Positions 1 through 64,000 of a stretch of 64,000 bases of DNA are shown here, piece after piece. How positions within the stretch are numbered: position 1 is the first letter of the stretch; each line of letters opens with the position of its first letter. The notes under the pieces were generated by a model. That model worked only from the letters and a program-made list of their open reading frames with translations. It made no database searches and was not told the DNA's origin. The DNA lies in contig CAWINB010000004.1 of NCBI GenBank assembly GCA_963837465.1, positions 793,078 to 857,077 of the forward strand. Reading direction: 5' to 3'. Made by a program: the position numbers and the translations under genes. The stretch comes from Candidatus Doudnabacteria bacterium. Lineage in GTDB: Bacteria > Patescibacteriota > Doudnabacteria > UBA920.

Positions 1-731
1 AAAGTTTAAAGTTGAAAGTAGAAAGTTTGAAACCATCCGTTATCCTTAATTGTGTTGCCTATAACGATGTCGACGGCGCTGAGACGCATCAGGGGAACGC
101 CTATAAAATAAATTCGGAGGCGGTTGGCAATCTCGCTGCCATTACCAGGCAGCTGGATATTCCGCTTGCGCATTTTTCCACCAACTACGTTTTCAACGGC
201 GCGAAAGGGGAATATTTGGAGTCGGATCCGCCTGATCCTATATCTGTTTACGCCCAAAGCAAATACCAGGGCGAATTGGCAATAGCCGCGAATTGCGAAA
301 AATTTTACATAATCCGCGCTGCCGTGCTGTTTGGCCCAAAAGGGGAAAGCCGACTTTCCAAAAAAAGTTTTGTGGACTTAATGCTTGATTTAAGCAAAAA
401 AAATGATACTATTAAAGCGGTGAGCGATGAAGTTTACAGCTTAACTTACGCTCCGGATTTGGCTTTGGCGGTAAAAGGCTTGCTGCAAAATCACCGGCCG
501 TTCGGCATTTACCACATAACCAATTCCGGCTCGTCCAGCTGGTATGATTTTGCCAAAGAGATTTTTGCCATACAACACGACGGCATTAAGGTTGTTCCCG
601 TGCCATCATCAGAATTTCCCAGAACGGCTAAACGTCCGGCACACGCGGTTTTGCTGAACTCCAAACTCCCAAAATTAAGACCCTGGCAGGAAGCCTTGAA
701 AGAATACTTGAGCCCAATCCCTCCAATCTAA
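1..731 (+). CDS. rfbD: dTDP-4-dehydrorhamnose reductase (RmlD), 5' end cut by window edge
   Basis: ORF 12..731 matches the RmlD family along its length (NAD-binding YxxxK region 'YAQSKYQGE'); the ORF opens in frame from the window start. Confidence 0.8.
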   Translation, partial: SLKLKVESLKPSVILNCVAYNDVDGAETHQGNAYKINSEAVGNLAAITRQLDIPLAHFSTNYVFNGAKGEYLESDPPDPISVYAQSKYQGELAIAANCEKFYIIRAAVLFGPKGESRLSKKSFVDLMLDLSKKNDTIKAVSDEVYSLTYAPDLALAVKGLLQNHRPFGIYHITNSGSSSWYDFAKEIFAIQHDGIKVVPVPSSEFPRTAKRPAHAVLLNSKLPKLRPWQEALKEYLSPIPPI

Positions 732-737
732 TCTCTG

Positions 738-758
738 CCGATAAATCGGCGCGCTACT
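738..758. promoter_or_regulatory. P4 motif GCCGATAAATCGGCGCGCTAC directly before the rmlA-like start codon
   Basis: Same 21-mer recurs at 24407 and, split by a 19-nt insert, at 51114; contains hairpin gccga-taaa-tcggc. Confidence 0.5.
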
Positions 759-1472
759 ATGAAAGGCATTATCCTCTCCGGCGGCAACGGCACCAGACTT
801 TATCCGCTTACTAAAATTACTTCAAAGCAACTTTTGCCGGTTTACAACAAGCCGATGATTTTTTATCCCCTGGAAACCCTGCTTAAAGGCGGCGTAAAAA
901 ATATTTTAATAATCGTCGCGCCGGATTATGCCGGGGACTATAAAAAATTACTGGGCGATGGCAGGGATTTTGGGGCGAGTTTCAGTTACAAAATCCAGGA
1001 ATCTCCCGCCGGCCTGGCCCAGGCTTTTATTTTGGGCGAAGATTTTATCTCAGGCGACAATGTCGCCATGATTTTAGGCGACAATATTTTTGAGGATGAT
1101 TTTTCCGCGGCCATTAAAAATTTTAAAAGCGGCGGCCAGATTTTTGCCAAAAAAGTCTCCGATCCGGAGCGTTTTGGCGTGGTCAAGTTTGACGCGGAAA
1201 TGCGCGCCGTTGGGATTGAGGAAAAGCCCAAAGTTTTTTTGTCGGACTTTGCCATAACTGGCCTGTATTTGTACGATACCCGCGCGGCCGAAGCGGCAAA
1301 AACCGCGCGGCCGTCGCTTCGCGGCGAGCTGGAAATTACCGATATCCATAACTGGTATTTAACCCGCGGCGAACTTAAAGTCGATATTGTCAAAGGCCAG
1401 TGGGAAGATGCCGGAACTTTTGAGTCCCTGTTTAAAGCTTCGGAATTAGCCAGAAGGAAAGCCAAAACTTGA
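759..1472 (+). CDS. rfbA: Glucose-1-phosphate thymidylyltransferase-family sugar nucleotidyltransferase (short RmlA-like)
   Basis: N-terminus GGNGTRLYPLTKITSKQLLPVYNKPMIFYPLETL is the canonical RmlA signature; 237 aa is shorter than typical RmlA. Confidence 0.75.
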   Translation: MKGIILSGGNGTRLYPLTKITSKQLLPVYNKPMIFYPLETLLKGGVKNILIIVAPDYAGDYKKLLGDGRDFGASFSYKIQESPAGLAQAFILGEDFISGDNVAMILGDNIFEDDFSAAIKNFKSGGQIFAKKVSDPERFGVVKFDAEMRAVGIEEKPKVFLSDFAITGLYLYDTRAAEAAKTARPSLRGELEITDIHNWYLTRGELKVDIVKGQWEDAGTFESLFKASELARRKAKT

Positions 1473-1473
1473 A

Positions 1474-1560
1474 TTTACGAAGTACGAACAGGTACGAACG
1501 TACGAATCGGGTTCCTTTCGTAAGTTCGTAAGCATTCGTACTTCGTAAAATCTTCGTAAA
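1474..1560. repeat. P1 palindromic intergenic element copy 1 (TTTACGAAGTACGAA...TTCGTACTTCGTAAA)
   Basis: Long imperfect hairpin; homologous copies at 31607, 32303 (degenerate) and 35022. Confidence 0.6.
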
Positions 1561-1565
1561 ATACC

Positions 1566-2522
1566 ATGACTCTAAAATCACAAAAAATAATCTGCTGCTT
1601 ACTTATTGCCCTGGTGGTGGTCGGGGGCTTTGAGGCGCTGATTTATATTTTAAATTTAAACCAGCCCGCTATCTATTTACAGACGGCTTTTTGGATTTTT
1701 GCCTATCTGGTTTTTGAAATAGTTTTTTTGCATGATCTGCACGTTAAAACTTCCGGCCATTTAAGCCGCGCGCGCTTAGAACACGCCCGGGTTAAGCAAA
1801 AACCGCTCCGCTTTATAAAAGTTTTGGGCTCGGCTTTTTACGGTCGTTTTCATCATTTGCGGAAATGGGGTTATATAAAACAATGGCTGGGCTTTTTGCT
1901 GCTGCCGAGTTTTATTTTTTGGTCCACTATTTCCCTGTTTTACGTTAACTTTGGCGATGTAAAAGTCCAGCAGCTTTTGGCCCTGTTTTCCAGCCTGGCT
2001 TTGATTCTGGACTATTGGTTTTTAAAGGAAGCGTTCCTCCGCGGCAGGGAAGTGGCGGACAATGATATTTTTGTGGTCCTGTCCATGATAAAAATTTACG
2101 CCGCGGCCATGCTCTACGCCGCGGCCTTATCCATTTTGCGCTACTATTGTTTAAACCCCTGGTATTTTACCGCCGAGGTTTTTTGTTTTACCTTCCTGCT
2201 TGTTTACCAGGCGCTTTACCACCATCGCCGCGCCGGCATAAAAAATATTTCCGTGGCCCTGGGCATTGCCGCCATAATGGCCGCGGCCGGGTTTATGGTC
2301 TACATTTGGTGGGGTTATAATTATTTCACGGCGGCCGTGTTTTTGGCCGCGCTTTATAATTTAATGTGGGGAGTTTTCCATTACCGCCTGGATAAGGCCC
2401 TGACCTGGCACGCTTTTTGGGAAATTTTACTGGTCAGCATTATTGTTTCCGGTATGGTTTTCAGCGTCACCAACTTTAAGGCCAGGATTTCGGACGAATG
2501 CCAGTATTATCTTGACTTTTGA
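1566..2522 (+). CDS. Polytopic integral membrane protein, function unknown
   Basis: 318-aa ORF with ~9 hydrophobic helices; no recognisable catalytic motif. Confidence 0.55.
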   Translation: MTLKSQKIICCLLIALVVVGGFEALIYILNLNQPAIYLQTAFWIFAYLVFEIVFLHDLHVKTSGHLSRARLEHARVKQKPLRFIKVLGSAFYGRFHHLRKWGYIKQWLGFLLLPSFIFWSTISLFYVNFGDVKVQQLLALFSSLALILDYWFLKEAFLRGREVADNDIFVVLSMIKIYAAAMLYAAALSILRYYCLNPWYFTAEVFCFTFLLVYQALYHHRRAGIKNISVALGIAAIMAAAGFMVYIWWGYNYFTAAVFLAALYNLMWGVFHYRLDKALTWHAFWEILLVSIIVSGMVFSVTNFKARISDECQYYLDF

Positions 2523-2550
2523 TTTTAGTACGGCCACGTTTTAGCCTAAA

Positions 2551-2585
2551 CAAGGGCGCCCCTTTGCTGCAAAGGGGCGCCCTTG
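2551..2585. terminator. GC-rich hairpin between convergent genes (bidirectional terminator)
   Basis: caagggcgcccctttgctgcaaaggggcgcccttg, perfect stem. Confidence 0.55.
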
Positions 2586-2611
2586 CGCGCGGCTGATGCC
2601 TAAAAACCTAT

Positions 2612-3688
2612 TTAAAACCAGTACAAAAACGCCACCACAATAATCGAAATTCCCAGCATCACCAGGTTGTTGGTTTTTTTATCCAGGGAGCCGAGTTTGT
2701 TTTCCAGAATTTTTTTGGCGTCAGAAAGCATTAGCGCCAAAAGCAGGGCGCCGCAAATTAAAATCAGGTAGCGGTTGGCTTGGTAATTGTCAAAAGCGCT
2801 TTCGTCCTCCGCGCCAACTACTGCCGAAGCCGAAGAAGTTTGGCTTGCCTGAGCCGGCGTTTGTTCGGCCGAGCCCGCGGCTTGGGTTGATAAAGCGAAA
2901 TTTTGCTCCTGGTTTGGGGCCGCCTGGCTTGATAATCCGCCGCGAATCGGAATGGGTAGGGCGGTGATAGTTTGGGATGCCTGGCCGATTGCCGGCTGCG
3001 GTATGCCTGAAGCTTGAACTTGGCTGGCTTGTAACGGTTGTGGCGAAGCAGCGTGAGCGGCTGCCGCGGCCGCGACATGGGACGGAAGTTTTTGGGCCGG
3101 TGGTTTAGACGCCGAGGCGACCAGAGCAGCCGGGACTTTAAGCTGAGCTATAGGCGCCAGCGTGCCAAAGGTATTGGTAATGGCGGAATAATATTGTCCC
3201 TGCGCCACATTGCCAAAGGTTAAGCCCATGCCCTGGTCCACAAAACCCGCGTTTAAAATATTGGCGCGATGTTCCGGGCTGTTCATCCAGGCATTTATTA
3301 AACTGTCGGTATCGTAAAACTCAATGGCCAGGTTTTCTCCCAATCGCAAATACGGAGTGTAGCCGTCGGCAACTATGGTATCCCAGATATAGTGCCCTCC
3401 CGGGTCCACATGCGAAAAATAATGGCGGGCTTGCATATCATCGCTCTTGGTCTGCGCGGCTTTAGTCAGTATAGCGTTGGTGTTTAAAGTGGTTAAATCT
3501 CTTAACTGTCTTTGGTTGTTAATGGCTTCCAGGATATTTAGGGTAGTTAAATCCGAAGCCTGAGTGGCATGATTTGGTAAAAATAAGGTGATTAAAACTT
3601 TAACAGCCAAAAAAACTACAACCAAAAGCCCAAAAAGTTTGGTTTTAAAAAAATGATAGTGGATCCTAAAACTGTAGTTTTCGTTCAT
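2612..3688 (-). CDS. Membrane-anchored CAP/SCP (YkwD-like) domain protein with Ala/Gln/Pro/Ser-rich linker
   Basis: HYFSHVDPGGH...NAWMNSPEHRANILN CAP-domain motifs; N-terminal TM helix; low-complexity AQASQ region. Confidence 0.7.
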   Translation of the reverse strand: MNENYSFRIHYHFFKTKLFGLLVVVFLAVKVLITLFLPNHATQASDLTTLNILEAINNQRQLRDLTTLNTNAILTKAAQTKSDDMQARHYFSHVDPGGHYIWDTIVADGYTPYLRLGENLAIEFYDTDSLINAWMNSPEHRANILNAGFVDQGMGLTFGNVAQGQYYSAITNTFGTLAPIAQLKVPAALVASASKPPAQKLPSHVAAAAAAHAASPQPLQASQVQASGIPQPAIGQASQTITALPIPIRGGLSSQAAPNQEQNFALSTQAAGSAEQTPAQASQTSSASAVVGAEDESAFDNYQANRYLILICGALLLALMLSDAKKILENKLGSLDKKTNNLVMLGISIIVVAFLYWF

Positions 3689-3731
3689 ATTTTGCCTATT
3701 AACAAGCCTATATTAACATCTTTTGTTTAAC

Positions 3732-3760
3732 TTGACAAATAGTGATTTATATGATACAAT
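3732..3760 (+). promoter_or_regulatory. Sigma70-like promoter TTGACA-17nt-TACAAT
   Basis: Near-consensus boxes ~45 nt upstream of the sortase start. Confidence 0.5.
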
Positions 3761-3805
3761 CTTAAGTTAATGTTTTTTTAAATTCACTGGTTTAGTATAA
3801 CCACA

Positions 3806-5134
3806 ATGGACCAATCTAAAACAATTAAATACCCTGTCGCGACTCCGGAAGTTGAAAAAATGCTGGGGTTAAACAAGTTAGCCAACCAAAAATCGGACGA
3901 TGACAGTAACGACAATGTCACTTCCGCCAAAACCGGCGCTATGCCGGCTAATTTGCCGGTGGCCAATGCCTCTCCTGCCGCCGCTCCATCGGTCGCCGAA
4001 CCTGCCGATCCCGTCACCGTCCAGCAACAGCAAAATTCCACTGCCACCGCGCGGTCAAAGGCTGTAAATATTATAAAAATAGTTTTGCCTTACGCGGCCA
4101 TTTTTATTGTCGGCATATTTTTGTATTACTTTTTTTTCAGCGCCGTTAATTTTAACGTCAGCGGTATAATCAAAAGCGCGGCCCCCGGCGTGACCGCGCC
4201 CCAACAAACCGCCATCCAACAACTGGAAAGCCAAAATTTGGCCGCTTACAATGCCTGGGTTTCGGGTTTTTATTATGATGTTACCGACCCTAAAGTCCTG
4301 GATCCCAATACCGATAATTCCGGCAACGGCCTGACCAATTTTGAAAAATATCTTTTGGATTTAAACCCCAAAAGTTACGATACTTTAGGCTTGGGAATGT
4401 CCGACAGCCAGGCAATTTCCGACGGCATAAATCCTTTAACCGGCCAGCCTTTGACTCAAGCTCAAACCGCTATTATCTCCAAATATATAGACATGGAGGC
4501 CGTGATGAACCGCCTGGCTTTATACAATATGCAAAACCCGGGGATGGTGGCCGGAGCCAGCATTAACTCTTCCGGCAACAGTACCGGCAACGGCAGCGGT
4601 TCGCAAAATAGCGGCGTGGTTGTGGCGCAAACCTCGGCGGTTTCTTTAGCCCCCTCCAGTTTGGCGCGAAATACTTCCAACGTTAACACCAGTATTCCCG
4701 GCCTGTTGGAAATTCCGGATTTAAAAATCAGCGTGCCCATTGTTTGGACCCAGGATCCCAGCGACTTTGACCAGGACCTGCAGGTCGGCGTAGTCCACTA
4801 TCCCGGCACCGCCATGCCCGGCCAAATCGGCACCACCTACATTGCCGGCCACAGCAGCAACTACGTTTGGGCCAAAGGAAGCTACAACCATATATTTACA
4901 CATTTAGATGATTTGCCCAATGACGCGTCTTTCCAAATTACCGTAACCAACACCAGCGGGCAAAAAGTTATTTACCATTATGTAGCCACAAGTCGCCAGC
5001 AATATTCGCCCACCGACCAGGCCCAATTCGCCAACACCGGCAAATCCATAGTCGCCCTCTCCACCTGCTGGCCGGTCGGCTCTACCGCCAAACGTTTGGT
5101 GATATTTGGCACATTAACTCAAGTGGAAAAATAG
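3806..5134 (+). CDS. Sortase-family transpeptidase, membrane anchored
   Basis: C-terminal domain HYPGTAMPGQIGTTYIAGHSSN...ALSTCWP...AKRLVIFG gives the His/Cys/Arg sortase triad (AGH, TC, R); TM helix near aa 85-115. Confidence 0.75.
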   Translation: MDQSKTIKYPVATPEVEKMLGLNKLANQKSDDDSNDNVTSAKTGAMPANLPVANASPAAAPSVAEPADPVTVQQQQNSTATARSKAVNIIKIVLPYAAIFIVGIFLYYFFFSAVNFNVSGIIKSAAPGVTAPQQTAIQQLESQNLAAYNAWVSGFYYDVTDPKVLDPNTDNSGNGLTNFEKYLLDLNPKSYDTLGLGMSDSQAISDGINPLTGQPLTQAQTAIISKYIDMEAVMNRLALYNMQNPGMVAGASINSSGNSTGNGSGSQNSGVVVAQTSAVSLAPSSLARNTSNVNTSIPGLLEIPDLKISVPIVWTQDPSDFDQDLQVGVVHYPGTAMPGQIGTTYIAGHSSNYVWAKGSYNHIFTHLDDLPNDASFQITVTNTSGQKVIYHYVATSRQQYSPTDQAQFANTGKSIVALSTCWPVGSTAKRLVIFGTLTQVEK

Positions 5135-5251
5135 TTCGCCGCAGCTTTTAATGTTTTTTTCAGACTCACCTATAACAATGCTACAATAAACTATAAAATA
5201 AGGACAATAAATACTTTTGCCTTTATTTATGAGAGTAAAATTGAGAGTTAC

Positions 5252-5280
5252 TTGACAAATCTCAATAAATAGGTTAATCT
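5252..5280 (+). promoter_or_regulatory. Candidate promoter TTGACA-17nt-TAATCT for the large surface protein gene
   Basis: -35 consensus; weaker -10. Confidence 0.4.
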
Positions 5281-5317
5281 GACAAGTTATTTAGGTTATT
5301 AAATCTCCACTACCATT

Positions 5318-8300
5318 ATGAATAAACTCACCTTCACCAAAAGCGGAAAATATTTATCATTTTTCAATTTCAGGATCGGTACTGTTATGGTGGCGATTTT
5401 GGCTATTTCCGTTGTTGGAATTATAGCGCCCCGCAAAGTTGATACTACAAAAGCTGAGGATTGCGCCGATGTTGAGCAAATTCCTACTGTGCCGACATTT
5501 GATCCATTTACCATTGTACCCCAGAATAGCGACGGCTCCTATACAAATACGGCGGGTTCCAATTGTGATGATTTCCCCGAACTGTCGGTTAAGGAATCCA
5601 CCACAGATAGCTATTTTCCTTCCATAAATGCCCAAAGCGGCGACCAGCTTGTTGTGAGCACTTACATCCACAACGGAGCCAGCCAGGATTTAGGCACCCA
5701 GGACGAGGCTTTTAATATCCAGGCTAATTATAATGTTGATACTACTTCCGGTACCAGCCACAACATAACTGTAACGTTAACAGGACAGAATATCAACGGG
5801 AGCCAGATGCAGCCAAAGTCGGAAACGATTACCATAAATACTCCGGCCGGCGCGCAGATTCAGGTAGTTCCGGGCACGGGAGTAATTGAAGATAATAATT
5901 CCAACCCGACCGGTTCGGCCGCGGTAAGCAATGGAAATTTTACGGTTAATTTGGGCAACCAAATGGCTTGTTTTGATTTCGCCCGTTTCTTTAACTTTAC
6001 GGTGCAGGTTGTGGGCGGACAGGCGGCCTCAACCCCTCCCACTGGTACCATTTCCGCTAATTTGGGCGGACAGGTTGGCGGACAGTGTCTTTTGAACGCT
6101 ACCGTTAACTGGTCCACGCAGAATGCCGGCCAGGTTTTGGTAACTGTCAGCAATCCCAATTTAAATTCCAATAATTATTACGACAACGACACAATTTTTT
6201 CCGAAAATCCCCAGGGACCGGCCAACGCTTCCTGGATAACGCCCAATACCAGCTATCGTTTTACTTTATGGGCTGTTGTGCCCAGCGGTACTTCCGGATC
6301 CGCCCAACAGACATTTTTTGTCAGCGGCGGCAGCACCCAAAGTTTTAATGTCATTGAACTTTATGAAACCTGGATTACCGGCGGATCTTTAAACTGCGGA
6401 ACCACTCCTCCTCCGCCCGCCAATACGCCGCAAAGTTTTAGTGTATCTATAACTCCCGGTACGGTTTGTGTCGGCTCGCAATCCAACGTTGTTATTTCCA
6501 ACGCCACCTCAGGCTTAAACGGCGATGAAATTTTCTGGACCTCCACTTTAAACGGCAATACTACCGGCGAAAATATGTCTGGATACGGCCAGTATGTAAC
6601 CAACGGCGGCTTTAACGCCTCAACAAATGCCTGGACCAGCAGTGAAATTGGCACTTGGGTTAAGACCGCGACTATTGGCGGCGTTTCCGTAAGCGCTCCC
6701 GCTTTTGTTGTCCAAAATTGTTCCCAACCCACCCCGCCCGTCCCCCAGAGCTTTAATTTGTCCATAACCTCCGCTTGCGTTAACCAACAGTCTACTGTGA
6801 ATATTTCCAACGCCACCTCAGGCTTAAATGGCGATGAAATTTTCTGGACATCTAGCTTAAACGGCAATCCTACAGGTGAAAATTTGTCCGGGTATAACCA
6901 ATATGTAACCAACGGCGGCTTTAACGGTCCTACCAGCACCTGGACCGCGGCGGAAGCCGGATCGTGGACTAAAATCGCGACCATTGGCAATACCACGGAA
7001 ACCGCTTACTTTAATGTTTATCCTTTAAGCGACACGGCTGATTGCGGCGGCGGGCAGGCGCAAACTTTTACTGCCACAGCCTCGGCCTCCGCCACAGCCT
7101 CGGCCAGTTGTTCCAACGGAACTTCCGCCTCCGCCACAGCTTCCGCCTCTGCTACAGCCACCAGTTCCATTAGCCAGCAGGACGCGCAAAACAAAGCCCA
7201 GGCTAATGCTCAGTCGCAAGCCCAGGCTAATGCTCAGGCTAATGCCAGCGCCTCTTGTCCGGCTTCATCTCCGGCGCAGTTAACTTGCAGCGCCAATCAG
7301 ACTTCTGTTCCCTTAGGCAGCCCCGCAACCTTTAATGCTTCCGGCGGCACCGCTCCTTACACCTGGACCGCGGCCGGCGGTGATTCCGCTACCGGCAATC
7401 CTTTTATTGTTAACTTTGCTTCCGCCGGCAGCAAAACTGTCAGCGTCAGCGATAGTAGAGGAGTAGCAACTACTTGCGGCGTGACTGTCACGTCCTCAAA
7501 CGTCTGTACCGTAAACAGCAACTATGCTTTAAACTCTTCAGCTCCGGTTAAAAACGGCTCTACTTATTCGGTCGCTCTGAATTGGTCTTCCACCGGCAGC
7601 AATCAAATCAAACTCACCGAAGTAAATGGCTCCGGGGAAACCACTTTAACCACCGGTTCCGGCAGCGGCAGCTTTACGGTTACCGGACTTGCCCCGGGCA
7701 CCAGCTATATCTTTAAAATTTATGATGCTTCGTGCGGCAACTTCTTAACATCCGCCCAAGTTACCATACCTGCCAACCCGGGCCAGCTAAGCTGCGGCGC
7801 CAACGTCTCTTCCGCCAATATTGGCGACACAGTTATTTTTACCGCCCAGGGCGGCAACGGAGTTTACACCTGGGCTACCAGCAACAACAGCGATGCCGGT
7901 AACGGCAGCCAGCTTAACGTTAACTTCCAGTCCGCCGGCAACAAGAGCGTAACTTTAAGCGACAGCGCCGGAGACGCGCCGGCTACTTGCGGCGTGGTGA
8001 TTGCCGCTCCTGCCCAAACCCAAAGCACTGGTAACTGCGACAACGATTCCAGTTCCTGTAACAACAATACTAACACCAATAACGATACCAGCTCCGGCAC
8101 CAACAGCTCCAACCAGAATAACAACAACAATGTCAACGGCAACAACAACACCATTACCAACAGCAACGAGAATTGCGTTAATAATTCCTGCGATACTACC
8201 AACACCACCAACAACGTTGTCTATATAAACAGCGCCGGCAGCGTTGTTCCGGCCAATCAGTTCAGCCAGCTCTCTGTAACCAAAATGGTTAGCGCAAACG

Positions 8301-9178
8301 GCACCGGGTTTCAAAACAGTGTCAGCGTCAACAACGGCCAGACTGTAGAGTTTCAGGTCACCGTAACCAATACCGGCGGCGGTACTGCCGATGATGTAAC
8401 TTTATCCGATAATATGCCGAGCGGCTTAAGTTTGATCTACAATAGCGTAACTTTAAGCGGCAGCAATAATTACGGCAGCAACAATCTTGCCAGCGGCTTA
8501 TACCTGGGTAATTTGTCCCAGGGGCAATCCGTTGTGGTTGATTACCAGGCCACAGTTAACAACTACGGGCAATCCAGCATCCAAAATACTGCCACCGCTT
8601 CTTCCAACAACGCGGGCAGTGTACAGGCCAGCGCCTGGGTGTTTGTAAACGGCAGCTCGGGCACGGTACAGGGAGGCAACGTCAATTTGACTTACAGCAA
8701 ATCCGCTTTTAACAACACCAAAAACGCGGATGCTACGACCATCGCGGCTTCTGCCAACGACTCTATCACTTACACTTTAACCGTTTCCAACAGCGGCAAC
8801 GTCCCGGCCAGCAGCTTTATTATTACCGATGACCTGTCGCAGGTACTGCCTTACGCCACCATTACCGATAACGGCGGCGGCAGTTTAAGCGGTAATACAA
8901 TTTCTTTTCCCGGTATAACCGTCCCTGCCGGAGGCAGCGTGACCCGCAGTTTCAAGGTCAGCGTAAAAAGTTCACTGGCCAGCAACCTTAGTTACGTAAT
9001 GAGCAATAGTTACGGCAATACGGTTACCATAAGAATCAACACCCCCCAAGTATTGGGCGCTTTTACCGCCCCGACCACCGGAGCCAACACCAACGCTTTT
9101 ACTTTTGCCGGTTTATTGACAGCCGGAGCCGCGGTGTTTAAAAAGAGAAAGGGTATAACTCAGCTGATTTTCGGTTAA
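5318..9178 (+). CDS. 1286-aa repetitive cell-surface protein with a sorting-signal-like C-terminus
   Basis: N-terminal TM/signal; two ~100-aa near-identical repeats (SGLNGDEIFWTS...YVTNGGFN); Cys-bracketed Ig-like repeats with a GG..YTW motif; poly-Ala/Ser/Thr and poly-Asn tracts; two DUF11-like repeats (VTVTNTGGG..A..V.L.D); tail ...FTAPTTGANTNAFTFAGLLTAGAAVFKKRKG. Confidence 0.8.
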   Translation: MNKLTFTKSGKYLSFFNFRIGTVMVAILAISVVGIIAPRKVDTTKAEDCADVEQIPTVPTFDPFTIVPQNSDGSYTNTAGSNCDDFPELSVKESTTDSYFPSINAQSGDQLVVSTYIHNGASQDLGTQDEAFNIQANYNVDTTSGTSHNITVTLTGQNINGSQMQPKSETITINTPAGAQIQVVPGTGVIEDNNSNPTGSAAVSNGNFTVNLGNQMACFDFARFFNFTVQVVGGQAASTPPTGTISANLGGQVGGQCLLNATVNWSTQNAGQVLVTVSNPNLNSNNYYDNDTIFSENPQGPANASWITPNTSYRFTLWAVVPSGTSGSAQQTFFVSGGSTQSFNVIELYETWITGGSLNCGTTPPPPANTPQSFSVSITPGTVCVGSQSNVVISNATSGLNGDEIFWTSTLNGNTTGENMSGYGQYVTNGGFNASTNAWTSSEIGTWVKTATIGGVSVSAPAFVVQNCSQPTPPVPQSFNLSITSACVNQQSTVNISNATSGLNGDEIFWTSSLNGNPTGENLSGYNQYVTNGGFNGPTSTWTAAEAGSWTKIATIGNTTETAYFNVYPLSDTADCGGGQAQTFTATASASATASASCSNGTSASATASASATATSSISQQDAQNKAQANAQSQAQANAQANASASCPASSPAQLTCSANQTSVPLGSPATFNASGGTAPYTWTAAGGDSATGNPFIVNFASAGSKTVSVSDSRGVATTCGVTVTSSNVCTVNSNYALNSSAPVKNGSTYSVALNWSSTGSNQIKLTEVNGSGETTLTTGSGSGSFTVTGLAPGTSYIFKIYDASCGNFLTSAQVTIPANPGQLSCGANVSSANIGDTVIFTAQGGNGVYTWATSNNSDAGNGSQLNVNFQSAGNKSVTLSDSAGDAPATCGVVIAAPAQTQSTGNCDNDSSSCNNNTNTNNDTSSGTNSSNQNNNNNVNGNNNTITNSNENCVNNSCDTTNTTNNVVYINSAGSVVPANQFSQLSVTKMVSANGTGFQNSVSVNNGQTVEFQVTVTNTGGGTADDVTLSDNMPSGLSLIYNSVTLSGSNNYGSNNLASGLYLGNLSQGQSVVVDYQATVNNYGQSSIQNTATASSNNAGSVQASAWVFVNGSSGTVQGGNVNLTYSKSAFNNTKNADATTIAASANDSITYTLTVSNSGNVPASSFIITDDLSQVLPYATITDNGGGSLSGNTISFPGITVPAGGSVTRSFKVSVKSSLASNLSYVMSNSYGNTVTIRINTPQVLGAFTAPTTGANTNAFTFAGLLTAGAAVFKKRKGITQLIFG

Positions 9179-9191
9179 ATACTCAAATCAA

Positions 9192-9221
9192 CAAAAGGGC
9201 GGCCAAAGGCCGCCCTTTTGT
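9192..9221 (+). terminator. Rho-independent terminator
   Basis: aaaagggcggcc-aaa-ggccgcccttttg followed by T-rich run. Confidence 0.7.
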
Positions 9222-9361
9222 GTATAACTTTTACTTGCAATACTTTTTTAAAGTGCTATGATATAAAAAATCGGTGGTTAGACAAGTTTTAATAAAACAA
9301 AAATAAACAGCCAGAGCGCTGTTTTATTTTTTATCTTTTTAGGACTAATACGCCCACAGCT

Positions 9362-9489
9362 GTCCCATCCCGGATTTTTTAGGGCTCTAAAAATATCCCG
9401 GATCCGGGACAAAGAGTATTCCGGGTTATGCCTTAATCTTGATCCCGGATATTTTCCAGATAAAGCCCTGAAAAATTCCGGGATGGGAC
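9362..9489. repeat. P2 composite hairpin element (CATCCCGGA...TCCGGGATG arms around an internal TCCCGGATCCGGGA palindrome)
   Basis: 25-nt arms gtcccatcccggattttttagggct / agccctgaaaaattccgggatgggac; related copies at 49212 and 54535. Confidence 0.5.
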
Positions 9490-9528
9490 ACTCCGCGGCA
9501 GCTATTTTCACAGTAACTTTCATCCGCT

Positions 9529-10710
9529 ATGGACAATTTTTATCTTTTGGAACTTATCAACGAAGCCAATACCCGCGGCGGGGGATTGGTTTTAAATTTG
9601 GAAACCCAGCCGGCGGCCGTGGTTTTAACAATTAATAAATACAATGAACTAATGCAAAATCAAGCAACATCAGCCAACGATATGCCGACGGATGAATTGT
9701 CCGACCCTGGACCACAAAAACCTTCCGGTCCAAAACAAAAAATTTTAGTCACCGGCGGTGCTGGCTATATTGGTTCGCATTGCGCCGGTGAACTTTTAAA
9801 GTCCGGATACGAGGTTGTGGTTTTGGACAATCTTTCATGCGGCAAAGAGCGTAATGTGCCCAGGGGCGCCAGGTTTGTGGAAGGGGACTTGGCGGATTTG
9901 GGATTGCTTAGGGATTTATTCGCGGGGGAAAATTTTTTCGCGGTTATGCATTTGGCCGCCAGCATAGAGGTGGAAGAATCGGTAAGTCAGCCGGAAAAGT
10001 ATTTTAAAAACAACGCTTTGAATACCGCGGGACTGCTTTCTGTGATGGCGGAGTACGGCGTCCGCAATATCATCTTTTCTTCCACTTGCGCGGTTTACGG
10101 CGAGCAGGTCAAACTGCCAATTAACGAGCAGTCTAAAGTCGGCCCCATAAATCCTTACGGCTGTTCCAAACTTTTGGCCGAAAGGATCATTAAATATTAC
10201 TGCCAATTTTTGGCATTAAATGCCGTAGTCTTTCGCTACTTCAACGCCTGCGGTTGCGGTTTTGACGGCGATGTGGAACCTACCCATTCCACGCATTTGT
10301 TGTCTCAGGTTTTAAAAGTCGCCGCCGGGGAAAAAGCTTCCATCAGCGTATTCGGCAACGACTACGGGACTTTTGACGGCACGTGTATTCGCGACTATGT
10401 CCACGTTTTGGATATTGCCGCGGCGCACGTGGCGGCGTTGCAAAAAATCGATCCGGAAAAATCGGCTTATGAAGTCTATAACATCGGCGCCGGCAAAGGC
10501 AGCAGCGTGCTGGAAATAATCAGTAAAACCGCGGAAGTCCTAAATAAAATTATCCCTATGGAAACCGCGCCCCGCCGCCCGGGCGACGCCCCCGAACTGG
10601 TGGCCGACAACACCAAACTGAAAAATCAACTAGGCTACCATCTAAAGTACAGCGACCTGGAAACCATCATCACCACCAGCTGGAAACAAACGCAGAATTA
10701 TAGTTCTTAA
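9529..10710 (+). CDS. galE: UDP-glucose 4-epimerase (GalE) with a ~60-aa N-terminal Phd/YefM-like extension
   Basis: KILVTGGAGYIGSH Rossmann motif, YxxxK, and the GalE C-terminal half; N-terminus LLELINEANTRGGGLVLNLETQPAAVVLTINKYNELMQ resembles Phd/YefM antitoxins. Confidence 0.8.
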   Translation: MDNFYLLELINEANTRGGGLVLNLETQPAAVVLTINKYNELMQNQATSANDMPTDELSDPGPQKPSGPKQKILVTGGAGYIGSHCAGELLKSGYEVVVLDNLSCGKERNVPRGARFVEGDLADLGLLRDLFAGENFFAVMHLAASIEVEESVSQPEKYFKNNALNTAGLLSVMAEYGVRNIIFSSTCAVYGEQVKLPINEQSKVGPINPYGCSKLLAERIIKYYCQFLALNAVVFRYFNACGCGFDGDVEPTHSTHLLSQVLKVAAGEKASISVFGNDYGTFDGTCIRDYVHVLDIAAAHVAALQKIDPEKSAYEVYNIGAGKGSSVLEIISKTAEVLNKIIPMETAPRRPGDAPELVADNTKLKNQLGYHLKYSDLETIITTSWKQTQNYSS

Positions 10711-10721
10711 ATTTATCAAAC

Positions 10722-10796
10722 CGCCTAGTTTAGGCGGGGCGGTTTTTGCTTGAGTCGCGAGTGTCAAGGGTGACCCTTGACACTCGCGACTCAAAA
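10722..10796 (+). terminator. Tandem hairpins after galE, including a perfect 22-bp-arm palindrome
   Basis: ccgcctagtttaggcgg...ggcggttttt, then ttgagtcgcgagtgtcaagggt-g-acccttgacactcgcgactcaa. Confidence 0.55.
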
Positions 10797-10891
10797 TTAA
10801 AATCAGGTATTTAAAAGTCCCGGAGTTTTATTTAAGTTTTCCGAATAGTTCCAGTATGTTATAATCAAAATATCAAAATTAAAATATTCTA

Positions 10892-11611
10892 ATGAAAAAA
10901 TTATCGGTTATTGTTCCGGCTTTTAATGAGGAGAAGCGGATACAGAGCACTTTGGAGGCTATGGGAAGTTATTTGTCGGGCCAGGTTTACGATTACGAAA
11001 TTTTGGTGGTTAACGACGGGTCCAAAGACAAAACCGCGGAGGTGGTAAAAAATCTGCGGAACAGGATTAAAAATTTAGAGCTTGTAGATAACGCGGAAAA
11101 TCACGGCAAAGGCTGGGTGACTAAGCAGGGGATGCTCCAGGCGACCGGGGACGTCAGGTTGTTTATGGATGCCGACGACTCCACTCAAGTCGATGAAGTG
11201 GAAAAAATGCTGCCGCTGTTTGACCAGGGCCGCGATGTTGTTATTGGCTCCAGGCGCATTAAGGGTTCTGTTATTGCCGTGCATCAGCCGTGGTTCAGGG
11301 ATTTACAGGGTTCGGTGTTTCGTTTTATTGTCCATACTCTGGTGCCTTTGGGAGTCACGGATTCACAGTGCGGCTTTAAGGCTTTTTCATCCGCCGCCGC
11401 GGAAAAAGTTTTCTCCCGCCAGACAATATTCCGCTGGGCCTTTGATGTGGAAATTTTGGCCATAGCCAGGAAATTTGGTTTTAAAATAGCCGAAGTGCCC
11501 GTAAGGTGGATCAATGACGCCGAAACCCACGTAAAATTATCAGGTAAGATTAATATGTTGTTTGAAGTTATAAGTGTTCGGATAAATTTGTGGGCCGGGA
11601 AGTACAGGTAG
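10892..11611 (+). CDS. GT2 glycosyltransferase, polyprenyl-phosphate sugar synthase (DPM1/ArnC-like)
   Basis: SVIVPAFNEE...VVNDGSKD...DAD motifs typical of GT-A family 2. Confidence 0.75.
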   Translation: MKKLSVIVPAFNEEKRIQSTLEAMGSYLSGQVYDYEILVVNDGSKDKTAEVVKNLRNRIKNLELVDNAENHGKGWVTKQGMLQATGDVRLFMDADDSTQVDEVEKMLPLFDQGRDVVIGSRRIKGSVIAVHQPWFRDLQGSVFRFIVHTLVPLGVTDSQCGFKAFSSAAAEKVFSRQTIFRWAFDVEILAIARKFGFKIAEVPVRWINDAETHVKLSGKINMLFEVISVRINLWAGKYR

Positions 11612-11781
11612 TTTTGGATCCCGTCCAGCCCGCCCCGCGCGGCCGAGGGGGAACCGATGGATCTGTTAAAGAAAGAAATGGACTCTTCGGCCCGTTCATT
11701 GAGATGCTGTTGAGGACTCGCCAGGAATGGAAAACATTGGAGCGCGGTCAAAGCCGCCAAATCTGTCCAACCGCGTAACCT

Positions 11782-13647
11782 ATGCGTTCAAAATCAAAAA
11801 ATTTCCCTTTTTCCGTTATCGGCCTGATTTTTTTATTTGGCGCGGTTTTTTCCCCGTTTTCACCGGTTTTCGCAGCGCCGGTCGTTTATGCTGATAGCCA
11901 GCCGGAGCTTTTTACGGTAAAGCTTAAAAGTTCCGGCGACTTCGGTCGGTTGCTGGCTGTCGGCGGCAGCATCCATCACTTATTTTTGGGCGATAATAAT
12001 CCCAGATTTGAAAATATTTACGATTTTACTTCGGGTTATTCTTTGGGTGTCCTGGAAAAAGATTTGCAAAACACTTTTGTTTATTTACAGGCCGAGCAAA
12101 CAACCGAGGCCGCGGGAATAGTGGTGGATGACCCCGGCTTTACCACAAATCCTTTGGATGTAGACAAGCAGTGGGGTTTAATTAAAACCGGCTTTGACCA
12201 GGCCTGGGAAAAAACCACGGGTTCGCAAAGCAATATCGTAGCCATTATAGATACCGGTATTGACGCCACGCACCAGGATTTGCAGGCTATAAATTATGTG
12301 CAGGGTTATGATTTTGTCAACCAAAAACCCATAGCGCCGGGCACGAACTCAGACGACAACGGCCACGGCACTTTGGTTACCGGTGTTTTAGCCGCCACGG
12401 CCAATAACGGGCTTGGCATAGTCGGTACGAATTGGCATATATCGATTATGCCCATAAAAGCCCTGGATTCTTCCGGACAGGGAGACGCCGGCACGCTGGC
12501 TCAGGCTATTGTTTGGGCCACGGACCACGGGGCGCAGTTTATAAATTTAAGTGTCGGCGGCGTGGGTTTTGGCCAGGATGCAACTTTATCCAATGCCATC
12601 TCTTACGCTTTTAATAAAAATGTGGTCATTGTGGCCGCGGCCGGCAACGATACCAACGCCGCGGGGCAAAGCCTGGACGAAAACCCCATCTTCCCGATTT
12701 GCGATGACAACAATTACAATATGGTTATAGGTGTGGCGGCCACTGACGTGAACAATCAGAAAGCCGACTTTTCCAATTACGGCCGCAATTGCATAGATGT
12801 GGACGCGCCGGGCAAGCGTATTCTTTCCACCATCAGTATTGATCCTGTTACAAAAAAACCGACGCCAAATTCCTACGCCTACGCTTCAGGCACTTCGCTG
12901 TCCGTGCCTTTTGTGGTCGGGCAGGCCGCGCTTATAAAGACCCTTTATCCTTCCGCCACCAACATCCAGATTCGGGACCGGATTATCGCCACGGCCGATT
13001 CAATAGACAGCCTAAATCCCACCCAATGCGGCGGCGGTTCCTGCGCCGGACTTTTGGGTGCCGGCGAAATAGACGTGCCCGCCAGTTTAAACCAGCCGAT
13101 TTCCCAAATTTTTTCCGAGGGCGACCTGGTAAAAGTCAGCGACGAGAACGGCGCCATTTACCAGATTTCTGGCGGTCAAAAACGCCTGGTTTCGCCTTTC
13201 GTTTTCAATCAGCGCTTTAGCGACTCCCCGCTAAAAACCGCTACTTCCGCCCAGCTGGCCGATTACCCGGAAGGCGCTTACGTTACGCCGCTTGACGGTA
13301 CTTTGGTTAAGTTTAACCAAAGTCCGGCGGTTTATATTATGGAGGAGGGCCAAAAATCGCCAATAACTTACCAGGTTTTTACGCAGAGAAATTTAAATTT
13401 TTCCAGTGTCAGCACTCTCAGTTCCCCGGAACTTAATTCCTGGACAACCGGTAATTTTTTTCCGCCGCTTGACGGTACTTTGGTCCGCGGGCAGAAAAAC
13501 CCAACGGTTTACTGGGTGGTGGACCAGGCCTTGCATCCTGTGGACAGAGCTTTTTATCTTAACAGGGGCCTGAATATTTTTCCGTTTATGCTGGTGCCTG
13601 ACACGGACATTTCCAGCTACTCTCAGGGCCAGGCTTATATCAGCTAA
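11782..13647 (+). CDS. Secreted subtilisin-like S8 serine protease with a C-terminal repeat module
   Basis: Signal peptide; catalytic triad in AIIDTGID / NGHGTLV / SGTSLSVPFVVG; C-terminal ~220 aa carries DGTLV..AVY repeats shared with the next gene. Confidence 0.85.
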   Translation: MRSKSKNFPFSVIGLIFLFGAVFSPFSPVFAAPVVYADSQPELFTVKLKSSGDFGRLLAVGGSIHHLFLGDNNPRFENIYDFTSGYSLGVLEKDLQNTFVYLQAEQTTEAAGIVVDDPGFTTNPLDVDKQWGLIKTGFDQAWEKTTGSQSNIVAIIDTGIDATHQDLQAINYVQGYDFVNQKPIAPGTNSDDNGHGTLVTGVLAATANNGLGIVGTNWHISIMPIKALDSSGQGDAGTLAQAIVWATDHGAQFINLSVGGVGFGQDATLSNAISYAFNKNVVIVAAAGNDTNAAGQSLDENPIFPICDDNNYNMVIGVAATDVNNQKADFSNYGRNCIDVDAPGKRILSTISIDPVTKKPTPNSYAYASGTSLSVPFVVGQAALIKTLYPSATNIQIRDRIIATADSIDSLNPTQCGGGSCAGLLGAGEIDVPASLNQPISQIFSEGDLVKVSDENGAIYQISGGQKRLVSPFVFNQRFSDSPLKTATSAQLADYPEGAYVTPLDGTLVKFNQSPAVYIMEEGQKSPITYQVFTQRNLNFSSVSTLSSPELNSWTTGNFFPPLDGTLVRGQKNPTVYWVVDQALHPVDRAFYLNRGLNIFPFMLVPDTDISSYSQGQAYIS

Positions 13648-13673
13648 ACTGTTTTAATTACAACAATTTTTTA

Positions 13674-15539
13674 ATGCTCCTTTCCCGGATAAAAAAAATA
13701 ATTGCCTGCGCGTTGCTGCTGAGTTATCCGTCCGTAGTCTTTGCCCAGGCTGTGGATCCCAACGCCGTGGATCCGGCTTTTAACCCCAGCCTGCTCATTT
13801 CCGACAGCGCGTTTTCCGATACCCAGACTTTTGGCGGCGCGGCCGGCATCCAGCAGTTTTTGGAAATCAAAGGTTCGCCTTTGGCAAACACCAGCGTCGG
13901 TTTTTTGGCCGAGCTTAAGGAACCAAACGCGATTTTGCTTAAGGAAGGACTGGACGATCCCGAACCGAATCTGCCGCAGCTTCGCACAGCCGCGCAATTA
14001 ATTTGGGACGCTTCACAAAGCAGCGGGCTTAATCCTCAAGTGATTTTGGTAACCATGGAAAAAGAGCAGAGTTTGATAGACGGGCAGTTTTCCTCGGCCG
14101 GTGATTTGCAAACGGCTCTGGACCACGCTATGGGTTTTGGCTGTCCCGACTCCACGGGTTGCGATGATTTATTTCCGGGTTTTTACTACCAGCTGTTTGG
14201 CAATTATGATTCCAGCGGCAACCGTTATTTGGGAGCGGCCAAAAGCCTTATGAAGTCTTTTAGCACGCCGGGAGGACGGGGACCGGACATCAACGGCCAG
14301 GCTGCCGTTACCGGCCAGACTGTGGATATCCAAAATAGTTTGGGAGGTTTCGACAATATTGCCGCTGACCAGCTTGTCCGGCTGGGCGATAACGCCACGG
14401 CCGCGCTTTACCGCTATACGCCCCATGTTTTTAACGGCAATTATAATTTTTGGAAATTTTTTACTTTGTGGTTTAAATACCAAAACGGCACACTGGTGGC
14501 GTTATCGGGCGACCCCAATACTTATGTTATAGAAGACGGAGGCAAACAATTGGTGCCTGCTTTTGTGGCCCAGGCGCGCGGTTTGAATTTGGCTTCTAAA
14601 ACTACCATTTCTCCCACGGAATTTGCGGATTATCCCACCGGCCAGATTTACACTCCGGCCGATAATACCGTCATCCAAACCCCGGACGGACAAACTTACG
14701 TCTTTGTAAACGGCCAAAAACATCCGGCTTCGGCCTTTGTAATCAGCCAGCGCGGTTTGGGCACATCCACTCCTCTTAGCGCTTCGGCCGCCGATGCCTC
14801 TTTGTTCCCCACATCTTCGGTCCTGCCGCCCAAAGACGGCACGGTAATCCGCGGTAAAACCGAGCCGGCTGTGTATTTGGTCAGGAACGGACAGATTGAA
14901 ATTTACACCGCTTACACTTTTGCCCAAAATAAAATCAAGTCCGGGCAGATTGTGATTGTGCCGGACAATGAGATAAGCGCCTACACTCAAAATGGTCTTG
15001 TTCCGCCGCGGGACGGCAGTTTAGTCAGGACGGCGGACAACGCCACGGTTTACCTGGTCCAGGACGGCACCAGGCACGCGGTGATTTCCGATGTCTTTAA
15101 AAACCAGGGCTACAGTTACAATAATGTCGGGACTATTTCCGATCCCCAAATTAACGCCCTGCCGGTGGGCGCTTATGCCCAGCCAAAAGACTACACTTTC
15201 TTCGCGGTTGATTCCAAAACCGGTCCGCTCTATGAATTTAAAAATGGCGTGACCCACTCAATCTCGTCTTTCGTGGCCAAGCAAAGAGGGATAACGCCGG
15301 ATTACGTCTTTAGTAACGCCGTGTTCGTGGAGTGGTTCGGCGGCATTCCGGTTCCGCCCAGGGACGGGACATTGCTTAAAGGTGATGCCAGCGCCGCCGT
15401 TTACCTGGTCAAAAACGGCCAGCTAAACCCGCTCACTGCCGCGCAATTCGCCGCCGGCCGCTACAGCGCCAAAAAAATCGTAACCCTGCCCCAAGCCGAA
15501 ATAAACTCCTACCCCACGCCGAACTCGGTGACACAGTAG
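13674..15539 (+). CDS. Secreted protein built from at least 5 copies of a ~60-aa repeat (P-[KR]-DG-[TS]-L-[VI]-[KR]...AVYLV.NGQ...)
   Basis: Signal peptide MLLSRIKKIIACALLLSYPSVVFAQA; repeats seen directly in the translation. Confidence 0.7.
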   Translation: MLLSRIKKIIACALLLSYPSVVFAQAVDPNAVDPAFNPSLLISDSAFSDTQTFGGAAGIQQFLEIKGSPLANTSVGFLAELKEPNAILLKEGLDDPEPNLPQLRTAAQLIWDASQSSGLNPQVILVTMEKEQSLIDGQFSSAGDLQTALDHAMGFGCPDSTGCDDLFPGFYYQLFGNYDSSGNRYLGAAKSLMKSFSTPGGRGPDINGQAAVTGQTVDIQNSLGGFDNIAADQLVRLGDNATAALYRYTPHVFNGNYNFWKFFTLWFKYQNGTLVALSGDPNTYVIEDGGKQLVPAFVAQARGLNLASKTTISPTEFADYPTGQIYTPADNTVIQTPDGQTYVFVNGQKHPASAFVISQRGLGTSTPLSASAADASLFPTSSVLPPKDGTVIRGKTEPAVYLVRNGQIEIYTAYTFAQNKIKSGQIVIVPDNEISAYTQNGLVPPRDGSLVRTADNATVYLVQDGTRHAVISDVFKNQGYSYNNVGTISDPQINALPVGAYAQPKDYTFFAVDSKTGPLYEFKNGVTHSISSFVAKQRGITPDYVFSNAVFVEWFGGIPVPPRDGTLLKGDASAAVYLVKNGQLNPLTAAQFAAGRYSAKKIVTLPQAEINSYPTPNSVTQ

Positions 15540-15627
15540 GTTTAATCTCCGTTGTCCAAAGCGGAAGCCTAACCAACTTTAAGTTTGCTCCATTGAACAT
15601 AGTTGATAAATCTGATAAACTGGAAAT

Positions 15628-16233
15628 ATGAATATTTTGCCTGAAGCAAGCTATAAAAAGACCACGCAGGTATTGAATTTTTTTGCCCAAAAAAAAGACG
15701 GCAAGATAAATAGGATGAAGGCTATTAAGCTGGTGTATCTTGCCGATCGTTTGCATTTACGCAAGTATGGCCGTCCTATTGTCGGCGATATTTATTGGGC
15801 GATGAAATTGGGCCCTGTTGGCTAACGCGCGAAAGATGCCGCCGAACTTGCGGATATACCGCCGGGTGTTTTTAGTTATGTAAAAAAATATATTCAGCCT
15901 GTCGACGGGAAAAAACAGATTTTTTCTTCCCTAAAATCCCCGGATTTGGATATTTTTTCAAAAACAGACATAGAATGTTTGGAAGCGGTTTTTGCCAAGT
16001 TTTCCGACAAAGACCAATTTGAACTCGCGGATTACACCCACACTTTAAACGAATGGCTCAAACATAAAAAAGAATTGGATAGCGGGAAAAAAAGAGTTAG
16101 GATGGATTACGACGATTTTTTTACGGATAGTCCAAAAGAAGACGATTTTTTTTCCGAAAATAAAACGGACTTATCTTTATCCAAAGAATCTTTTGATGAA
16201 TTAAAAGGAGTCCTGGAATTTTTTGCGAAATAA
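15628..16233 (+). pseudogene. Panacea (DUF4065/SocA-like) antitoxin-domain gene interrupted by an in-frame TAA at 15823-15825
   Basis: ORFs 15628..15825 and 15946..16233 share a frame and are separated by one stop; KLVYLADRLHLRKYGRPIVGDIYWAMKLGPV is the Panacea core. Confidence 0.55.
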
Positions 16234-16245
16234 TTTTTAAATCCA

Positions 16246-16689
16246 ATGGAAATACCCCCTAAAGTCAGAATTCCATTGCGCGTTGAGCAGGGTTCCGTCT
16301 TTATTTTTTACATCGATTTTGGAGACGCGAAAAGACAGTCAAAGAATCGCTATTTTGTAGTTCTAAGTCAGGAGCCGAAGACTGATACCGCTTTGACTAT
16401 GGTTACCTCTACAACGCAAATATCAAAAAAGTTCGAGTACGTAACCAGGATGGGTATTAGCGAAAAAACGATTGTAGAAATTACAGCCAAAGAATACTCC
16501 GTGTTTGGTTCCAGTAGCTGTTTTAATTGTAATGACGTTTTTGAGGTAAGTTTGAGAGATTTGATCCGCAAAGTTGAAGAAAACGGCTCGGATAATTATC
16601 CCAAAATGCCGTCTCATTTACTTTTAAAACTTATAGATGGGGTAAAAACAAGCCCTCGTGTTCCGGAGGAGTTAAAAAAGATGATCTAA
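16246..16689 (+). CDS. MazF/PemK-fold toxin-like protein, candidate toxin partner of the upstream Panacea gene
   Basis: QGSVFIFYIDFGDAKRQSKNRYFVVLSQEP...MVTSTTQ parallels MazF GDLIWVDFDP...RPAVVLS...VPCTTQ. Confidence 0.5.
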   Translation: MEIPPKVRIPLRVEQGSVFIFYIDFGDAKRQSKNRYFVVLSQEPKTDTALTMVTSTTQISKKFEYVTRMGISEKTIVEITAKEYSVFGSSSCFNCNDVFEVSLRDLIRKVEENGSDNYPKMPSHLLLKLIDGVKTSPRVPEELKKMI

Positions 16690-16899
16690 AAAATTATCGA
16701 TAATCAAAGCTGTTTTTTTCTAAGAAGATGTTTAAAAAGTGCTTTGTAGGCGAAATTACAGAATTTTGCGCGGATTGACGGAAACAAATTTTGACGTTTA
16801 GCCTAAAGCTAAGCGGAAAAATTTTTTCCGGCAAGGCGCCAAACATTCTGGAATTGCGGCCCAAATGACTTTTTAAACAGCTTCTAAGCGAAAAAGCTA

Positions 16900-18345
16900 A
16901 TGAGTTCCCATATTTCCAAAAATATTTTCTGGCTCACGGCCAGCAGAGTGGCGGCGCTGGTTTTGCTGGCGCTGGCTTATTTTGCCCTGTTTAGGTATTT
17001 AAAGCCTTTTGGCTCCGGCGAGTATCAGTTTGTCCTGTCTTACGTGCTGCTGTTTTCCACTGTCGTGGATTTTGGCATTCAGCAGTTTATCACCAAAAAA
17101 ATCAGCGAAGACCCCAGCCGGACCCGCGAATATTTCCAGGAATTTTTTGCCTTTGAAACCGTCATCGCGTTTTCGCTGTACGTTTTGCTTATGATTGTGG
17201 CTTTTTTGCGCCACTACGACCGGACCATCATAGAAGCCATCAGCGTTGCCGGCATAGGCATGGTGGCCAACGCTTTGACTTATCCGTTTTTAGCTGTCAT
17301 GGCCGCTTTCCAGGATTTGCGTAAAGTCGCTTTTATCAATTTTTTAAATTCGCTGGTCAACGTCGGCGTAATTTTCGCGGCCATTATTTTTCACCGCTAC
17401 ATTGTATTTTTATCCTCCGTCCAGGTAATTTTTGGCCTTTTGGATTTGGCCCTGTACCGTTTTTATATTAAGAAGTATATTGCCAACCCCCAAGCCTGGA
17501 AGTCGGCCTTTAAATTTGATTTCCACCTTATAAAAAATATTCTAAAACAAGGCTGGCCGTTTGCTTTGCTGGTCGGCTTTAGCGCCATTTATAACAGGAT
17601 AGATGTAATTTTAATTTCCGCCATCAAGGGCTATACCCAAACCGGTTTGTATACCGCGGCCTATAAAATATTTGATTTGCTCGGATTTTTCCCGTCCGTG
17701 GTTTCCTATACTTTATTCCCGTTTTTTTCCGGATTAATGGCCAAAAAAGCAATAGCGGAAGTTAAGGAAAACTTGGAAAAATATTTGCGGCTGATGCTGG
17801 CGGGAGCCCTGCCCATGGCCATTGGCGGAATGCTTTTGTCCTCAAAATTAATCGGCCTGGTGGCCGGGCCCGGCTATGGGCCTGCCGCGCCGGTTTTGGC
17901 CATTTTAATTTGGGCGCCCGCGATTTTATTCGTTTACATCCCTTTAAATTCTTTGGTCATTTCGCAGCTGACAAAAAAAGCGGTTTTAATAACCGGTATT
18001 AATGTTATTGTTAACACGGTGGGAAATTTAATTTTAATCCCGCGTTTCGGCATCAGGGCTTCGGCCGTCATGACGGTAGTTTCCGAAAGCCTGCAAGGAG
18101 CATTTTATTTTTACTTTGTGCGGAAAAATATCACCAAGTTCAGTTTCTTGCCCATTTTATACAAGCCGTTAATCGCATCTTTGGTAATGGGTTTTTTGCT
18201 CTGGCCGGTGCGGTTTAAGCCTCTGGCTTTAACTTTACCTTTTGGCGCGGGAGTATATGTCGTGGCGCTGCTGCTGCTGGGTTTTATAAAAAAAGGCGAC
18301 TGGTTGTTCATAAAAAGTTTGTTTGGCAACAAAATTCCGGCGTAA
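16900..18345 (+). CDS. Wzx-like MOP-superfamily polysaccharide/oligosaccharide flippase
   Basis: 481 aa, ~12-14 TM helices, PST-family architecture. Confidence 0.8.
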   Translation: MSSHISKNIFWLTASRVAALVLLALAYFALFRYLKPFGSGEYQFVLSYVLLFSTVVDFGIQQFITKKISEDPSRTREYFQEFFAFETVIAFSLYVLLMIVAFLRHYDRTIIEAISVAGIGMVANALTYPFLAVMAAFQDLRKVAFINFLNSLVNVGVIFAAIIFHRYIVFLSSVQVIFGLLDLALYRFYIKKYIANPQAWKSAFKFDFHLIKNILKQGWPFALLVGFSAIYNRIDVILISAIKGYTQTGLYTAAYKIFDLLGFFPSVVSYTLFPFFSGLMAKKAIAEVKENLEKYLRLMLAGALPMAIGGMLLSSKLIGLVAGPGYGPAAPVLAILIWAPAILFVYIPLNSLVISQLTKKAVLITGINVIVNTVGNLILIPRFGIRASAVMTVVSESLQGAFYFYFVRKNITKFSFLPILYKPLIASLVMGFLLWPVRFKPLALTLPFGAGVYVVALLLLGFIKKGDWLFIKSLFGNKIPA

Positions 18346-18387
18346 GCAAATGGAATTAAAAGTTAAGACAGAATTTCCTACTTTCAT

Positions 18388-18810
18388 ATGCCCCCCACCC
18401 GCGTAATGGTTTTTGGCACCTTTGATGTTTTGCATAACGGCCACCTGGATTTTTTTAAGCAGGCCAGAAAATTGGCAAAGCGCCCGTTTTTAATAGTATC
18501 GGTTGCTCGCGACGCGAACGTCAAAAAAATCAAAGGCCAAAAACCCCTGTTTCCTGAAAAATTCCGCCTGCGCCGCGTACGGCAGTCAAAATTGGTTGAC
18601 CGGGCGGTTTTGGGCGGCCTAAACAATTATCTCCCGCACATTATCAGACAAAAACCCCGGATTATTGCTTTGGGCTATGACCAAAAAGCTTATGTTAAGG
18701 GTTTAAAATATTTGCTTTCGCAAAATGGCTTAAGAATAAAAATATTCCGCTTAAAACCGCATAAGCGACATGTATATAAAAGCTCCTTGTTAAAAAAGCG
18801 GGTTTTGTGA
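18388..18810 (+). CDS. Cytidylyltransferase-like nucleotidyltransferase (RibL/TagD-like, HxGH class)
   Basis: GTFDVLHNGHLDFF (HxGH motif); 140 aa. Confidence 0.65.
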   Translation: MPPTRVMVFGTFDVLHNGHLDFFKQARKLAKRPFLIVSVARDANVKKIKGQKPLFPEKFRLRRVRQSKLVDRAVLGGLNNYLPHIIRQKPRIIALGYDQKAYVKGLKYLLSQNGLRIKIFRLKPHKRHVYKSSLLKKRVL

Positions 18811-18870
18811 TATAATGGTTATGAATATTTTAAAATCATTAATTTAAAATAGGTTCTAAAAAATAAAAAA

Positions 18871-19101
18871 ATGCCAACAAACGAAGCCAATAAAAATACC
18901 AAGCATATAAGCACTTTTTGGGCTATGTTTATGGTTTTTGTGGTCACCGCGGTAGCCGGGGGAGTAATTTATTTTTATGCCAGAAATAACCAGTTCCAGG
19001 AAGATCTTTACTCCATAAGTTTTTCCTCGCCGGTGCATTTCCGCAAAGACCATCAGCCCAAAGCTAAAGCCCCTGTTCAAAAAACCATACCTGTAAAATA
19101 A
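18871..19101 (+). CDS. Small single-TM protein, hypothetical
   Basis: 76-aa ORF with one hydrophobic helix, followed by a terminator. Confidence 0.35.
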   Translation: MPTNEANKNTKHISTFWAMFMVFVVTAVAGGVIYFYARNNQFQEDLYSISFSSPVHFRKDHQPKAKAPVQKTIPVK

Positions 19102-19116
19102 ACATCCAAAAAATGG

Positions 19117-19155
19117 CAAAACCGCCCTTGAATTAGAGTTACGGGCGGTTTTTTG
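19117..19155 (+). terminator. Rho-independent terminator
   Basis: aaaaccgccc...gggcggtttttt. Confidence 0.65.
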
Positions 19156-19196
19156 TTATAATACGGGGACTTCCCCGCGTTTAAATTTAACTTATC

Positions 19197-20273
19197 ATGA
19201 CAATTGGCATAGAGGCCCAGCGGGCCAATCATCCTCAAAAAACCGGAGTTGAGCATTATGCCAAGCAATTGATTTTGCGCCTGGCCCAAATTGACCGGGT
19301 AAACAATTATACTTTGTATTTAAGGACCAAGCCCGAAAGCTGGTTTTTAAGTTTGCCGCCGAATTTTAAACTTAAGGTTATGCCGTTTCCGCTGTTTTGG
19401 ACGCAGTTGCGCCTGAGCTGGGAAATGTTGGTTGACGCGCCGGAAGTTTTATTTATTCCCGCTTCCGCCCTGCCGCTTCTGCGCCCCAAAAAATCCGTGG
19501 TCACAATCCACGATCTGGGCTGGAAGTTTTACCCGGAGAGTTTCACCTGGTTTATGAGAAATTTTTTGGATTGGTCAACGGGGTTCGCGGCCAAAAATGC
19601 CTCTAAAATTATAGCTGTTTCGGAAAGCACCAGGCGGGATTTGATAAGGTTTTACAAAATTGATCCGGCTAAGGTCAGTGTTGTGCATCATGGGTACGAG
19701 CCAGATTCCAAATTCCAGATTCCAAATTCCAAATTGGATTTGCCGGATAAATATGTTCTGTTTCTATCCACTTTGCAGCCCAGGAAAAATCTGGAAGGGT
19801 TAATTGACGCTTTCAGGCGGCTAAAGGACGAACATCCCGAGCTGCCGCATAAGCTGGTTGTGGCCGGCAGGCCCGGCTGGAAGTTTAAAGCCATCCTGAA
19901 TAAAATCCAGGCCAACAGCGATATTGTGATTTACCTAAACCACGTTTCCGACGCCGAACGTTTTGCCCTGGTAAAACGCGCCGAACTTTTGGTTCTGCCT
20001 TCCTTTTATGAAGGTTTTGGAATGCAGATTTTGGAAGCTTTTGCCCAAGGGGCGCCGGTCGCCGTGTCCGGCGCTTCCAGTATGCCGGAAGTTGCCGGGG
20101 AAGCCGCCGTTTATTTTAACCCCGGCAACATAAATGAAATTGCAGCCGCGATTAAAAGTATTCTGCTGGATAAGTCTTTGGCAGACAACCTGCGGGAAAA
20201 AGGTTTTAGGCGGCTGAAGGATTTTAGCTGGGAAAAATGCGCGGAAGAAACGTTAAAGCTTCTTACGAATTGA
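19197..20273 (+). CDS. GT4 glycosyltransferase
   Basis: GT-B fold; C-terminal EGFGMQILEA motif typical of GT4 (RfaB-like). Confidence 0.8.
   Translation: MTIGIEAQRANHPQKTGVEHYAKQLILRLAQIDRVNNYTLYLRTKPESWFLSLPPNFKLKVMPFPLFWTQLRLSWEMLVDAPEVLFIPASALPLLRPKKSVVTIHDLGWKFYPESFTWFMRNFLDWSTGFAAKNASKIIAVSESTRRDLIRFYKIDPAKVSVVHHGYEPDSKFQIPNSKLDLPDKYVLFLSTLQPRKNLEGLIDAFRRLKDEHPELPHKLVVAGRPGWKFKAILNKIQANSDIVIYLNHVSDAERFALVKRAELLVLPSFYEGFGMQILEAFAQGAPVAVSGASSMPEVAGEAAVYFNPGNINEIAAAIKSILLDKSLADNLREKGFRRLKDFSWEKCAEETLKLLTN
19701..19735. repeat. Tandem repeat (CCAGATTCCAAATT x2 + CCAAATT) inside the GT4 CDS
   Basis: Direct reading; encodes the inter-domain linker PDSKFQIPNSKL. Confidence 0.7.
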
Positions 20274-21883
20274 AAAAGCTGGAAATATACTTAATCTCTA
20301 AAAGCCGTATGACCAAAGATTTTATCGCCAAAATTAAGGAACTGCCGCGTTTGCGGCTGTTGATAATATTGTTCACTGTCTGGCAATATGTAAGCGTGGC
20401 CGGTATGGCCATACTTAACTGGCCGACTTTTTTTATCTGGCTAAACACCGGACTGCTGCTCGGTTTTATTTTGGTGTGCCCGGTTTACGAATCCCTGCTG
20501 CTGCTTATTTTATCCATTCCGTTTTCCGTGGCTTTGCCCAATTCGCGTTTTGACAGCCTGCCGATGTGGCGCGTTTTATACATTGCCTTGTTCCTGGTCT
20601 GGTTCGTTAAAGATAAAAGATTAAAGATAAAGGATATCCACTTCCTGCCCTGGGATAAATATCTGGCCTGGTTTTTGGGCATAGGCCTGCTTTTGGCTTT
20701 TGTATTCGGCAGTTTCCGCCTGGAAGCCGTAAAGCAGGCTTTATTCTGGCTGAATATTTATTGTCTTTATATAGTTTTGATAAACACGCCGCGCGGCAAA
20801 CAGCAAATTTTTGAACTCATCCGTTATGTTATTTGGGCCCTGGTCATAATTATTACTCTGGGTTTTACCCAGCTTATTGGCACCTTTTTAACCAATCTTA
20901 ATACTTTTTGGGTTTATTGGGACGTCAACATAGCCAGGCTTTATTACGGCAGCAGCTTTGCCGGCGTGGCGCTTTATTCCAATTCCTGGTTTTCCTATTC
21001 AGGAGCCACGGAATTGCGGATGTTCTCCATAATGCCGGACTCGCAAAGTTTTGCCTATATTTGTTTTATCGGCCTGTGCATGGGCACGGCTTTAACCCGG
21101 GGCGTGTTTAAGCACGTAAAAAAATGGCTGTGGAGCGGTATCCGTTTCGCCGCTTTGGGCATGATTCTTTCCGGTACGCGCGCGGTTTGGGTAGGCATGG
21201 TAGCGCCGTTTTTGGCCGTGATAATCGCCTATTACAAAAATTTCCAAAGGCATTTGGCCAAAAAATTCATCTGGCCGTTTTTGATTATTTTTATTTTATT
21301 CGCTTTGTCGCCGTTTATTAACGATGGCCTGGCCTACCTGCAAGTCAACGCTTTCCACGAAGATTTTTTGCTCCGCGCCGAAAGCATTTACAATTTAAAC
21401 GAAGCTTCCAACCGCGGCCGCGTTGCCATGTGGAAAAACAGCGGGGAATTTTTCCTGCGCCATCCCTGGGGCGTGGGTTTTAATAATTTTTTGATCTCCT
21501 TTAACAAAAAAACGCCGGGTGAAAGCTATGACCAGCTGGCCAACCAGGTTAACTCCAATTACAACCTGCCGGTAAAGGATATTTCCGCCCACAGCCTGTA
21601 TCTGCAGGTTTTGGTGGAAACCGGAGTGGCGGGTTTTGGCTTCTTCGCGGCTTTTTGGCTTTGCGTCATGAGATATTTTTGGAAGTTCATCAAAGATTAT
21701 AAAAAAACCGAAGACTTTTTGGTTTATTTTGTGGCCCAGGCGCTGCTGATGGTTTTGTGGATTTTAGCCGCGGCAATTTTTGACATTACTTTGCTCAACG
21801 ACAAGGTTTTAATGTTCTTTTTTATTAACCTGGGGCTGGCGGGGTTGATTGTAAAACGATATCACGAGTATGAAGGGGATTAA
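20237..21883 (+). CDS. O-antigen ligase/polymerase-family (Wzy_C) membrane protein; likely true start at 20309
   Basis: Polytopic membrane protein; HSLYLQVLVETG Wzy_C-like motif; first 24 codons overlap the previous gene. Confidence 0.7.
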   Translation: MRGRNVKASYELKKLEIYLISKSRMTKDFIAKIKELPRLRLLIILFTVWQYVSVAGMAILNWPTFFIWLNTGLLLGFILVCPVYESLLLLILSIPFSVALPNSRFDSLPMWRVLYIALFLVWFVKDKRLKIKDIHFLPWDKYLAWFLGIGLLLAFVFGSFRLEAVKQALFWLNIYCLYIVLINTPRGKQQIFELIRYVIWALVIIITLGFTQLIGTFLTNLNTFWVYWDVNIARLYYGSSFAGVALYSNSWFSYSGATELRMFSIMPDSQSFAYICFIGLCMGTALTRGVFKHVKKWLWSGIRFAALGMILSGTRAVWVGMVAPFLAVIIAYYKNFQRHLAKKFIWPFLIIFILFALSPFINDGLAYLQVNAFHEDFLLRAESIYNLNEASNRGRVAMWKNSGEFFLRHPWGVGFNNFLISFNKKTPGESYDQLANQVNSNYNLPVKDISAHSLYLQVLVETGVAGFGFFAAFWLCVMRYFWKFIKDYKKTEDFLVYFVAQALLMVLWILAAAIFDITLLNDKVLMFFFINLGLAGLIVKRYHEYEGD

Positions 21884-21922
21884 ATAAAATTAACAAATTT
21901 GTTAATTTAAAAATTTTACTTA

Positions 21923-22969
21923 ATGCCAAAAGTCACCGTCATCCAGGTTATTTATAACAACCGCCGGTTTATCGAGCCGGTATTTTCGGCTGTCTTTAAT
22001 CAAAGTTATAAAGATATTAACGTCGTGGCGGTTATCGCGGGAAACGATGACGGCGGCAAAGAATTATTGGCCGAAAAATTCCCCCAGGTGGAAATTATTG
22101 ACCCGGGCTTTAACATCGGCTTTTCCGCCGGGCATAATTTGGTTTTTGACAAATGCGGCAACCTCACCCCCTCCCTCTCCTCAAAAGGAGAGGGAGCGTC
22201 TGAATTTTTCCAGTTGGTCAACCCGGATATGGTTATGGACCCGACCTACATTGAAAATATTTTAAAAGCTTTTGACGACCCCAAAGTCGGCGCGGCAACG
22301 GGAAAGTTGTATCAGGTTGATCGCGATGCCATCGTAGACACAAGGGGAATCCTTTTGATGCAAAAGGATTCCCCTTGTGTCCTGGACACGACCGGAGTTG
22401 TGATTTCCAAATCCGGACGCGCGAGGGACCGGGGACAACATGAGGTTGATAACGGACAATATGACCGATTAACATCAGTTCAGGCTGTTTCCGCCGCCGG
22501 GGCAATGTATCGGAAGACGGCCTTGCAAGCTGTCAGCTGTCAGCTGTCAGCTGACAGATCTTCCCGCGAGTACTTTGATCAGGACTTTCACAGTTACTGG
22601 GAAGACGTAGATTTAACCTGGAGGATGTCCAACGCCGGCTGGAAAAATATTTTTGTCCCGTCCGCGGTTGCTTATCACGGCAGGGGAGCGGCGGCATCGG
22701 AAAACGGCTACGCCGATGTTCTAGGTTTCATCAGCCACCACAAAAAATTGTCTCCCCGCGTCCGGAAGCTAAACTACCAAAACCACATTTTTATGTACAT
22801 AAAAAACTCGCCCTATTTTTACCCCCATTTTTTTGTCCGGGAATTTTTTATGTTTTTTTATATCCTGTTTTTTGAAACCGGCACTTTAAAAGTTTTACCG
22901 CGAATGTTTAAATTATTGCCAAAGATGTGGATGAAAAGAAAATTAATTCAAAGTTCTGTGTCGCCCTGA
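21923..22969 (+). CDS. GT2 glycosyltransferase
   Basis: TVIQVIYNN...D.D GT-A signature; contains an in-frame hairpin insert at 22171-22196 and a heptamer SSR at 22528. Confidence 0.75.
   Translation: MPKVTVIQVIYNNRRFIEPVFSAVFNQSYKDINVVAVIAGNDDGGKELLAEKFPQVEIIDPGFNIGFSAGHNLVFDKCGNLTPSLSSKGEGASEFFQLVNPDMVMDPTYIENILKAFDDPKVGAATGKLYQVDRDAIVDTRGILLMQKDSPCVLDTTGVVISKSGRARDRGQHEVDNGQYDRLTSVQAVSAAGAMYRKTALQAVSCQLSADRSSREYFDQDFHSYWEDVDLTWRMSNAGWKNIFVPSAVAYHGRGAAASENGYADVLGFISHHKKLSPRVRKLNYQNHIFMYIKNSPYFYPHFFVREFFMFFYILFFETGTLKVLPRMFKLLPKMWMKRKLIQSSVSP
22528..22555. repeat. Heptanucleotide SSR AGCTGTC x3 + AGCTGAC inside the GT2 CDS
   Basis: Direct reading; the unit length is not a multiple of three. 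Confidence 0.8.
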
Positions 22970-23390
22970 ATTTATTTCAGGACCCATTTTTAAGATTATG
23001 GATTGTGAAACGAGTTCGGGATCGTATAAAAAACAGGCGTCACCCCAAACGTCAGTGTAAGAATCCCGGTAATTAGATTCTTTACTGCGTTTAGAACGAC
23101 GCCATAAGCTAGGGGACAAACTTGATAAAAAGTTGCGTGTATTCGGGGTAAGACGTGCCGGGTGCGTGCACCCGAACCGTGGTTTTTACGCCCCTCGTAA
23201 ACTCCACGAAAGCGCCAGCAGGGAGGTCTTCGGCACACGGATTATGCCCACCGAAGTTCCATGTTTTACCGAAATAGCTATTATTGTTGTATTTTTGGCA
23301 AAACAGTTTATCCCCAGCTTTAATGACCAGATTTTGCATCTACTCCTCCATTTCGCCGATTGCGAATAACAAAATCTACCATATATATAT

Positions 23391-24368
23391 ATGCCTTTAG
23401 TCAATAAGCAGATTGATTTATCAATCGTCATCCTCTCCTACAAATCCAAATCCCACCTGGAGGTTTTACTGCCGAGTGTTTTCGATAGTTTTGGGGTTGA
23501 TTTTTCAACTCCAAAACTATCGTCCGACGAAGCCTTGGCGAAGTCGGATGGGGATCGGGCGGCCAAGGCTCGCCCCTACACCGCCGAAATAATCATAGTA
23601 GACAACGACTCTCGCGACGGAACCGCGGAATGGATAAAAGCGGAATTCTGTGATTTTGACGGCCGTCAAAATCACAGAATGGTTTCCTTGATCGAGAATT
23701 CCAACAATGGTTTTTCCAAAGGAAATAATCTTGGAATAAAACAGGCCTCCGGCAAATATATTTTGCTGCTTAATCCCGACACCAGGCTTGAGCCCGGAAC
23801 TTTAAAAACTATGCTGGATTTTATGGACAGCCGGCCGGATGTCGGGATTTCCGGATGCAAACTTATTAAAGCCGACGGCAAGCTGGATGTAGCCTGCCGC
23901 AGAAGGTTTCCAAACCCATCCAATAGTTTTAAACGGCTGTTCCTGATGGACCGCATAGACTATAATTATTCCGATATCGATCAAGATAAGGAAATGGAAG
24001 TAGACAGCGTGGTCGGCGCGTTTATGCTTATCCGAAAATTAGCCCTGGATAAAACCGGCCTCTTGGACGAAATTTTTTTTATGTACGGTGAAGATTTGGA
24101 TTTGTGCTGGCGCTGCGAGGAAGCGGGGTTTAAAGTCTGGTATTATCCCAAAACTTTTATCCATCATTACAAAGGCGAGTCCAGCCGCAAAACGCCGTTT
24201 AAATCGTTAAAAGATTTCCATAACGCCATGTGGATTTTTTACAAAAAGCATTACGCTAAAAATTACTTCGTAATTTTTAATTGGCTGGTATGGTTGGGAA
24301 TTTATGCGCGGCTGGCCGTCTTGGTGATTATCAATAAATTCAAAGCCAATCCCAGTGTCAGCAAATAG
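23391..24368 (+). CDS. GT2 glycosyltransferase (rhamnosyltransferase-like) with in-frame palindromic inserts
   Basis: IVILSYKS...IIVDNDSRDGT...GFSKGNN GT2 motifs; extra segment DSFGVDFSTPKLSSDEALAKSDGDRAAKARP. Confidence 0.75.
   Translation: MPLVNKQIDLSIVILSYKSKSHLEVLLPSVFDSFGVDFSTPKLSSDEALAKSDGDRAAKARPYTAEIIIVDNDSRDGTAEWIKAEFCDFDGRQNHRMVSLIENSNNGFSKGNNLGIKQASGKYILLLNPDTRLEPGTLKTMLDFMDSRPDVGISGCKLIKADGKLDVACRRRFPNPSNSFKRLFLMDRIDYNYSDIDQDKEMEVDSVVGAFMLIRKLALDKTGLLDEIFFMYGEDLDLCWRCEEAGFKVWYYPKTFIHHYKGESSRKTPFKSLKDFHNAMWIFYKKHYAKNYFVIFNWLVWLGIYARLAVLVIINKFKANPSVSK
23645..23680. repeat. 36-bp perfect palindrome attctgtgattttgACGGCCGTcaaaatcacagaat, in frame within the GT2 CDS (P3 family)
   Basis: Direct reading; encodes EFCDFDGRQNHRM; related copies at 56846 and 60780 share the ACGGCCGT centre. 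Confidence 0.8.
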
Positions 24369-24406
24369 CGTGCCCGATTTTCTGGGCGTCCTTAAATCTC
24401 ATCAGC

Positions 24407-24427
24407 GCCGATAAATCGGCGCGCTAC
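24407..24427. promoter_or_regulatory. P4 motif GCCGATAAATCGGCGCGCTAC upstream of ctpA
   Basis: Identical 21-mer to 738..758. Confidence 0.5.
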
Positions 24428-24492
24428 GCAGGGTTTTGGTATTTTAAGCAAAAGCTGTTATAATTTAAAAACTTAAACTTTATATTTTATCT

Positions 24493-25770
24493 ATGGATTC
24501 GCAACAAAACCAGTCGCAAGAACAAAACCAAAAATCAAAAAAAACAGGCGCTTATTTTATAAAAGGAGTAGCATTTTTGCTTATTATAGTAATCTCCTAT
24601 TCCGTCGGCTACCAAGCCGGGCATAAAGGTTTTATTTTTAATCCCAAAACTTTTAGCGTCATCAACGAAAATAACGCGCCCCAGACCGTGGACTACAACT
24701 TGCTGTGGGACACCATTAAAATTTTAAACACCAAATACATAAACCAGCCCATTGACCAGCAAAAAATTCTTTACGGAGCGGTTTCCGGAGCCGTGGCCGC
24801 GGTGGGCGACCCGTATACGGAATTTTTCGCGCCGCAGGATTTGCAGAACTTTCAAACCCAGCTGGCCGGAAATTTTGACGGCATTGGCGCCGAAGTCGGG
24901 GTTAACTCAAGCGGGAATATAGTTATTATCGCGCCCATAGCCGGCTCGCCCGCGCAAAAGGCCGGAATTTTGGCCGGAGACGTAATTGCCGGGGTCAATG
25001 GACAGTCCACTGCCAGCTGGACCGTGGACCAGGCCGTGGATGCCATTCGCGGGCCAAAAGGCACAACCGTTACTTTAAGCATTATCCGGGCCGGCAAAGA
25101 TAAAGCCTTTGACGTAAAAATTGTCCGCGACACTATTGTAATTAAAAGCGTCAACTGGACTTACAAGACCGTAACCGCCGCCAACGGTCAAAGCGAAACT
25201 ATTGCCATTGTAACCATAAGCGAATTTGGCGGCGACACCACATCCCTGTTTGGCCAGGCGGCCAAGGATATTTTAGCCCATCGCGTAAACGGCATAGTTA
25301 TAGATTTGCGCAACAACCCCGGCGGCTATTTGCAAAGCGCCGTGGATGTGGCTTCTTACTGGGTAAAAGCCGGAGACGTTGTGGTGTCCGAAGACCACAG
25401 CGACGGTACCAGCATAGTTTACAAAGGCGAAGGCAACCCCGAACTGGCCGGCATTAAAACCGAAGTTTTGATAAACGGCGGCACGGCTTCGGCCGCGGAA
25501 ATTCTTTCCGGCGCGCTGCGTGACCACGGTTTTGCCCAGCTTATCGGCCAAAAAAGTTTCGGCAAGGGCAGCGTGCAGGAATTGGATGATTTGCCGGGCG
25601 GCAGCGCCATTAAAGTCACGATTGCCAAATGGATAACTCCGGACGGGATAAACTTAAACCACAACGGTTTGAACCCCGACATTCCGGTCGCCATAACCCA
25701 GGATCAAATCACTGCCGGCAAGGATCCTCAAATGGACGCGGCAATAGCCCAAATTACAAATTCCAAATAA
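24493..25770 (+). CDS. ctpA: Carboxyl-terminal processing protease (S41 family) with PDZ domain
   Basis: PDZ GDVIAGVNG; S41 catalytic region GGTASAAEI and K. Confidence 0.85.
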   Translation: MDSQQNQSQEQNQKSKKTGAYFIKGVAFLLIIVISYSVGYQAGHKGFIFNPKTFSVINENNAPQTVDYNLLWDTIKILNTKYINQPIDQQKILYGAVSGAVAAVGDPYTEFFAPQDLQNFQTQLAGNFDGIGAEVGVNSSGNIVIIAPIAGSPAQKAGILAGDVIAGVNGQSTASWTVDQAVDAIRGPKGTTVTLSIIRAGKDKAFDVKIVRDTIVIKSVNWTYKTVTAANGQSETIAIVTISEFGGDTTSLFGQAAKDILAHRVNGIVIDLRNNPGGYLQSAVDVASYWVKAGDVVVSEDHSDGTSIVYKGEGNPELAGIKTEVLINGGTASAAEILSGALRDHGFAQLIGQKSFGKGSVQELDDLPGGSAIKVTIAKWITPDGINLNHNGLNPDIPVAITQDQITAGKDPQMDAAIAQITNSK

Positions 25771-25846
25771 CAAATTTCAAACAAAATCCCAAAAGTCAAA
25801 ATTTAATTATTTGACATTTATTGGAAATTTGAAATTGGAAATTTGA
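25750..25846. repeat. CAAATTN heptamer run (x5) and its inverse complement (GGAAATTTGAAATTGGAAATTTGA) flanking a TTGACA box
   Basis: Direct reading at the ctpA-alaS junction. Confidence 0.6.
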
Positions 25847-27801
25847 TATTATTTAAAATGCCCAACATTACCGCTCAGGAACTCCGAACCAAATATCTTG
25901 AATTTTTTAAATCCAAAGGCCACGCTATCATCCCTTCGGCGTCTTTGGTGCCGGAAAACGACGCTACAACTTTGTTCACAGGCAGTGGTATGCAGCCAAT
26001 GGTACCTTATTTGCTGGGCGCGCGGCACGCCAAAGGCGCCAGGCTGGCCGACTCGCAAAAATGTTTCCGTTCCCAGGACATAGAAGAGGTCGGCGATAAC
26101 CGCCACACGACTTTTTTTGAGATGCTCGGCAACTGGTCGCTGGGCGATTATTTTAAACAGGAGCAGATTCCCTGGATGTTTGAGTTTCTAACCGGCGAGG
26201 TCGGCCTTGACCCAAAAAATTTGTACGTTACCGTTTTTCGCGGCAAGCAAGATATAGGCGTGGCGCGCGATGAGGAATCGGCAACTATTTGGGAAAGCCT
26301 GTTTATGGGAGCCGGTCTGGACGCAAAAATTGTGGATTTTCCGGAAAGAGACGGTTTGCAAAACGGCAGGATTTTTTATTATGACGAAAGCAAAAACTGG
26401 TGGTCGCGGGTCGGCGTAACGGCCAATATGCCGGTTGGGGAACCCGGCGGGCCTGACTCGGAAATGTTCTGGGATTACGGGGCGCATTTGCTAATCCATG
26501 AAAAATCTCCATACAAAGACCGGCCTTGCCATGTTAATTGCGATTGCGGGCGCTTTGTGGAAATCGGCAATAATGTGTTTATGCAGTACGTTAAAACCCA
26601 AACAGGGTTTGAAAAACTGCAGCAAAAAAATGTGGATTTTGGCGGGGGACTGGAAAGAATCCTGGCGGCGGCCAACGGCCAGCAGTCGGTTTTTGATACC
26701 GACATTTTTGACCCGATGTTCCAGGTCCTGGAGCTGGACCAGGAAATAATGACCAACGACGAAGTCCGTAAAGCGCGGATTATTTTGGACCATGTCCGCG
26801 CGGCCGTATTTATTGTCGACGACGGCATTGAGCCGTCCAACAAGGACCGTGGTTATGTGCTTCGCCGTTTGCTTAGGCGCGCCATGGTTATGGGGCGTTT
26901 GTTGAATTTAAAATTGCACTGGCTGGAGGCATTAGTCGGAAAAGTTATAGCCACCTACGCCCAAGCCTATCCCGATTTGGTGGAAAATTCGGAAAATATT
27001 TTTGAGGTTATAAAAAATGAGCAGGAGAAGTTTGAGGGAACGCTGGAAAAGGGGTTGAAGGAATTTGAGAAGCTAGTGAGGATGCCATCCGATGTAGGGG
27101 CCGGGCTTGCCCGCCCGCTTTCTGATGACGGGCGGCTAAAGCCAGCCCTTACAGAATCATTGATAAGCGGAAAAGATGCTTTTGACCTTTATCAAACTTA
27201 CGGTTTTCCCTGGGAACTTACCAAAGAACTGGCCGAACAATCCGGACAAAAAATAGACCACGCGGAATTTGAATCCGAATTTAAAAAACACCAGGAACTT
27301 TCCCGCACCGCGTCCGCCGGGCAGTTTAAAGGCGGTTTGCAGTCGCGCTCGGATAAAATCGTGCGGCTCCATACCGCGACTCACTTGATGAACGCGGCGC
27401 TCCGCCAGGTGCTTGGCGACAACGTTTGGCAAAAGGGGAGTAATATTACGGAAGAAAGAACCAGGTTTGATTTTACGCATAATAAAAAAATGACGCCGGA
27501 AGAAATCCTGTCCGTGGAAGCTTTGGTCAACGACTGGATAGCGCGCGACTTAAAGGTAAAAAAAGAAATTATGCCCTACGAACAGGCTCGCCAGCTTGAT
27601 GCCATTGGCGTGTTCGGTGAAAAATACCCGGACACCGTGTCTATATATACGGTTTACGATGAAAAATCAGGTGAAATAATAAGCCGCGAATTCTGCGGCG
27701 GCCCGCACGTGGAGCATACGGGAGTAATCGGCAAGTTTAAGATACAAAAAGAAGAAGCCTCATCTGCCGGAGTAAGAAGAATTAAAGCAGTTATTAGTTA
27801 G
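25843..27801 (+). CDS. alaS: Alanine--tRNA ligase, short form lacking the C-terminal C-Ala/DHHA1 domain; start may be Met at 25858
   Basis: Class II catalytic core (FTGSGMQP, RHTTFFEMLGNWS), editing-domain HxxxH and CGGPHV; ends after the editing domain at 652 aa. Confidence 0.85.
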   Translation: MILFKMPNITAQELRTKYLEFFKSKGHAIIPSASLVPENDATTLFTGSGMQPMVPYLLGARHAKGARLADSQKCFRSQDIEEVGDNRHTTFFEMLGNWSLGDYFKQEQIPWMFEFLTGEVGLDPKNLYVTVFRGKQDIGVARDEESATIWESLFMGAGLDAKIVDFPERDGLQNGRIFYYDESKNWWSRVGVTANMPVGEPGGPDSEMFWDYGAHLLIHEKSPYKDRPCHVNCDCGRFVEIGNNVFMQYVKTQTGFEKLQQKNVDFGGGLERILAAANGQQSVFDTDIFDPMFQVLELDQEIMTNDEVRKARIILDHVRAAVFIVDDGIEPSNKDRGYVLRRLLRRAMVMGRLLNLKLHWLEALVGKVIATYAQAYPDLVENSENIFEVIKNEQEKFEGTLEKGLKEFEKLVRMPSDVGAGLARPLSDDGRLKPALTESLISGKDAFDLYQTYGFPWELTKELAEQSGQKIDHAEFESEFKKHQELSRTASAGQFKGGLQSRSDKIVRLHTATHLMNAALRQVLGDNVWQKGSNITEERTRFDFTHNKKMTPEEILSVEALVNDWIARDLKVKKEIMPYEQARQLDAIGVFGEKYPDTVSIYTVYDEKSGEIISREFCGGPHVEHTGVIGKFKIQKEEASSAGVRRIKAVIS

Positions 27802-27804
27802 GTT

Positions 27805-28056
27805 ATGTTTACAAGAGAGCATGCAAAATTACCAAGAAACCCTGAGACCTATCCTGTGAAATTGGATATTGTGCCTTCCTTGGTAAATGACGAAAGAGAT
27901 CTCCGTGAACATTTAAATATGGGCAACAGGGTGGTGTTCGCAGGCTATGAATCTCCTCAGAGAGAAATTAAAATACTAGTAGGCACACAGGTTCATGCCG
28001 ACTTGGAAGCTGAACTGGGCTTGCCCACTTACCCCCCCCCCTTACTGGTAGCATAA
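27805..28056 (+). CDS. Hypothetical protein in an AT-rich, atypical-codon segment; the ORF is probably longer (to 28200) after correcting the C10 tract
   Basis: 83-aa ORF ends just after a C10 run; the +1 frame stays open to a TGA overlapping the next gene's ATG. Confidence 0.4.
   Translation: MFTREHAKLPRNPETYPVKLDIVPSLVNDERDLREHLNMGNRVVFAGYESPQREIKILVGTQVHADLEAELGLPTYPPPLLVA
28032..28041. repeat. C10 homopolymeric tract
   Basis: Direct reading. Confidence 0.9.
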
Positions 28057-28198
28057 CAATTGACAGAGAAGGAGTTTTAAAATGGAGCGATAATATAGAT
28101 TACTACTTTCAACAAATCGGAATTGATGACCAAAAAGCAAGAGAGTCTTTAAAAAATTCCACAATTGATAGAATTAAAAGAATTTTAGGTTTGATTAA

Positions 28199-29365
28199 AT
28201 GAAACTTGAATTTTATAATTGCCCAAAGCCGGCTGATGCAACTTCGGTAAAATTGCCGGAGACCCCGGAGTTCGTAAACTACGAGCCGGATTTTGGCATG
28301 ATGAAAGAAATATCAGCCCAATATCAGCAATATCCAAATATCCTGGTTATTGGCCACGGCGGCAGTATTACTTCTTTTTATGGTTTTTATAATGTTTTAA
28401 TTGAGCAGGCCAAAAAACAGGTTTATTTTTTATCTACGGTGGATCCCGATTATATTTTTGAGCTAAAAAAACAACTCAAACCCGAAAATACTTTGGTCAT
28501 CGCCGTTTCCAAATCCGGCGAAACCACCACCCAAATAGAAATGTTGGCCCAATTTTTGGATTTTCGGCTGTTGATTATTACCGGCAAAAGCAGTCCCCTA
28601 AGGGCTATAGGAGAAAAGCTGAACGCCAAAATCGTCACGCATCCCAGCATCGGCGGCCGTTATACCGGCCTTACAGAAGTCGGTCTTTTGCCCGCGGCCA
28701 TAGCCGGACTGGATGTGGAAGGGCTTTACGAGGGAGCCAAAAAGTTTTACCAGGTTTATGACAAAGAAAATTTGGCCTGGAAAGCCGCGTCGGTGTTTTT
28801 TCAACTGGAGCAAAAAGGTTTTGTAGATGTGTTTATGCCGTTTTATTCCCGCAATCTTTTTGCCATGGGAAATGTTATTGTCCAGCTCTGCCACGAATCT
28901 TTCGGTAAAAACCAAAAAGGCCAGACTTACTTTGCCCACGAAGCGCCGGAAAGCCAGCACCATACCAACCAAAGGTTTTTTGGCGGCCAAAAAAATATTG
29001 CCGGATTTTTTGTCTCCAGCGAAAGCTTTAACCATCCTGCATTGACCGTCTACCCGCCAGCCCTGCACAGCGTGCAAATTAAAGGCCGCGCCCTGTTTGA
29101 TATTAATAAAATTCCCCTGGAAAAAGCCCTGGAGTTTGAGCTTTACGGCACTTTGGAAGACGCGCGCATTAGCGGCATACCGTTGGCGCTTTTGGAGACG
29201 GCCAGTTTTTCCGCCCGCGAAATTGGCGGCCTGTTGGCTTTTTGGCAGCTCTACGCGGTTTACTCCTCGGCTTTGCGCCAGGTTAACCCCTTTGACCAGC
29301 CCCAGGTGGAAAACAGCAAGATTATCAGTTTCAATAAAAGATTGGCTTATAAGGGGTTGCTGTAA
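28199..29365 (+). CDS. pgi: Glucose-6-phosphate isomerase (short SIS-domain form)
   Basis: AVSKSGETTTQIE and GGRYTGLTEVGL match the PGI signatures. Confidence 0.7.
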   Translation: MKLEFYNCPKPADATSVKLPETPEFVNYEPDFGMMKEISAQYQQYPNILVIGHGGSITSFYGFYNVLIEQAKKQVYFLSTVDPDYIFELKKQLKPENTLVIAVSKSGETTTQIEMLAQFLDFRLLIITGKSSPLRAIGEKLNAKIVTHPSIGGRYTGLTEVGLLPAAIAGLDVEGLYEGAKKFYQVYDKENLAWKAASVFFQLEQKGFVDVFMPFYSRNLFAMGNVIVQLCHESFGKNQKGQTYFAHEAPESQHHTNQRFFGGQKNIAGFFVSSESFNHPALTVYPPALHSVQIKGRALFDINKIPLEKALEFELYGTLEDARISGIPLALLETASFSAREIGGLLAFWQLYAVYSSALRQVNPFDQPQVENSKIISFNKRLAYKGLL

Positions 29366-29434
29366 TTGACGCTCAAAATCAGCCGTATTACAATGGTTTT
29401 GAATAAGGAGTCAGGAATTATGAATTATGGATGG

Positions 29435-29469
29435 GAATTCCTAATTCCTAATTCCTAATTCCTAATTCC
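29435..29469. repeat. Heptamer tandem repeat (G/T)AATTCC x5 ending 5 nt before the start codon
   Basis: gaattcc taattcc taattcc taattcc taattcc, then agctaATG. Confidence 0.85.
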
Positions 29470-29474
29470 AGCTA

Positions 29475-31241
29475 ATGACCGTTCCCAGTGTTTACATAAA
29501 TTTGGAAGATGACGTTTCAAGAGTAGTGACACGGCTTGGCCATCAGTCGGCGCGGCAGGTTGTTTTGGTCTGCCCCAAGCGCTGTTTTCTGTTCAGCGAC
29601 AGCATTAATTTGCGCCTGCTTAAAAAACAGACAGACATGCTTGGCAAGGAAGTTTTTATTTTGACCATGGATGAACGGGGCCAGCTTTACGCCAAGGAAG
29701 CGGGGTTTGGGCTTAAATTTTTACCAAAAAACGGCGGCTCCAGAGTTATGTCGGATGTTCGGATGCCCCAAAAACCTGTAGTCGCGGCCGCATCGGACGA
29801 GCCCTGGGAAGTTGTCGGACCGGAAAAAGACGGGGCTGTATCAGGCTCTTTGGGCGCGATTGCCGGTAACGAGGAGGCCGTTACCCAACAATCCATGCTA
29901 TTGCCTGAAGCGGCTTTGCCCAAAGAGCCGGCGGTTTCTTTGCCAGCTGTCGCGGAGCCATTGTCCCAAACTCAGTCCGATCCTGATATTCCGGTGGCGG
30001 TGACCGAAAGTTTTTTCCCGGCGGAAATTCAGGAAGAGTATAAAGACCAGCCAAAAAAATCCCATTCTTCAAAAATTATTTCGGCCATTGTGGCTTTGTC
30101 TCTAATCTTAATTTTGCTTTTGGTTTTCGTGGTGCTGCCCAAAGCCGAAGTAATTGTTTACCCCAAGGCCGAAGCGCTTACCCGGGATATGGACATAACT
30201 ATCAGCGCCAACGCCACAGGTATTGATCCGCAAAAGCTGGTAATTCCGGCGACTAAGGTAGATGACACCATAAGTGTTTCCGATAACTTTACCAGCCAGG
30301 GAAAAATGCAGGTCGGCAATAAGGCCGAAGGCACGGTCCAGATTTATAATTTCACCCGCCTGCCCATTAACTTAAAAGCCGCTACCACCGTGCTTATGGT
30401 CGGCAGCCAGACTTATAACCTGGTTAACGATGTCGTGGATTTAAAGCCCACCGAATATAAAGATGCTCTTACCAAAGAAGTGGATCCAAACAGTCTGGGC
30501 GCGCCCATAGAAATCATAGCCACGCGGGGCGGGGATGATTATAATTTACCGGCGGGGACGCGGCTGGAAATTACCAACCAGGTGTTCGGCAGCAAGCCGC
30601 AGCTGCTTTACGCCAAAAGCTTTACGGACATTGACGGCGGCACCACCCGTTATCTTTCGCTTATTTCACAGGACGATATCGCCGGCGCGCAAAAACAATT
30701 GCAGGCCGAGGCGCTTGCCCAGGAGCGGCAAAAGCTCCAGGCCCAGGGGTTGGTTTTGGCCGATGGCGCGTATTCGGAAACTGCCGGCCAGTTTTCCGCC
30801 GATAATCCGGTGGGCACCCAGACCCCGAGTTTTAACGCCAGTTCAACCGCGCGGATCACGGGCCTGGCTTTTAAGCAAACCGATCTGAACACTACGGTTT
30901 ACCAGCGCATCAGCCAAAGCCTGAGTTCCGACCAGACTTTGCAAACCGGCAATTCCGCCCAAATTACCTACGTAGTTAATAACCTGGATCTAACCAACGG
31001 GATGGCGGTTTTATCCACCCATTTCCAGGGCGAAGGCGTCTTTGATGTAAATGTCTCCAACCTCGCGCCGGAACTCACAGGCAAAAGCCAAAGCCAGGTT
31101 AATGAAATACTAAGTTCGCGGGCGGAAATAGACAGTGTGCAGATTACCCTCGCGCCGGCCTGGCAGAAAAATTTTCCCCTGTTCGCAAGCAAAATAAATC
31201 TAAGCGTCGCCTCTGCTACCCCGATATCCGGTTCCAATTAG
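29475..31241 (+). CDS. Hypothetical protein with a single TM anchor and a large extracytoplasmic domain
   Basis: 588 aa; TM at IISAIVALSLILILLLVFVVL; no recognisable domains. Confidence 0.6.
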   Translation: MTVPSVYINLEDDVSRVVTRLGHQSARQVVLVCPKRCFLFSDSINLRLLKKQTDMLGKEVFILTMDERGQLYAKEAGFGLKFLPKNGGSRVMSDVRMPQKPVVAAASDEPWEVVGPEKDGAVSGSLGAIAGNEEAVTQQSMLLPEAALPKEPAVSLPAVAEPLSQTQSDPDIPVAVTESFFPAEIQEEYKDQPKKSHSSKIISAIVALSLILILLLVFVVLPKAEVIVYPKAEALTRDMDITISANATGIDPQKLVIPATKVDDTISVSDNFTSQGKMQVGNKAEGTVQIYNFTRLPINLKAATTVLMVGSQTYNLVNDVVDLKPTEYKDALTKEVDPNSLGAPIEIIATRGGDDYNLPAGTRLEITNQVFGSKPQLLYAKSFTDIDGGTTRYLSLISQDDIAGAQKQLQAEALAQERQKLQAQGLVLADGAYSETAGQFSADNPVGTQTPSFNASSTARITGLAFKQTDLNTTVYQRISQSLSSDQTLQTGNSAQITYVVNNLDLTNGMAVLSTHFQGEGVFDVNVSNLAPELTGKSQSQVNEILSSRAEIDSVQITLAPAWQKNFPLFASKINLSVASATPISGSN

Positions 31242-31349
31242 CTTTATTTAAGCTCATTTTGGCAAAATCAAAGGCTTAAGTATTTTTTGAGTTGACAACT
31301 ATCGCGGAGTTATGTTAAACTTTTGCAAGATAATTCAAATTAAATCAGT

Positions 31350-31604
31350 TTGATCTCCAGTAATCAAGACTCAGGGAAGTCACGACAAAATAAGAAAGAT
31401 GTCATTGAACTTGAGGGCAAAGTTATAGAAAATTTGCCTAATGCTATTTTTCGCGTCCAACTTGATTCGGGGCAGATAGTTTTGGGCCATTTGGCCGGAA
31501 AAATGCGGGTTAATATGATTCGCGTTATGCCCGGGGACAAAGTCCTGATTGAAATGACCCCGTATGATTTAACCAAAGGCAGGATAACCAGGAGAATGAG
31601 GTAG
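31350..31604 (+). CDS. infA: Translation initiation factor IF-1
   Basis: [38 protein letters not shown]...ITRRMR. Confidence 0.85.
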
Positions 31605-31606
31605 AG

Positions 31607-31687
31607 TTTACGAAGTACGAATATTTACGAACTTACAAAAAGGTTCGCTTATCGTTCGTACGTTCGTAAATATTCGTACTTCGTAAA
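31607..31687. repeat. P1 palindromic element copy 2 (perfect 26-bp stem)
   Basis: tttacgaagtacgaatatttacgaac...gttcgtaaatattcgtacttcgtaaa. Confidence 0.7.
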
Positions 31688-31693
31688 ATATAT

Positions 31694-31807
31694 ATGAAAG
31701 TCAAAGCTTCAGTAAAACCCAGGTGCAAGAAATGCAAAATCGTCAGACGCTTCGGACGTGTTTATGTTATTTGCGTAATCCCCAAGCATAAGCAACGCCA
31801 AGGATAG
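31694..31807 (+). CDS. rpmJ: Ribosomal protein L36 (not in ORF track, below 60 aa)
   Basis: [37 protein letters not shown]. Confidence 0.85.
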
Positions 31808-31810
31808 TGC

Positions 31811-31911
31811 AATTGACAAGATTGACATAATTTAAAAAATTGACAAAATTAAAGCTGTGTCCTAATTATGTCAATTATGTCAATTTTATTTAATTTTGTT
31901 CAATAAACTTT
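31811..31911 (+). promoter_or_regulatory. Promoter/leader cassette A (TTGACA boxes, inverted TGTCAAT repeats, conserved leader ending at the rpsM ATG)
   Basis: ~95-nt near-identity to 62514..62606. Confidence 0.55.
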
Positions 31912-32301
31912 ATGGCCAGAATCGCCGGAATAAATTTACCCAACGAAAAACGCGTCGAAGCGGCATTGCCCTATATTTACGGCGTGGGTTTAAGTTTGTC
32001 AAAAAAAATTCTCGCTTCGGCCAGCGTGGATCCCGACAAGCGCAGCAAAGACTTAACGGAGCCCGAGTTAAACCGCATCCGCGAATATATTGAAAAGCAC
32101 TTTAAAGTGGAAGGCGAGCTCAGGCAGCAGGTTTTACTCAACATCAAGCGCCTTAAGGAAATTGGTTCCTACCGCGGCATCCGCCATATAAAAGGCTTGC
32201 CGGTCCGTGGCCAGCGCACCAAAACCAACTCCCGCACCCGCCGCGGCAACGTGCGCAAAACCGCGGGCAGCGGCCGCAAGAACGCTTCGGAAAAGACCTA
32301 G
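31912..32301 (+). CDS. rpsM: Ribosomal protein S13
   Basis: [10 protein letters not shown]...[17 protein letters not shown]. Confidence 0.95.
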
Positions 32302-32302
32302 C

Positions 32303-32384
32303 TTCACGAAATACGAACAGGCGCGAACTCACAAGCTTCGCTTATCGATGATTCATATATTCGTAAATATTCGCGCTTCGCAAA
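32303..32384. repeat. P1 element, degenerate copy 3
   Basis: cacgaaatacgaacaggcgcgaac...ttcgtaaatattcgcgcttcg. Confidence 0.4.
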
Positions 32385-32404
32385 TTCTGTAAACTCTATT
32401 ATTT

Positions 32405-32875
32405 ATGGCAGAAGAAACCACAACTGAAACCCAGACGGAAAATTTGCCAAAAGTTTCGGCGACCGAAGCCGTTGTTGGCGATGCCCAGGGTCCTAAAATC
32501 AAGTCCAGGAAGAAAAAGGCCAAGGTCAAGGTTACCAAAGGTAAAATTTACATCAATTCCACTTACAACAATACCATTGTTTCCGCTACGGATATGTCCG
32601 GCAATGTTTTAATCTGGTCAACGGCCGGCAAGAACGGTTTCAAAGGTTCCAAAAAATCCACTCCTTACGCCGGACAGCGGACTATGGAAGATGTTCTGGC
32701 ACGTCTGCGCGAAAGGGGATTGGCGGAGGTTGACGTTTTGATCAAAGGCATAGGCAGCGGCCGCGAGTCTGCCGTCAGAGCGCTTCAGGGCAGCGGTTTA
32801 AGCGTGCTGTCCATTAAAGACCAGACACCCATCCCGCACGGCGGCGTCAGACCCAAGAAACCGCGGCGCGTCTAA
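32405..32875 (+). CDS. rpsK: Ribosomal protein S11 with an N-terminal extension
   Basis: GKIYINSTYNNTIVSATD...GFKGSKKSTPYAGQ. Confidence 0.9.
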   Translation: MAEETTTETQTENLPKVSATEAVVGDAQGPKIKSRKKKAKVKVTKGKIYINSTYNNTIVSATDMSGNVLIWSTAGKNGFKGSKKSTPYAGQRTMEDVLARLRERGLAEVDVLIKGIGSGRESAVRALQGSGLSVLSIKDQTPIPHGGVRPKKPRRV

Positions 32876-32880
32876 TCCGC

Positions 32881-32960
32881 AGTTAAAAGTTATCAAGTTG
32901 CAAGTTATAAAGTAACCGCAACTCATACTTGATAACTTTCTACTTTTAACTTTATAACTA
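32881..32960 (+). promoter_or_regulatory. Nested inverted repeats in the rpsK-rpsD intergenic region (structured leader)
   Basis: aaaagttatcaag/cttgataactttt, gttaaaagt/acttttaac, agttataaagt/actttataact. Confidence 0.4.
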
Positions 32961-32964
32961 ATTT

Positions 32965-33573
32965 ATGAGATACACCGGACCAAAAGTAAAAAAAGCCAGA
33001 CGGCTTGGCATGGCCTTTACGGCCAAAGACGCCAAAATTTTGCAAAAGCGGGGTTTCCCGCCTGGCCAGCACGGCCAGAACCGGGTCAGGCTTTCCGAAT
33101 ACGGGACCCAGTTGCGCGAAAAGCAGAAAGCCAAAATCGCCTACGGAGTTATGGAAAGGCAGTTTGAAATTTATTTCAACAAGGCCTTGAAGCAGCCCGG
33201 CGTTACCGGCGATAATCTGCTCAAGCTTTTGGAAATGAGGCTGGACAACATTGTTTACCGTCTGGGTTTTGCCGAAACCCGCGCCCAGTCGCGGCAGCTG
33301 GTCAATCACGGTTTTTTTGAGGTCAACGGCAAAAAAGTCGACATTCCTTCTTACCAGGTCCGCTCCGGGGACTTAGTCGCCATCAGGGCTGTCAAGCAAA
33401 AAAAAGCCTACCTGGAAAAAATCAGGGAAAAGTTAAAGAATTTTAAAACCATGGACTGGCTGGAATTAAACGGCGGCAAGTTTTCCGGAAAAGTTTTAAG
33501 CTCGCCGCTGGTTGAAGGTCTTGAAAGCAATATCAACACCCAGCTTATAGTTGAGCATTACAGCAGAACATAA
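32965..33573 (+). CDS. rpsD: Ribosomal protein S4
   Basis: MRYTGPKVKKARRLG... Confidence 0.95.
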   Translation: MRYTGPKVKKARRLGMAFTAKDAKILQKRGFPPGQHGQNRVRLSEYGTQLREKQKAKIAYGVMERQFEIYFNKALKQPGVTGDNLLKLLEMRLDNIVYRLGFAETRAQSRQLVNHGFFEVNGKKVDIPSYQVRSGDLVAIRAVKQKKAYLEKIREKLKNFKTMDWLELNGGKFSGKVLSSPLVEGLESNINTQLIVEHYSRT

Positions 33574-33584
33574 TTAATAATAAT

Positions 33585-33647
33585 ATCCTTTATCCTTTAT
33601 CTTTAATCTTTTACCGGTTAAAGATTAAGGATTAAAGATAAAGGATT
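33585..33647. repeat. Heptamer run (ATCCTTT ATCCTTT ATCTTTA ATCTTTT) that is also the left arm of a palindrome around ACCGGT
   Basis: Direct reading in the rpsD-rpoA intergenic region. Confidence 0.6.
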
Positions 33648-33655
33648 CATCTATT

Positions 33656-34594
33656 ATGGAAGCCATCCCTCTGCCAAATCACGCCCATGTTACGGACCTG
33701 GGCGACAATAAATATAGTCTGGTTTTAGAGCCCCTTTATCCGGGTTATGGTGTTACTATTGGCAACGCCATGCGCAGGGTACTGCTTTCTTCCATGCCCG
33801 GCGCGGCAGTAACTTCCGTAAAAATTAAGTTCGTGGACCACGAATTTTCCACCATCCCCAATGTTAAGGAAGATGTCATTCAGATTATCCTGAACTTAAA
33901 ACAGCTTCGCCTGCAGAGTTTTAGCGGCGAGCCGGTTAAGCTGTCGTTAAAAGCAAAGGGAGAAAAAGTAGTGACCGCGGCCGACATAAAAGAAACCGAT
34001 CAAGTCCAGGTTATAAACAAAGGTTTGCATATTGCCACTTTGGACAACAAAAATTCCGATTTTGATATGGAGCTGACGATTGAACAGGGTCGCGGCTACG
34101 TGCCGGTTGAAGCCCGGGAAAACCGCAAGCAGGAAGTCGGCGTTATTGCCATAGACGCGATTTTTACTCCGGTAAAATCCGTCCATTTTGATGTTACCAA
34201 CGTCCGCGTGGGGCAACTGACCAACTTTGACCGTTTGGAAGTTGTTATGGAAACGGACGGCGGGTTAACCGGCCAGGAAGCGTCCGACATTGCCGCGCAC
34301 ATTTTGGTTGACCATTTCAGCATGGTTTTCCTTGGCGGTTTTGGCGCCGCGGAAACTCCAAAGCAAGCCGAGCAATCCGTTCCGGAAGCCCAGGCGCCGG
34401 AGGCCGCGCAAGTGGCCGGTCAGGAAAATGAAATAGAAGCTTCCGCCCTTTCCACCCGCGCCAAGAACGCGCTGGTAAAAAATAATATTACGACCATGGC
34501 CCAGCTTTCCGCCCTTACCAATGATCAGATTTCCAACTTAGGCGGCCTGGGAGATAAGACAATTAAGGAAATTACGGAATTTTTAGGAAGATAG
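33656..34594 (+). CDS. rpoA: DNA-directed RNA polymerase subunit alpha
   Basis: N-terminal dimerisation domain and C-terminal alpha-CTD (ALSTRAKNAL..). Confidence 0.95.
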   Translation: MEAIPLPNHAHVTDLGDNKYSLVLEPLYPGYGVTIGNAMRRVLLSSMPGAAVTSVKIKFVDHEFSTIPNVKEDVIQIILNLKQLRLQSFSGEPVKLSLKAKGEKVVTAADIKETDQVQVINKGLHIATLDNKNSDFDMELTIEQGRGYVPVEARENRKQEVGVIAIDAIFTPVKSVHFDVTNVRVGQLTNFDRLEVVMETDGGLTGQEASDIAAHILVDHFSMVFLGGFGAAETPKQAEQSVPEAQAPEAAQVAGQENEIEASALSTRAKNALVKNNITTMAQLSALTNDQISNLGGLGDKTIKEITEFLGR

Positions 34595-34602
34595 GTAACG
34601 GC

Positions 34603-34672
34603 TAATCAGTAAATCAGCTAATCAGTAATCAGTACTGATATGCTGACCAGCTGATTCGCTGACCAGCTGACA
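34603..34672. repeat. Tandem repeats (TAATCAG-like heptamers, then GCTGACCAGCTGA x2) between rpoA and rplQ
   Basis: Direct reading. Confidence 0.55.
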
Positions 34673-34675
34673 CAT

Positions 34676-35020
34676 ATGAGGCACAAAAAGAAGAAAAAAA
34701 TCGGCAAAGGCAATGACCACAGAAGGAAGCTTCTTCGGACTTTGGCTTCGTCCCTGATTTTATACGAGAAAATCCGGACCGGCTACGCCAACGGTAAAGC
34801 CGCGAAAAGTTATACTGAAAAAGCCATCACCATTTCCAAAACCGGCACGCTCCACGCCCGCAGACAGCTTTTATCCAAGCTTTCGCCAATGGCCGCCAAA
34901 AAAGCCATGGAGGTTTTGGGCCCAAAGTACATCGACCGCAAGGGCGGCTACACCAGACTGCTTAAGCTTAATAATCCCAAGGCCGGAGCATCCAAAGTGC
35001 TGTTAGAATTAGTAGAATAA
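34676..35020 (+). CDS. rplQ: Ribosomal protein L17
   Basis: MRHKKKKKIGKGNDHRRKLLR... Confidence 0.9.
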   Translation: MRHKKKKKIGKGNDHRRKLLRTLASSLILYEKIRTGYANGKAAKSYTEKAITISKTGTLHARRQLLSKLSPMAAKKAMEVLGPKYIDRKGGYTRLLKLNNPKAGASKVLLELVE

Positions 35021-35021
35021 A

Positions 35022-35102
35022 TTTACGAAGTACGAAATCAGTACGAACTTACGAATGGTTCGCATCCGATTCGTAAGTTCGTAAAAATTCGTACTTCGTA
35101 AA
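35022..35102. repeat. P1 palindromic element copy 4
   Basis: tttacgaagtacgaaatcagtacgaacttacgaa...ttcgtaagttcgtaaaaattcgtacttcgtaaa. Confidence 0.7.
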
Positions 35103-35108
35103 CTATAT

Positions 35109-35519
35109 ATGAAATCCCAAAGCATTACATTACCAAAGACAGTAAAACGCTCCTGGCACCAGGTGGATGTTTCAAAGCAATCTATGGGCCGCGTGGCCAC
35201 GGAAATTGCCAATCTGCTTCGCGGCAAGCACAAGCGCGACTTTACTCCTTATATGGATATGGGCGATTTTGTGGTTGCCGTTAACGCCGGATCGTTAAAA
35301 TTTACCGGCCGCAAAGTGGAACAGAAACAGTATTTCCGCCATTCCGGGTACTTGGGCGGACTTAAAAAGACTTCGCTGAAGAATTTACTGGAAAAAAAGC
35401 CGGAAGAAGTTTTAAAAAAAGCCGTCTTTAGCATGCTGGACGACGTTAAATTCCGCAAGTCAATGATGTCCAGACTGAAGATTGTAAAAGATGACAAACA
35501 TATTTACAAAATTGATTAA
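35109..35519 (+). CDS. rplM: Ribosomal protein L13
   Basis: WHQVDVSKQSMGRVATEIANLLRGKHK.. Confidence 0.95.
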   Translation: MKSQSITLPKTVKRSWHQVDVSKQSMGRVATEIANLLRGKHKRDFTPYMDMGDFVVAVNAGSLKFTGRKVEQKQYFRHSGYLGGLKKTSLKNLLEKKPEEVLKKAVFSMLDDVKFRKSMMSRLKIVKDDKHIYKID

Positions 35520-35547
35520 TTAAAATTTTTGAATTAAATAAAATTTT

Positions 35548-36189
35548 TTGATCGATCAATTTTACTTAATTTTGTCAATTTTACTTAATTATTTTATGCC
35601 TACAAAGACCCATAAAACTCCAGCCGAAGGCCATTCCGCCCCGGCCGCAAAACCCGCCGCTAAAGCTCCCCGCAAACCCAGGGCGGCCGCGGTAAAAAAG
35701 CCCGCTGCCCACAAAGCAGAGGAAGACGGTTTGGATATCTCCAAAGTTTCGGAATCAGCGGAAGCCGAGCACGAGGTTCCGGCCAAAGCCCACAGCGAAA
35801 AAGGCAGGTACATTTTTGCCACCGGCCGACGGAAAACCGCCATTGCCAATGTGCGTTTGTTTGAAGGTAAGGGCGATATGGTTGTCAACAAAAAACCTTT
35901 AAAGCAGTACTTTGCTTACAGTTTCCATTACGACGAAATTAGCCGTCCGTTTGAAGTAACCGGGCTTGGCGGCAAGCACTATTTTACCGCCCACGTAAAC
36001 GGCGGCGGCCCGCACGCCCAAGCCACAGCCCTCAGGCACGGCATCAGCATAGCCCTTGGCAAAACTTCCGAAGACGTCCGCAAAGTCCTGAAAAAGAACG
36101 GCTTCCTCACCCGCGACGACCGCAAAAAAGAACGCAAGAAACCAGGCCTTAAACGCGCCAGGCGTGCCGGACAGTGGGCGAAGCGTTAG
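35548..36189 (+). CDS. rpsI: Ribosomal protein S9 with an Ala/Lys/Pro-rich N-terminal extension; likely start 35596
   Basis: GRRKTAIANVRL...GGGPHAQATALRHGISIAL; the conserved leader motif ttaattattttATG ends at 35596. Confidence 0.9.
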   Translation: MIDQFYLILSILLNYFMPTKTHKTPAEGHSAPAAKPAAKAPRKPRAAAVKKPAAHKAEEDGLDISKVSESAEAEHEVPAKAHSEKGRYIFATGRRKTAIANVRLFEGKGDMVVNKKPLKQYFAYSFHYDEISRPFEVTGLGGKHYFTAHVNGGGPHAQATALRHGISIALGKTSEDVRKVLKKNGFLTRDDRKKERKKPGLKRARRAGQWAKR

Positions 36190-36200
36190 AAATTATATCA

Positions 36201-36228
36201 AACACCCTGTAAATACAGGGTGTTTTTT
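36201..36228 (+). terminator. Rho-independent terminator after rpsI
   Basis: aacaccctgtaaatacagggtgtttttt. Confidence 0.7.
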
Positions 36229-36430
36229 ATGTGATTAAAGAACCTCTGCTGCACTAAAAGTAACAAGTCGGGAAAGAAATCAGCGCGCTTAAACAACAGG
36301 CGGAAAATTGGATTAACCTTAACAACCAGCAAAAAAACCTGTTTAAGGACGAAGCCGATGCCTACTTTAAAAGTTACAAATACCTTGGTTTTACTTACAA
36401 ATATGCCTATGAATTTTTAGAACAAACTTT

Positions 36431-36541
36431 GGAGACGAGAAATCCGTCGAGGGTTCTATCAAGATTGGCGCTAAGGGCTTTATAAGCAAGCCCTTCACAG
36501 CAGAAAAAATACTTGCGGCACTGGGAAATGGCACCCTTTAA
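36431..36541 (+). pseudogene. Remnant of a response-regulator receiver domain (C-terminal ~36 aa)
   Basis: GDEKSVEGSIKIGAKGFISKPFTAEKILAALGNGTL* carries the KPF receiver motif; no intact upstream frame. Confidence 0.35.
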
Positions 36542-36757
36542 AGACATGACGGGGAAATGGAGGAAAATTATACGAGTAAACCGAAGATTCTACAAAAATT
36601 CGGCACGGCGGGCAGAGTGTAATTATCTGCCTTCCTTTCCGAGTTCATCAAAAAATTGGTGAATTGAGAAGGGGATATCGCTTGGTTTAATTTAAAAACG
36701 CCCGGCAGAACGATTTTATGCTATACTGTAGGAAATAATATAATTAAACTTAATTTT

Positions 36758-37536
36758 ATGGAATCAAATAATATTTTGCCAAAATGGTTAATAAATTGTT
36801 TGGGTGGTTTGCTGATACTTTTGGTGGCTTTGCTGGTTGTGCAAAAAGCTCAGGATTTGCATACGGCTTTTGCCAATAGTAAGCCAGCTAATACAATATC
36901 GGTTTCTGGTGAGGGTAAGGTTACCGCTACTCCGGATTTGGCTACTGTTACTATTGGTGTAATTTCGCAGGGCGTCGACCGTCGGCGGCCGTGCAGAGCC
37001 AGAATGATGATAAGGTAAATAAGGTTATTGCTTTTATTAAACAGCAGGGGATTGCGGACGCGGATGTTTCCACTTCCCAGTACAATATCCAGCCGCAGTA
37101 CGATTACACCAAGAGCCAGCCTGCAATTACCGGCTACCAGGTTAACCAAAGCGTGGTGGTTAAAGTACGCGGCGTAGATAAATCCCAAACAGTTTTAAAT
37201 GCTATTTTAGACGGCGCGGTAGGTAGCGGAGCCAACGAGATTGATGGTGTAGATTTGTCGGTGGACAACCCCGATGCCCTACAGGAACAGGCCCAGGAGC
37301 AGGCAATTTCCAATGCCAAACAAAAGGCTCAGGCGCTGGCCCAGGCCGCGGGTTTAACTTTGGGTAAAGTTGTTAGTGTTTCGGAAAATTCCGTAACTCC
37401 CGTTCAGCCGATGCCTTACGCCTTTAATTCCTCGCTGGCCATGGGAGCCGCTCCGGCCGCGGCTGTTGCCCCAAGCATCCAAACCGGCAGCCAGGAAATA
37501 GACGAGACAATGACGCTGACTTTTGAGATCAAATAA
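36758..37536 (+). pseudogene. SIMPL/DUF541 (BP26-like) periplasmic protein, frameshifted near 36975 (or a sequencing indel)
   Basis: ORFs 36758..37018 and 36991..37536 together give the SIMPL N-terminus (TISVSGEGKVTATPDLATVTIGV) and remainder (SAAVQSQNDDKVNKVIAFIKQQGI...) in different frames. Confidence 0.6.
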
Positions 37537-37640
37537 CATAATTCTATAGACAAGATCCGCCTAAGCCCTGCGCAAAGGGGGACGAGATTAAATAAATTTA
37601 AAGCAGAGACAAAGAAAGTAAACGGAAGGACACGGATATA

Positions 37641-37673
37641 AAAAATACCATGAGATTTTTCATGGTATTTTTT
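37641..37673. terminator. Bidirectional hairpin terminator
   Basis: aaaaataccatgagatttttcatggtatttttt. Confidence 0.55.
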
Positions 37674-37680
37674 ATGCTCC

Positions 37681-38085
37681 GGGCAAACTCATAAGCCGAA
37701 TTCTGTTTCTCTCCGCCTTCGCGTAAAGCTATGCGGATCAGCGCCGTAAAATAAATTACAGTTGCTGAATAATCATCTATCTAGCCCCGCCATTGCTGGC
37801 GGGATCGAGCAGCCTACCTAATTTGGCCTTGCACTCAAGTAAGGATTTAGCCGTTTCACCCTTCGGCTTCGCTCAGAGCCTCGCGGCCCCGGGTTTATAT
37901 GAAGGTTGATCCAAATTTTGGATCCCCGCGCCTTTCGGCGGCAGGCGTCACTGTTCGCACCTCGCGGATTACTCCGGACGGGGATTACCCGCTACCAATT
38001 TTGATAACTCTTAAGAGGTTATCAAACAAGTGTTCGGACTTTCCTACCCTTAAAATAAATTAAGGATCGATTATTCGGTTTGCCC
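37681..38085 (-). ncRNA. rnpB: RNase P RNA (bacterial type A)
   Basis: Reverse complement contains GGAAAGTCCGAACAC, GGTAGGCTGCTCGA, CTAGATAGATGA and ACAGAATTCGGCTTAT; P1 pairing GGGCAAAC/GTTTGCCC; no ORFs on either strand. Confidence 0.85.
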
Positions 38086-38111
38086 AAAGCCCATAAATAT
38101 TAGCAAAAAAG

Positions 38112-38141
38112 CTTGTTTTTGTCAACCTAAAATGGTATAAT
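38112..38141 (+). promoter_or_regulatory. Candidate promoter with extended -10 (TGGTATAAT)
   Basis: cttgtt...18nt...tggtataat. Confidence 0.45.
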
Positions 38142-38245
38142 AAAACCGCTGAATTCACGCTGAAGACTGCGACGTTGGTTATAACGCTGAATACGAATTT
38201 CAGCGACTGTTTAGCGTTAGAATCGGCATCATTTTAGCGGTTTTT
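38142..38245 (+). promoter_or_regulatory. Structured 5' leader of the WbaP-like gene (CGCTGAA repeats; terminator-like hairpin abutting the ATG)
   Basis: aaaaccgct...(cgctgaa x3, ttcagcg)...agcggtttttATG. Confidence 0.4.
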
Positions 38246-39682
38246 ATGAAGAAAACAGAGCTGATTTTTAACATTATATCCGTTCCCGTGGACGTTATTT
38301 CGCTTTTTTTGGCCGGCGTAGCGTCTTTTTATTTAAGGGAGCATTCCGTAAGCCTGGTCGGACCTATAGTTTACCGGTTGCAGCTGAGGGAATTTTTAAG
38401 CGTGGTCTATAAAATTGTGCCCGTCCTTGTTCTTATTTTCGCTCTGCTCGGTTTGTATAATTTAAGGGGCACGCGCAAATTTATCCCCGAATTCGGCCGG
38501 ATAATCGTCGGCACTTCCATGGGCTTGCTTATTGTGATTTTACTGTTCTTTTTCAACCAAAGCATTTTTCCTTCACGCTTTATCATCCTTGCCACCTGGG
38601 GTTTTGGAATTCTGTTTGTGGTTTTAGGGCGTCTGGCCTTAAAACAGGCGCAGATATTTTTATTCCGCCAAAATCTTGGATTGCACAAACTGGTTATTAT
38701 TAACGGCAATCCGGGCAGTCTGGAATTAATAGAACAGATTTTCAAAAACAGCAAGCACGGCTATAAAGTCATTGCCGAGCTCGATTATTCGCCGGCTGTT
38801 TTTGGCGGGCTGGAAAAGCTGTATCAGGAAAAAAAAGTTGATGAAATCCTCCAGGCCAATCCCGCTTTAAGCGATGACGTGAATTTAAAACTGGTGCAGT
38901 TCGCCAGGGGTAAAGGCTTAAAGTTCAGTTTTGTGCCGAATCTTTTTGAAGTCCAGAGAAATATCGTGGAAACCGACAACTTAAACGGCATCCCGCTAAT
39001 CAGTCTTAAGAATACGCCCCTGGACGGCTGGGGCAAAGTGGCCAAAAGGATACTGGATGTCCTGGCCAGCCTGGCGTGCCTGATTTTAACCTCCCCGGTT
39101 TTTTTGCTGGTCTATGTGGCCATAAAGATTGACTCAAAGGGAAAAGCTATTTATTCCGCCGCGCGGGGCGGAAACGGCAGGGACTTTAAATTTTACAAGT
39201 TCAGGAGCATGTACAGCCACCTGAGCATAGGCGAAAAGTACGGCGGCCGCACGGCTGAACAGATGCGCAAAGACTTGTGGCAAAAAAATGACCGCGGCGG
39301 CGCGGAAGCGCCGTTTTTAAAAATAAAAGACGACCCGCGCGTTACCAAAGTCGGGCGTTTTTTACGCCGGACCAAACTTGATGAAATACCGCAGTTCTGG
39401 AACGTGCTTAAGGGCGACATGAGCATGGTCGGACCGCGAGCCCATGTTTTGGACGAAGTCAAAAAGTACCGCGACAGATACCCGCGCATGTTCAGCATAA
39501 AGCCGGGCATAACCGGCCTTTCGCAAATATCCCAGTTTTCCTGGGCCGATTTGCCGTTCGAGGAAGAAATCCGCCTGAATACTTATTACATAGAAAACTG
39601 GTCTCTGTGGCTGGACGTAAAAATTCTCGCCCAAACTTTCTGGCTGCTGTTTTTTGATGTTGAGCCAAAGGATAATTATTAA
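38246..39682 (+). CDS. Polyprenyl-phosphate hexose-1-phosphate transferase (WbaP/CpsE-like priming glycosyltransferase)
   Basis: C-terminal bacterial sugar-transferase domain RILDVLASL...KFRSM...DEIPQFWNVLKGDMSMVGPR. Confidence 0.85.
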   Translation: MKKTELIFNIISVPVDVISLFLAGVASFYLREHSVSLVGPIVYRLQLREFLSVVYKIVPVLVLIFALLGLYNLRGTRKFIPEFGRIIVGTSMGLLIVILLFFFNQSIFPSRFIILATWGFGILFVVLGRLALKQAQIFLFRQNLGLHKLVIINGNPGSLELIEQIFKNSKHGYKVIAELDYSPAVFGGLEKLYQEKKVDEILQANPALSDDVNLKLVQFARGKGLKFSFVPNLFEVQRNIVETDNLNGIPLISLKNTPLDGWGKVAKRILDVLASLACLILTSPVFLLVYVAIKIDSKGKAIYSAARGGNGRDFKFYKFRSMYSHLSIGEKYGGRTAEQMRKDLWQKNDRGGAEAPFLKIKDDPRVTKVGRFLRRTKLDEIPQFWNVLKGDMSMVGPRAHVLDEVKKYRDRYPRMFSIKPGITGLSQISQFSWADLPFEEEIRLNTYYIENWSLWLDVKILAQTFWLLFFDVEPKDNY

Positions 39683-39684
39683 GC

Positions 39685-40854
39685 ATGATGACAAATTTCC
39701 AATTTCCAGTTTCCAATTTCAAAATCGCTTTGGCCCACGATTCGTTTACCCAGGACGGGGGAGCGGAAAGAGTGATGGAGGGTTTGCATGAGCTGTTTCC
39801 CCAAGCCCCTGTTTTTACTTTGGTGTTTGACCCAAAATTCAGGGAAAAATACAAAGATTGGGACATCCGCACTTCCAAATTGCAGACTTTATACCTGTCT
39901 TTGGGCAAGCTCCAGTACCTTTTGCCGCTTATTCCGTACGGAGTGGATTCCCTGGATTTTTCCGGTTTTGACGTTATAATTTCTTCCAGCTCCGGGTTCA
40001 TTAAAAATTTACGCCGTCCGAAAAACGCCTTGCATATAAATTACTGCCATACCCCGGCCCGGTTTTTGTGGAGCGATGCCAATTACGTAAACGAAGAAGT
40101 CAATCCGGTCTTTAGACCCGCGGCAAAATTTATACTAAACCGGATAAAGCTTTGGGATTTAAAGGGGGCAAAGCGGGTGGATTATTTTATCGCTAATTCA
40201 CACGAAGTCCAAAACAGGATTTCGCGATATTATCAGCGTACTAGTACGCTGATACATCCGTTTGTCGATATGGATTTTTGGAAAAACGTTCAAACCAGGC
40301 AAAATTATTTTTTGCTCGCCGGCAGGCTTCAGGCGCATAAAAATAATGAACTGATTATCCAGATTTTTAATGAACTTGACCTGCCGCTGCGTGTGGCGGG
40401 TACGGGGCGGCAGGAAAATTATTTAAAATCCATCGCCAAACCGAATATTAAGTTCTTAGGGCGCGTCAGCGACGAACAACTGCGGCAGGAATACAGCGGA
40501 GCTCTCGGCTTTATTTACCCCCAACTGGAAGATTTCGGCCTAATGCCCCTGGAAGCCGCCGCCTGCGGCACGGCCACCCTGGCTTACGGCAAAGGCGGAG
40601 CTTTGGAAACGGTGACTTCTGGGGTTACAGGAGAGTTTTTTGGTCCCGACGCAGTTAGCCCATTTATGGGCTGTGGAACTGAACAAACAGCCGATAAATT
40701 GGCTAACTACAAGGACCAAATCAAACAGCTCATCCTAAACTGGCAACCGCAAAAATATAAACCCGACCAACTGCAATCCCAGGCCGAAAAATTCAGCAAG
40801 GAAAAATTTAAGGAAAATATTTTAGAATTTATTAATTCATTAAAAATGAAATGA
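39685..40854 (+). CDS. GT4 glycosyltransferase (carries several dispersed repeat motifs in frame)
   Basis: GT-B fold; EDFGLMPLEAAACG motif; heptamer run at its 5' end, the 22-bp palindrome at 40232 and the P4-variant at 40688. Confidence 0.8.
   Translation: MMTNFQFPVSNFKIALAHDSFTQDGGAERVMEGLHELFPQAPVFTLVFDPKFREKYKDWDIRTSKLQTLYLSLGKLQYLLPLIPYGVDSLDFSGFDVIISSSSGFIKNLRRPKNALHINYCHTPARFLWSDANYVNEEVNPVFRPAAKFILNRIKLWDLKGAKRVDYFIANSHEVQNRISRYYQRTSTLIHPFVDMDFWKNVQTRQNYFLLAGRLQAHKNNELIIQIFNELDLPLRVAGTGRQENYLKSIAKPNIKFLGRVSDEQLRQEYSGALGFIYPQLEDFGLMPLEAAACGTATLAYGKGGALETVTSGVTGEFFGPDAVSPFMGCGTEQTADKLANYKDQIKQLILNWQPQKYKPDQLQSQAEKFSKEKFKENILEFINSLKMK
40232..40253. repeat. 22-bp perfect palindrome ATCAGCGTACTAGTACGCTGAT inside the GT4 CDS (P5 family)
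   Basis: Direct reading; encodes YQRTSTLIH; core shared with 49711..49728 and 49604..49629. Confidence 0.8.
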
Positions 40855-41246
40855 AAAATTGTATATTCTGTCAAATCGTGGCGGGAAAATCGCCAAATTA
40901 TAAGTTATATGAAGACAAAGATTTTTTGGCATTTTTGGACATTAATCCTATGAACTTTGGGCATTTTTTAATCATATCAAAGAAGCATTACAACTATATT
41001 TTTGATTTACCGGAACCCTTGTATTCTAAAATTTTTAAATTAACAAAAAAATTATCCAAGCCCTTAAAACTCGCAACCAAAGCAAAGCGGATTGGAATAG
41101 CTATTGAAGGGCTTGCAGTGCCTCATTTGCATATACATATGGTACCTTTGAACAATTTGTCAGATCTTGATCCAAATCGGGCAAAAAGAGCATTGGATAA
41201 AGAATTGAAGCGAACCCATAAAATGCTAAAAAAATATTTTAAATGA
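40851..41246 (+). CDS. HIT-family (histidine triad) nucleotide hydrolase/transferase
   Basis: HLHIHMVP histidine triad. Confidence 0.8.
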   Translation: MKNCIFCQIVAGKSPNYKLYEDKDFLAFLDINPMNFGHFLIISKKHYNYIFDLPEPLYSKIFKLTKKLSKPLKLATKAKRIGIAIEGLAVPHLHIHMVPLNNLSDLDPNRAKRALDKELKRTHKMLKKYFK

Positions 41247-42361
41247 AAATCGCCGTTGATTTAAGGAGTCTTTCCAGCGGGCAGTTTACCGGGGTGGAAA
41301 ATTACGCGCTTAATTTATTGGACGCGCTTTTGGCTTTGGACAAAAAAAACAGTTATATTTTATTTTACAATTCTTTGGGCAACGGCAAGACTTTGGATTT
41401 GAACTTTATAAATTCCACAACCAAGCTGACCCGCTATCCCAACCGCCTGTTGAATTTGGCTTTAATGGCCAGGGCCACCACCCTGGAAAAAGTCATCGGC
41501 GATTTTGACTGCCTGTTTATGCCCAATTTAAACCAGTTTAACATAGCTCCTTCGGCCAGGCTGGCGCTGACCGTGCACGACTTGTCGCCGGTGGTCACGC
41601 CGGAATTTTACGATGTTAAAAGAAGGATGTGGCACAAATTTTTAAATTACAAACGGGCCTTTGGGCGGGCCAATGTAATTTTTGCCGTGTCAGAATACAC
41701 CAAAAACGATCTTATCCGGATTTTTGGCATCAGTCCGGAAAAAATTAAAGTCGCTTACCCGGGAATTAACAACAACGACTTCCGTCCGGATATTGGCATC
41801 TCCCGCCTCCGCCAGGTCCGTAACATTTACGGCTTGCCGGGAGAATTTATTTTATTTTTAAACACCATTGAACCCAGAAAAAACCTGGCGGGACTGCTAA
41901 GCGCCTTTGAGCGTACCGCCGGAGAATCCAGCTTGGTGATTATGGGCCGCCGGGGCTGGAAATACAAAGCTGTCATGCAAAGCATCAAAAACAGCAAAAA
42001 ATCTGCTAAAATAAAGTACATAGGATACGCCGACGAAAAAGACAAGCCGGCTATTATTAAGCTGGCCAAAATGCTGGTCTACCCCAGTTTTTACGAAGGT
42101 TTTGGCTTTGGGCCGCTGGAAGCTATGGCTGTGGGCACGCCGGTTATTGTAAGCCAGGTTACGGCGTTGCCCGAGGTTTCCGGGGACGCGGCCCTGCTTG
42201 TAAACCCCTATGATACCGGCAGTATTACAACAGCTGTTGAGGCGCTGCTGAAGGACGAAAACTTAAGGCGGCGGCTGGTCGCCAAAGGTCTGGAAAAAGT
42301 AAAGCAATACAGCTGGCAAAAAACGGCGCGGGAAGTTTTAAGCGGATTAAATAGTATATAG
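41243..42361 (+). CDS. GT4 glycosyltransferase
   Basis: GT-B fold; [14 protein letters not shown] motif. Confidence 0.8.
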
Positions 42362-42400
42362 AACCTATTTTAAAAATTAGGGGACAAATTTGTGGAAACG

Positions 42401-42489
42401 GATAAACACGGATTTAAAACAGGTGAACACGGATTACTGCATTCTGTACGTGTTAATCTGTTTGCCCGCTCCGTGTTCATCCGTGTTAT
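42401..42489. promoter_or_regulatory. Nested inverted repeats of AACACGGAT (two direct copies, then two inverted copies)
   Basis: ataaacacggat...gaacacggat...ccgtgttc atccgtgttat. Confidence 0.45.
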
Positions 42490-42546
42490 GTTATATATAA
42501 ACTGTCGGAATATATTTAAAACGAGTTCTTAATTTTATTTAATTCA

Positions 42547-43671
42547 ATGATTATCGGAATTGACGCCCGGATGCTGGGCAGGAGGCACGGAGGAATAGGC
42601 AGATATGTTTTGGAATTATCCAAAAGTCTTTTGGAAATTGACCGCGTCAATCATTACGATATTTTTGTAAACTTAAAGACATCAGATGCGGCCGATGTTG
42701 ACCAATTAAGGAAGTTTGAAAACGCCACCGTTGTTCCGGCCAACATCCGCCATTATTCCCTGGGCGAACAGCTGAGTTTTGCCCGCTTGCTTAATAAGTA
42801 TCCGCTGGACATTGTCCATTTTCCCAATTTTAACGTGGCCCTAAATTACCAAAAGCCGTTCGTGGTTACCATTCACGATATGGTGCACCATAAAATAGGC
42901 GGCGCCAAAAAAAGCCACTTCCCGCATTTTTTGGCTTACAAAAAAGTTATTGAAAGCGCGGCGGAAAAATCAAAAAAAATTATTACCGTATCCCAGGCCG
43001 CGAAAAAAGATATTGCTTCGTTTTTGCGAATCCCGCCGAATAAAATCGCCGTGACTTATGAAGGTTCAAAGCTGAATACCAAAGTTAGTTCGGAACAGGT
43101 AGCGGAAATAAAAAAAAGGTACTTTTTGGACAAACCTTATTTTTTGTTTGTGGGAGTTTTGGAACGTAAAAAAAATCTGGTCAACCTGACCCGCGGTTTT
43201 GACCAATTTTTTCAAAAGTACAACATCGACATGGATTTAGTCGTAGTCGGTAAAACCGATCCACACTATCCGGAAATTAAGCATGAGGCTTTGGATATAA
43301 AACACAACGACCGTCTTGTCTTTACCGGGCAGGTGGAAGATTCCGAGCTGACCGCGCTTTACAAAGGCGCTTACGCTTTTGCCTCGGCTTCGGTCCACGA
43401 GGGTTTTGGCCTGCCGGGAGTGGAAGCTTTGGGTTTTGGCCTGCCGCTGTTAGCCAGCAACAGCGATGTCTTTAATGAAATTTACGACAACGCGGCCGTT
43501 TATTTTAACCCTTTTGATCCGGAAGACATAGCTGAAAAAATGCACCTGCTGGCCCAGGACAAGCAGTTTTATCAACAGTTGCGGGGAAAAAGCCTGCAAA
43601 GGAGCCTGCTGTTTGACTGGCGTAAGACCGCGGAAGAGACGTTGGAGGTGTATAGGATTTGCGTCTTTTAA
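42547..43671 (+). CDS. GT4 glycosyltransferase
   Basis: GT-B fold; EGFGLPGVEALGFG motif. Confidence 0.8.
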   Translation: MIIGIDARMLGRRHGGIGRYVLELSKSLLEIDRVNHYDIFVNLKTSDAADVDQLRKFENATVVPANIRHYSLGEQLSFARLLNKYPLDIVHFPNFNVALNYQKPFVVTIHDMVHHKIGGAKKSHFPHFLAYKKVIESAAEKSKKIITVSQAAKKDIASFLRIPPNKIAVTYEGSKLNTKVSSEQVAEIKKRYFLDKPYFLFVGVLERKKNLVNLTRGFDQFFQKYNIDMDLVVVGKTDPHYPEIKHEALDIKHNDRLVFTGQVEDSELTALYKGAYAFASASVHEGFGLPGVEALGFGLPLLASNSDVFNEIYDNAAVYFNPFDPEDIAEKMHLLAQDKQFYQQLRGKSLQRSLLFDWRKTAEETLEVYRICVF

Positions 43672-43765
43672 GTTTCGTAATATTTCCACATATTCGAGAA
43701 TATAGATGGAAAAATATTGAAATTGAAATAGTAGAAATAGGGTTGAAATAAATGGAAATATTGTT

Positions 43766-44860
43766 ATGAAAATTTTACTGGTCGGCGGCGGCAGCGGCGG
43801 CCCTGTGTCGCCCCTGCTGGCGGTCGCCGAAGAGATAAAAAAAAATCATCCCTCGGCCAAATTCTTACTGGTCGGCACGAACAGCGGGCCGGAAAAACAT
43901 ATGGCGCGAGCCGCGGGCCTGGATTTTACCGCTATTTCGGCGGCTAAGTTGCGGCGGTATTTTTCCTGGCGGAATTTTTTGGCGCCGTTTTTGCTGGCGG
44001 CCGGTTTTTTTCAGAGCTTAAAACTGCTGGCATCCTTCCGCCCCGATTGCGTGCTCGGGGCCGGAAGTTTCGCGCAGGTGCCGCTGGTCTGGGCGGCTTG
44101 GATTCTGAAAATTCCCGTGGTTTTGCACCAGCAGGATTTACTGCCGGGTCTGGCCAACAAACTTTGCGAGTTGGCCGCCTCAACCATCACCGTAAGTTTT
44201 GAAGCTTCTTTAAAAAGCTTTCCCAGCAACTTTGGATTTTTTTACAAAAATACCAGACGTGATAAAATTATCCTGACAGGCAATCCATTCAGACAGGAAC
44301 TTAAATCGGCCGACAAGCAGGAATCTTTAAAGTTTTTTAACCTAAGGCCGGATATGCCCACACTCCTGGTTTTGGGCGGCGGCACCGGAGCGGAATTTTT
44401 GAACGACTTGGTATGTGAAAGCTTGGCGCGGCTGGCCAAAACGGTGCAAATTATCCATTCGGCCGGCCCGGGCAAGCTTAAAGCAGTCCGGGCGGAAAAC
44501 TACCGCGGCTACGAGTTTATAGATAATATGGCCGCGGCTTACGCCGCGGCCGACCTGGTGGTGTGCCGGGGCGGCCTGTCCACCATTACCGAATTGTCAA
44601 ATTTAAAAAAATTAAGTATAATTATTCCTTTGCCCCGTAGTCCGCAGGAAATTAACGCCATGTTTCTGGCGCGGGCCAACGCGGCCATAATTTTAAGCCA
44701 AAACGAAGTCACGTCTATTGGCCTCATAAACCTGGTCCGCAAACTCCTGTTCGCCCACGATCTGCGGCAGCAGCTGAAAAATAATATTTTTAACATTATG
44801 CCAAAAAACGCCGGGGAAAAAATTGCCGAAGTTGTTTTAAGGCTGGCGCTCCATTACTAA
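43766..44860 (+). CDS. murG: MurG-like GT28 (lipid I to lipid II N-acetylglucosaminyltransferase)
   Basis: MKILLVGGGSGG N-terminus and two-domain GT28 architecture; sits next to murC and murB. Confidence 0.7.
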   Translation: MKILLVGGGSGGPVSPLLAVAEEIKKNHPSAKFLLVGTNSGPEKHMARAAGLDFTAISAAKLRRYFSWRNFLAPFLLAAGFFQSLKLLASFRPDCVLGAGSFAQVPLVWAAWILKIPVVLHQQDLLPGLANKLCELAASTITVSFEASLKSFPSNFGFFYKNTRRDKIILTGNPFRQELKSADKQESLKFFNLRPDMPTLLVLGGGTGAEFLNDLVCESLARLAKTVQIIHSAGPGKLKAVRAENYRGYEFIDNMAAAYAAADLVVCRGGLSTITELSNLKKLSIIIPLPRSPQEINAMFLARANAAIILSQNEVTSIGLINLVRKLLFAHDLRQQLKNNIFNIMPKNAGEKIAEVVLRLALHY

Positions 44861-44958
44861 TTTATATTTAAAAGGCAGTCTCCAAGAGTCGTATTGTTCT
44901 TATTTTTTAACCTATCCGCCAAAAAGTAAATTAAAGACGCGGCTTCCGGAAACCCATT

Positions 44959-45906
44959 ATGCTTAACTCGGCAAAACCCAAAGTCGGACTGGCTCTAAGC
45001 GGCAGCGGCGACCGCACGACTTTTTATATCGGCTTTCTGGAAAGCCTGAGCCGGCAAAATGTCCCCATAGATTATATTTCCGCCTGCTCCGGAGGGTCGC
45101 TGGTGGCCGCGGCTTACGCCTGCGGCGCCTTGGAAGAGTTTAAAAAAGAAGCCCTGTCCCTGAACGGCGAAGGCCTTAAACATTACATCGCCAAAAGCAG
45201 GGGCCGCGGAGGTTTTTATTCACTGGATGTGATGGAGGAAAAATTGCGCGGATTTACAAAAGGCAAAACTTTTGAGGAAGTCAGGCCGCTGATGTCGTTT
45301 GTCACAGTGGACATAGAAACAGGCGAGCAAATTAACCTTTGCATAGGCGATATCGCGCGCGCCGCCAGGGTTTCCTGCACCTTGCCCGGGGTTTTTGAGC
45401 CGGTGAAATGGGGCAACCGGACTCTGGTGGACGGCGGCCTGTTAAGCCAAATCCCGCTGGATTCCTTAAAACAGTTTCCGGTTGACGTAACAGTTGGGGT
45501 TAATATGCGCGGCACCAAACATATTTTTACCCAGGGGCAAATCAGCTTAAAAAAACTCCTCAACCTTTTGGGCAAGCTGCTGTTTGTCAGCGAGCTCGGC
45601 AGTTTGGTCAGAGGTTTTTGGGATGAAGACGAAGACGGGGATATTGATTTTGAGCGCAACCCCAGCACGTTTACGGTTTTAAGCAAGAGCCTGAATCTGG
45701 CCATTGCCGCCGAGAAAACGGGCTCGGAGCCGGATATATCCTGCGACCTGATGATAGTTCCCTCCATGCCGCCGGTTAAACGCGACATTACCGAGCAATT
45801 TACATTTTATTACGAAATGGGAAAAAAGTGCGCCGAAGAGTTTGGGCCAAAAATTTTACAACTTGTGGAACAGAAGCAAAAAATTATGGACGCGGTAAAA
45901 TCATGA
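44959..45906 (+). CDS. Patatin-like phospholipase
   Basis: GLALSGSGDR, CSGGS (GxSxG) and DGG motifs. Confidence 0.75.
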   Translation: MLNSAKPKVGLALSGSGDRTTFYIGFLESLSRQNVPIDYISACSGGSLVAAAYACGALEEFKKEALSLNGEGLKHYIAKSRGRGGFYSLDVMEEKLRGFTKGKTFEEVRPLMSFVTVDIETGEQINLCIGDIARAARVSCTLPGVFEPVKWGNRTLVDGGLLSQIPLDSLKQFPVDVTVGVNMRGTKHIFTQGQISLKKLLNLLGKLLFVSELGSLVRGFWDEDEDGDIDFERNPSTFTVLSKSLNLAIAAEKTGSEPDISCDLMIVPSMPPVKRDITEQFTFYYEMGKKCAEEFGPKILQLVEQKQKIMDAVKS

Positions 45907-47408
45907 ACCTGGATGATATAAAAAAAATATATTTTGTGGGTATTGGCGGCATAGCCATGTCCGCGGCCGCTGGTATTGCCGGACAGCGGGGGTTTGAGGT
46001 AACCGGCAGCGACGCGGCAGGAATTTATCCGCCGGCCAAAGATGCGCTGGATGCTTTGGATATCCCTTACTTTACCGGCTACAGCCCGGAGCACCCAAAG
46101 CGGGCGGGCGCCGATTTGTTTATTTTATCCGCGGGGGAAGGGCCGGAAAATCCCGAAGTCGGATATATTTTGGAAAACGGCCTTCCGCGCTCGGGCTTTC
46201 CGGAACTGCTTTATGAGCTGGCCAAAGACCGTCTGCGTCTGGTCGTGGCCGGCACGCACGGTAAATCCACCACAACCGGCCTTTTGGGGCACCTGTTAAA
46301 AAATCTGGACGACAGTTCTTTTTTGGCCGGCGGGGTCCTGCAAAACTACGACAGTAATTTTTATCTGGGCGACGGCAATTATTTTGTGTTTGAGGGCGAT
46401 GAGTACAAATCGGAGTTTGACGACCCGACGCCAAAGTTTCAATACTACAGGGCCGATATTTCGGTTTTGACCAACCTGGAATACGATCATCCCGATATGT
46501 TTGAAAATTTCGAGGTCCTGCGGCAGGAATTCCGTTTGCTGGTTGAAAAAATGCCGGAAGACGGGCTGGTTGTTTACAACGCGGATGACGCGGCCCTGAC
46601 CCAGCTTGTCCATGAATCCAATGTCAGCAGCGTCAGTTTTGGCATAGACAATCCCGCGGATTTTAAGGCGGAAGACATAAATTACTCCTCTGATTTTACG
46701 ACAATTGAAATAATAAACAAATTTTCCAAAGCCATTTCCAGTAAACTGCTCGGGCAAACCGAACAATACAAAATCCAGCTGCCGGGGAAAATCAATGTTT
46801 ATAATTCTTTGGCGGCCATTGCCACGCTAAGGTCTTTGGGTTTTGCGCGGGAGCAAATTGCCCTGGACCTTTTAACTTATAGGGGAATAAAAAGGCGTTT
46901 TGAAGTCGTGGGGGTAAAAAATGGCATTACCATCATCGACGATTACGCGCACCATCCCACCGCGGTAAAAGAAACCCTGGAAGCGGCCCGTCTCCGGTAT
47001 TTCCCTCAAACATCAGGCATCAAACATCAGACATCAAAATTATGGGCTATTTTTGAACCCCATACCTTTAGCCGCACCAAAGCCACATTGGATGACCTTG
47101 CGAAAAGTTTTGACGCGGCCGATGAGGTTTTGATATCGGAAATTTACCCGGCCAGGGAAAAAGCATCAGCCGGTACTGTAACATCTTCGCAAGTTGTCAA
47201 TGCTGTAACGCGCTCTGTAGGGGCTGCGCTCGCGCGCCCGCTCCCCGATGACGGGCGGCCAAGGCCAGCCCCCGCAATACGTTTGGTTTCGGATAAAACC
47301 CAAGCCCTAACCATCCTGAAATCCGAAGCCAAACCCGGCGACGTAATCATCATAATGGCCGTAGGCAGCTTTAACCGACTGGCTTATGAGTTGAAAGAAA
47401 TATTATAA
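45903..47408 (+). CDS. murC: UDP-N-acetylmuramate--L-alanine ligase; start at the ATGA overlap with the previous gene
   Basis: KIYFVGIGGIAMS...GTHGKSTTTGLL Mur-ligase motifs; in-frame tandem repeat insert at 47007-47039. Confidence 0.8.
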   Translation: MNLDDIKKIYFVGIGGIAMSAAAGIAGQRGFEVTGSDAAGIYPPAKDALDALDIPYFTGYSPEHPKRAGADLFILSAGEGPENPEVGYILENGLPRSGFPELLYELAKDRLRLVVAGTHGKSTTTGLLGHLLKNLDDSSFLAGGVLQNYDSNFYLGDGNYFVFEGDEYKSEFDDPTPKFQYYRADISVLTNLEYDHPDMFENFEVLRQEFRLLVEKMPEDGLVVYNADDAALTQLVHESNVSSVSFGIDNPADFKAEDINYSSDFTTIEIINKFSKAISSKLLGQTEQYKIQLPGKINVYNSLAAIATLRSLGFAREQIALDLLTYRGIKRRFEVVGVKNGITIIDDYAHHPTAVKETLEAARLRYFPQTSGIKHQTSKLWAIFEPHTFSRTKATLDDLAKSFDAADEVLISEIYPAREKASAGTVTSSQVVNAVTRSVGAALARPLPDDGRPRPAPAIRLVSDKTQALTILKSEAKPGDVIIIMAVGSFNRLAYELKEIL

Positions 47409-47410
47409 AG

Positions 47411-47665
47411 ATGGAAATCGAAAAAGAAATTCAGGAAATTAAATCGCGAAACCGAAAAGTGGAAGCCGACAAAGCCTGGGAAAGAAGCTGGTCAAGAAGA
47501 CTGTTTATAGTCATCGCGACCTACATAGTGGCTGCTTTTTGGCTGGTGGTTATAAAAGATACGCAGCCTTTCTTAAAAGCCTTAATCCCGGCTGTCGGCT
47601 ATTTGCTTTCGACTTTATCAATACCCTGGGTAAAAAGAATATGGTTAAAGAATCACCCCCGATGA
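47411..47665 (+). CDS. Small two-TM protein, hypothetical
   Basis: 84 aa; stop overlaps the murB start (ATGA). Confidence 0.4.
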   Translation: MEIEKEIQEIKSRNRKVEADKAWERSWSRRLFIVIATYIVAAFWLVVIKDTQPFLKALIPAVGYLLSTLSIPWVKRIWLKNHPR

Positions 47666-48717
47666 AAATCCAGGAAAATATTTTATTGGCTCCATACACC
47701 ACTTTTAAAATCGGCGGGCCGGCGAGGTTTTTTTGCTTCGTGGAAAATCAGTTTGACGCTTTGGCAGGCTATGAGTTTGCCAAAAAAAATAATTTAAAAG
47801 TTTTTGTTTTGGGCGGCGGCAGCAATATTTTGGTTAGTGACAAAGGCTTTAACGGGCTGGTGGTTAAAGTCCAAAATAAAGGGATTGAGGTTATTAATAA
47901 AAACAATGACGATGTTTTGCTTAGGGTCGCGTCCGGCGAGGTTTGGGACGAAGTCGTAAGTTTTGCCGTAAAAAATAGCTGGTGGGGGATTGAAAATTTA
48001 TCGCGCATTCCGGGCTCCAGCGGCGCCATTGCCGTGCAGAATGTTGGGGCTTACGGCCAGGAGGCCAAAAATATTATAAGTTCCGTAACGGTTTTCGACA
48101 CTCAAACGCATCAGATTTCAAATTTAAGCAACGGCGATTGCGGGTTCGGTTACAGGAAAAGCATTTTTAATTCAGAGCAAAAAGGCGAATATGTTATTTT
48201 TTCCATAGATTTTATTTTGTCAAAAATTGCCGGGCCGAACTTAAGCTATGGGGATTTGCGTATTAAATTCGGGGATGCCAGTCCATCTTTGGCTGAAATC
48301 CGAAATGCCGTAATAGGAATAAGGGATAAAAAATTTCCTTTTCCCAGGGAAGCCGTAAAGGGAAACGCGGGATCGTTTTTTAAAAATCCCGTACTGAGCC
48401 CGGAGGGTTATAAAAACCTGCGGGTAAAAATAGCCGCGGAGTTCGGCAAAGCGGCGGCTGGTAATTTGGGGAAAAAGATATTTACGGACGATAACTTAAC
48501 CAAGGTTCCGGCGGCGTTTTTAATTGAACTTTGCGGCTTAAAAAATTTGCAAAGCGGCGGCGCGGGTCTTAATCAAAACCAGCCTTTGGTGATTATTAAC
48601 CAAACAGGAACCGCCACAGCTGAAGATATTATGAATTTAGCCAACCAAGTCAGGAGCGCGGTCCTGGAAAAGACGGGGATCAGCCTTGTTTTTGAGCCGG
48701 AGTTGATTGGGTTTTAA
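47662..48717 (+). CDS. murB: UDP-N-acetylenolpyruvoylglucosamine reductase
   Basis: APYTTFKIGGPARFF...VLGGGSNIL FAD-binding motifs. Confidence 0.85.
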   Translation: MKIQENILLAPYTTFKIGGPARFFCFVENQFDALAGYEFAKKNNLKVFVLGGGSNILVSDKGFNGLVVKVQNKGIEVINKNNDDVLLRVASGEVWDEVVSFAVKNSWWGIENLSRIPGSSGAIAVQNVGAYGQEAKNIISSVTVFDTQTHQISNLSNGDCGFGYRKSIFNSEQKGEYVIFSIDFILSKIAGPNLSYGDLRIKFGDASPSLAEIRNAVIGIRDKKFPFPREAVKGNAGSFFKNPVLSPEGYKNLRVKIAAEFGKAAAGNLGKKIFTDDNLTKVPAAFLIELCGLKNLQSGGAGLNQNQPLVIINQTGTATAEDIMNLANQVRSAVLEKTGISLVFEPELIGF

Positions 48718-48803
48718 GGAAGTATGCTATAATGATTTTGTAAAAAATTAATTTTTAACAGCAAGCTGAACAGCAAAATGCGCGTTATTCGCCCGTTACG
48801 ATT

Positions 48804-49133
48804 ATGAATATCACAATAAAAGCCACCAACACAACTTTAACCCCGGCCATTAAAAGTTTTATAGAAGATAAGCTGGATTCGCTTGCCAAATTCATTAAGC
48901 CGGAAGACAAAGTCAGGGTGCAGATAGAAGCCGACAAAAGGCGCGCCGGCGAATTCGCTTTCCGCGCCGAAATAGACATCCAGCCCCACGGCCATTTTGC
49001 GGATGCCCGCGGTATTGATATTTACGCGGCGTTTGATCTGGTCGTCCCTAAGATTAAGGAGCAGCTGACCAGAAAAAAGGATAAAAAATTAAGCCTGCGC
49101 AGGGCCAAGCTTTCCGTAAAAAATTTAAAATAA
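48804..49133 (+). CDS. hpf: Ribosome hibernation promoting factor (short HPF/RaiA)
   Basis: [24 protein letters not shown]... Confidence 0.8.
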
Positions 49134-49138
49134 AAAAT

Positions 49139-49166
49139 CCCCCGGCCAAACCGGGGTATTTTTTTG
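49139..49166 (+). terminator. Rho-independent terminator
   Basis: atcccccggccaaaccggggtattttttt. Confidence 0.7.
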
Positions 49167-49211
49167 CCATCTCAGAGATGCCAATATCAATCGAGCTGTG
49201 TTTTTGGTGTG

Positions 49212-49265
49212 TCATCCCGGAATTTTTCGCGACAAGCCTATTGAAAGGAAAAATGTCCGGGATCC
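49212..49265. repeat. P2 hairpin element copy (CATCCCGGAATTTTT...AAAATGTCCGGGATCC)
   Basis: Matches 54535..54581 and the arms of 9362..9489. Confidence 0.55.
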
Positions 49266-49308
49266 AGAATCAAGCATGACCTTGATAAATCAGGACGGAA
49301 ACAACCCA

Positions 49309-49584
49309 TTACTTCTCCAGCATCTGCCTGAAACCGCCCTTTTTATTCATCAGTTCCCGCGAGCCGCGTGTTACAGTAGCCACGCTAACCTTAAGATTTT
49401 TGGCGATGTCCCTTTGGGGAACCTTTTGTTCCAGCTGTTTTACAATCTGCCAGCGCACAGCCAGGTCTTTATACTCGGCGGGGGACAGTAAATCGTACAA
49501 AAGCTCGTGCAACAAGGCTTTGCTTTTAGCCGCCTTAAACAACAAATTTTCCATCTCTACCCCGAATTTATAATCGTATTTCAT
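49309..49584 (-). CDS. TrpR-like YerC/YecD-family DNA-binding protein
   Basis: LLSPAEYKDLAVRWQIVKQL...RDIAKNLKVSVATVTRGSREL. Confidence 0.6.
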   Translation of the reverse strand: MKYDYKFGVEMENLLFKAAKSKALLHELLYDLLSPAEYKDLAVRWQIVKQLEQKVPQRDIAKNLKVSVATVTRGSRELMNKKGGFRQMLEK

Positions 49585-49603
49585 GGTATTTTCCTGTTCG
49601 TAA

Positions 49604-49629
49604 ATGTTACTGTACTAGTACAGTAACAT
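49604..49629. promoter_or_regulatory. 26-bp perfect palindrome ATGTTACTGTACTAGTACAGTAACAT, 20 nt upstream of the TrpR-like gene (candidate operator)
   Basis: Direct reading. Confidence 0.5.
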
Positions 49630-49710
49630 GGCCGCCGGAGACGGTCAACAGGCTTTTTATATGTGGATAACTTTGGCTTAGGTTCGATATTTTTTCAAAT
49701 TCGCGTGTTC

Positions 49711-49728
49711 TAGCGTACTAGTACGCTA
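49711..49728. promoter_or_regulatory. 18-bp perfect palindrome TAGCGTACTAGTACGCTA (same GTACTAGTAC core)
   Basis: Direct reading; immediately followed by TTGACG...TAGTAT promoter-like boxes. Confidence 0.45.
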
Positions 49729-50225
49729 TTGACGGCGGATTTTCCTTGATGTAGTATTAGCTTATGATTTTTCAAAAATCCCGACAATCTCAACTATCCT
49801 GGCGGCAGGTTTTGTAACCGCAAAGCCTGGGTTTTGATACACCTTCAAACACCTCCCGGCCTTTTGCGGAAGGTGTTTTTTATTTGTTCTGATGATTGTT
49901 CAGTATAAAAAAGTGTGGCCGCATTTTTTATCCATACGATCACCAGCACAAATCCAAACCAGGATAACAAGGGTGCTGTCTTGCCTGGAAATAAAAGAGG
50001 ATGGAATGCAGTTTTATTTTAGGTGTCGTTTTAGCCACAGGTCTGTCTCGAGAGGGGCATTGGCCAAAATTCTGCACTCTTCCCTGAAGAGTGTCACTTT
50101 GGAGATATTCCAAAGTGGCACGAGTAGCGAAAGAGCTACTCAAATTCAACGTTATGAAATGGAGGAGTTTCTTTATTGTTATTATCGCGCCAATGAGCGC
50201 GATCGGGATGTTAAGAATATACCTT

Positions 50226-50270
50226 CCGCCGTCCTGCGTAATTAGCAGGCTCCGGCGGTTCCATTTTTTT
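50226..50270 (+). terminator. Hairpin plus T-run terminator inside the gene-poor region
   Basis: ccgccgtcctgcgtaattagcaggctccggcgg ttccattttttt. Confidence 0.5.
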
Positions 50271-50561
50271 ATTTTAACGTTTGGATTTTAAAACTTGACA
50301 GTATTAATAGGTTTGCTAAGCTCTATTTAGATGAATAAATTGACTCAAAATTTCTGGTTTTATTTTTACTTTACCCTGGGCGTTGAGGCCAGAAATTTTG
50401 AGTTGATTAGTCCACAGATGAGCAGATAGCGCAAATTGCACAAATGCAAACATCAACTCCAAACTTCCGACCTCAACAGGGGTCGATTTTTTATTGGCCC
50501 GATAAAGATCGGATAGTAATAAAATTCAAAAATCCCGCTTTGCGGGTGGAGGATGGAATAA

Positions 50562-50762
50562 ATGGAAAGAAAAGAAATTATTGCGGCTACCAAAGACGCC
50601 GTTCCCGGGTCTCCGCAAGCAAAGACGTACGAGCTTGCGAGGGAAAACACGTCGGGGTTTGACGTTTGCGGCGCCTGCCACACATCTTTTCCGGAAAACT
50701 CCGGTGAAAGCTGTTGCGGCGTAATTACGGTAACCATTTTTTCTTTGGCATCAAATTGGTAG
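50562..50762 (+). CDS. Small Cys-containing ORF (66 aa) with a GGAGG Shine-Dalgarno
   Basis: GGAGG 9 nt upstream of the ATG; CGACH...CCG; no homology recognised. Confidence 0.3.
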   Translation: MERKEIIAATKDAVPGSPQAKTYELARENTSGFDVCGACHTSFPENSGESCCGVITVTIFSLASNW

Positions 50763-50858
50763 GTAGCCCTTATAGGGCAAGGAAAAAATTCTCGCAAGAG
50801 AGTATTTTCCTGGCCCCAAGAGGGGCGGATCAAAAAAGACAAAAGAAAGGAGGTGGGT

Positions 50859-50912
50859 ATGGGCAATCTGTCCCGAGTTCAATTAACCCGAGCTGAAAGC
50901 GGGTCGCGATAA
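50859..50912 (+). CDS. 17-aa ORF (MGNLSRVQLTRAESGSR) behind a perfect 10-nt anti-16S SD (AAAGGAGGTG), followed by a terminator
   Basis: Direct reading; this strength of SD is otherwise absent from the window. Confidence 0.25.
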   Translation: MGNLSRVQLTRAESGSR

Positions 50913-50923
50913 TTCTTTCAGCA

Positions 50924-50958
50924 CGGCCGGTCCTATTTTTTGGACCGGCATTTTTTTA
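50924..50958 (+). terminator. Rho-independent terminator
   Basis: ggccggtcctattttttggaccggcattttttt. Confidence 0.6.
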
Positions 50959-51113
50959 TACAATAGTTCTGAGTTTTGGCATTTTAACAGCCGATAAATC
51001 GGCTAACTACATCGGGCTAATCCACTTTACAAACCCTTCTTTCGGACAGCTTTTATTTATGAGTGGATTCTGTTATAATATCAACATGTAATTTTAATTA
51101 GATTATCCAGATT

Positions 51114-51153
51114 GCCGATAAATACCGTAGGACGACACAAGTCGGCGCGCTAC
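51114..51153. promoter_or_regulatory. P4 motif split by a 19-nt insert (GCCGATAAAT[accgtaggacgacacaagt]CGGCGCGCTAC) in the secA leader
   Basis: Alignment to 738..758 and 24407..24427; preceded by TGTTATAAT extended -10 at 51071-51079. Confidence 0.5.
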
Positions 51154-51156
51154 ACT

Positions 51157-53905
51157 ATGTCATTTTTATCCAAAATTTTCAGCGGACAAAACAATTCCCT
51201 CGCCAAATTTTCCGGGGAGCTGGACGCGGTTAATGGTTTTAAGGAAGATGTGGAAAAACTTTCCCAGGAAGAGATTAAAGCGGAAATTTCAAATTTCAAA
51301 TTGGAAATTTCAAAGCTCGAATCGGACAGGGAAATTTTCGAGCAGCTGCAAAAAATCGCGTCGCGGGTTTTTGCCTTGACCAGGGAAGCGGCCAAAAGAA
51401 GCATCGGGCAGGAGCACTACGATGTGCAGCTGGCCGGAGGTTTTGTTTTGGCCGAAGGCAAGATCGCGGAAATGAAGACCGGCGAGGGGAAAACCTTAAC
51501 CGCTACTTTGCCTTTGGCTCTGTACGCTTTAGCCAGCAAAGGCGCGCACCTGGTTACGGTTAACGATTACCTGGCCCGCTGGCAGGCCAGCTTAATGGGT
51601 CCGGTTTACCGCTACCTTGGTTTGAGCGTGGCTTCCATCCAGCACGAAGCCAGTTTTTTATATGATCCTGACTACAAACCCGAGCAGGAAGAAATAGATA
51701 AGCTGGAAGGTGAAACCCAGGGGCTGATTATGGACGTTAAGCATATGCGCCCCATTTCCAGGCGGGAAGCTTACGCCGCGGAGATAACTTACGGCACCAA
51801 CAACGAATACGGTTTTGATTACCTGCGCGACAATATGGCCCAGCACCAAAACCAAATTACCCAGCGCGGACTTTTGTTTGCCATTGTGGACGAGGTAGAC
51901 AGCATATTGATAGATGAAGCGCGCACGCCGCTCATTATCAGCGCTCCGGACACCGAGCCGACCAGCAAGTATTACGACTTCGCGCGTTTGGTGGACGGCC
52001 TGGATGAAGCTACGGATTACACCGTGGATGAAAAACACAAAGCCGCCAGCTTAACCGACTCCGGCATCAACAAAATAGAAGCGTTGCTGAAAATCCCGAA
52101 TATTTATGATACCAGCAAAGGCGTTACAACCATCCACCATATTGAACAGGCTTTGCGCTCAAGAACTTTGTTTAAAAAGGACCGCGACTATGTGGTGCGC
52201 GAGGGTGAAATAATCATCGTCGATGAATTTACCGGCAGGCTGATGTTCGGCAGGCGCTACAGCGAAGGTTTGCACCAGGCCATAGAAGCCAAGGAAAATG
52301 TTAAAATTCAGCAGGAAAGCAAAACACTGGCTACAATAACTTTCCAAAACCTTTTTCGGCTTTATAAAAGACTTTCCGGCATGACGGGCACGGCCAAAAC
52401 CGAAGAAGAAGAATTTTTTAAAATTTATCAGCTGACCGTGCGGCAAATCCCGACCCACCGCCCCATGGTGCGCGAGGATTTGTCGGACTTGGTTTATAAA
52501 ACCGAAGACGCCAAATTCAGCGCCATAGCGCGCGAGGTCAAACAGCGGAACCAAAAGGGCCAGCCTGTGCTTATTGGCACCGTCAGCATCGCCAAAAACG
52601 AAATGCTGGCCGAGGTTTTAAAAAAAGAAGGGCTGAAGTTTGAAATTTTAAACGCCAAAAACCACGAACGCGAAGCGCACATTATTTCCCAGGCCGGACG
52701 CTTTGGGCAAATTACTCTGGCCACCAACATTGCCGGACGCGGCGTGGATATTTTACTTGGCGGCAATCCTGTTGATGATGAAGAAGCCGAAAAAGTCAAG
52801 CAGGCCGGCGGTTTGCATATTTTGGGCACGGAAAGGCACGAGTCGCGCCGCATAGACAACCAGTTGCGCGGCCGCGCCGGCCGCCAGGGCGACCCGGGAA
52901 GTTCGCAATTTTTTGTTTCCATGGAAGACGACCTGATGCGTTTGTTCGGCGGCGAGCGCATGAAAAATTTAATGACCAGGCTGGGCTTGCCGGACGAGCA
53001 GCCGATTGAGGCGGGGATGGTTTCCAAATCCATCGAAAGCGCGCAAAAAAGAATAGAAGGCCTGAACTTTGACACCAGAAAACACGTATTGGAATTTGAT
53101 GATGTGCTCAACCATCAAAGAAACGTAATTTACAAAAGGCGGCGGGGTTATCTGGCGGGGAACAATACCAAAGATGAAGATGGCAATGACATCAGCCTTT
53201 CCAATGAAATTTTAGAGATGATTCGCCAGGAAATCGGCGGCATTGTAAGCTACAACCTCAACCTGCTGGATGAATACGGCGGCAAAAAAGAGGACTGGGA
53301 CAATTTATTTAAAAATGCCAACATAATTATTCCGGTAACTCCGGAGCTGGTAAAACAGATTAAGGAAGAAACCGTTAACGCCGCTGATCGTGAATTCGCC
53401 GTCAGCGATGCCTTGTACAACGCGGCTAAAAAATTATGGGACCAAAAAGAACAGGAAATGGGCAAAGATGTGTTTGAAGGCGCGCAAAGGTTTATTGCCC
53501 TGCAGTCACTGGACCAGTTATGGATGGAGCATTTGGATACATATGGACCATTTGCGCGACTCGGTAAGGCTGCGCGGTTACGGCCAGCGGGACCCGCTGG
53601 TGGAGTATAAAAAAGAAGGTCACGGTATGTTCCAGCTGCTGCTTAAGGAGATTAGCAAACAAATTGTTTCCAGTATTTTTCACATCACAGCGCAAAGAGC
53701 TCCGCTTCCTTCGGTAATACCGGCCAATTTGGTAACAAATTTATCCGATGGCTCCTCGGGCCAAAATTCGTCGCCTGCCGAAAATATCGGCCGCAACGAG
53801 CCGTGCCCCTGCGGCTCCGGAAAAAAGTGGAAGAAATGCGGAATGTTAAACACGCCGGAGCATTTAGCAAAGATAAAAACAAAATCCCTAATCCCTAATC
53901 CCTAA
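51157..53905 (+). CDS. secA: Preprotein translocase ATPase SecA, +1 frameshift near 53542 (probably a sequencing indel), SEC-C zinc motif at the C-terminus
   Basis: DEAD motor domains; ORF 51112..53610 ends ...WMEHLDTY, then frame 2 continues MDHLRDSVRLRGYGQRDPLVEYKKEG...CPCGSGKKWKKCG. Confidence 0.85.
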
Positions 53906-53911
53906 TCCCTA
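53884..53911. repeat. Heptamer tandem repeat ATCCCTA x4 ending 4 nt before a start codon
   Basis: atccctaatccctaatccctaatcccta, then cttt ATG. Confidence 0.85.
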
Positions 53912-53915
53912 CTTT

Positions 53916-54203
53916 ATGCCCAACGATTACATAAAAAAAGAACCTTCAAAAACCGAAAAAATGCTGTACGAATTGGCCATGAGCCAGCATCAGTTGGAAA
54001 AAGGTTTGTGGTCAACATCAACCGTGGTTATGGCTTTGGCTGTTTTAAGCAATGCCAAGCCGGACGATGTTGCCAAGCTGATGTTTGACGATGTCAGAAT
54101 TAAGGAATTCAGCGACAAGGTCAACGAAGCCATAAAAAAGCTGCGGGCCGAAAAAGACCAAAAAGCCGAAATCCCGCAAGAGTTTGACAAAAAATCGGAA
54201 TAG
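53916..54203 (+). CDS. Hypothetical small protein (95 aa)
   Basis: ORF with one hydrophobic segment; no recognisable domain. Confidence 0.5.
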   Translation: MPNDYIKKEPSKTEKMLYELAMSQHQLEKGLWSTSTVVMALAVLSNAKPDDVAKLMFDDVRIKEFSDKVNEAIKKLRAEKDQKAEIPQEFDKKSE

Positions 54204-54218
54204 TTTTAACTTAAATGT

Positions 54219-54467
54219 ATGGAAAATCAAAACTTTCAACCCATATTTGATTATATTGATGAAAAGTTTACGAACCTGGAAACGGGGCTACTTTCAGATA
54301 TGGCCACTAAGGCGGATATTGAAAGAGTTATAAATACCATAGATGCTCTTGCAAAAATGACAAAAGATAATGATGACAGACTTACTATTGTAGAAAATAA
54401 GTCTGAGCGTATTGAACATTGGGTTATGAAAGCCGCTGAGAAAACCGAAATTCCCTACAAATCTTAA
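54219..54467 (+). CDS. Hypothetical small helical protein (82 aa)
   Basis: ORF only. Confidence 0.45.
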   Translation: MENQNFQPIFDYIDEKFTNLETGLLSDMATKADIERVINTIDALAKMTKDNDDRLTIVENKSERIEHWVMKAAEKTEIPYKS

Positions 54468-54534
54468 GCCAAAATGCAAAAATAAAAGCAATCTGGTATA
54501 ATCAAGCCAGGTTGTTTTTAGTTGATTGCCTGTT

Positions 54535-54581
54535 CCATCCCGGAATTTTTAAGGGCCTTATCTTAAAAATATCCGGGATCC
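54535..54581. repeat. P2 hairpin element copy, upstream of the GNAT gene
   Basis: ccatcccggaatttttaagggccttatcttaaaaatatccgggatcc. Confidence 0.55.
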
Positions 54582-54600
54582 AGTACGGAGAATTAATTGT

Positions 54601-55125
54601 ATGCCTAAGTTAGTATTGCCCTCGGCCGAATATAAAAAAAGTTTTCTGGAGGACTTTTTGACGCGAGAGGAAATGCAGGATGAGTATTCCTTAACCGGAA
54701 TTTCAAAACAACAAGTTCCAAAGAATTTTAAGTTATTTTTGAAAAAATTACGGCAACAGGAAAAAGGAATTTATCCCGTAAAAGGATTGGTGCCTCAAAC
54801 TGTATTTTGGCTGGTAGACGGAAAAAAATTCATTGGTAAAACCGGGATTCGACATAAATTAAACCACCACTTAAAAACAGTCGGCGGCCACATAGGTTAT
54901 TACATCCGCCCGACCGAAAGGCAGAAAGGTTACGGGAAAATTATTCTAAAACTGGCATTGCGCAAAGCCAAAGCCTTGGGAATTAAGGACGCCGTAGTCA
55001 CCTGCGACATTACCAATTTGGGATCTAAAAAAATTATAGAATCCAACGGCGGCAGGTTAATGGCCAAAGTCAAAATGGGCAAACGCCTGCCGGATAAATT
55101 AAGGTATAGGATAAAGCTCTCATGA
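54601..55125 (+). CDS. GNAT-family N-acetyltransferase
   Basis: RQKGYGKIILKLALRKAKALG acetyl-CoA-binding motif. Confidence 0.6.
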   Translation: MPKLVLPSAEYKKSFLEDFLTREEMQDEYSLTGISKQQVPKNFKLFLKKLRQQEKGIYPVKGLVPQTVFWLVDGKKFIGKTGIRHKLNHHLKTVGGHIGYYIRPTERQKGYGKIILKLALRKAKALGIKDAVVTCDITNLGSKKIIESNGGRLMAKVKMGKRLPDKLRYRIKLS

Positions 55126-55185
55126 ACACTTTTTCTGCTCTGGGTACAGGATTATTTTTATAGTGTAAAAAGTTTTTTTAATGCT

Positions 55186-55797
55186 TTGGCAAGGCCGGGT
55201 CTGGAAGCGGAGTTTAACGATAAAATTTTGGGGAAGGCTCCGATTATTTTGGTTCCCGGTATTGTGGAAAGGTGGAATATTTTCCGTTTCGCGGCCGTCA
55301 GGCTTAGGGATAACGGCCATCCTGTTTATGAAGTTAAAGGTCTTGGCTGGAATTTCATGCCGGTTGAACGGGGCGCGCGGTTGATAAGAAAAATGATTGA
55401 CTGCAATAATCTGGAAAATGTGGTTTTGCTTACCCACAGCAAAGGCGGGCTGATCGGCAAATACGCGCTGGCTTTTTTAAATTCCGACCAAAAAATAAAA
55501 AAAGTCATAGCTATAGCCACGCCCTTTGCCGGTTCAGCTTTGGCGGAAAAAATTCCGCTGGACCCCAACCGTGAGCTAATTCCCGGCTCCGAGGTTTTAA
55601 GGACGCTTGATAACTATCCCGCGCTTAATTCGCAAATAACCTGCGTTTATCCCGTGTGGGACAATCATATTCAGCCTCTGGAAAGCTGCGCGCTGGAAGG
55701 CGCCCAAAACATCCAAGTGGACGTTTTGGGCCACCATAAAATAATTTATGGAAAAGCTACTGAAGACATAATATTAAAATTGGCGGATGATGTTTGA
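55186..55797 (+). CDS. Alpha/beta hydrolase (lipase/esterase-like)
   Basis: LLTHSKGGLIG nucleophile elbow (GxSxG variant). Confidence 0.65.
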   Translation: MARPGLEAEFNDKILGKAPIILVPGIVERWNIFRFAAVRLRDNGHPVYEVKGLGWNFMPVERGARLIRKMIDCNNLENVVLLTHSKGGLIGKYALAFLNSDQKIKKVIAIATPFAGSALAEKIPLDPNRELIPGSEVLRTLDNYPALNSQITCVYPVWDNHIQPLESCALEGAQNIQVDVLGHHKIIYGKATEDIILKLADDV

Positions 55798-56378
55798 TTT
55801 TTATGAAGATAATCGGGATAACAGGCCCTCATGGCGCGGGTAAAGACACTTTAATTAGGGAGATTGTTGCCCGGTTTGGAAAAACACATCCGGGGCTTTT
55901 AAGCAGGGCTGTTAATATTTATACGCGGAAACCAAGAGCTGATGAGATGCTTGGGGTTGATGTTTTTATTGCCGATGAACAGGAATTTATGGAAATGGTA
56001 AAGCGCGGGGAGATTAGCTATTATGAACATGTGGCCGATTATTTGGCAGGAACTTTAGTTAGTGAGCTCAAAAAGTCCCAAGCCGTTATTGTAAACATTA
56101 CTTTAACGGGCATAACCGGGAATAGGGGAATTTTTGATCCAAAAAAGGACAAAGTCCTGACAATATACGTTACCGCGCCGCTTAAACAAAGAAGGCAAAG
56201 GATATTGGCCCGTAATCCCCATATACCGACCGATCAACTGGAGTTTAAGCTGGCCAAAGACCCGAGCGCCAATTTGGACCCGAAAGAGTTTGATTTGGTA
56301 GTGGAAAACTTAGATGGTGATTTTAATTTAACGGTTGATACTATTTACTCGGCAATAAGTGAATTTTTAAATAGTTAA
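55794..56378 (+). CDS. P-loop nucleoside/nucleotide kinase-like protein
   Basis: GITGPHGAGKDTL Walker A. Confidence 0.5.
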   Translation: MIFMKIIGITGPHGAGKDTLIREIVARFGKTHPGLLSRAVNIYTRKPRADEMLGVDVFIADEQEFMEMVKRGEISYYEHVADYLAGTLVSELKKSQAVIVNITLTGITGNRGIFDPKKDKVLTIYVTAPLKQRRQRILARNPHIPTDQLEFKLAKDPSANLDPKEFDLVVENLDGDFNLTVDTIYSAISEFLNS

Positions 56379-56388
56379 CTTTCGCCAC

Positions 56389-56844
56389 ATGGAGATAAAG
56401 CAAAGGCCAAAAGTTGGTATCGCGGTTTATATTTTAAATCATAAAAACCAGGTTTTATTAATGTTAAGAAAAGCTGTCGCAGGGGCAGGTACTTGGTGTC
56501 CGCCCGGTGGCCATTTGGAAATGGGGGAAGAATTTTTTGACTGCGTCAGGCGCGAATCCAAGGAAGAAGTGGGTTTGGCTATTGAAAGCGCGAAGCTCTG
56601 GGCGGTAAATAATAATATTATGGGACCCGAAAGGCATTATGTGAACTTGGATTTTGTGGCTACTGTCTGGCGAGGCGAGCCTAAAAATCTTGAGCCCAAA
56701 AAATGCGAAAAAGTAGAATGGTTTGATTTAAACAACCTGCCCAAACCTTTAATGGAGCCAACGGAGAATTTTTTTAAACAAAATCCTCTCTGCGTTTGCC
56801 AAAGCGGGAAAAAATATTTAGACTGCCATGGGAATAATAATTAA
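56389..56844 (+). CDS. NUDIX hydrolase with a C-terminal SEC-C-type zinc motif
   Basis: Nudix box GGHLEMGEEFFDCVRRESKEEVGL; tail CVCQSGKKYLDCHG. Confidence 0.8.
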   Translation: MEIKQRPKVGIAVYILNHKNQVLLMLRKAVAGAGTWCPPGGHLEMGEEFFDCVRRESKEEVGLAIESAKLWAVNNNIMGPERHYVNLDFVATVWRGEPKNLEPKKCEKVEWFDLNNLPKPLMEPTENFFKQNPLCVCQSGKKYLDCHGNNN

Positions 56845-56845
56845 G

Positions 56846-56883
56846 TATTACGCAATTCTGACGGCCGTCAAAATCGTGTAATA
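56846..56883. terminator. Hairpin with an ACGGCCGT centre (P3 family, deletion-variant of 23645..23680)
   Basis: tattacgcaattctgACGGCCGTcaaaatcgtgtaata. Confidence 0.5.
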
Positions 56884-56894
56884 CAAAATAGCTT

Positions 56895-57458
56895 ATGCTC
56901 AAGTTTATCACAGGAAATAAAAATAAGTTTTTGGAAGTTCAAAGAGTTTTGGCGCCTTTAAAAATCAGCCCGTCGAAGATAGATTTGGACGAAATTCAGG
57001 ACTTGGACCCATATAAGGTTATTCGGCATAAATTAAACCAGGCGCTTAAGCATAAAACGCCCGATTTTTTTATAGAAGATACGTCGCTGGTTTTTAAAGG
57101 CTTAAGCAGCCGGCTGCCTGGCACTTATATAAAGTTCTTTTTGGATGAGCTGGGCGCGGAGGGTTTATTTAAATTTGTAAAAAAAATGGGCAACCCAAAT
57201 TTTGAAATGCGGACTATAATCGCGTACGTACAAAATAACAGGAAGGTTAATTTTTTTGAAGGCAAGCTAAAAGGGATAGTTGTCGCGCCCAAAGGCAGCG
57301 GCGGATTTGGCCTGGATCCTATTTTAAAACCCATGGGATCAAAAATGACTTTGGCTGAATTAAAAGCTTTGGAAAAATACCAGTTAAGTACCCGCTATAA
57401 AGCGGCTTTCAAATTTAAACAATTTTTAATAAAAAATGGTACAATATTGAAACAGTAA
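56895..57458 (+). CDS. rdgB: Non-canonical purine NTP pyrophosphatase (RdgB/HAM1)
   Basis: MLKFITGNKNKFLEVQRVL...FIEDTSLVF. Confidence 0.8.
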   Translation: MLKFITGNKNKFLEVQRVLAPLKISPSKIDLDEIQDLDPYKVIRHKLNQALKHKTPDFFIEDTSLVFKGLSSRLPGTYIKFFLDELGAEGLFKFVKKMGNPNFEMRTIIAYVQNNRKVNFFEGKLKGIVVAPKGSGGFGLDPILKPMGSKMTLAELKALEKYQLSTRYKAAFKFKQFLIKNGTILKQ

Positions 57459-57467
57459 TAATATCTT

Positions 57468-60066
57468 ATGAAAAAAATATCCGTACGATTGCCAGCTTAC
57501 ATCAAGCCCGAGCGTTATAGATTAGCAATTAAACCCGATTTTGAAGGTTTTATTTTTAGCGGCGAAGAGAGTATAGATTTGGTTTTGGGAAAATCCGTAA
57601 GCAGTATAACTTTGCACTCCAAGGAGTTGGAAATTTTTGATGTTGAATTCCAAATTTCTAATTCCTCCGCCAAAAGCGGATCGGCCGTCGGCGGAAAATT
57701 TCCAACCCAAAAGCATCATATACAATGAAAAAGCCGAAACCGCGACATTTACTTTTAGCAAAAAATTACCCAAAGGCAGGGGAGTGTTAAGTCTTAAATT
57801 TAAGGGGCTTTTGACGGATAAGTTGAAGGGTTTTTATTTAAGCAAGTACAAACACCAAGGCAAAGAAAAACATATTGCCACTACCCAGTTTGAGCCAACA
57901 GATGCCAGGCGCGCTTTTCCGTGCTTTGATGAGCCCGCGCAAAAAGCCGTGTTTGAGGTTAGCTTAAAAACCCCAAAAAATTTAACCGCGATATCCAACA
58001 CCATAGAAACAGAAATTTTGGAGCACGAAGGCGGCTACAAGGTGGTAAATTTTGCTCCGAGCCCAAAAATGTCAACTTACCTGCTTGCTTTTATAGTTGG
58101 CGACTTTGAGTTTATTCAAGCGCGTTCCAAAGACAATGTTTTGGTCCGCGTTTTTGTCACGCCCGGAAAAAAATCCCAAGGACAATTCGCTCTGAACACG
58201 GCCATAAGGGCTCTGGAATTTTACAATAATTACTTTGACATACCTTATCCGCTGCCGGTTTTGGACCTTATAGCGCTGCCGGATTTTGCCTCGGCCGCCA
58301 TGGAAAACTGGGGTGCCATCACCTATCGCGAGACCGCCCTTTTGGTGGATGAAAAGCAGACATCAGCGGCCAACAAGCAGTGGGTGGCCATTGTCATTGC
58401 CCACGAAATTGCACACCAATGGTTTGGCAATCTGGTAACAATGGATTGGTGGACCGATTTGTGGCTTAACGAGGGCTTTGCCTCGTATATGGAATACCTG
58501 GCCACGGACAAACTTTTCCCCAAGTGGCAAATGTGGGAGCAGTACGTTTCGGGCAGGCAAGCCGTGGCGCTTCGGCTGGACGCGCTCGGCACCAGTCACC
58601 CCATAGAAATAACCGTGCGTCATCCCGATGAAATTTCCGAAATTTTTGACCAGGTCAGTTACGCCAAAGGCTCCGTGGTAATTCGTATGCTGGCCAATTA
58701 TTTGGGAGAAACTGTTTTCCGCGACGGCCTAAGGCACTATTTAAAAAAGCACAGCTACGGCAATACGGTTACCGAAGATTTATGGAAGTCCTTTGAAGCT
58801 GTTTCCAAAAAACCGGTAAGTAAAATGATGAAGTTGTGGACCAAAAAAACCGGATATCCCCTGATATCCGCCGTTCGCGAGGGCCAGCAAACCAAACTGT
58901 CCCAGCAAAGGTTTTTTTCCAGCAGCCTGTCCGGGAAAAAAAATCGGGACAACACGGTTTGGAAAGTTCCGCTGGAAATTTTAAACTACAAAGGCCAAAA
59001 AAATAAATTTTTGCTGGACAAAAAGTCAGGCCTCATCGGGACAAACGGCAAAGGCTGGCTAAAAATCAATCACGGGGAAACCGCGTTGGTCAGGGTTAAA
59101 TATTCCGCCGGCATGCTTAATGAAATCAAGTCGGCAATCGCTTCCCGAAAATTGGGCCCGATTGACCGCCTGGGCATTATCCGAGACGCTTTCGGGCTGG
59201 CCGAAGCCGGTCATATGGCTACTGTGGAAGCTTTGGAACTGGCCAAATTTTACGGCCGGGAAGAAGCATTGCCGGTCTGGGAAGAAATTTCTTCGGGCGT
59301 AGCTTTGGCCGGCGGTTTTTATAAGGACGAAAAATGGTATAAGCATTTCCGGAACTACGCCCTGGGACTTCACAGGCCGCTGGCGCTTAAGCTGGGCTGG
59401 GAAAAAAAGAAAAACGAAAGTCATGCAACCGGGCTTTTGCGCGGCCTGGCGCTTTTTCAGGCGGGAAATTACGGTGATACCGCCGTAATAAAAAAGGCGC
59501 AAGCTCTTTTTGCCGCTCACTTAAAAGGCAGGCAAATATCTCCGGATGTCCGCGGCGTGGTCTATAATCTGGTGGCCCAAAACGGGGGATTAAAACAATT
59601 CAGCCAAATGGTCGGGCTTTACAAAAAAGCAAGCCAGCACGAAGAACAGGATAGGATTGGCCGGGCACTGGGAAGTTTTCAGGATAAAACAGTCCTTAAA
59701 AAAGTTTTGGAATTTGCCTTAAGCAAAAATGTGCGGGCGCAGGACAGCCCGAGCGTATTTATAGGCGTGGGCAGGAATTTTTACGGCGCGGATTTGGCCT
59801 GGGAGTTTTTAAAAAATAACTGGGATGAAATTTTAAAGCGCTATAATGTTGGCGGCCATCTTTTGGAGTGGTTTATTGTTCCGTTCGGCCGTTTTTATAC
59901 CACAGCCCAAGCCAAAGATTTTAAAAATTTCTTTAAAAAACACCCAACTCCCAACGTGTCCCGCGCCATCAGCCAGGTTCTGGAAAAAATTTATTCCAAC
60001 GAGGCGTGGATAAAACGGGACGGGAAGAATGTCGGTAAATGGCTTGAGGAGACAATTAACAATTGA
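57468..60066 (+). CDS. pepN: M1-family aminopeptidase N, frameshift in the N-terminal region at the A4 run 57695-57698 (likely indel error)
   Basis: HEIAHQWFGN...NEGFASY zinc motifs; ORFs 57468..57728 and 57637..60066 are joined by removing one A in ggcggaaaatttcc. Confidence 0.85.
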
Positions 60067-60780
60067 CGATCAACAATTGACCTTCGGCCTTTTCCAGCGG
60101 CATAAAAGCTTAAGCTATGGGATTTCGGAAAAATCCGACGGCTCTATGAAGCTGCAGGGTTCGGATGTTATGGCTGCAAAAAATCGGAGTAAGTTTTTTA
60201 AGTCCCATGACATCCGTACCGGACAAAATATCACGCCGCTGCAAAGCCATTCCGCCACTATCGCCAAAATTACCTCTGATGATAATCATCAGCCAAGCGC
60301 CGATGGCTTAATTACGGACGTTCCGGACATAAGCCTAACCGTAACCGTTGCCGACTGCTTTCCGGTTTATTTTTACAATCCTAAAACTTCTGCCATTGGG
60401 CTGGCTCATTGCGGCTGGCGGGGGATTGTCGCCGGTCTTCCATCCAAGATGGCGGGGCGATGATCTCGGCGCTAAATTGTCCCGCCGATGATATCCTCGC
60501 AGGCATTGGCCCTGGCATAAGAGCTTGCCACTTTGAAATCAAGCCCGATGTTTTGGAAGAGTTTAACGATTACCCGCTCCATATTAATTTTGTCGGCCAG
60601 AAAATTTTTGTTGACTTGCCCGCAATCATCACATCCCAACTAACAGCCGCGGGAGTTCTCAAACAGAACATCGCCGATTCCGGCCACTGTACCTACTGCC
60701 AAAAAGACAAATACTTTTCCTTCCGCCGCGACCATCCAAAAAAAGTCCGAGCCATGGTTGCTTATATTGGTTTAATTTAA
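60029..60780 (+). CDS. pgeF: PgeF/YfiH (DUF152) purine nucleoside phosphorylase / peptidoglycan editing factor, frameshift at the G4 run 60454-60457
   Basis: VADCFPVYF...GLAHCGWRG and C.YC...YFSFRRD motifs; adding one G restores ...KMAGAMISALNC... Confidence 0.7.
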
Positions 60781-60821
60781 GCTGTTACTATAACGCACGG
60801 CCGTGCGTTATAGTAACAGCT
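60780..60821. repeat. 42-bp perfect palindrome agctgttactataacgcACGGCCGTgcgttatagtaacagct (P3 family)
   Basis: Direct reading, immediately after the pgeF stop. Confidence 0.8.
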
Positions 60822-61050
60822 GTGTCTGACCCGTAGATGCCCGTAGCTAGATAGTAGATATTGTCTGTTAGCATAAGCCCATAAATCGGTTAGCTACAAA
60901 ACCATTGCCAAACTCCGGTAGTCTGCTATAATACCCAAGATATTTGCCGCTGTTGCAGATATTATCTTATCTATTTATAAAATATCCAGGCCGTAAACAA
61001 GTTACTTTTGTCATTTCTGTCAATTTTGTCATTTTTGCTCATTTCCCTTT

Positions 61051-62520
61051 ATGCATCCTAAACTCAAGCTTTTTTCCTCGCTTTTTGCCATTTTACTTAT
61101 AGCTGCCGGTGCTTTGTGGATAGTTTTGCCCCGGGGCGGCCGCATTAATTTAAATAAGCTCAAAATCCCTTACAGCCAGTACTTTACGGTGCATTTGGGT
61201 TTGGATTTGCGGGGCGGCAGCCGGTTGGTTTACCAGGCGGATTTTTCGGGCATTCAGCCGTCGGACCAGGCCGATGCTTTAAACGCCATTCGCGATACCA
61301 TAGAGCGGCGGGTTAACAGCTTTGGTGTTTCCGAGCCCGTGGTACAGGTCAGCGGCAACAACCAAATCAGCATTGAACTGCCGGGAATCAAAAACATCAA
61401 CGACGCCATTAACCAAATTGGGCAGACGCCGACTTTAAATTTTGAAACCCAAAATCCCGCGGCCCAAACCGGCACAGTTTCAGCCAGCGGCACCGTAGCG
61501 CTGAATGCCGCGAGCCAGTGGGTTAGCACTGGGCTGTCCGGCAAACAGCTGGAAAGAGCTACGGTTGATTTTCAGCAGGGCCAGGGATTGAGCAATCAGG
61601 TTGTGGTGGATCTGCAGTTTGACAGCGACGGCACCAAACTTTTTTCCCAGTTAACTTCCGCCAATATCGGCAAACCTATCGGCATATTTTTGGATGGCCA
61701 GCTTATTTCCGCTCCGATTGTGCAGACTGCCATTACCAATGGCACGGCTGTAATCAGCGGCAATTTTACCGTGGATCAAGCCAAAGAATTGGTCAACAGC
61801 TTAAACAGCGGAGCTTTGCCCGTGCCCATTAAACTTATTTCCGAGGAAACAGTGGGCGCGACTTTGGGCAAAGCTTCGGTGGATCAATCCGTGGAAGCCG
61901 GGGTTATTGGTCTTGCCATGATAGTTTTGTTCATGATAATTTATTACCGTTTTCCCGGATTTTTGGCAACCCTGGCCCTGTTTATTTACGCTATTGTTTC
62001 TTTCGCCATTTTTAAAATCGGCATCTCGTTTACCGCGGTTATCCTGGTAGGTTTGTTTTTCTTTTTGGGTCTGACAGTAAACGCCTGGTTTGGGGCTCTG
62101 GCATTGTTGTCTTATTTAATCCTGCTGTTTGCCGGGGGGTTGGCGCCGGTGACGCTGACCTTGGCCGGCATTGCGGGGTTTATTTTGTCCATCGGCATGG
62201 CGGTCGACGCCAACATTTTAATTTTTGAAAGGTTTAAGGAAGAAATCCGCTCCGGCAAGGAAATTGACAGGGCCATTGAACATGGTTTCGCCCGGGCCTG
62301 GTTGAGCATCAGGGATTCCAACATGTCCAGTTTAATTACCACGGCCATCCTTTATATTTTTGGCACGCCGTCCATCCAGGGATTTGCCGTAACTTTGGGC
62401 ATAGGTATTTTAATTTCCATGTTCACGGCCATTACCGTTACCAGGACTTTTTTGAGAGTTTTTGTGGGCAATAATATTTTAACCCATCCGTGGCTGTTCG
62501 GGGTAAGCAGGAAGAATTGA
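61051..62520 (+). CDS. secD: Protein-export membrane protein SecD
   Basis: Periplasmic domain plus C-terminal 6-TM bundle. Confidence 0.9.
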   Translation: MHPKLKLFSSLFAILLIAAGALWIVLPRGGRINLNKLKIPYSQYFTVHLGLDLRGGSRLVYQADFSGIQPSDQADALNAIRDTIERRVNSFGVSEPVVQVSGNNQISIELPGIKNINDAINQIGQTPTLNFETQNPAAQTGTVSASGTVALNAASQWVSTGLSGKQLERATVDFQQGQGLSNQVVVDLQFDSDGTKLFSQLTSANIGKPIGIFLDGQLISAPIVQTAITNGTAVISGNFTVDQAKELVNSLNSGALPVPIKLISEETVGATLGKASVDQSVEAGVIGLAMIVLFMIIYYRFPGFLATLALFIYAIVSFAIFKIGISFTAVILVGLFFFLGLTVNAWFGALALLSYLILLFAGGLAPVTLTLAGIAGFILSIGMAVDANILIFERFKEEIRSGKEIDRAIEHGFARAWLSIRDSNMSSLITTAILYIFGTPSIQGFAVTLGIGILISMFTAITVTRTFLRVFVGNNILTHPWLFGVSRKN

Positions 62521-62606
62521 CAAAAATGTCAAAATTTAAAAAATTGACAAAATTCTCTGTTTATCCAAATTATGTCAATTTTATTTAATTTTGTTCAATA
62601 AGCTTT
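62514..62606 (+). promoter_or_regulatory. Promoter/leader cassette B between secD and secF (near-identical to cassette A)
   Basis: aattgacaaaaatgtcaaaatttaaaaaattgacaaaatt...aattatgtcaattttatttaattttgttcaataagctttATG. Confidence 0.55.
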
Positions 62607-63506
62607 ATGTTCAACACCCTAAAATATTACAAACTTTGGTTTGCGATTTCCGGAATTATGCTGCTTTTTGGCATTGTTTCCCTGTCGGTTTACCATTTAA
62701 AACTCGGCATAGATTTTACCGGCGGCGCCCAAGTGCAACTGCAGTTCAGCCAGCCGCCGAATTTGACCGAAATCCAGAATGGGATTAAAAGCCAGAACCT
62801 GGGCGACTTCCAGCTACAGACGGCGGAAAACTACAGTGTTATTATCCAGACCGAAAATCTTAATCCGGCCCAGCACGCAAGCTTACTGGCTGCTGTTAAG
62901 CAGCAAGCCGGTAATTTTACCGAAACCAGCTACAATACCATTGGCCCGGTTATCGGCTCGGAACTGGAAAAGAGCGCGTTTTGGCAATTATTGTTCGTGT
63001 CTCTTGGTATAATTGTATACATCGGCTACGCTTTCAGAAGAGTGGCTAAGCCCGTGACCTCCTGGCGTTTTGGCGGCGCGGCGTTAATCGCCCTTTTTCA
63101 CGATCTGCTGTTTGTTTTGGGGATTTTTTCCCTGCTTGGACATTTTAAGGGCGTGGAAGTAGACAGCTTATTTGTTACAGCCATGCTTACGGTTTTGGGC
63201 TTCTCGGTCCACGATACTATTGTGGTCTTTGACAGAATCCGCGAAAACCTCCGATTGTTTCCCGGCCAAAGCATTGAATTTGTGGTCAACCACAGCATTT
63301 CGCAGACTATAGTCAGATCTTTAAACACCAGCCTGACCGTACTGTTCGTACTGCTTAGCTTGCTGCTTTTTGGCGGCGACACCATTCGTTATTTCGTCCT
63401 GGCTTTGTTCCTTGGAGTTTTAGTTGGAACCTACTCCTCTATTTTTATTGCCAGTCCGGTTTTGGTTTTGTGGCAAAAATGGAAAACTGCCCCTCAAACC
63501 CGTTAA
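62607..63506 (+). CDS. secF: Protein-export membrane protein SecF
   Basis: SecF TM bundle; LFHDLLFVLG. Confidence 0.9.
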   Translation: MFNTLKYYKLWFAISGIMLLFGIVSLSVYHLKLGIDFTGGAQVQLQFSQPPNLTEIQNGIKSQNLGDFQLQTAENYSVIIQTENLNPAQHASLLAAVKQQAGNFTETSYNTIGPVIGSELEKSAFWQLLFVSLGIIVYIGYAFRRVAKPVTSWRFGGAALIALFHDLLFVLGIFSLLGHFKGVEVDSLFVTAMLTVLGFSVHDTIVVFDRIRENLRLFPGQSIEFVVNHSISQTIVRSLNTSLTVLFVLLSLLLFGGDTIRYFVLALFLGVLVGTYSSIFIASPVLVLWQKWKTAPQTR

Positions 63507-63682
63507 TTTTAGTAATATGTATTCTAATAAAATCCCTCTGATTTAAGAGGGGTTTTATTTTAGAGCCCAATTTGACATCTTAACTTGTTTATGATATACT
63601 GTTGAATATTAATTTACAGCCGGTACTTAATAATCAATAATATACTGGATTGTAAACCAACCGATTAGCAATTATCTTCAAC

Positions 63683-64000
63683 ATGGGAATTCTTGACACC
63701 ATAATTCATACCAAACAAAACGAATCTTTCAGCCAGTTTAAGCCTTCCGACATAGTCGCGGAAGTTTTGGAAAGCTTAAAACAGCGCGACAGGGAAATTT
63801 TGGTTAACCGCTACGGGCTGGAAGGCCGCGAAACCAAAACGCTGGCGGCCATTGGCCAGGAGCAAAAGCTGACCCGCGAACGCGTGCGGCAGATTGAAAA
63901 AGATTTGCTTAAGAGCCTGAAAAAGACCAGCCTGCAAAAGCCGAATTTTGCCTCGGCCAAGGATCTGCTTTTAAATATCATTACCGAGCACGGCCGTATT
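63683..64000 (+). CDS. Sigma-70 region-4-like HTH protein, 3' end cut by window edge (not in ORF track)
   Basis: Own translation: MGILDTII...REILVNRYGLEGRETKTLAAIGQEQKLTRERVRQIEKDLLKSL, a region-4 HTH. Confidence 0.55.
   Translation, partial: MGILDTIIHTKQNESFSQFKPSDIVAEVLESLKQRDREILVNRYGLEGRETKTLAAIGQEQKLTRERVRQIEKDLLKSLKKTSLQKPNFASAKDLLLNIITEHGRI

What the first reader, a model, noticed from the sequence alone, without database searches (positions are those of the whole stretch)
15628..16689. Panacea-domain antitoxin gene broken by one in-frame TAA, next to a MazF/PemK-fold ORF: candidate unconventional toxin-antitoxin pair
Two ORFs (15628..15825 and 15946..16233) share a frame and are separated by a single TAA. 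Together they give a ~200-aa protein whose N-terminus carries the Panacea/DUF4065 (SocA-like) core KLVYLADRLHLRKYGRPIVGDIYWAMKLGPV. 

The next gene (16246..16689) has the MazF/Kid pattern G-S-V-x-x-x-x-D-F...R-x-x-V-V-L-S...T-S-T-T-Q. Panacea domains are known hyperpromiscuous antitoxin modules, so this pairing is plausible. 

Three readings are possible. The antitoxin may be a pseudogene next to a retained toxin-like gene. The N-terminal 65-aa Panacea core may act alone. Or the stop may be read through. 

The module sits between the surface-protein island and the glycan cluster, a typical accessory location.
Basis: partly seen in the sequence, partly recalled or inferred. Interest (0 to 1): 0.75.

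Follow-up and report, generated by a model that had tools for sequence, protein, structure and literature searches.

The report
Antitoxin gene broken by one stop
This is an ordinary two-gene toxin-antitoxin module of a known type, common in the tiny Patescibacteria, whose antitoxin gene here carries one fresh premature stop codon while the toxin gene next to it is intact.

Summary
The frame 15628..16233 is open except for one TAA at 15823-15825. Joined, it gives a 201-codon protein that matches the whole Pfam Panacea domain (E=1e-18).

The pair belongs to a tightly conserved Patescibacteria module: a ~201-aa Panacea antitoxin (PanA), a 6-17 nt gap, then a 147-aa toxin. I surveyed 95 related loci, and 62 show both genes complete.

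The stop replaces a Ser that is present in 113 of 116 aligned PanA sequences and is TCN in all 22 relatives read at DNA level. One base change (TCA to TAA) is enough. Downstream of the stop, 49 of 52 highly conserved positions are kept, so the lesion is very recent, or else an assembly artefact.

TAA is the commonest genuine stop in the window, which argues against recoding. The 65-aa N-fragment is less than a third of one globular domain, so it is unlikely to work alone.

Panacea antitoxins paired with MazF-like toxins were validated experimentally in 2022, so the pairing is not unconventional.

Verdict: a new member of a known kind, with a young nonsense mutation. Interest is low.

The parts
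15628..15822 (+). panA 5' part, codons 1-65: an N-terminal helix plus the first third of the Panacea domain
   Evidence: Pfam PF13274, E=3.2e-9, profile positions 3-33 of 113. Identity to the family consensus is 83%. In the model of an intact relative this stretch is H6-22, H29-47 and the hairpin E57-64.
15823..15825 (+). Premature TAA at codon 66, replacing a near-invariant Ser
   Evidence: All 22 relatives read at DNA level have Ser here: TCG 11, TCA 5, TCT 4, TCC 2. Ser66 is present in 113 of 116 aligned PanA sequences.
15826..16233 (+). panA 3' part, codons 67-201: the rest of the Panacea domain, then a C-terminal tail with two DDFF motifs and a long helix. It is open and undecayed.
   Evidence: Pfam PF13274, E=1.2e-6, profile positions 78-112. 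49 of 52 columns that are at least 90% conserved are kept, including all 13 in codons 67-106. The DDFF motifs appear as direct repeat D1 at 16111-16127 and 16141-16157. The source genome's annotation calls only the 95-aa TTG fragment, P0241.
16234..16245 (+). 12-nt spacer between panA and the toxin gene
   Evidence: The spacer is 6-17 nt in all 22 related loci examined.
16246..16689 (+). Intact 147-aa MazF/PemK-fold toxin gene (a PanT, the toxin partner of PanA) with a ~35-aa C-terminal helical extension

Best explanation
The locus is a type II PanA-PanT toxin-antitoxin module. An upstream ~201-aa antitoxin made of one globular Panacea domain is co-transcribed with a 147-aa MazF/PemK-fold toxin, presumably an endoribonuclease. 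In intact copies the antitoxin binds and neutralises the toxin. The module belongs to a tightly conserved family spread through Patescibacteria.

In this genome a single nonsense substitution (Ser66, TCA/TCG to TAA) has just truncated PanA to 65 residues. panA is therefore a very young pseudogene and the module is at the start of decay.

Why the cell survives is inferred, not shown. The likeliest reasons are:
- reduced toxin expression, because 420 nt upstream of the toxin start are now untranslated (polarity, or loss of translational coupling);
- an attenuated toxin allele (N20I, N41S);
- a compensating antitoxin encoded elsewhere in the genome.
For: Shown:
- There is a single in-frame TAA, and the joined product matches the full Panacea domain at E=1e-18.
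- 449 homologues were found; those listed are almost all ~201 aa, and the best is 76% identical.
- Ser66 is TCN in 22 of 22 relatives read at DNA level.
- Of 95 surveyed loci, 62 have both genes complete and adjacent. A PanA disrupted beside an intact toxin occurs only in the window and in L008.
- There is no decay after the stop: 49 of 52 conserved columns are kept, and no other stop or frameshift is present.
- TAA is the main genuine stop in the window, ending 28 of 52 long ORFs.
- Long ORFs of up to 1286 aa are uninterrupted, so the assembly is not generally error-prone.

From the literature: PanA paired with MazF-like toxins inhibits translation and is neutralised by PanA (PMC8832971). Standalone Panacea neutralises directly and needs core residues from both halves of the domain, Y56 and H120 in B. 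choladocola PanA (PMC10440598).
Against: - The TAA cannot be checked against reads. No same-species contig exists in the collections searched, and the nearest homologues are 69-76% identical.
- An antitoxin null next to an intact toxin is normally counter-selected, and the toxin keeps its putative catalytic Arg35 and Thr56.
- The two private toxin substitutions are not statistically unusual for such a long branch. Another family member also has two, and the window's nearest neighbour is 69% identical against a family median of 87%.
- No toxicity or neutralisation has been measured for any member of this family.
Confidence: 0.6

Rival explanations
1. The TAA is an assembly, consensus or minority-variant artefact, and the organism has an ordinary intact PanA-toxin pair.
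For: The gene is otherwise perfect: 49 of 52 conserved positions after the stop are kept. One base change is enough. A lone toxin should be deleterious. The genome is one 868-kb contig of a metagenome-type assembly.
Against: The change is a substitution, not a homopolymer indel. Every other long ORF in the 64 kb is uninterrupted, up to 1286 aa. In a polished assembly, a consensus substitution that creates a stop is far rarer than a real pseudogene.
Confidence: 0.15
2. The antitoxin still works as a split or trimmed protein. A C-terminal fragment is translated from an internal start (TTG codon 107 or 118, or the family-invariant ATG at codon 159) and neutralises the toxin through the acidic and aromatic DDFF tail and the terminal helix.
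For: In-frame starts exist at codons 107, 118, 150 and 159. This genome rarely uses Shine-Dalgarno sequences (4 of 38 genes), so the lack of one is no obstacle. M159, Y161, D163, F165 and F175 are invariant in the family. The source annotation calls the 95-aa fragment as a gene. In some PanAs, neutralisation is carried by a C-terminal element rather than by Panacea itself (PMC10440598).
Against: The confident model shows one compact fold (pTM 0.86) with the terminal helix packed on the domain, not a free tail. Codons 67-106 would be untranslated under this reading, yet they keep all 13 conserved positions, which points to recency rather than a settled new architecture. Only 1 of about 77 assessable loci has this layout. 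The isolated Phd-C element of another PanA was inactive unless it was stabilised.
Confidence: 0.12
3. The toxin allele was already inactive or weak, so loss of PanA was neutral. Both genes are on the way out.
For: The window's toxin is the only one of 115 with changes at two otherwise invariant Asn positions (N20I, N41S), and it differs at five columns that are at least 90% conserved. Toxin decay beside an intact PanA occurs elsewhere in the family: L022/L088/L089, L090 and L093.
Against: The toxin ORF is full length. It retains R35, T54, T56 and Q58 and 55 of 60 conserved columns. Its count of private changes is matched by another member and is expected for its long branch.
Confidence: 0.1
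4. The stop is decoded: programmed read-through or TAA reassignment yields full-length PanA.
For: Only that the downstream frame is intact.
Against: TAA terminates 28 of 52 long ORFs, including panA itself and the toxin gene, and all three stop codons are in use. No relative has a stop at this site. No RNA element was found.
Confidence: 0.02

Closest known systems
PanA-PanT systems with EndoA/PemK/MazF-like toxins (Pseudomonas moraviensis and Bifidobacterium ruminantium pairs; Kurata et al. 2022, PMC8832971)
   Same: A Panacea-domain antitoxin sits next to a toxin that has little or no sequence-level domain hit but a predicted MazF fold. Those pairs were shown to inhibit protein synthesis and to be neutralised by PanA.
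   Different: This is a separate sequence family seen only in Patescibacteria metagenome genomes. The toxin carries a ~35-aa C-terminal helical extension, and PanA has a ~58-aa C-terminal extension. No member has been tested. Here the antitoxin has a premature stop.
MazEF / PemIK (Kis-Kid) type II toxin-antitoxin systems
   Different: The antitoxin is a globular Panacea domain, not a MazE/AbrB or ribbon-helix-helix protein. The toxin scores below the Pfam cut-off (20.2 against 23.1 bits), and a profile search found no solved structure at sequence level.
SocAB (type VI; the Panacea protein SocA acts as a ClpXP adaptor)
   Same: It shares the Panacea domain.
   Different: The NCBIfam SocA equivalog scores 17.1 bits against a cut-off of 190. 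The partner has a MazF fold and is not SocB.
Type III CptIN / ToxIN systems
   Same: CptN is the top Foldseek match of the toxin model (E=3e-4) and has a similar length (155 aa).

Membership tests
PanA (Panacea / DUF4065, PF13274) antitoxin | Panacea domain scoring above Pfam's gathering threshold | tested here: met
   The joined translation scores 68.7 bits against 25.7, covering profile positions 3-112 of 113. Each fragment alone also passes.
PanA (Panacea / DUF4065, PF13274) antitoxin | Intact open reading frame encoding the whole domain | tested here: not met
   TAA at codon 66, coordinates 15823-15825. Relatives are intact in all assessable loci except L008.
PanA (Panacea / DUF4065, PF13274) antitoxin | Conserved two-gene arrangement with a toxin-like partner | tested here: met
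   PanA sits directly upstream of the 147-aa gene with a 6-17 nt gap in 22 of 22 loci. 62 of 95 surveyed loci have both genes complete, and most of the rest are cut by contig ends.
PanA (Panacea / DUF4065, PF13274) antitoxin | Neutralises the partner's toxicity by complex formation | not testable with these tools
   This needs co-expression and pull-down experiments.
MazF/PemK/Kid toxin (PF02452) | Sequence match above Pfam's gathering threshold | tested here: inconclusive
   The window protein scores 20.2 bits against 23.1. 24 of 29 members hit at E<=0.01, all below the cut-off. More distant relatives P0245 (24.2 bits) and P0250 (25.4 bits) pass. A profile search of PDB sequences gave 0 hits. 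hhalign against B. subtilis MazF gave probability 8.7%, E=0.0038.
MazF/PemK/Kid toxin (PF02452) | MazF/Kid/CcdB SH3-like barrel fold | tested here: met
MazF/PemK/Kid toxin (PF02452) | Catalytic Arg and Thr (R25 and T48 in B. subtilis MazF; residue roles are from my own knowledge of Simanshu et al. 2013) | tested here: inconclusive
   T56/Q58 align with T48/Q50. R35 in KNRYFVVL is invariant in the family and lies in the Pfam-aligned region, but its equivalence to R25 rests on inspection only.
MazF/PemK/Kid toxin (PF02452) | Sequence-specific endoribonuclease activity and growth arrest | not testable with these tools
SocA (type VI antitoxin) | Match to the NCBIfam SocA equivalog, and a SocB partner | tested here: not met
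   NF047745 scores 17.1 bits against a cut-off of 190. The partner has a MazF fold.
Type III ToxIN/CptIN | Tandem repeat RNA antitoxin array adjacent to the toxin gene | tested here: not met
   No tandem array in 15480-16950. No Rfam match in 15000-17500 at E<=1.
Stop-codon reassignment or programmed read-through | The codon is not used as a terminator elsewhere, or the in-frame stop recurs in orthologues | tested here: not met
   TAA ends 28 of 52 long ORFs. None of the 22 relatives read at DNA level has a stop at this codon, and no other PanA in the 95 loci has an in-frame stop.

The most novel reading that the evidence does not exclude
The break is not simple decay. Either a C-terminal PanA fragment (from codon 107 or from the invariant Met159), carrying the two DDFF motifs and the terminal helix, is made and is enough to hold the MazF-like toxin in check. 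Or the reduced-genome host keeps an unguarded MazF-like RNase for its own use. Either would show that the neutralising element of a 'standalone' Panacea antitoxin can be separated from the sensor-like core.
Probability: 0.1. Interest if true: 0.5.

Novelty: new member of a known kind. Interest (0 to 1): 0.2.

Why it matters
It matters little beyond annotation. The result shows that a PanA-MazF-like module is common and unusually well conserved in ultra-small Patescibacteria: gene lengths are fixed, identity across lineages is 57-76%, and a wider family of ~145-aa relatives spans 685 clusters at 50% identity. I found no paper describing this family in Patescibacteria.

The broken copy gives a natural starting point for asking which part of a standalone Panacea antitoxin neutralises a MazF-like toxin. 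It also illustrates that toxin-antitoxin decay can begin on the antitoxin side. The pairing itself and its presumed mechanism are already established.

Tried and rejected
- Looking for the same strain elsewhere to check the codon failed. An exact 26-nt pattern around the stop found nothing in the metagenome contigs. The GTDB scan did not return the source genome. The exact-product look-up of the toxin found no contig.
- Foldseek of the PanA model against PDB gave no meaningful hit (best E=1.4), so there is no solved Panacea structure to compare with.
- PADLOC gave no hit for either protein. NCBIfam gave only a far-sub-threshold SocA hit.
- A profile search of solved-structure sequences with the toxin family gave 0 hits.
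- The promoter and terminator scan found no more sites than shuffled sequence, and nothing convincing upstream of panA.
- I first read the absence of Shine-Dalgarno motifs in the panA-toxin spacers as evidence for translational coupling. I dropped that as evidence because only 4 of 38 genes in the window have such a motif at all.
- I considered the window toxin's private substitutions as evidence of inactivation. They are not exceptional for its long branch, so they remain only a lead.
- dN/dS on the window lineage is not feasible, because the nearest relatives are 69-76% identical at protein level.

Full report
**1. What is in the sequence**

On the + strand, the frame that starts at ATG 15628 runs for 65 codons to a TAA at 15823-15825. 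It reopens at once and continues for 135 codons to the TAA at 16231-16233. The '15946' start of the second ORF in the finding is only the first TTG after the stop.

Pfam SocA_Panacea (PF13274) matches as follows:
- the N fragment over profile positions 3-33 of 113 (E=3.2e-9);
- the C fragment over positions 78-112 (E=1.2e-6);
- the joined 201-residue translation over positions 3-112 (E=1e-18, 68.7 bits against a cut-off of 25.7).

One domain has therefore been cut by one stop. Twelve bases after panA comes an intact 147-codon ORF, 16246..16689.

**2. The pair is a conserved module**

A search of 5.8 billion proteins with the joined antitoxin gave 449 hits. Those listed are almost all about 201 aa, all carry PF13274, and the best is 76% identical. 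The 147-aa protein gave 143 hits, nearly all exactly 147 aa and 57-70% identical. Named sources for both lists are Patescibacteria metagenome genomes (Paceibacteria, Zambryskibacteria, Moranbacteria, Uhrbacteria, Portnoybacteria and others).

In 22 fetched loci, PanA lies directly upstream of the toxin with a 6-17 nt gap. A wider survey covered 95 loci:
- 62 have both genes complete, and most of the others are cut by contig ends.
- A disrupted PanA beside an intact toxin occurs only here and in L008. L008 has a 1-nt deletion in an A7 run at codons 22-23, with a restart at Met30.
- Toxin disruption beside an intact PanA occurs three times independently: L022=L088=L089, L090 and L093.
- L050 carries the pair twice in tandem.

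**3. The stop codon**

Codon 66 is Ser in 113 of 116 aligned homologues. It is a TCN codon in all 22 relatives read at DNA level: TCG 11, TCA 5, TCT 4, TCC 2. TCA to TAA is a single C-to-A change.

After the stop, the window keeps 49 of 52 columns that are at least 90% conserved. This includes all 13 in codons 67-106, which no re-initiated product could contain. There is no second lesion. The mutation is therefore either evolutionarily very young or not real.

Recoding is not supported. TAA is the most used terminator in the window (28 of 52 long ORFs, against TGA 13 and TAG 11), and it ends both genes of this module. The assembly shows no general damage, since ORFs of up to 1286 aa are uninterrupted.

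Reads are not available. No same-species sequence was found in the metagenome or genome collections.

**4. The antitoxin's architecture**

An AlphaFold2 model of the closest intact relative (P0121) is confident, with pLDDT 88 and pTM 0.86. It shows one compact fold with these elements: H6-22, H29-47, hairpin E57-64, H67-73, H79-88, two strands, H112-125, H130-137, H141-151, a short H161-165 and a long terminal helix H179-200.

The stop falls just after the hairpin, so the 65-residue product is two helices and a hairpin of a larger domain.

Published mutagenesis of a standalone Panacea antitoxin showed that core residues from both halves, Y56 and H120, are needed for neutralisation (PMC10440598). 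This family has invariant Y56 and H138 in corresponding elements; that equivalence is my inference. The N fragment acting alone is therefore unlikely.

**5. The toxin**

The window protein scores 20.2 bits on Pfam PemK_toxin against a cut-off of 23.1. 24 of 29 family members give similar sub-threshold hits. A profile search of solved-structure sequences found nothing.

hhalign against B. subtilis MazF is weak (E=0.0038, probability 8.7%). It nevertheless aligns family T56/Q58 with MazF T48/Q50, and the DSAFNCN segment with the DSVILLEQ segment. I had verified the MazF sequence against 4ME7.

An exhaustive profile search found a wider family of ~145-aa proteins: 685 clusters at E<=1e-3 and 251 at E<=1e-10. 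Two of ten members sampled from it pass the Pfam PemK threshold. The protein is thus a divergent MazF/PemK-superfamily member with an extra C-terminal helical region (H103-114, H123-135, H141-146).

**6. How it most likely works**

By analogy with validated PanA-PanT pairs whose toxins are MazF-like and inhibit translation (PMC8832971), intact copies are probably type II modules. PanA would bind and neutralise an endoribonuclease, possibly acting as a sensor in phage defence (PMC10440598). None of this has been tested for this family.

In this genome PanA is truncated. Survival with an intact toxin needs one of the following:
- (a) Little toxin synthesis. The stop leaves 420 nt untranslated before the toxin start, which would favour polarity or loss of coupling. 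This is inferred.
- (b) A weakened toxin. N20I and N41S are unique among 115 sequences, but they are not statistically unusual for this long branch.
- (c) A compensating antitoxin elsewhere in the 868-kb genome. This is untestable here.
- (d) A functional C-terminal fragment. In-frame starts exist at codons 107, 118, 150 and 159, and the genome largely lacks Shine-Dalgarno motifs (4 of 38 genes), so unconventional initiation is not excluded.
- (e) The stop is not real.

**7. Comparison with known systems, and novelty**

Panacea antitoxins paired with PemK/MazF-like toxins are already described and validated, so the pairing is not unconventional. A literature search found no description of this family in Patescibacteria. 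It is a new member of a known kind.

It is not SocAB: the SocA equivalog scores 17 bits against a cut-off of 190. It is not a type III system: there is no RNA repeat array and no Rfam hit. PADLOC holds no model for it.

**8. Context**

The module sits inside a cell-envelope and glycan cluster. In order, the genes are:
- epimerase (9529);
- GT2 (10892);
- S8 peptidase (11782);
- an unknown 621-aa protein (13674);
- the module itself;
- a Wzx-like flippase (16900);
- a cytidylyltransferase (18388);
- GT1 (19197);
- a Wzy_C protein (20237).

The closest relative's copy also follows glycan genes, but it precedes type IV pilus genes. The neighbourhood is therefore not conserved, which fits a mobile accessory module.

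**9. Verdict**

The most likely reading is a very recent nonsense mutation in the antitoxin gene of an otherwise standard PanA-MazF-like module (confidence about 0.6). The main rivals are an assembly artefact (about 0.15) and a still-functional C-terminal fragment (about 0.12). Interest is low (0.2).

Noticed in passing
window, whole (e.g. starts at 759, 1566, 9529, 16246, 16900): Only 4 of 38 long genes have a Shine-Dalgarno-like motif in the 20 nt before the start. 49 of 52 long ORFs are on the + strand. This fits a Patescibacteria-type genome with SD-independent initiation.
   Followed up: partly
L008:939-1540 (CAILDB010000011.1): A second disrupted PanA beside an intact toxin. A 1-nt deletion in an A7 run (A6 here, A7 in the near-identical L009) shifts the frame at codons 22-23. 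An ATG at the invariant Met30 overlaps the new stop (ATGA) and would give a 171-aa product that retains the whole Panacea domain.
   Followed up: partly
L022:4001-4243 (MHVH01000006.1), also L088 and L089; L090:1501-1940; L093:698-1125: The opposite direction of decay. The toxin is truncated after about residue 76 and followed by unrelated, more GC-rich sequence (L022/L088/L089), or is frameshifted (L090, L093). PanA is intact upstream in every case.
   Followed up: partly
L050:885-3174 (Ga0209541_10038473): Two complete PanA-toxin pairs in tandem (885-1941 and 2116-3174), each about 70% (PanA) and 58-59% (toxin) identical to the query proteins.
   Followed up: no
L081, L082:139-465, L083: Three contigs hold only toxin residues 39-147 with no PanA upstream. 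This may be an N-terminally truncated remnant or a different gene fusion.
   Followed up: no
window 16111-16127 and 16141-16157: A direct DNA repeat encodes two DDFF motifs 10 residues apart in the PanA C-terminal tail (MDYDDFF...EDDFF). The Phe residues and Met159 are invariant across the family. This is a candidate toxin-binding element.
   Followed up: partly
window 11782-13647 and 13674-15539: Two adjacent ORFs of exactly 621 aa each. The first is an S8 subtilase with a long C-terminal extension. The second has no Pfam hit. Both contain several copies of a ~55-65-aa motif of the type 'VYLVxxGxxxxIxSxxVFxxxG', apparently an undescribed repeat of surface proteins.
   Followed up: no
P0242-P0391: The 147-aa toxin belongs to a much wider family of ~140-155-aa proteins (685 clusters at 50% identity at E<=1e-3). 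Full-length matches include the C-terminal helical extension. Only some members reach the Pfam PemK threshold, so this looks like an unmodelled MazF-like subfamily.
   Followed up: partly

Follow-up and report, generated by a model that had tools for sequence, protein, structure and literature searches.

The window, the 64,000-nt stretch of Candidatus Doudnabacteria (CPR/Patescibacteria) DNA analysed here from contig CAWINB010000004.1, holds the operon rpsM-rpsK-rpsD-rpoA-rplQ-rplM-rpsI together with alaS, murC, secA and glycosyltransferase genes, and about 16 period-7 tandem arrays altogether, which lie between genes, just ahead of start codons and inside coding sequences (Table 1). The genomes nearest to it are all MAGs of Candidatus Doudnabacteria or Patescibacteria. 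Tandem Repeats Finder recovered period-7 or period-14 arrays at all 11 repeat sites named in the initial annotation, and the two arrays said there to adjoin start codons do so, 29436-29469 ending 5 nt before ATG 29475 and 53883-53911 ending 4 nt before ATG 53916. Arrays 1-32, 20607-20636 and 60052-60078, the inverted partners at 33618-33647, 34642-34671 and 32881-32913/32933-32959, and the hairpin-arm nature of most intergenic arrays had escaped that annotation. Within the RNase P RNA (minus strand), where an STRR-like insert of the cyanobacterial type was sought, no array was found.

Table 1. Period-7 arrays, related hairpins and an associated promoter-like element in the window (folding values are predictions).
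Positions	Strand	Unit and copies	Setting	Structure and remarks
1-32	+	AAAGTTG x4.4	Window edge, 5'-truncated rmlD-like CDS	
1473-1552	+	7-8-nt units	'TACGAA' family	Related periodic hairpin, one of 4 copies
19701-19735	+	CCAGATT/CCAAATT x5	In frame, GT4 glycosyltransferase CDS 19197-20273	No structure signal, z = +0.6
20607-20636	+	TTAAAGA/TAAAAGA x4	In frame, Wzy_C/O-antigen-ligase-like CDS 20237-21883	27/30 identical to hairpin arm 33618-33647
22528-22557	+	AGCTGTC x4.3	In frame, loop of GT2 CDS 21923-22969	Peptide QAVSCQLSAD; 26 perfectly periodic bases
25749-25781	+	CAAATTN x4.6	5' array, holds ctp stop codon (25768-25770)	Weak hairpin with inverted partner 25820-25850, z = -1.1
25820-25850	+	ATTGGAA/ATTTGAA	3' array, ends 7 nt before alaS ATG 25858	
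29366-29394	+	TTGACG-17-TACAAT	Promoter-like, upstream of leader hairpin	Conserved in L001, L003, L008
29401-29469	+	Degenerate 5' arm GGAATTATGAATTATGG; 3' arm (AATTCCT)x4.9	5' leader of conserved hypothetical gene 29475-31241 (g588 leader)	Hairpin, dG = -28 kcal/mol, z = -4.6
31605-31690			'TACGAA' family	Copy
32302-32390			'TACGAA' family	Degenerate copy
32881-32959	+	AGTTAAA-like x4.4, inverted TAACTTT-like x3.7	rpsK-rpsD intercistronic	Hairpin, z = -5.1
33584-33647	+	(TATCCTT x4.3)-ACCGG-(TTAAAGA/TTAAGGA x4.3)	rpsD-rpoA intercistronic	Hairpin, arms 31 nt, 87% complementary, z = -5.8; first array 33584-33613 in Tandem Repeats Finder
34601-34671	+	TAATCAG-like x4.3, GCTGACCA-like x3.8	rpoA-rplQ intercistronic	Hairpin, dG = -34.8 kcal/mol, z = -6.8; array 34603-34634 has period 7-8 in Tandem Repeats Finder
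35021-35103			'TACGAA' family	Copy
39694-39720	+	AATTTCC x3.9	In frame, residues 4-12 of GT4 gene 39685-40854	
47006-47038	+	14-nt (2x7) unit x2.4	Inside murC	
51284-51314	+	AAATTTC x4.4	In frame, near secA N-terminus	Peptide EISNFKLEISK
53883-53911	+	AATCCCT x4.1	Encodes last residues of secA and its stop (...KSLIPNP, stop)	Solo array, unstructured, -0.9 kcal/mol
60052-60078	+	ACAATTA x3.9	Holds M1 peptidase stop codon (60064-60066)	

Period 7 is the only period in strong excess, well beyond what base composition predicts. Besides Tandem Repeats Finder, arrays were sought in the window as exact self-shift runs 12 bases or longer at periods 2 to 21, of which four have period 7 and none any other period, and with a score that tolerates mismatches, whose threshold of 14 six arrays reach at period 7 (0.0 per dinucleotide shuffle) and two at period 14 (0.03 per shuffle). 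In a close set made up of the window and its closer relatives (553 kb), 64 period-7 arrays stand against 1.2 expected, with 10, 20 and 12 arrays at periods 8, 9 and 10, respectively; the most distant relatives contain no period-7 array in 202 kb. An independent metagenome set (34 loci, 186 kb) repeated the pattern, with 32 period-7 arrays and at most seven at any other period. The trait is heritable and belongs to one subclade of Candidatus Doudnabacteria.

Assembly artefact was ruled out as their source, since dozens of independent MAGs carry the arrays and a separate short-read assembly has them as well. In the latter, a contig from the same run, ERR10755945, is 99.97% identical to the window across positions 32887-42574, carries arrays 33584, 34601 and 39694 identically and has no array length differences. 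Comparison of copy number across strains, suggested by the initial annotation as a check for length polymorphism, likewise gave no length difference in assembled contigs of two near-identical pairs, the second of which (L012 and L054; 99.83% identity) has 11 SNPs, no indels and equal array lengths in 6.4 kb. A contig look-up by exact protein (rpoA, infA and rpsM) returned only the near-identical run ERR10755945, with no array differences, and an rpoA-based metagenome scan that added 40 loci yielded identical or near-identical pairs without indels, together with one pair whose divergence, at about 84-88% identity, was too great to inform the question.

Although 88% of bases are coding, 44 of the 64 close-set arrays (69%) are intergenic, and 30 of these 44 (68%) have an inverted array within 110 nt, against 0/44 in the reversed-sequence control. 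Paired arrays are predicted to form stems of about 24-35 bp, and the heptamer hairpins of the leader and the ribosomal-protein operon in the window fold with predicted z between -4.6 and -6.8. Placement is regular: long stems (n = 46) begin a median of 12 nt past a stop codon and end 12.5 nt ahead of the next start, and the arms are periodic in 30 of them, 18 with period 7, compared with 1/46 after shuffling. In the rpsM-rpsI operon almost all junctions carry a hairpin, whereas the junctions of a tightly packed glycosyltransferase operon are free of them. Most closer relatives have hairpins at the same operon junctions, built from differing units, yet the unit at the rpsD-rpoA junction of the window also stands at that junction in two relatives (L002 and L024), and in many relatives hairpins at rps junctions are built from the unit family of array 60052-60078. 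In the distant relatives junction spacers are hairpin-free and 3-40 nt long; those of the array-rich subclade hold hairpins and span 70-160 nt. The exact unit AATTCCT of the g588 leader, at 4.3-4.9 copies, is shared by three species (the window, L001 and L003) with only about 78% nucleotide identity in rpoA; a search of metagenome contigs for array 29436 with a gapped DNA pattern gave no match.

Array or stem 3' ends fall 4-12 nt ahead of start codons, in genomes where Shine-Dalgarno-like motifs are scarce (6/55 window genes; 12-14% of conserved genes). Intrinsic (Rho-independent) termination was rejected as a role for the heptamer hairpins, none of which was flagged as terminator-like by a GC-rich stem with a T-run; the canonical terminator of the operon, with both features, is at 36200-36225. 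No Rfam family was found for any hairpin. Neither of two comparisons gave an asymmetry that would mark the structures as acting in RNA: folding energies are equal for the sense and antisense strands, and stem mismatches on the sense strand comprise 19 G:T and 28 A:C, without an excess of G:T, so the structure could be a feature of the DNA or could lack function. Covariation is weak, at two of 11 pairs in the rpsD-rpoA hairpin, the only alignable family.

The remaining 20 close-set arrays are coding, and no genome examined has one out of frame. As the initial annotation had envisaged, some align as insertions relative to orthologues: the murC array accounts for 8-10 residues extra to solved MurC structures, and the array of GT4 gene 39685-40854 lies in an N-terminal extension missing from orthologues, whose alignments begin at residues 2-14. 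Compared with B. subtilis SecA, the secA product has a 7-residue insertion after the array region, encoded by exactly 21 nt, or three units. In L009 and L020 the orthologous GT2 loop bears different heptamer arrays; a GT2 array peptide, WLQ(A/T)TSYKLQAI, is conserved in three genomes, and the alaS array peptide ESRIKNQESG in six. Coding arrays are insertions that keep the reading frame and lie in variable loops of their proteins; some are conserved across species.

Units number in the dozens, are A/T-rich and have no common core beyond that richness. Identical units at non-orthologous sites nevertheless make 36 pairs, against 10 +/- 4.6 by chance, and certain families (AACAATT, AAATCTT, AAAGGAT and AATTAGG) recur within and between genomes, as do the TTGACA and TAATTAG 9-mer hairpins, at differing junctions across genomes. 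At up to one mismatch, similarity among units exceeds a composition-matched null by only about 2 sd, and clustering at that level is uninformative because A/T-rich heptamers all interlink. The recurring identical units, with the 30-nt likeness between array 20607-20636 and a hairpin arm, hint at sequence-specific selection or copying. The in-place origin and resizing of arrays, through slipped-strand events in 7-nt steps, is demonstrated in part: in the rpoA-rplQ spacer TTACYAR is present twice in L012 and three times in L009 and L051. Exact two-copy duplications of 7 nt and of 8 nt are equally enriched, however, at 2.4-fold each; since the former are no commoner, a simple 7-nt slippage step alone fails to explain the dominance of heptamers.

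The arrays are best read as a known kind of repeat, STRR or long SSR, in a phylum new for it. The three classical STRR units of Mazel and colleagues (1990) are reportedly CCCCAGT (STRR1), TTGGTCA (STRR2) and CAACAGT (STRR3), and no tandem dimer of any of them occurs in 755 kb. In anatomy the STRR-like label given initially is apt, in that dispersed tandem heptamers lie mainly in intergenic DNA, often as hairpins between genes (cf. PMC2670836), and are tolerated within structured or coding regions. Cyanobacterial 7-bp STRR hairpins between genes, such as that between the co-transcribed hupS and hupL, have been proposed to affect transcript stability or translational coupling, their function being unproven (PMC2670836). 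The Doudnabacteria arrays differ in their host, a CPR/Patescibacteria lineage whose genome is about 1 Mb in size and not a (heterocystous) cyanobacterium, in having A/T-rich and highly diverse units, and in that inverted pairs are the rule, at nearly all junctions of the ribosomal-protein operon. The accompanying statement that heptamer arrays are confined to heterocystous cyanobacteria needs amending, as they occur in Beggiatoaceae, many cyanobacteria and some Bacteroidetes (PMC4679880); its other half, that they are not known from this kind of genome, agrees with our literature search, which met no report from CPR/Patescibacteria.

The arrays of Beggiatoaceae and the other groups just named are TAACTGA heptamers upstream of start codons, with one dominant unit in one orientation, as direct repeats and with a single indirect repeat only (MacGregor, 2015; PMC4679880). 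Shared with that system are the 2-6 heptamer copies close to start codons, at a distance of a few nt, the presence of arrays in ribosomal-protein operons, overlapping upstream stop codons and occasionally at ORF peripheries, the paucity of Shine-Dalgarno motifs and the breaking of short-read contigs at repeats. Unlike it, Doudnabacteria have many units, mostly in inverted, stem-forming pairs, and TAACTGA is never in tandem in 755 kb, where it occurs in 87 single copies. As summarized in PMC4679880, a survey by Mrazek (2007) found heptanucleotides to be the commonest class of long simple-sequence repeats, in scattered phyla, and proposed polymerase or replication slippage as their origin. The arrays resemble such long SSRs (5-11-nt units) in exceeding the lengths that composition predicts, in the dominance of heptamers and in their sporadic phylogeny; the survey is older than the CPR genomes, and the summary in PMC4679880 makes no mention of inverted hairpin pairs at operon junctions.

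On balance we lean towards slippage-generated heptamer arrays of the STRR or long-SSR kind that are kept as intercistronic stem-loops acting at the RNA level. Template slippage would create arrays and resize them in 7-nt steps. In coding DNA, only stop-free units with frame-keeping total lengths, in variable loops or termini, would survive, behaving as ordinary insertions and decaying slowly; in intergenic DNA arrays would build up, mostly as an array with its reverse-complement array. In the transcript, each pair would fold into a 24-35-bp stem-loop between cistrons or at the mRNA 5' end. These stem-loops may act as operon punctuation, protecting mRNA ends and/or undergoing processing by double-strand-specific RNases, and may shield the start region of the next gene, which is unstructured and lacks a Shine-Dalgarno motif, while the periodicity of the arms would let the stem stay paired through any 7-nt slip. 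Such a role has been suggested for the STRR hairpins of cyanobacteria and demonstrated for the REP elements of E. coli. It leaves the solo arrays unexplained, because about one third of intergenic arrays are partnerless and predicted to be unstructured (e.g. 53883-53911).

A neutral origin, in which a lineage-specific bias of replication or repair makes 7-nt duplications and quasi-palindromic (template-switch) copies without function, is fairly unlikely in our judgement. Copies would then persist where selection is weak, namely in intergenic spacers and protein loops. The great diversity of units, the arrays in coding DNA, the absence of a sense-strand G:U signature, the weak covariation, the in-place growth seen between L012 and L009, and the confinement of the trait to one subclade, the other having tight spacers and no arrays, all suit this account. 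It sits poorly with the retention of unit and copy number in the g588 leader of three species at about 78% coding identity, with hairpins at nearly every junction of a highly expressed ribosomal-protein operon but not in the packed glycosyltransferase operon, with the constant placement of stems about 12 nt from stop and start codons, and with the recurrence of identical units beyond expectation.

Rather improbable is that the arrays are multimeric RNA or DNA sites bound by a protein with a role in regulation or translation, the proposal made for TAACTGA in Beggiatoaceae. Arrays do end 4-12 nt upstream of start codons, against the Shine-Dalgarno-poor background that MacGregor also describes (PMC4679880), some unit families turn up repeatedly, both inside one genome and across several, and solo array 53883 is predicted to be single-stranded; but dozens of units without a common core are hard to reconcile with one protein, arrays lie within CDSs too, and most intergenic arrays are paired with a partner and therefore not free for single-strand binding. 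We think it improbable to a greater degree that the array-rich subclade has a dedicated, period-specific system that installs and maintains inverted arrays, convergent with those of cyanobacteria and Beggiatoaceae. Such a system might be a factor recognizing 7-nt periodic duplexes whatever their sequence, or a hairpin-templated repeat-writing activity, and its sites would be operon junctions and start regions.

The REP/BIME elements of enterobacteria stabilize upstream segments of mRNA, and like them the Doudnabacteria hairpins are imperfect palindromes between operon cistrons, predicted to fold in mRNA. REPs, however, form one conserved, RAYT-mobilized family per genome, whereas these hairpins are mostly unique in sequence and internally periodic. 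Invasion of intergenic junctions by miniature mobile palindromes of the REP or MITE type could account for the longer spacers of the array-rich subclade, for the four similar copies of the TACGAA hairpin, for the near-identity of array 20607-20636 to arm 33618-33647 and for the TTGACA and TAATTAG 9-mer hairpins at various junctions in various genomes. We nonetheless hold it to be very doubtful, given that most heptamer hairpins are unique within their genome, so far as the 64 kb of the window shows, that target-site duplications and distinct termini were not seen, that one array gained a unit in place, and that no transposase linked to the hairpins was found in that stretch. Phase variation by strand slippage, affecting glycosyltransferase and other genes as at contingency loci, was raised by the initial annotation and is in keeping with a unit length that is no multiple of three, with three arrays in glycosyltransferase or O-antigen genes and with the long perfect run of array 22528, but went unsupported and is extremely improbable, the copies being only 3-5 and mostly imperfect, arrays lying also in the essential genes secA, murC and alaS, orthologous arrays being in frame in every genome with conserved peptides, and copy number being unchanged in both near-identical strain pairs.

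In ERR10755945, three of the four ends of its two Logan short-read contigs lie inside arrays, matching the assembly problems described by MacGregor (2015), and heptamer arrays therefore probably fragment MAGs. The arrays may also serve as strain markers, if they prove variable at finer scales. More broadly, array-rich and array-free Doudnabacteria offer a natural comparison for the 7-nt preference of bacterial long SSRs, which bears too on what cyanobacterial STRR sequences are for. To our knowledge, almost nothing is known of gene regulation and mRNA metabolism in CPR/Patescibacteria. If stem-loops between cistrons are, as we favour, pervasive, clade-specific and active in the transcript, they would be a concrete element of CPR mRNA metabolism; and if a period-specific system does maintain them, then they would represent a new post-transcriptional punctuation of operons in Shine-Dalgarno-poor bacteria with reduced genomes.

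The heptamer arrays are a clade-specific simple-sequence-repeat phenomenon, dominated by period 7. Tandem Repeats Finder returned a period-7 or period-14 array at every site where the initial annotation had reported one, together with further arrays (Table). In the window, exact self-shift runs reach 12 bases or more four times at period 7 and never at any other period from 2 to 21; once mismatches are tolerated, a score of 14 or higher is attained by six period-7 and two period-14 arrays, against 0.0 and 0.03, respectively, in dinucleotide-preserving shuffles. An assembly artefact can be dismissed, because the arrays at 33584, 34601, and 39694 reappear without a single base change in an independent short-read contig of run ERR10755945 (L043), which shares 99.97% identity with window 32887-42574. 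RpoA relatives of the window were found at 42 genome loci, all from Candidatus Doudnabacteria or Patescibacteria MAGs (some of whose records carry the wrong label Saccharibacteria), and the gene order ctp-alaS-pgi-g588-infA-rpsM-rpsK-rpsD-rpoA-rplQ-rplM-rpsI is kept in all of them. Across the window and 29 closer loci (553 kb) there are 64 period-7 arrays (1.2 in shuffles), followed by periods 9 (20), 10 (12), and 8 (10), with at most eight at any other; the 13 most distant loci (202 kb; RpoA ~52-69% identical), a division chosen after the result of the first scan was known, contain none of period 7. Independent metagenome loci serve as the replicate, and 34 non-redundant ones (186 kb) hold 32 period-7 arrays, with no more than seven at any other period.

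These arrays are concentrated in intergenic spacers, and most of them belong to inverted pairs that form hairpins at the junctions within operons. In the 553 kb set, 44 of the 64 are intergenic, while ORFs hold 88% of bases; a reverse-complement partner lies within 110 nt of 30 of these 44, compared with 3 of the 20 coding arrays, and the reversed-sequence control gave 0/44. Stems (median 24 bp) occupy 46 co-directional spacers of the closer relatives, beginning a median 12 nt past the stop codon and ending a median 12.5 nt ahead of the next start. Their arms are periodic in 30 cases (1/46 after shuffling), with a period of 7 in 18, 9 in five, 8 and 10 in three each, and 11 in one. No hairpins were found at these junctions in the distant relatives, where spacers measure just 3-40 nt. 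Intrinsic-terminator features were seen in none of the heptamer hairpins, and the r-protein operon has a canonical terminator of its own (Table), so the hairpins are internal to a transcription unit. Three arrays span the stop codon of the gene before them.

At a given junction, most of the closer relatives carry an inverted array pair composed of different units, as at rpsK-rpsD (Table). The window, L001, and L003 come from species with only ~78% rpoA nucleotide identity, and all three keep the leader hairpin of g588, a conserved hypothetical gene (29475-31241), with its degenerate 5' arm and its 3' array of 4.3-4.9 AATTCCT copies; the leader also keeps a promoter-like TTGACG-17-TACAAT. Identical units recur at different sites and in different genomes in 36 pairs, vs. 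10 +/- 4.6 under a composition-matched null, with AACAATT especially frequent at rps junctions of the metagenome loci. Arrays gain units in place: in the rpoA-rplQ spacer, the single direct case, L012 has two TTACYAR units, and L009 and L051 have three each. Copying is seen once, where 20607-20636, within a Wzy_C CDS, is identical at 27/30 positions to the hairpin arm 33618-33647, and its last 23 nt (20614-20636) are the exact reverse complement of a stretch in the opposite arm of that rpsD-rpoA hairpin.

Coding arrays lie at protein termini or in variable loops, and preserve the reading frame. In murC, the array matches an insertion of 8-10 residues relative to solved MurC structures; in secA, seven residues (21 nt, or exactly three units) are inserted after the array, and the 39694 array codes for an N-terminal extension missing from orthologues. 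In alaS, (AGAATCA)n encodes the peptide ESRIKNQESG within a hypervariable linker and is kept in six genomes; the heptamer arrays in one GT2 enzyme loop differ in unit between the window, L009, and L020, and a second GT2 (L011, L019, and L022) translates (GCTACAA)n as WLQ(A/T)TSYKLQAI. Coding arrays are old, stable, and evolving like ordinary sequence, in essential genes also. The AlaRS itself is of the short PRK01584 type (~595-650 aa), and after …KGLKEFEKL nearly every relative has a linker insertion of its own length and sequence. Slipped-strand phase variation, raised by the initial annotation for glycosyltransferase genes with unit lengths that are not multiples of three, is not supported, because array length is unchanged in both near-identical strain pairs, window and L043, and L012 and L054 (11 SNPs, 0 indels over 6.4 kb); copy number is constant in each, rare variants aside.

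Slipped-strand events are probably the origin of the arrays, and the rationale offered for heptamers is a polymerase contact length of ~7 nt (Mrazek 2007, as relayed in PMC4679880). A simple slippage-step account is weakened by two-copy duplications, which are 2.4-fold enriched at 7 nt and equally so at 8 nt; the heptamer preference therefore stems from expansion or retention, rather than nucleation. As intercistronic or 5' stem-loops, the arrays may well act at the RNA level, by stabilizing or processing the transcript or by insulating the start region that follows. Such a role is established for REP elements. It has been proposed for hairpins of the cyanobacterial short tandemly repeated repetitive (STRR) heptamers (PMC2670836). 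Weakening this reading, the antisense folds as well as the sense strand, stem mismatches show no G:T excess (19, vs. 28 A:C), and covariation is weak in the sole alignable hairpin family. A translation-related role, one that could include solo single-stranded arrays, remains plausible because Shine-Dalgarno-like motifs are scarce (6/55 window genes; 12-14% of conserved genes in both clades), rpoA being the exception with a strong GGAGG in 24/29 closer relatives; this matches the Shine-Dalgarno-poor context described for the TAACTGA heptamer arrays of Beggiatoaceae (PMC4679880).

Other repeats accompany the heptamers. An ~80-nt 'TACGAA' hairpin (ATTTACGAAGTACGAA…TTCGTACTTCGTAAA), with arms of 7-8-nt TACGAAN units, has four copies, placed downstream of genes and in intercistronic spacers, which together resemble a multi-copy family of the REP kind; the relatives L001, L003, L004, and L025 also have CGAA-type arrays. 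Period-9 inverted arrays (AATTGACAA / TTGTCAATT), often flanking a CTGCAG loop, stand in the window and at many junctions of L004, L008-L010, L013, L017, L025, L041, and L042. TTGACA boxes resembling a -35 element recur within them, and they may serve as promoters or operators; in the window, conserved ~42-nt leaders follow them. The ~21-nt motif GCCGATAAATCGGCGCGCTAC and its variants form a small hairpin followed by GCTAC and are intergenic, save one copy within a CDS. Two of four perfect palindromes lie within called CDSs (GT2 genes), where such length is unusual. Large insertions set the RNase P RNA apart from the model (88 nt against 23), and heptamer arrays are absent from it. Two T residues extra relative to L043 (~36975 and ~36982) split a SIMPL-domain gene into ORFs 36758-37018 and 36991-37536, and an apparent +1 T at ~53541 splits secA, the C-terminus of which (…HMDHLRDSVRLRGYGQRDPL…CPCGSGKKWKKC…) runs on in another frame to 53905; these are probable single-base insertion errors of the window assembly. 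Three of the four ends of Logan contigs L044 (31877-32914) and L043, from ERR10755945, fall inside periodic arrays, which may fragment de Bruijn assemblies or mark population heterogeneity.

Table. Arrays, hairpins, and accompanying features in window coordinates (z, folding z-score)
Feature	Position	Details
rpsK-rpsD hairpin	32881-32959	z = -5.1; units AGTTAAA / ACTTTTA
rpsK-rpsD units, L005		ACAATTA / TTAATCG
rpsK-rpsD units, L009		AAGATTT / TAAATCT
rpsK-rpsD units, L012		ATCCTTA / AAGGATG
rpsD-rpoA hairpin	33584-33647	arms 31 nt, 87% complementary; z = -5.8
rpoA-rplQ hairpin	34601-34671	dG = -34.8 kcal/mol; z = -6.8
g588 5' leader hairpin	29401-29469	z = -4.6
ctp-alaS pair	25749-25781 with 25820-25850	weak structure, z = -1.1
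Array without partner	53883-53911	predicted single-stranded
Further arrays	1-32, 20607-20636, 32881-32913, 32933-32959, 33618-33647, 60052-60078	Tandem Repeats Finder
Stop codons inside arrays	25768, 53903, 60064	ctp, secA, M1 peptidase
r-protein operon terminator	36200-36225	GC-stem + T-run
alaS	25858-27801	
TACGAA hairpins	1473-1552, 31605-31690, 32302-32390, 35021-35103	best copy dG = -43 kcal/mol, z = -9.5
Period-9 inverted arrays	31811-31885, 62515-62591, 61006-61044	
~42-nt leaders	31873-31914, 62568-62609	98% identical; precede rpsM and gene 62607
GCCGATAAATCGGCGCGCTAC motif and variants	737-757, 24407-24427, 40653-40711, 50986-51011, ~51120-51160, ~60875-60900	
Inverted-repeat element TGTCCCATCCCGGA(A/T)TTTTT…	9361-9490, 54535-54580	91% identical; very stable hairpins
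Perfect palindromes	10750-10794, 60780-60821, 22337-22381, 23645-23680	arms 18-22 nt, loops 0-3 nt
RNase P RNA, bacterial class A	37676-38086, minus strand	101.7 bits (gathering score 100)

In their behavior, the arrays resemble cyanobacterial STRR elements, a likeness already drawn by the initial annotation, as well as the heptamer long-SSR class, and have many positional features in common with the TAACTGA repeats. Judged by unit sequence, they fall outside the sequence-defined STRR and TAACTGA families; neither STRR1-3 units nor TAACTGA ever occur in tandem in 755 kb. A literature search found no description of such arrays in CPR/Patescibacteria. The arrays of Doudnabacteria are a known kind of repeat in a new phylum, distinctive in the regular layout of their inverted pairs, and in occupying nearly all junctions of one r-protein operon.

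Follow-up and report, generated by a model that had tools for sequence, protein, structure and literature searches.

Perfect palindromes around a CGGCCG core within and between genes of a Candidatus Doudnabacteria bacterium

How a 36-bp perfect palindrome can be accommodated in the reading frame of a glycosyltransferase gene, and how its halves stay exact reverse complements of each other, is the question raised by a locus of a Candidatus Doudnabacteria bacterium (contig CAWINB010000004.1), of which a stretch of 64,000 nucleotides, here termed the window, has been analysed. The explanation that we favour, with about an even chance of being correct, is that short palindromic cores are lengthened and kept perfect by template switching at the DNA level and survive in tolerant protein loops.

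Palindromes of the window

A preliminary description had reported three copies of a palindrome family, P3, and their coordinates hold, with two perfect palindromes of 36 and 42 bp and an imperfect relative.

23391..24368, plus strand: GT2 glycosyltransferase gene 2, host of P3 copy 1
23645..23680, plus strand: P3 copy 1, 36-bp perfect palindrome, spacer-less, centre ACGGCCGT, in frame in GT2 gene 2
56846..56883, no strand: P3 copy 2, imperfect, between the NUDIX stop codon (56844) and the Ham1/RdgB start (56895)
60780..60821, no strand: P3 copy 3, 42-bp perfect palindrome (21+21), spacer-less, centre ACGGCCGT

Copy 1, ATTCTGTGATTTTGACGGCCGTCAAAATCACAGAAT (18+18, no spacer), lies within the GT2 open reading frame and encodes residues E85-M97, EFCDFDGRQNHRM. 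In copy 2 the ACGGCCGT centre extends to 10 pairs with 2 mismatches, and a 22-nt P3 fragment is enclosed by an outer 9-bp inverted repeat (GTATTACGC/GTGTAATAC). Common to copies 1 and 2 is AATTCTG + ACGGCCGTCAAAATC (22 nt), aligned with an 8-nt gap; given the four ACGGCCGT sites in the window, the fourth of which, at 63990, has no palindrome, such sharing by chance is estimated at ~1e-7. Copy 3 begins at the last stop-codon base of ORF 60409..60780, a 3' pgeF fragment, and is located upstream of a promoter-like site (60905-60932) preceding secD; it escaped the terminator scan because it has no T tail. The reading frame of the gene designated pgeF is broken into two ORFs that overlap. With the exception of one pair, only the core is common to the 36-42 bp copies. 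The family is nevertheless real, as had been proposed, since in addition to the three window copies CGGCCG-centred palindromes occur at non-orthologous sites in relatives (L003 3271-3312; L001 9527-9560).

The claim that such palindromes exceed chance is equally borne out: 16 perfect hairpins (stem >=10, loop <=8) were observed in the window, while 30 third-order Markov shuffles gave a mean of 1.4, and DNA folding z-scores are -6.2 at 23645 and -8.3 at 60780, at 56846 only -2.2. A suggested link to restriction-modification, on the other hand, is unsupported: the window contains 63 CGGCCG sites, and when hexamer palindromes are ranked by depletion under a Markov model, this one is not within the first 12. 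A Pfam scan of 46 window ORFs gave no match to a methylase, nuclease or transposase family.

Both GT2 genes, as well as intergenic regions, harbour further hairpins.

2551..2585, no strand: perfect hairpin, 35 nt, 17-bp stem, 1-nt loop, between convergent genes
10750..10794, no strand: perfect hairpin, 45 nt, 22-bp stem, 1-nt loop, directly after a terminator-like hairpin with T tail
21923..22969, plus strand: GT2 glycosyltransferase gene 1, with three perfect hairpins
22171..22196, plus strand: perfect hairpin in GT2 gene 1, 11-bp stem, 4-nt loop, in an insertion with peptide NLTPSLSSKGEGAS
22337..22381, plus strand: F1 hairpin, 21-bp perfect stem, 3-nt loop, in frame in GT2 gene 1, encoding DTRGILLMQKDSPCV
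23486..23548, plus strand: site A hairpins of GT2 gene 2, two segments besides P3 copy 1

The hairpin 22171-22196 had been located correctly; its segment is missing in most orthologues of GT2 gene 1. A second hairpin reported in GT2 gene 2 at 23488-23517 is present, but constitutes only part of a 36-nt hairpin (23486-23521) whose stem of 16 bp includes one G-T pair. It is followed at 23523-23548 by the F2 element, TCCGACGAAGCCTTGGCGAAGTCGGA, found again in L002, L083, L090 and L091 at other sites and also in opposite orientation. Two features had been overlooked. One is the F1 hairpin, which has orthologues with compensatory changes in L003, L081, L085, L087 and L091 and, in L083, a copy immediately 3' of the stop codon of GT2 gene 2; the other is a second family of palindromes, with GTACTAGTAC at the centre. 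In both GT2 genes the hairpin segments besides P3 are insertions with respect to most orthologues, and seven of the eight in-gene hairpins with a stem >=10 fall into GT2 gene 1, GT2 gene 2 or a GT4 gene, the remaining one into a subtilase gene.

An origin of the palindromes as assembly artefacts was considered and rejected. The independent Logan assembly L166, 99.97% identical to window positions 32887-42574, an interval without any of the three P3 copies, includes the palindromes at 36200, 37638 and 40231, and orthologous palindromes are present in unrelated NCBI, ENA and JGI assemblies. Another Logan contig, L168, terminates within the hairpin 2551..2585.

The abundance of palindromes is a trait of the clade. 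Perfect inverted repeats with a stem >=15 amount to 75.8/Mb in the ingroup versus 6.8/Mb in other loci, and loops of 0-1 nt are found in 27 of 38 ingroup repeats versus 15 of 55 elsewhere; spacer-less perfect palindromes are about 10 times commoner in the clade than in other bacteria under the same sampling. These palindromes are not terminators, as some of the long ones are found immediately 3' of ordinary terminators and the P3 copies are without T tail.

Covarying arms in a variable protein loop

GT2 gene 2 has two places where insertions are hypervariable, site A at residues ~32-62 and site B at 87-97; relatives have a further site C. At site B, in the same GT2 loop, at least nine orthologues of 55-66% protein identity have a palindrome (orthologous palindromes in L081, L083, L084, L085, L086, L087, L094 and L099). 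Nine site-B copies can be aligned free of gaps. Their CGGCCG centre is unchanged, even in the decaying copies of L085 and L086, and the columns adjoining the core are partly conserved as a T run followed by an A run. Further outwards the arms are largely different in sequence yet complementary: in 15 of the 18 arm pairs both positions have changed, and Watson-Crick pairing is realized in 90.7% of the 162 cells, with G-T pairs neither among these cells nor among the 15 mismatches. These values of covariation and pairing were reached by none of 500 shuffles and in no slid register.

Absence of G-T pairs together with the spacer-less form is a DNA-level signature, as RNA hairpins cannot use a zero spacer. 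Orthologous palindromes with differing, complementary arms around a fixed core point to long residence and concerted evolution of the arms; as relatives have the palindrome at the same place in other letters, the two halves appear to be continually re-matched. The earlier expectation that orthologues with the same peptide encoded by non-palindromic DNA would speak against a palindromic element has thus been reversed, peptides being different and the DNA always palindromic.

The reading frame is open through every site-B copy. In an AlphaFold model, E85-M97 forms a surface loop between helix 78-86 and strand 98-103 within a block of lower pLDDT; with frames intact, the site-B peptide is thus predicted to be tolerated by the protein. 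The orthologue alignment agrees with the initial proposal of an extra, lineage-restricted segment, as this GT2 loop is variable and many homologues are without the palindrome-encoded segment. At least the arm ends of P3 copy 1 are not foreign DNA, because the left arm starts in Glu-Phe codons (GAATTC) that in distant homologues correspond to the EFPxV motif. As part of the favoured explanation, and with the same even chance, copy 1 can be seen as having long resided in a surface loop that tolerates it, translated within the GT2 protein.

Changes of templated type were found in two places. In L087, the left arm has changed from GAGC to GATG and now matches a right arm that had changed earlier; L083 represents the mismatched intermediate and the outgroup L081 the older matched pair. 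This cluster, one event in one close genome pair, is the sole reverse-complement-creating substitution cluster in the 8.6 kb L083/L087 alignment, while both controls gave 0. The second change affects the GTACTAGTAC family.

40231..40254, plus strand: GT4-gene palindrome, 24-bp perfect, coding, TATCAGCGTACTAGTACGCTGATA, encoding YQRTSTLI
49309..49584, minus strand: TrpR/YerC-family repressor gene, 91 aa (PF01371, E 5.8e-20)
49604..49629, no strand: 26-bp perfect palindrome, centre GTACTAGTAC, 20 nt upstream of the TrpR-family gene start, probably an operator of this gene
49711..49728, no strand: 18-bp perfect palindrome, TAGCGTACTAGTACGCTA, probably a second operator

Compared with ACAGTAGTG in both relatives, the GT4 gene of the window reads ACGCTGATA: through five clustered substitutions without change in length, the right arm has become an exact reverse complement of TATCAGC, the conserved left arm. 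This palindrome is not an insertion; its GTACTAGTAC core was lengthened in this lineage from 10-12 bp to 24 bp. As the genomes are far apart, however, selection for pairing may have produced the same change through several separate point substitutions.

Proposed template switching and alternative explanations

In the favoured scheme, P3 would consist of spacer-less DNA palindromes around the short self-complementary core CGGCCG, the arms of which would not evolve independently: a mutation in one arm would be reverted or copied as reverse complement into the other. The agent might be template switching of the DNA polymerase in replication or repair, known as quasipalindrome correction, and the same process might lengthen a short core when a flank is overwritten by the reverse complement of the opposite flank. 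The clade would then make or tolerate about ten times more palindromes than other bacteria sampled alike, which may derive from weak hairpin and 3'-end processing, and palindromes would last where harm is small, between genes, right 3' of stop codons and in variable glycosyltransferase loops, presumably without a selected function. Template switching is the published route to making and keeping perfect inverted repeats (PMC5941160; PMC8794818), and has also been proposed for coding palindromes of Nematomorpha (PMC6649704). On the other hand, it gives no account of six fixed central bases while every other arm pair varies, and a selected function could also explain why the palindrome has stayed in one place among orthologues of 55-66% protein identity. 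Equally, the arm sequence shared by P3 copies 1 and 2 at unlinked loci demands copying between distant sites, beyond simple local correction.

The same 22 shared nucleotides would be readily explained if P3 and the other hairpin cassettes were small mobile palindromic elements (REP, MITE or Rickettsia-like), inserted at hairpin-prone positions, gene loops among them, and mobilised by a transposase from another part of the genome, an explanation that we consider unlikely. Mobility would also fit F2 at differing sites and genes in both orientations, F1 inside GT2 gene 1 and 3' of the GT2 gene 2 stop codon, and two genomes (84.7% identity over the whole alignment; 88.6% in BLAST matches) having unrelated cassettes at the same GT2 sites and a 138-nt in-frame gain; L083 has a 164-nt extra segment with long inverted repeats inside and the repeated 11-mer TTTGGTAAAGC at its bounds. 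However, P3 copies show neither a target-site duplication nor a conserved terminal motif and, one pair excepted, have only the core in common; at site B the copy has been passed on vertically, its arms covarying, and it overlaps conserved Glu-Phe codons; the GT4 palindrome arose without insertion, and no transposase or RAYT gene was seen in the window.

The fixed centre, found in nine orthologous and four non-orthologous P3 copies, and its partly conserved T-run and A-run neighbours might instead indicate a binding site, an operator or cis-element for a dimeric protein recognising CGGCCG with T-rich and A-rich flanks; the GT2 copy would then act in regulation from within its gene, and the long arms would be a by-product of palindrome extension in the clade. 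A precedent exists in the same window: in all three genomes compared, GTACTAGTAC palindromes are situated just upstream of the PF01371 gene and the GTACTAGTAC core recurs within the coding part of the GT4 gene, with the extended arms unique to this genome. For P3, such a role is nonetheless improbable. No regulator gene adjoins any copy, positions relative to promoters are inconsistent, and the 63 CGGCCG of the window are mostly without palindromic context. At the one comparable orthologous intergenic place, the palindrome is CGGCCG-centred in L003 but CCGG-centred, with unrelated arms, in L001. Moreover, the shared core is partly circular, since the non-orthologous copies came from a CGGCCG search, and the in-gene core encodes Gly-Arg at a turn, which may itself be constrained.

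Selection on mRNA structure, with the palindromes as RNA hairpins (e.g. RNase III sites, 3' stabilisers or attenuators) tuning glycosyltransferase expression, would agree with intergenic copies 0-2 nt 3' of stop codons, strong stability, conserved position with compensatory arm changes and the concentration of in-gene hairpins in glycosyltransferase genes, but is very improbable in view of the missing G-U pairs (roughly calculated, ~1e-5 if a selected stem has ~7% G-U), the predominance in the clade of zero-nt spacers, a trait of duplex symmetry and not of RNA, no Rfam match at any copy and ordinary terminators that are followed, not replaced, by long palindromes.

Relation to known palindromic sequences

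Rickettsia palindromic elements (Ogata et al. 2000, as cited in PMC6649704) reportedly lie in frame in genes with the encoded peptide on the protein surface. They measure ~100-150 bp, and their copies are recognisably alike in sequence. P3 copy 1 is likewise palindromic DNA in frame in a gene, with a peptide on the surface, and to this extent the initial interpretation as a Rickettsia-type insertion stands; it is, however, not a recent insertion, being orthologous in at least nine species with complementary arms and an invariant core. The analogy is thus only partly right: P3 copies are 36-42 bp, have mainly 6 bp in common and remain perfect, the opposite of the Rickettsia elements, which lose repeat identity over time (PMC6649704).

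REP elements, associated with RAYT/TnpA-REP, resemble P3 as dispersed 20-40 bp palindromes, several of them 3' of genes, but are extragenic, usually high-copy and related in sequence across copies, with a conserved GTAG or CGTC end tag (PMC3733652, PMC8266576), where P3 lacks a tag and has a conserved centre instead. Closer are the Nematomorpha coding palindromes, perfect inverted repeats translated within functional protein genes, gained and lost between species and seemingly kept perfect actively rather than decaying, for which arm-to-arm conversion by template switching is discussed (PMC6649704). In contrast to these, the host is a bacterium (Patescibacteria), the palindromes are 24-46 bp and not up to 284 bp long, spacer-less with an invariant core, and lie mostly in variable loops and not in conserved protein regions, the GT4 copy being the exception. 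Quasipalindrome correction and the conserved perfect repeats of Proteobacteria share the multi-base changes that make one arm the exact reverse complement of the other, and perfect, Watson-Crick-only stems conserved over evolutionary time (PMC5941160, PMC8794818). Compared with those cases, stems here are longer, the excess is clade-specific and about ten-fold, spacers of 0-1 nt dominate, and repeats occur in coding sequence, which the abstracts of the two studies do not mention.

The GTACTAGTAC family, finally, looks like operators of a TrpR-type repressor: its core includes the ACTAGT half-site of the E. coli trp operator CGAACTAGTTAACTAGTACGCA (PMC11748629), and its sites immediately precede a PF01371 gene in three genomes. 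Unlike the E. coli operator, a double site, there is a single GTACTAGTAC palindrome, one conserved site is within the GT4 coding sequence, and the arms are lengthened to perfect palindromes of 18-26 bp.

Palindromes centred on CGGCCG in a core genome region

The window is ordinary core genome with best protein matches to Patescibacteria, some of them labelled Doudnabacteria. Envelope genes (rhamnose-pathway genes, a flippase, a Wzy_C protein and several GT2 and GT4 glycosyltransferases) are accompanied by genes for AlaRS, ribosomal proteins, RNase P RNA, Mur ligases, SecA and SecDF, and no transposase, RAYT, methylase or restriction enzyme was detected among the 46 window ORFs scanned. The analysis drew on 64 kb of source-genome sequence together with about 250 kb from relatives, and no relative at strain level was found for the window. 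The three copies of the P3 family, palindromes with a CGGCCG centre, lie where the preliminary description had placed them, and the additional hairpins it named in the GT2 genes are equally real, although a hairpin with a 21-bp stem (F1) had been overlooked.

Palindromic features and GT2 genes of the window
P3 copy 1: 23645-23680, perfect 36-bp palindrome with zero spacer, site B of GT2 gene 2
P3 copy 2: 56846-56883, imperfect palindrome of about 38 bp, between the NUDIX gene and the Ham1 gene
P3 copy 3: 60780-60821, perfect 42-bp palindrome, downstream of pgeF and ahead of a promoter-like site that precedes secD
GT2 gene 1: 21923..22969, forward strand
GT2 gene 2: 23391..24368, forward strand, with the hypervariable sites A and B; relatives have a site C as well
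F1: 22337-22381, hairpin in GT2 gene 1
F2: 23523-23548, second element, site A of GT2 gene 2

Two of the three window copies are thus extragenic and one is coding, at a density of 3 per 64 kb. ACGGCCGT occurs four times in the window, three times as the centre of a palindrome, the copy at 63990 being non-palindromic. Within the 64 kb searched, sequence shared among the P3 copies is confined to a core of 6-8 bp, with the exception of copies 1 and 2, whose 22 common nt point to copying between unlinked sites. Perfect hairpins with a stem of at least 10 bp are in clear excess (16 observed versus 1.4 expected from third-order Markov shuffles), several of them reaching stems of 16-22 bp, and single-stranded DNA folding gives z-scores of -6.2, -2.2 and -8.3 for copies 1, 2 and 3.

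P3 as plain intrinsic terminators was dropped, as a terminator scan flags no P3 copy. Equally, long palindromes are located downstream of ordinary terminators at window positions 10700-10794 and at 3186-3284 of the related locus L001 and are therefore not simply terminators. An Rfam scan of the window gave RNase P as its sole match, with none at any palindrome, and a tRNA scan of the window gave none. A perfect 16-bp hairpin with A/T-rich ends (37638-37675), which directly adjoins the RNase P RNA gene (37676-38086, reverse strand) at its 3' end, is probably the terminator of that gene; its counterpart in the relative L170 is an 18-bp hairpin at 7933-7970.

The suggestion of a restriction-modification link was not borne out: CGGCCG, present 63 times in the window, does not rank with the 12 hexamer palindromes that a maximal-order Markov model shows as most depleted, and a scan of 46 window ORFs revealed no restriction-modification domains.

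Independent assembly of the region is available in part, as the Logan contig L166 reproduces all three palindromes located within window 32887-42574. Another Logan short-read contig (L168) stops at about window 2579, inside the perfect hairpin 2551-2585, and the GT2 gene with the 36-bp palindrome is not represented among the Logan contigs found; these Logan assemblies seem to be interrupted by long palindromes. The pgeF gene (PF02578) is split into overlapping ORFs (60029-60463 and 60409-60780, profile positions 2-128 and 131-229), which indicates a frameshift near the G-run at about 60420-60460 that could reflect a pseudogene or an assembly indel error. secA also looks frameshifted, with overlapping ORFs at 51112-53610 and 53390-53905, the first of which (832 aa) stops within the SecA_SW domain and the second of which comprises the remaining SecA_SW and the SEC-C motif. 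Two broken genes of essential type suggest indel errors in the assembly.

Orthologous palindromes with concerted arm change at site B

For comparison, syntenic DNA was taken from related genomes and metagenomes; among the matches listed, a scan of genome contigs retrieved mostly GT2 genes from other phyla, and about seven Patescibacteria loci were useful. The GT2 homologues span 268 to 382 aa, the length differences being due to a few hypervariable sites. One of these is site B, the loop between the DGTxEW helix and the LxxIxN strand, where a CGGCCG-centred palindrome with largely different arms is present in eight further orthologues. The remaining orthologues harbour unrelated short repeats or nothing at this site.

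CGGCCG-centred palindromes at site B of GT2 orthologues
Further carriers: L081/L088, L083, L084, L085, L086, L087, L094/L096, L099
Window: ATTCTGTGATTTTGA-CGGCCG-TCAAAATCACAGAAT
L081: GGAGAGCTTTTTTCG-CGGCCG-CGAAAAAAGCTCTCC
L087: GGTGATGTTTTCTCA-CGGCCG-TGAGAAAACATCACC

Carriers are scattered on a neighbour-joining tree that is poorly resolved at depth, with L099 carrying P3 and its close relative L103 (81.8% nucleotide identity) lacking it. Since the arms of L099 are moreover similar to those of L084 and the window, P3 at site B may be read as an old element with several later losses or replacements. In L001 (10172-10280) and L089 (806-890), site B holds, instead of P3, 7-nt repeats in two runs that face each other, (ACGAATT)n and (CAATCCG)n; pairing between the runs would involve A-C mismatches on the sense strand, equivalent to G-U on the antisense strand.

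The gapless alignment of the nine site-B copies (18 pairs, 162 cells) shows 90.7% paired cells. Fifteen of the 18 pairs have changed on both sides, the three invariant pairs constitute the core and none varies on one side only; the observed pairing values were matched in 0 of 500 shuffles and by no slid register. G-T pairs are absent from all 162 cells, including the 15 mismatches (GG, CC, CA, TT, TC, GA, AC, AA and AG). Selection on RNA stems normally leaves G-U pairs; strict Watson-Crick symmetry with zero spacer belongs to the DNA duplex itself or to strand-from-strand copying.

In the AlphaFold2 model of the GT2 protein (mean pLDDT 89), residues E85-M97 are placed between helix 78-86 and strand 98-103, and internal confidence is poorest in two blocks, residues 41-60 of site A, which score lowest, and residues 91-100 in site B. 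As the reading frame is open through all nine orthologous copies, the palindrome most likely becomes part of the protein as a loop that is tolerated. Translational bypass was rejected, every copy being in frame and free of stop codons. The left arm starts in Glu-Phe codons that align with the EFPxV motif of distant homologues, so the palindrome is not simply a foreign 36-bp block. Derivation of the core from an ancestral Pro-Ala-Val codon run (CCGGCCGTT) was treated as coincidence, this run being seen in L108 only and in another frame.

Perfect palindromes are rare inside working bacterial genes, because the same bases have to serve both the protein and the symmetry of the DNA. In GT2 gene 2, a palindrome of 36 bp has been retained at precisely the same codons in species with no more than 55-66% protein identity, and the change of most arm positions with self-complementarity retained represents a clean natural case of concerted arm evolution at the DNA level.

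Proposed arm-to-arm copying, TrpR-type sites and alternative readings

One polarised change is found in a second palindrome family. CTAG is very rare in the window (n=14); four occurrences are located in TACTAGTA, three of whose four copies centre palindromes. These GTACTAGTAC-family palindromes contain the ACTAGT/CTAG half-site, and ACTAGT belongs to the E. coli trp operator (PMC11748629).

TrpR-family gene and GTACTAGTAC palindromes
TrpR/YerC-family gene: 49309-49584, reverse strand, 91 aa, PF01371 match (E 5.8e-20)
First palindrome: 49604-49629, 20 nt upstream of the TrpR-family gene
Second palindrome: 49711-49728, 127 nt upstream of the TrpR-family gene
Third palindrome: 40231-40254, inside the GT4 gene, encoding YQRTSTLI
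Sites in relatives: L169 at 6658 and 15979; L170 at 10521, 20623 and 20870

The same arrangement of GTACTAGTAC sites upstream of the TrpR-family gene is found in L169 and L170, and the two upstream palindromes are probable auto-operators. The third palindrome aligns without gaps to a conserved segment of GT4 homologues (YYNRDSEIIYP) and hence is not an insertion; in a PDB sequence search with the GT4 protein, alignments stopped short of the palindrome region. Conservation of the core at the same GT4 codons in the window, L169 and L170 hints that the repressor might act on the glycan operon as well. To our knowledge, almost no regulons have been described in Patescibacteria, and this putative TrpR-type operator inside a coding sequence is a testable lead on regulation. 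Other tetranucleotide palindromes of mixed composition are also strongly depleted in the window (TCGA 46, GTAC 96, ACGT 98, CATG 98 and GATC 99, next to CTAG 14), and GC-only or AT-only palindromes are plentiful (CCGG 480, GGCC 431, AATT 640).

The left flank TATCAGC of the GT4 core is common to the window and L169, and the right flank, ACAGTAGTG in L169 and L170, reads ACGCTGATA in the window, where it matches the reverse complement of the left flank exactly. Within 7 nt of the right arm, five clustered substitutions, polarised by L169 and L170, have thus extended a core of 10-12 bp to 24 bp with length unchanged. A comparable event is seen in P3 itself, as the left arm of L087 has changed from GAGC to GATG, with L083 as intermediate and L081 as outgroup; this is the sole cluster of substitutions creating a reverse complement in the 8.6-kb L083/L087 alignment, and both controls gave 0.

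In form, both the GT4 extension and the L087 correction are what template switching would be expected to produce, and multi-base changes of an arm to the reverse complement of the other, pairing restricted to Watson-Crick and events without length change were all observed. Template switching is a published mechanism in bacteria and RNA genes (PMC5941160, PMC8794818). Short palindromic cores would act as seeds, and one arm would be copied from the other by template switching, restoring self-complementarity. Supported by the two polarised changes, by covariation restricted to Watson-Crick pairs and by the zero spacers, copying from arm to arm at the DNA level is proposed with middling confidence as the force that maintains the P3 palindromes.

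The invariance of CGGCCG and the arms shared by copies 1 and 2 are beyond what such copying explains. P3 as a small mobile element would be in line with the 22 nt found at two unlinked sites and fits less well with the Glu-Phe codons of the left arm and the arms that otherwise differ among copies; overall it is considered unlikely. The readings are not fully exclusive, and P3 might have arrived by insertion, its perfection being subsequently kept by template switching. Much the same low probability is given to P3 as a protein-binding site, for which the TrpR-type sites provide a precedent within the same window. More doubtful is an extended scenario in which CGGCCG palindromes would be recognised by a regulator or structure-specific DNA enzyme peculiar to the lineage; P3 in GT2, like the TrpR-type site in GT4, would be a working intragenic cis-element, the clade would control or diversify its envelope glycan genes via intragenic spacer-less palindromes, and protein action at the core would seed palindrome growth. 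An RNA-level role for P3 is improbable given the absence of G-T pairs, and palindromes of this kind can mimic selected RNA structures in covariation tests.

Known palindromic elements, clade-wide excess and loop turnover

The likeness to Rickettsia palindromic elements drawn in the preliminary description holds in part. In-frame position within an ORF and a peptide in a surface loop, traits of the Rickettsia elements, are shared by P3 according to nine orthologues and the predicted structure. On the other hand, Rickettsia elements are about 100-150 bp long, with many copies similar along the whole element, whereas P3 copies measure 36, about 38 and 42 bp and resemble each other, in the 64 kb searched, in the core only, apart from the 22 nt common to copies 1 and 2. 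Furthermore, the arms of Rickettsia elements lose identity over time (PMC6649704), unlike P3 arms, which remain complementary despite sequence turnover. REP palindromes carry a conserved GTAG or CGTC at one end (PMC3733652, PMC8266576), a tag absent from P3, the copies of which begin with ATTC, AGCT, CCCT and GTTT without a common end motif; equally, no RAYT (Y1 transposase) gene was found among the 46 window ORFs scanned. The coding palindromes of Nematomorpha mitochondria, for which template switching has been proposed (PMC6649704), are the closest counterpart, and quasipalindrome correction the closest mechanism. No description of coding palindromes in Patescibacteria was found in the literature searched, which does not prove their absence.

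Perfect inverted repeats with a stem of at least 15 bp amount to 75.8 per Mb in the ingroup, the clade of this genome (316 kb), versus 6.8 per Mb in loci of other phyla from the same scan of genome contigs (1.76 Mb), and concerted arm evolution coincides with a ten-fold clade-wide excess of spacer-less palindromes. Loops of 0-1 nt characterise 27 of the 38 ingroup repeats versus 15 of 55 elsewhere; in a recent survey, the commonest spacer in bacterial inverted repeats was 4 nt (PMC13155455). A count of perfect versus near-perfect repeats was set aside because its score, by penalising mismatches, was biased towards perfect repeats. Should the excess stem from a lack of hairpin or 3'-end processing in these reduced genomes, palindrome load could become a marker from which the DNA-repair capacity of uncultured bacteria is read, and palindromes could be a source of new protein loop sequence. 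Such palindromes also yield odd low-complexity peptides in annotated Patescibacteria proteins, and short-read contigs can end at them, as one Logan contig does.

Other hairpin cassettes turn over in the same genes. F1 (CACAAGGGGAATCCTTGTGC-N-GCACAAGGATTCCCCTTGTG) is present in frame in GT2 gene 1 of the window, L003, L081, L085, L087 and L091, its copies showing compensatory changes, and a further copy is located just 3' of the GT2 gene 2 stop codon in L083. F2 (TCCGACGAAGCCTTGGCGAAGTCGGA) occupies site A in the window and L083, site B in opposite orientation in L090, and other positions in L002 and L091. Between L083 and L087, identity is 88.6% over BLAST matches and 84.7% when the 8.6-kb global alignment is taken as a whole; the two nevertheless have unrelated cassettes at sites A and C, a 138-nt in-frame gain in GT2 gene 1 of L087 and a 22-nt indel between ACAAGG repeats that deletes half of F1. 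Such differences at high identity argue for GT2 loops as hot spots of cassette turnover.

Besides, L083 contains an extra segment of 164 nt (4957-5120) with long inverted repeats, flanked by a repeated 11-mer (TTTGGTAAAGC) that resembles a target-site duplication, and L087 contains a palindromic insertion of 144 nt (2697-2840) that L083 is without. Both segments look like MITE-type mobile elements, and some palindromic DNA in the clade may be truly mobile.

Quite different short cassettes are observed, depending on the species, at sites A, B and C of GT2 gene 2, in the GT2 gene 1 loops and in the GT4 interdomain linker, including hairpins, heptad or octamer tandem repeats and low-complexity peptides (...SDEAIS...LAMT, ...RRHSE...EESQ). 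Upstream of the flippase gene, the window has a small ORF (16246-16689) with a weak PemK/MazF-like match (E 7e-4), and long perfect palindromes occupy the equivalent region in L001 and L003.
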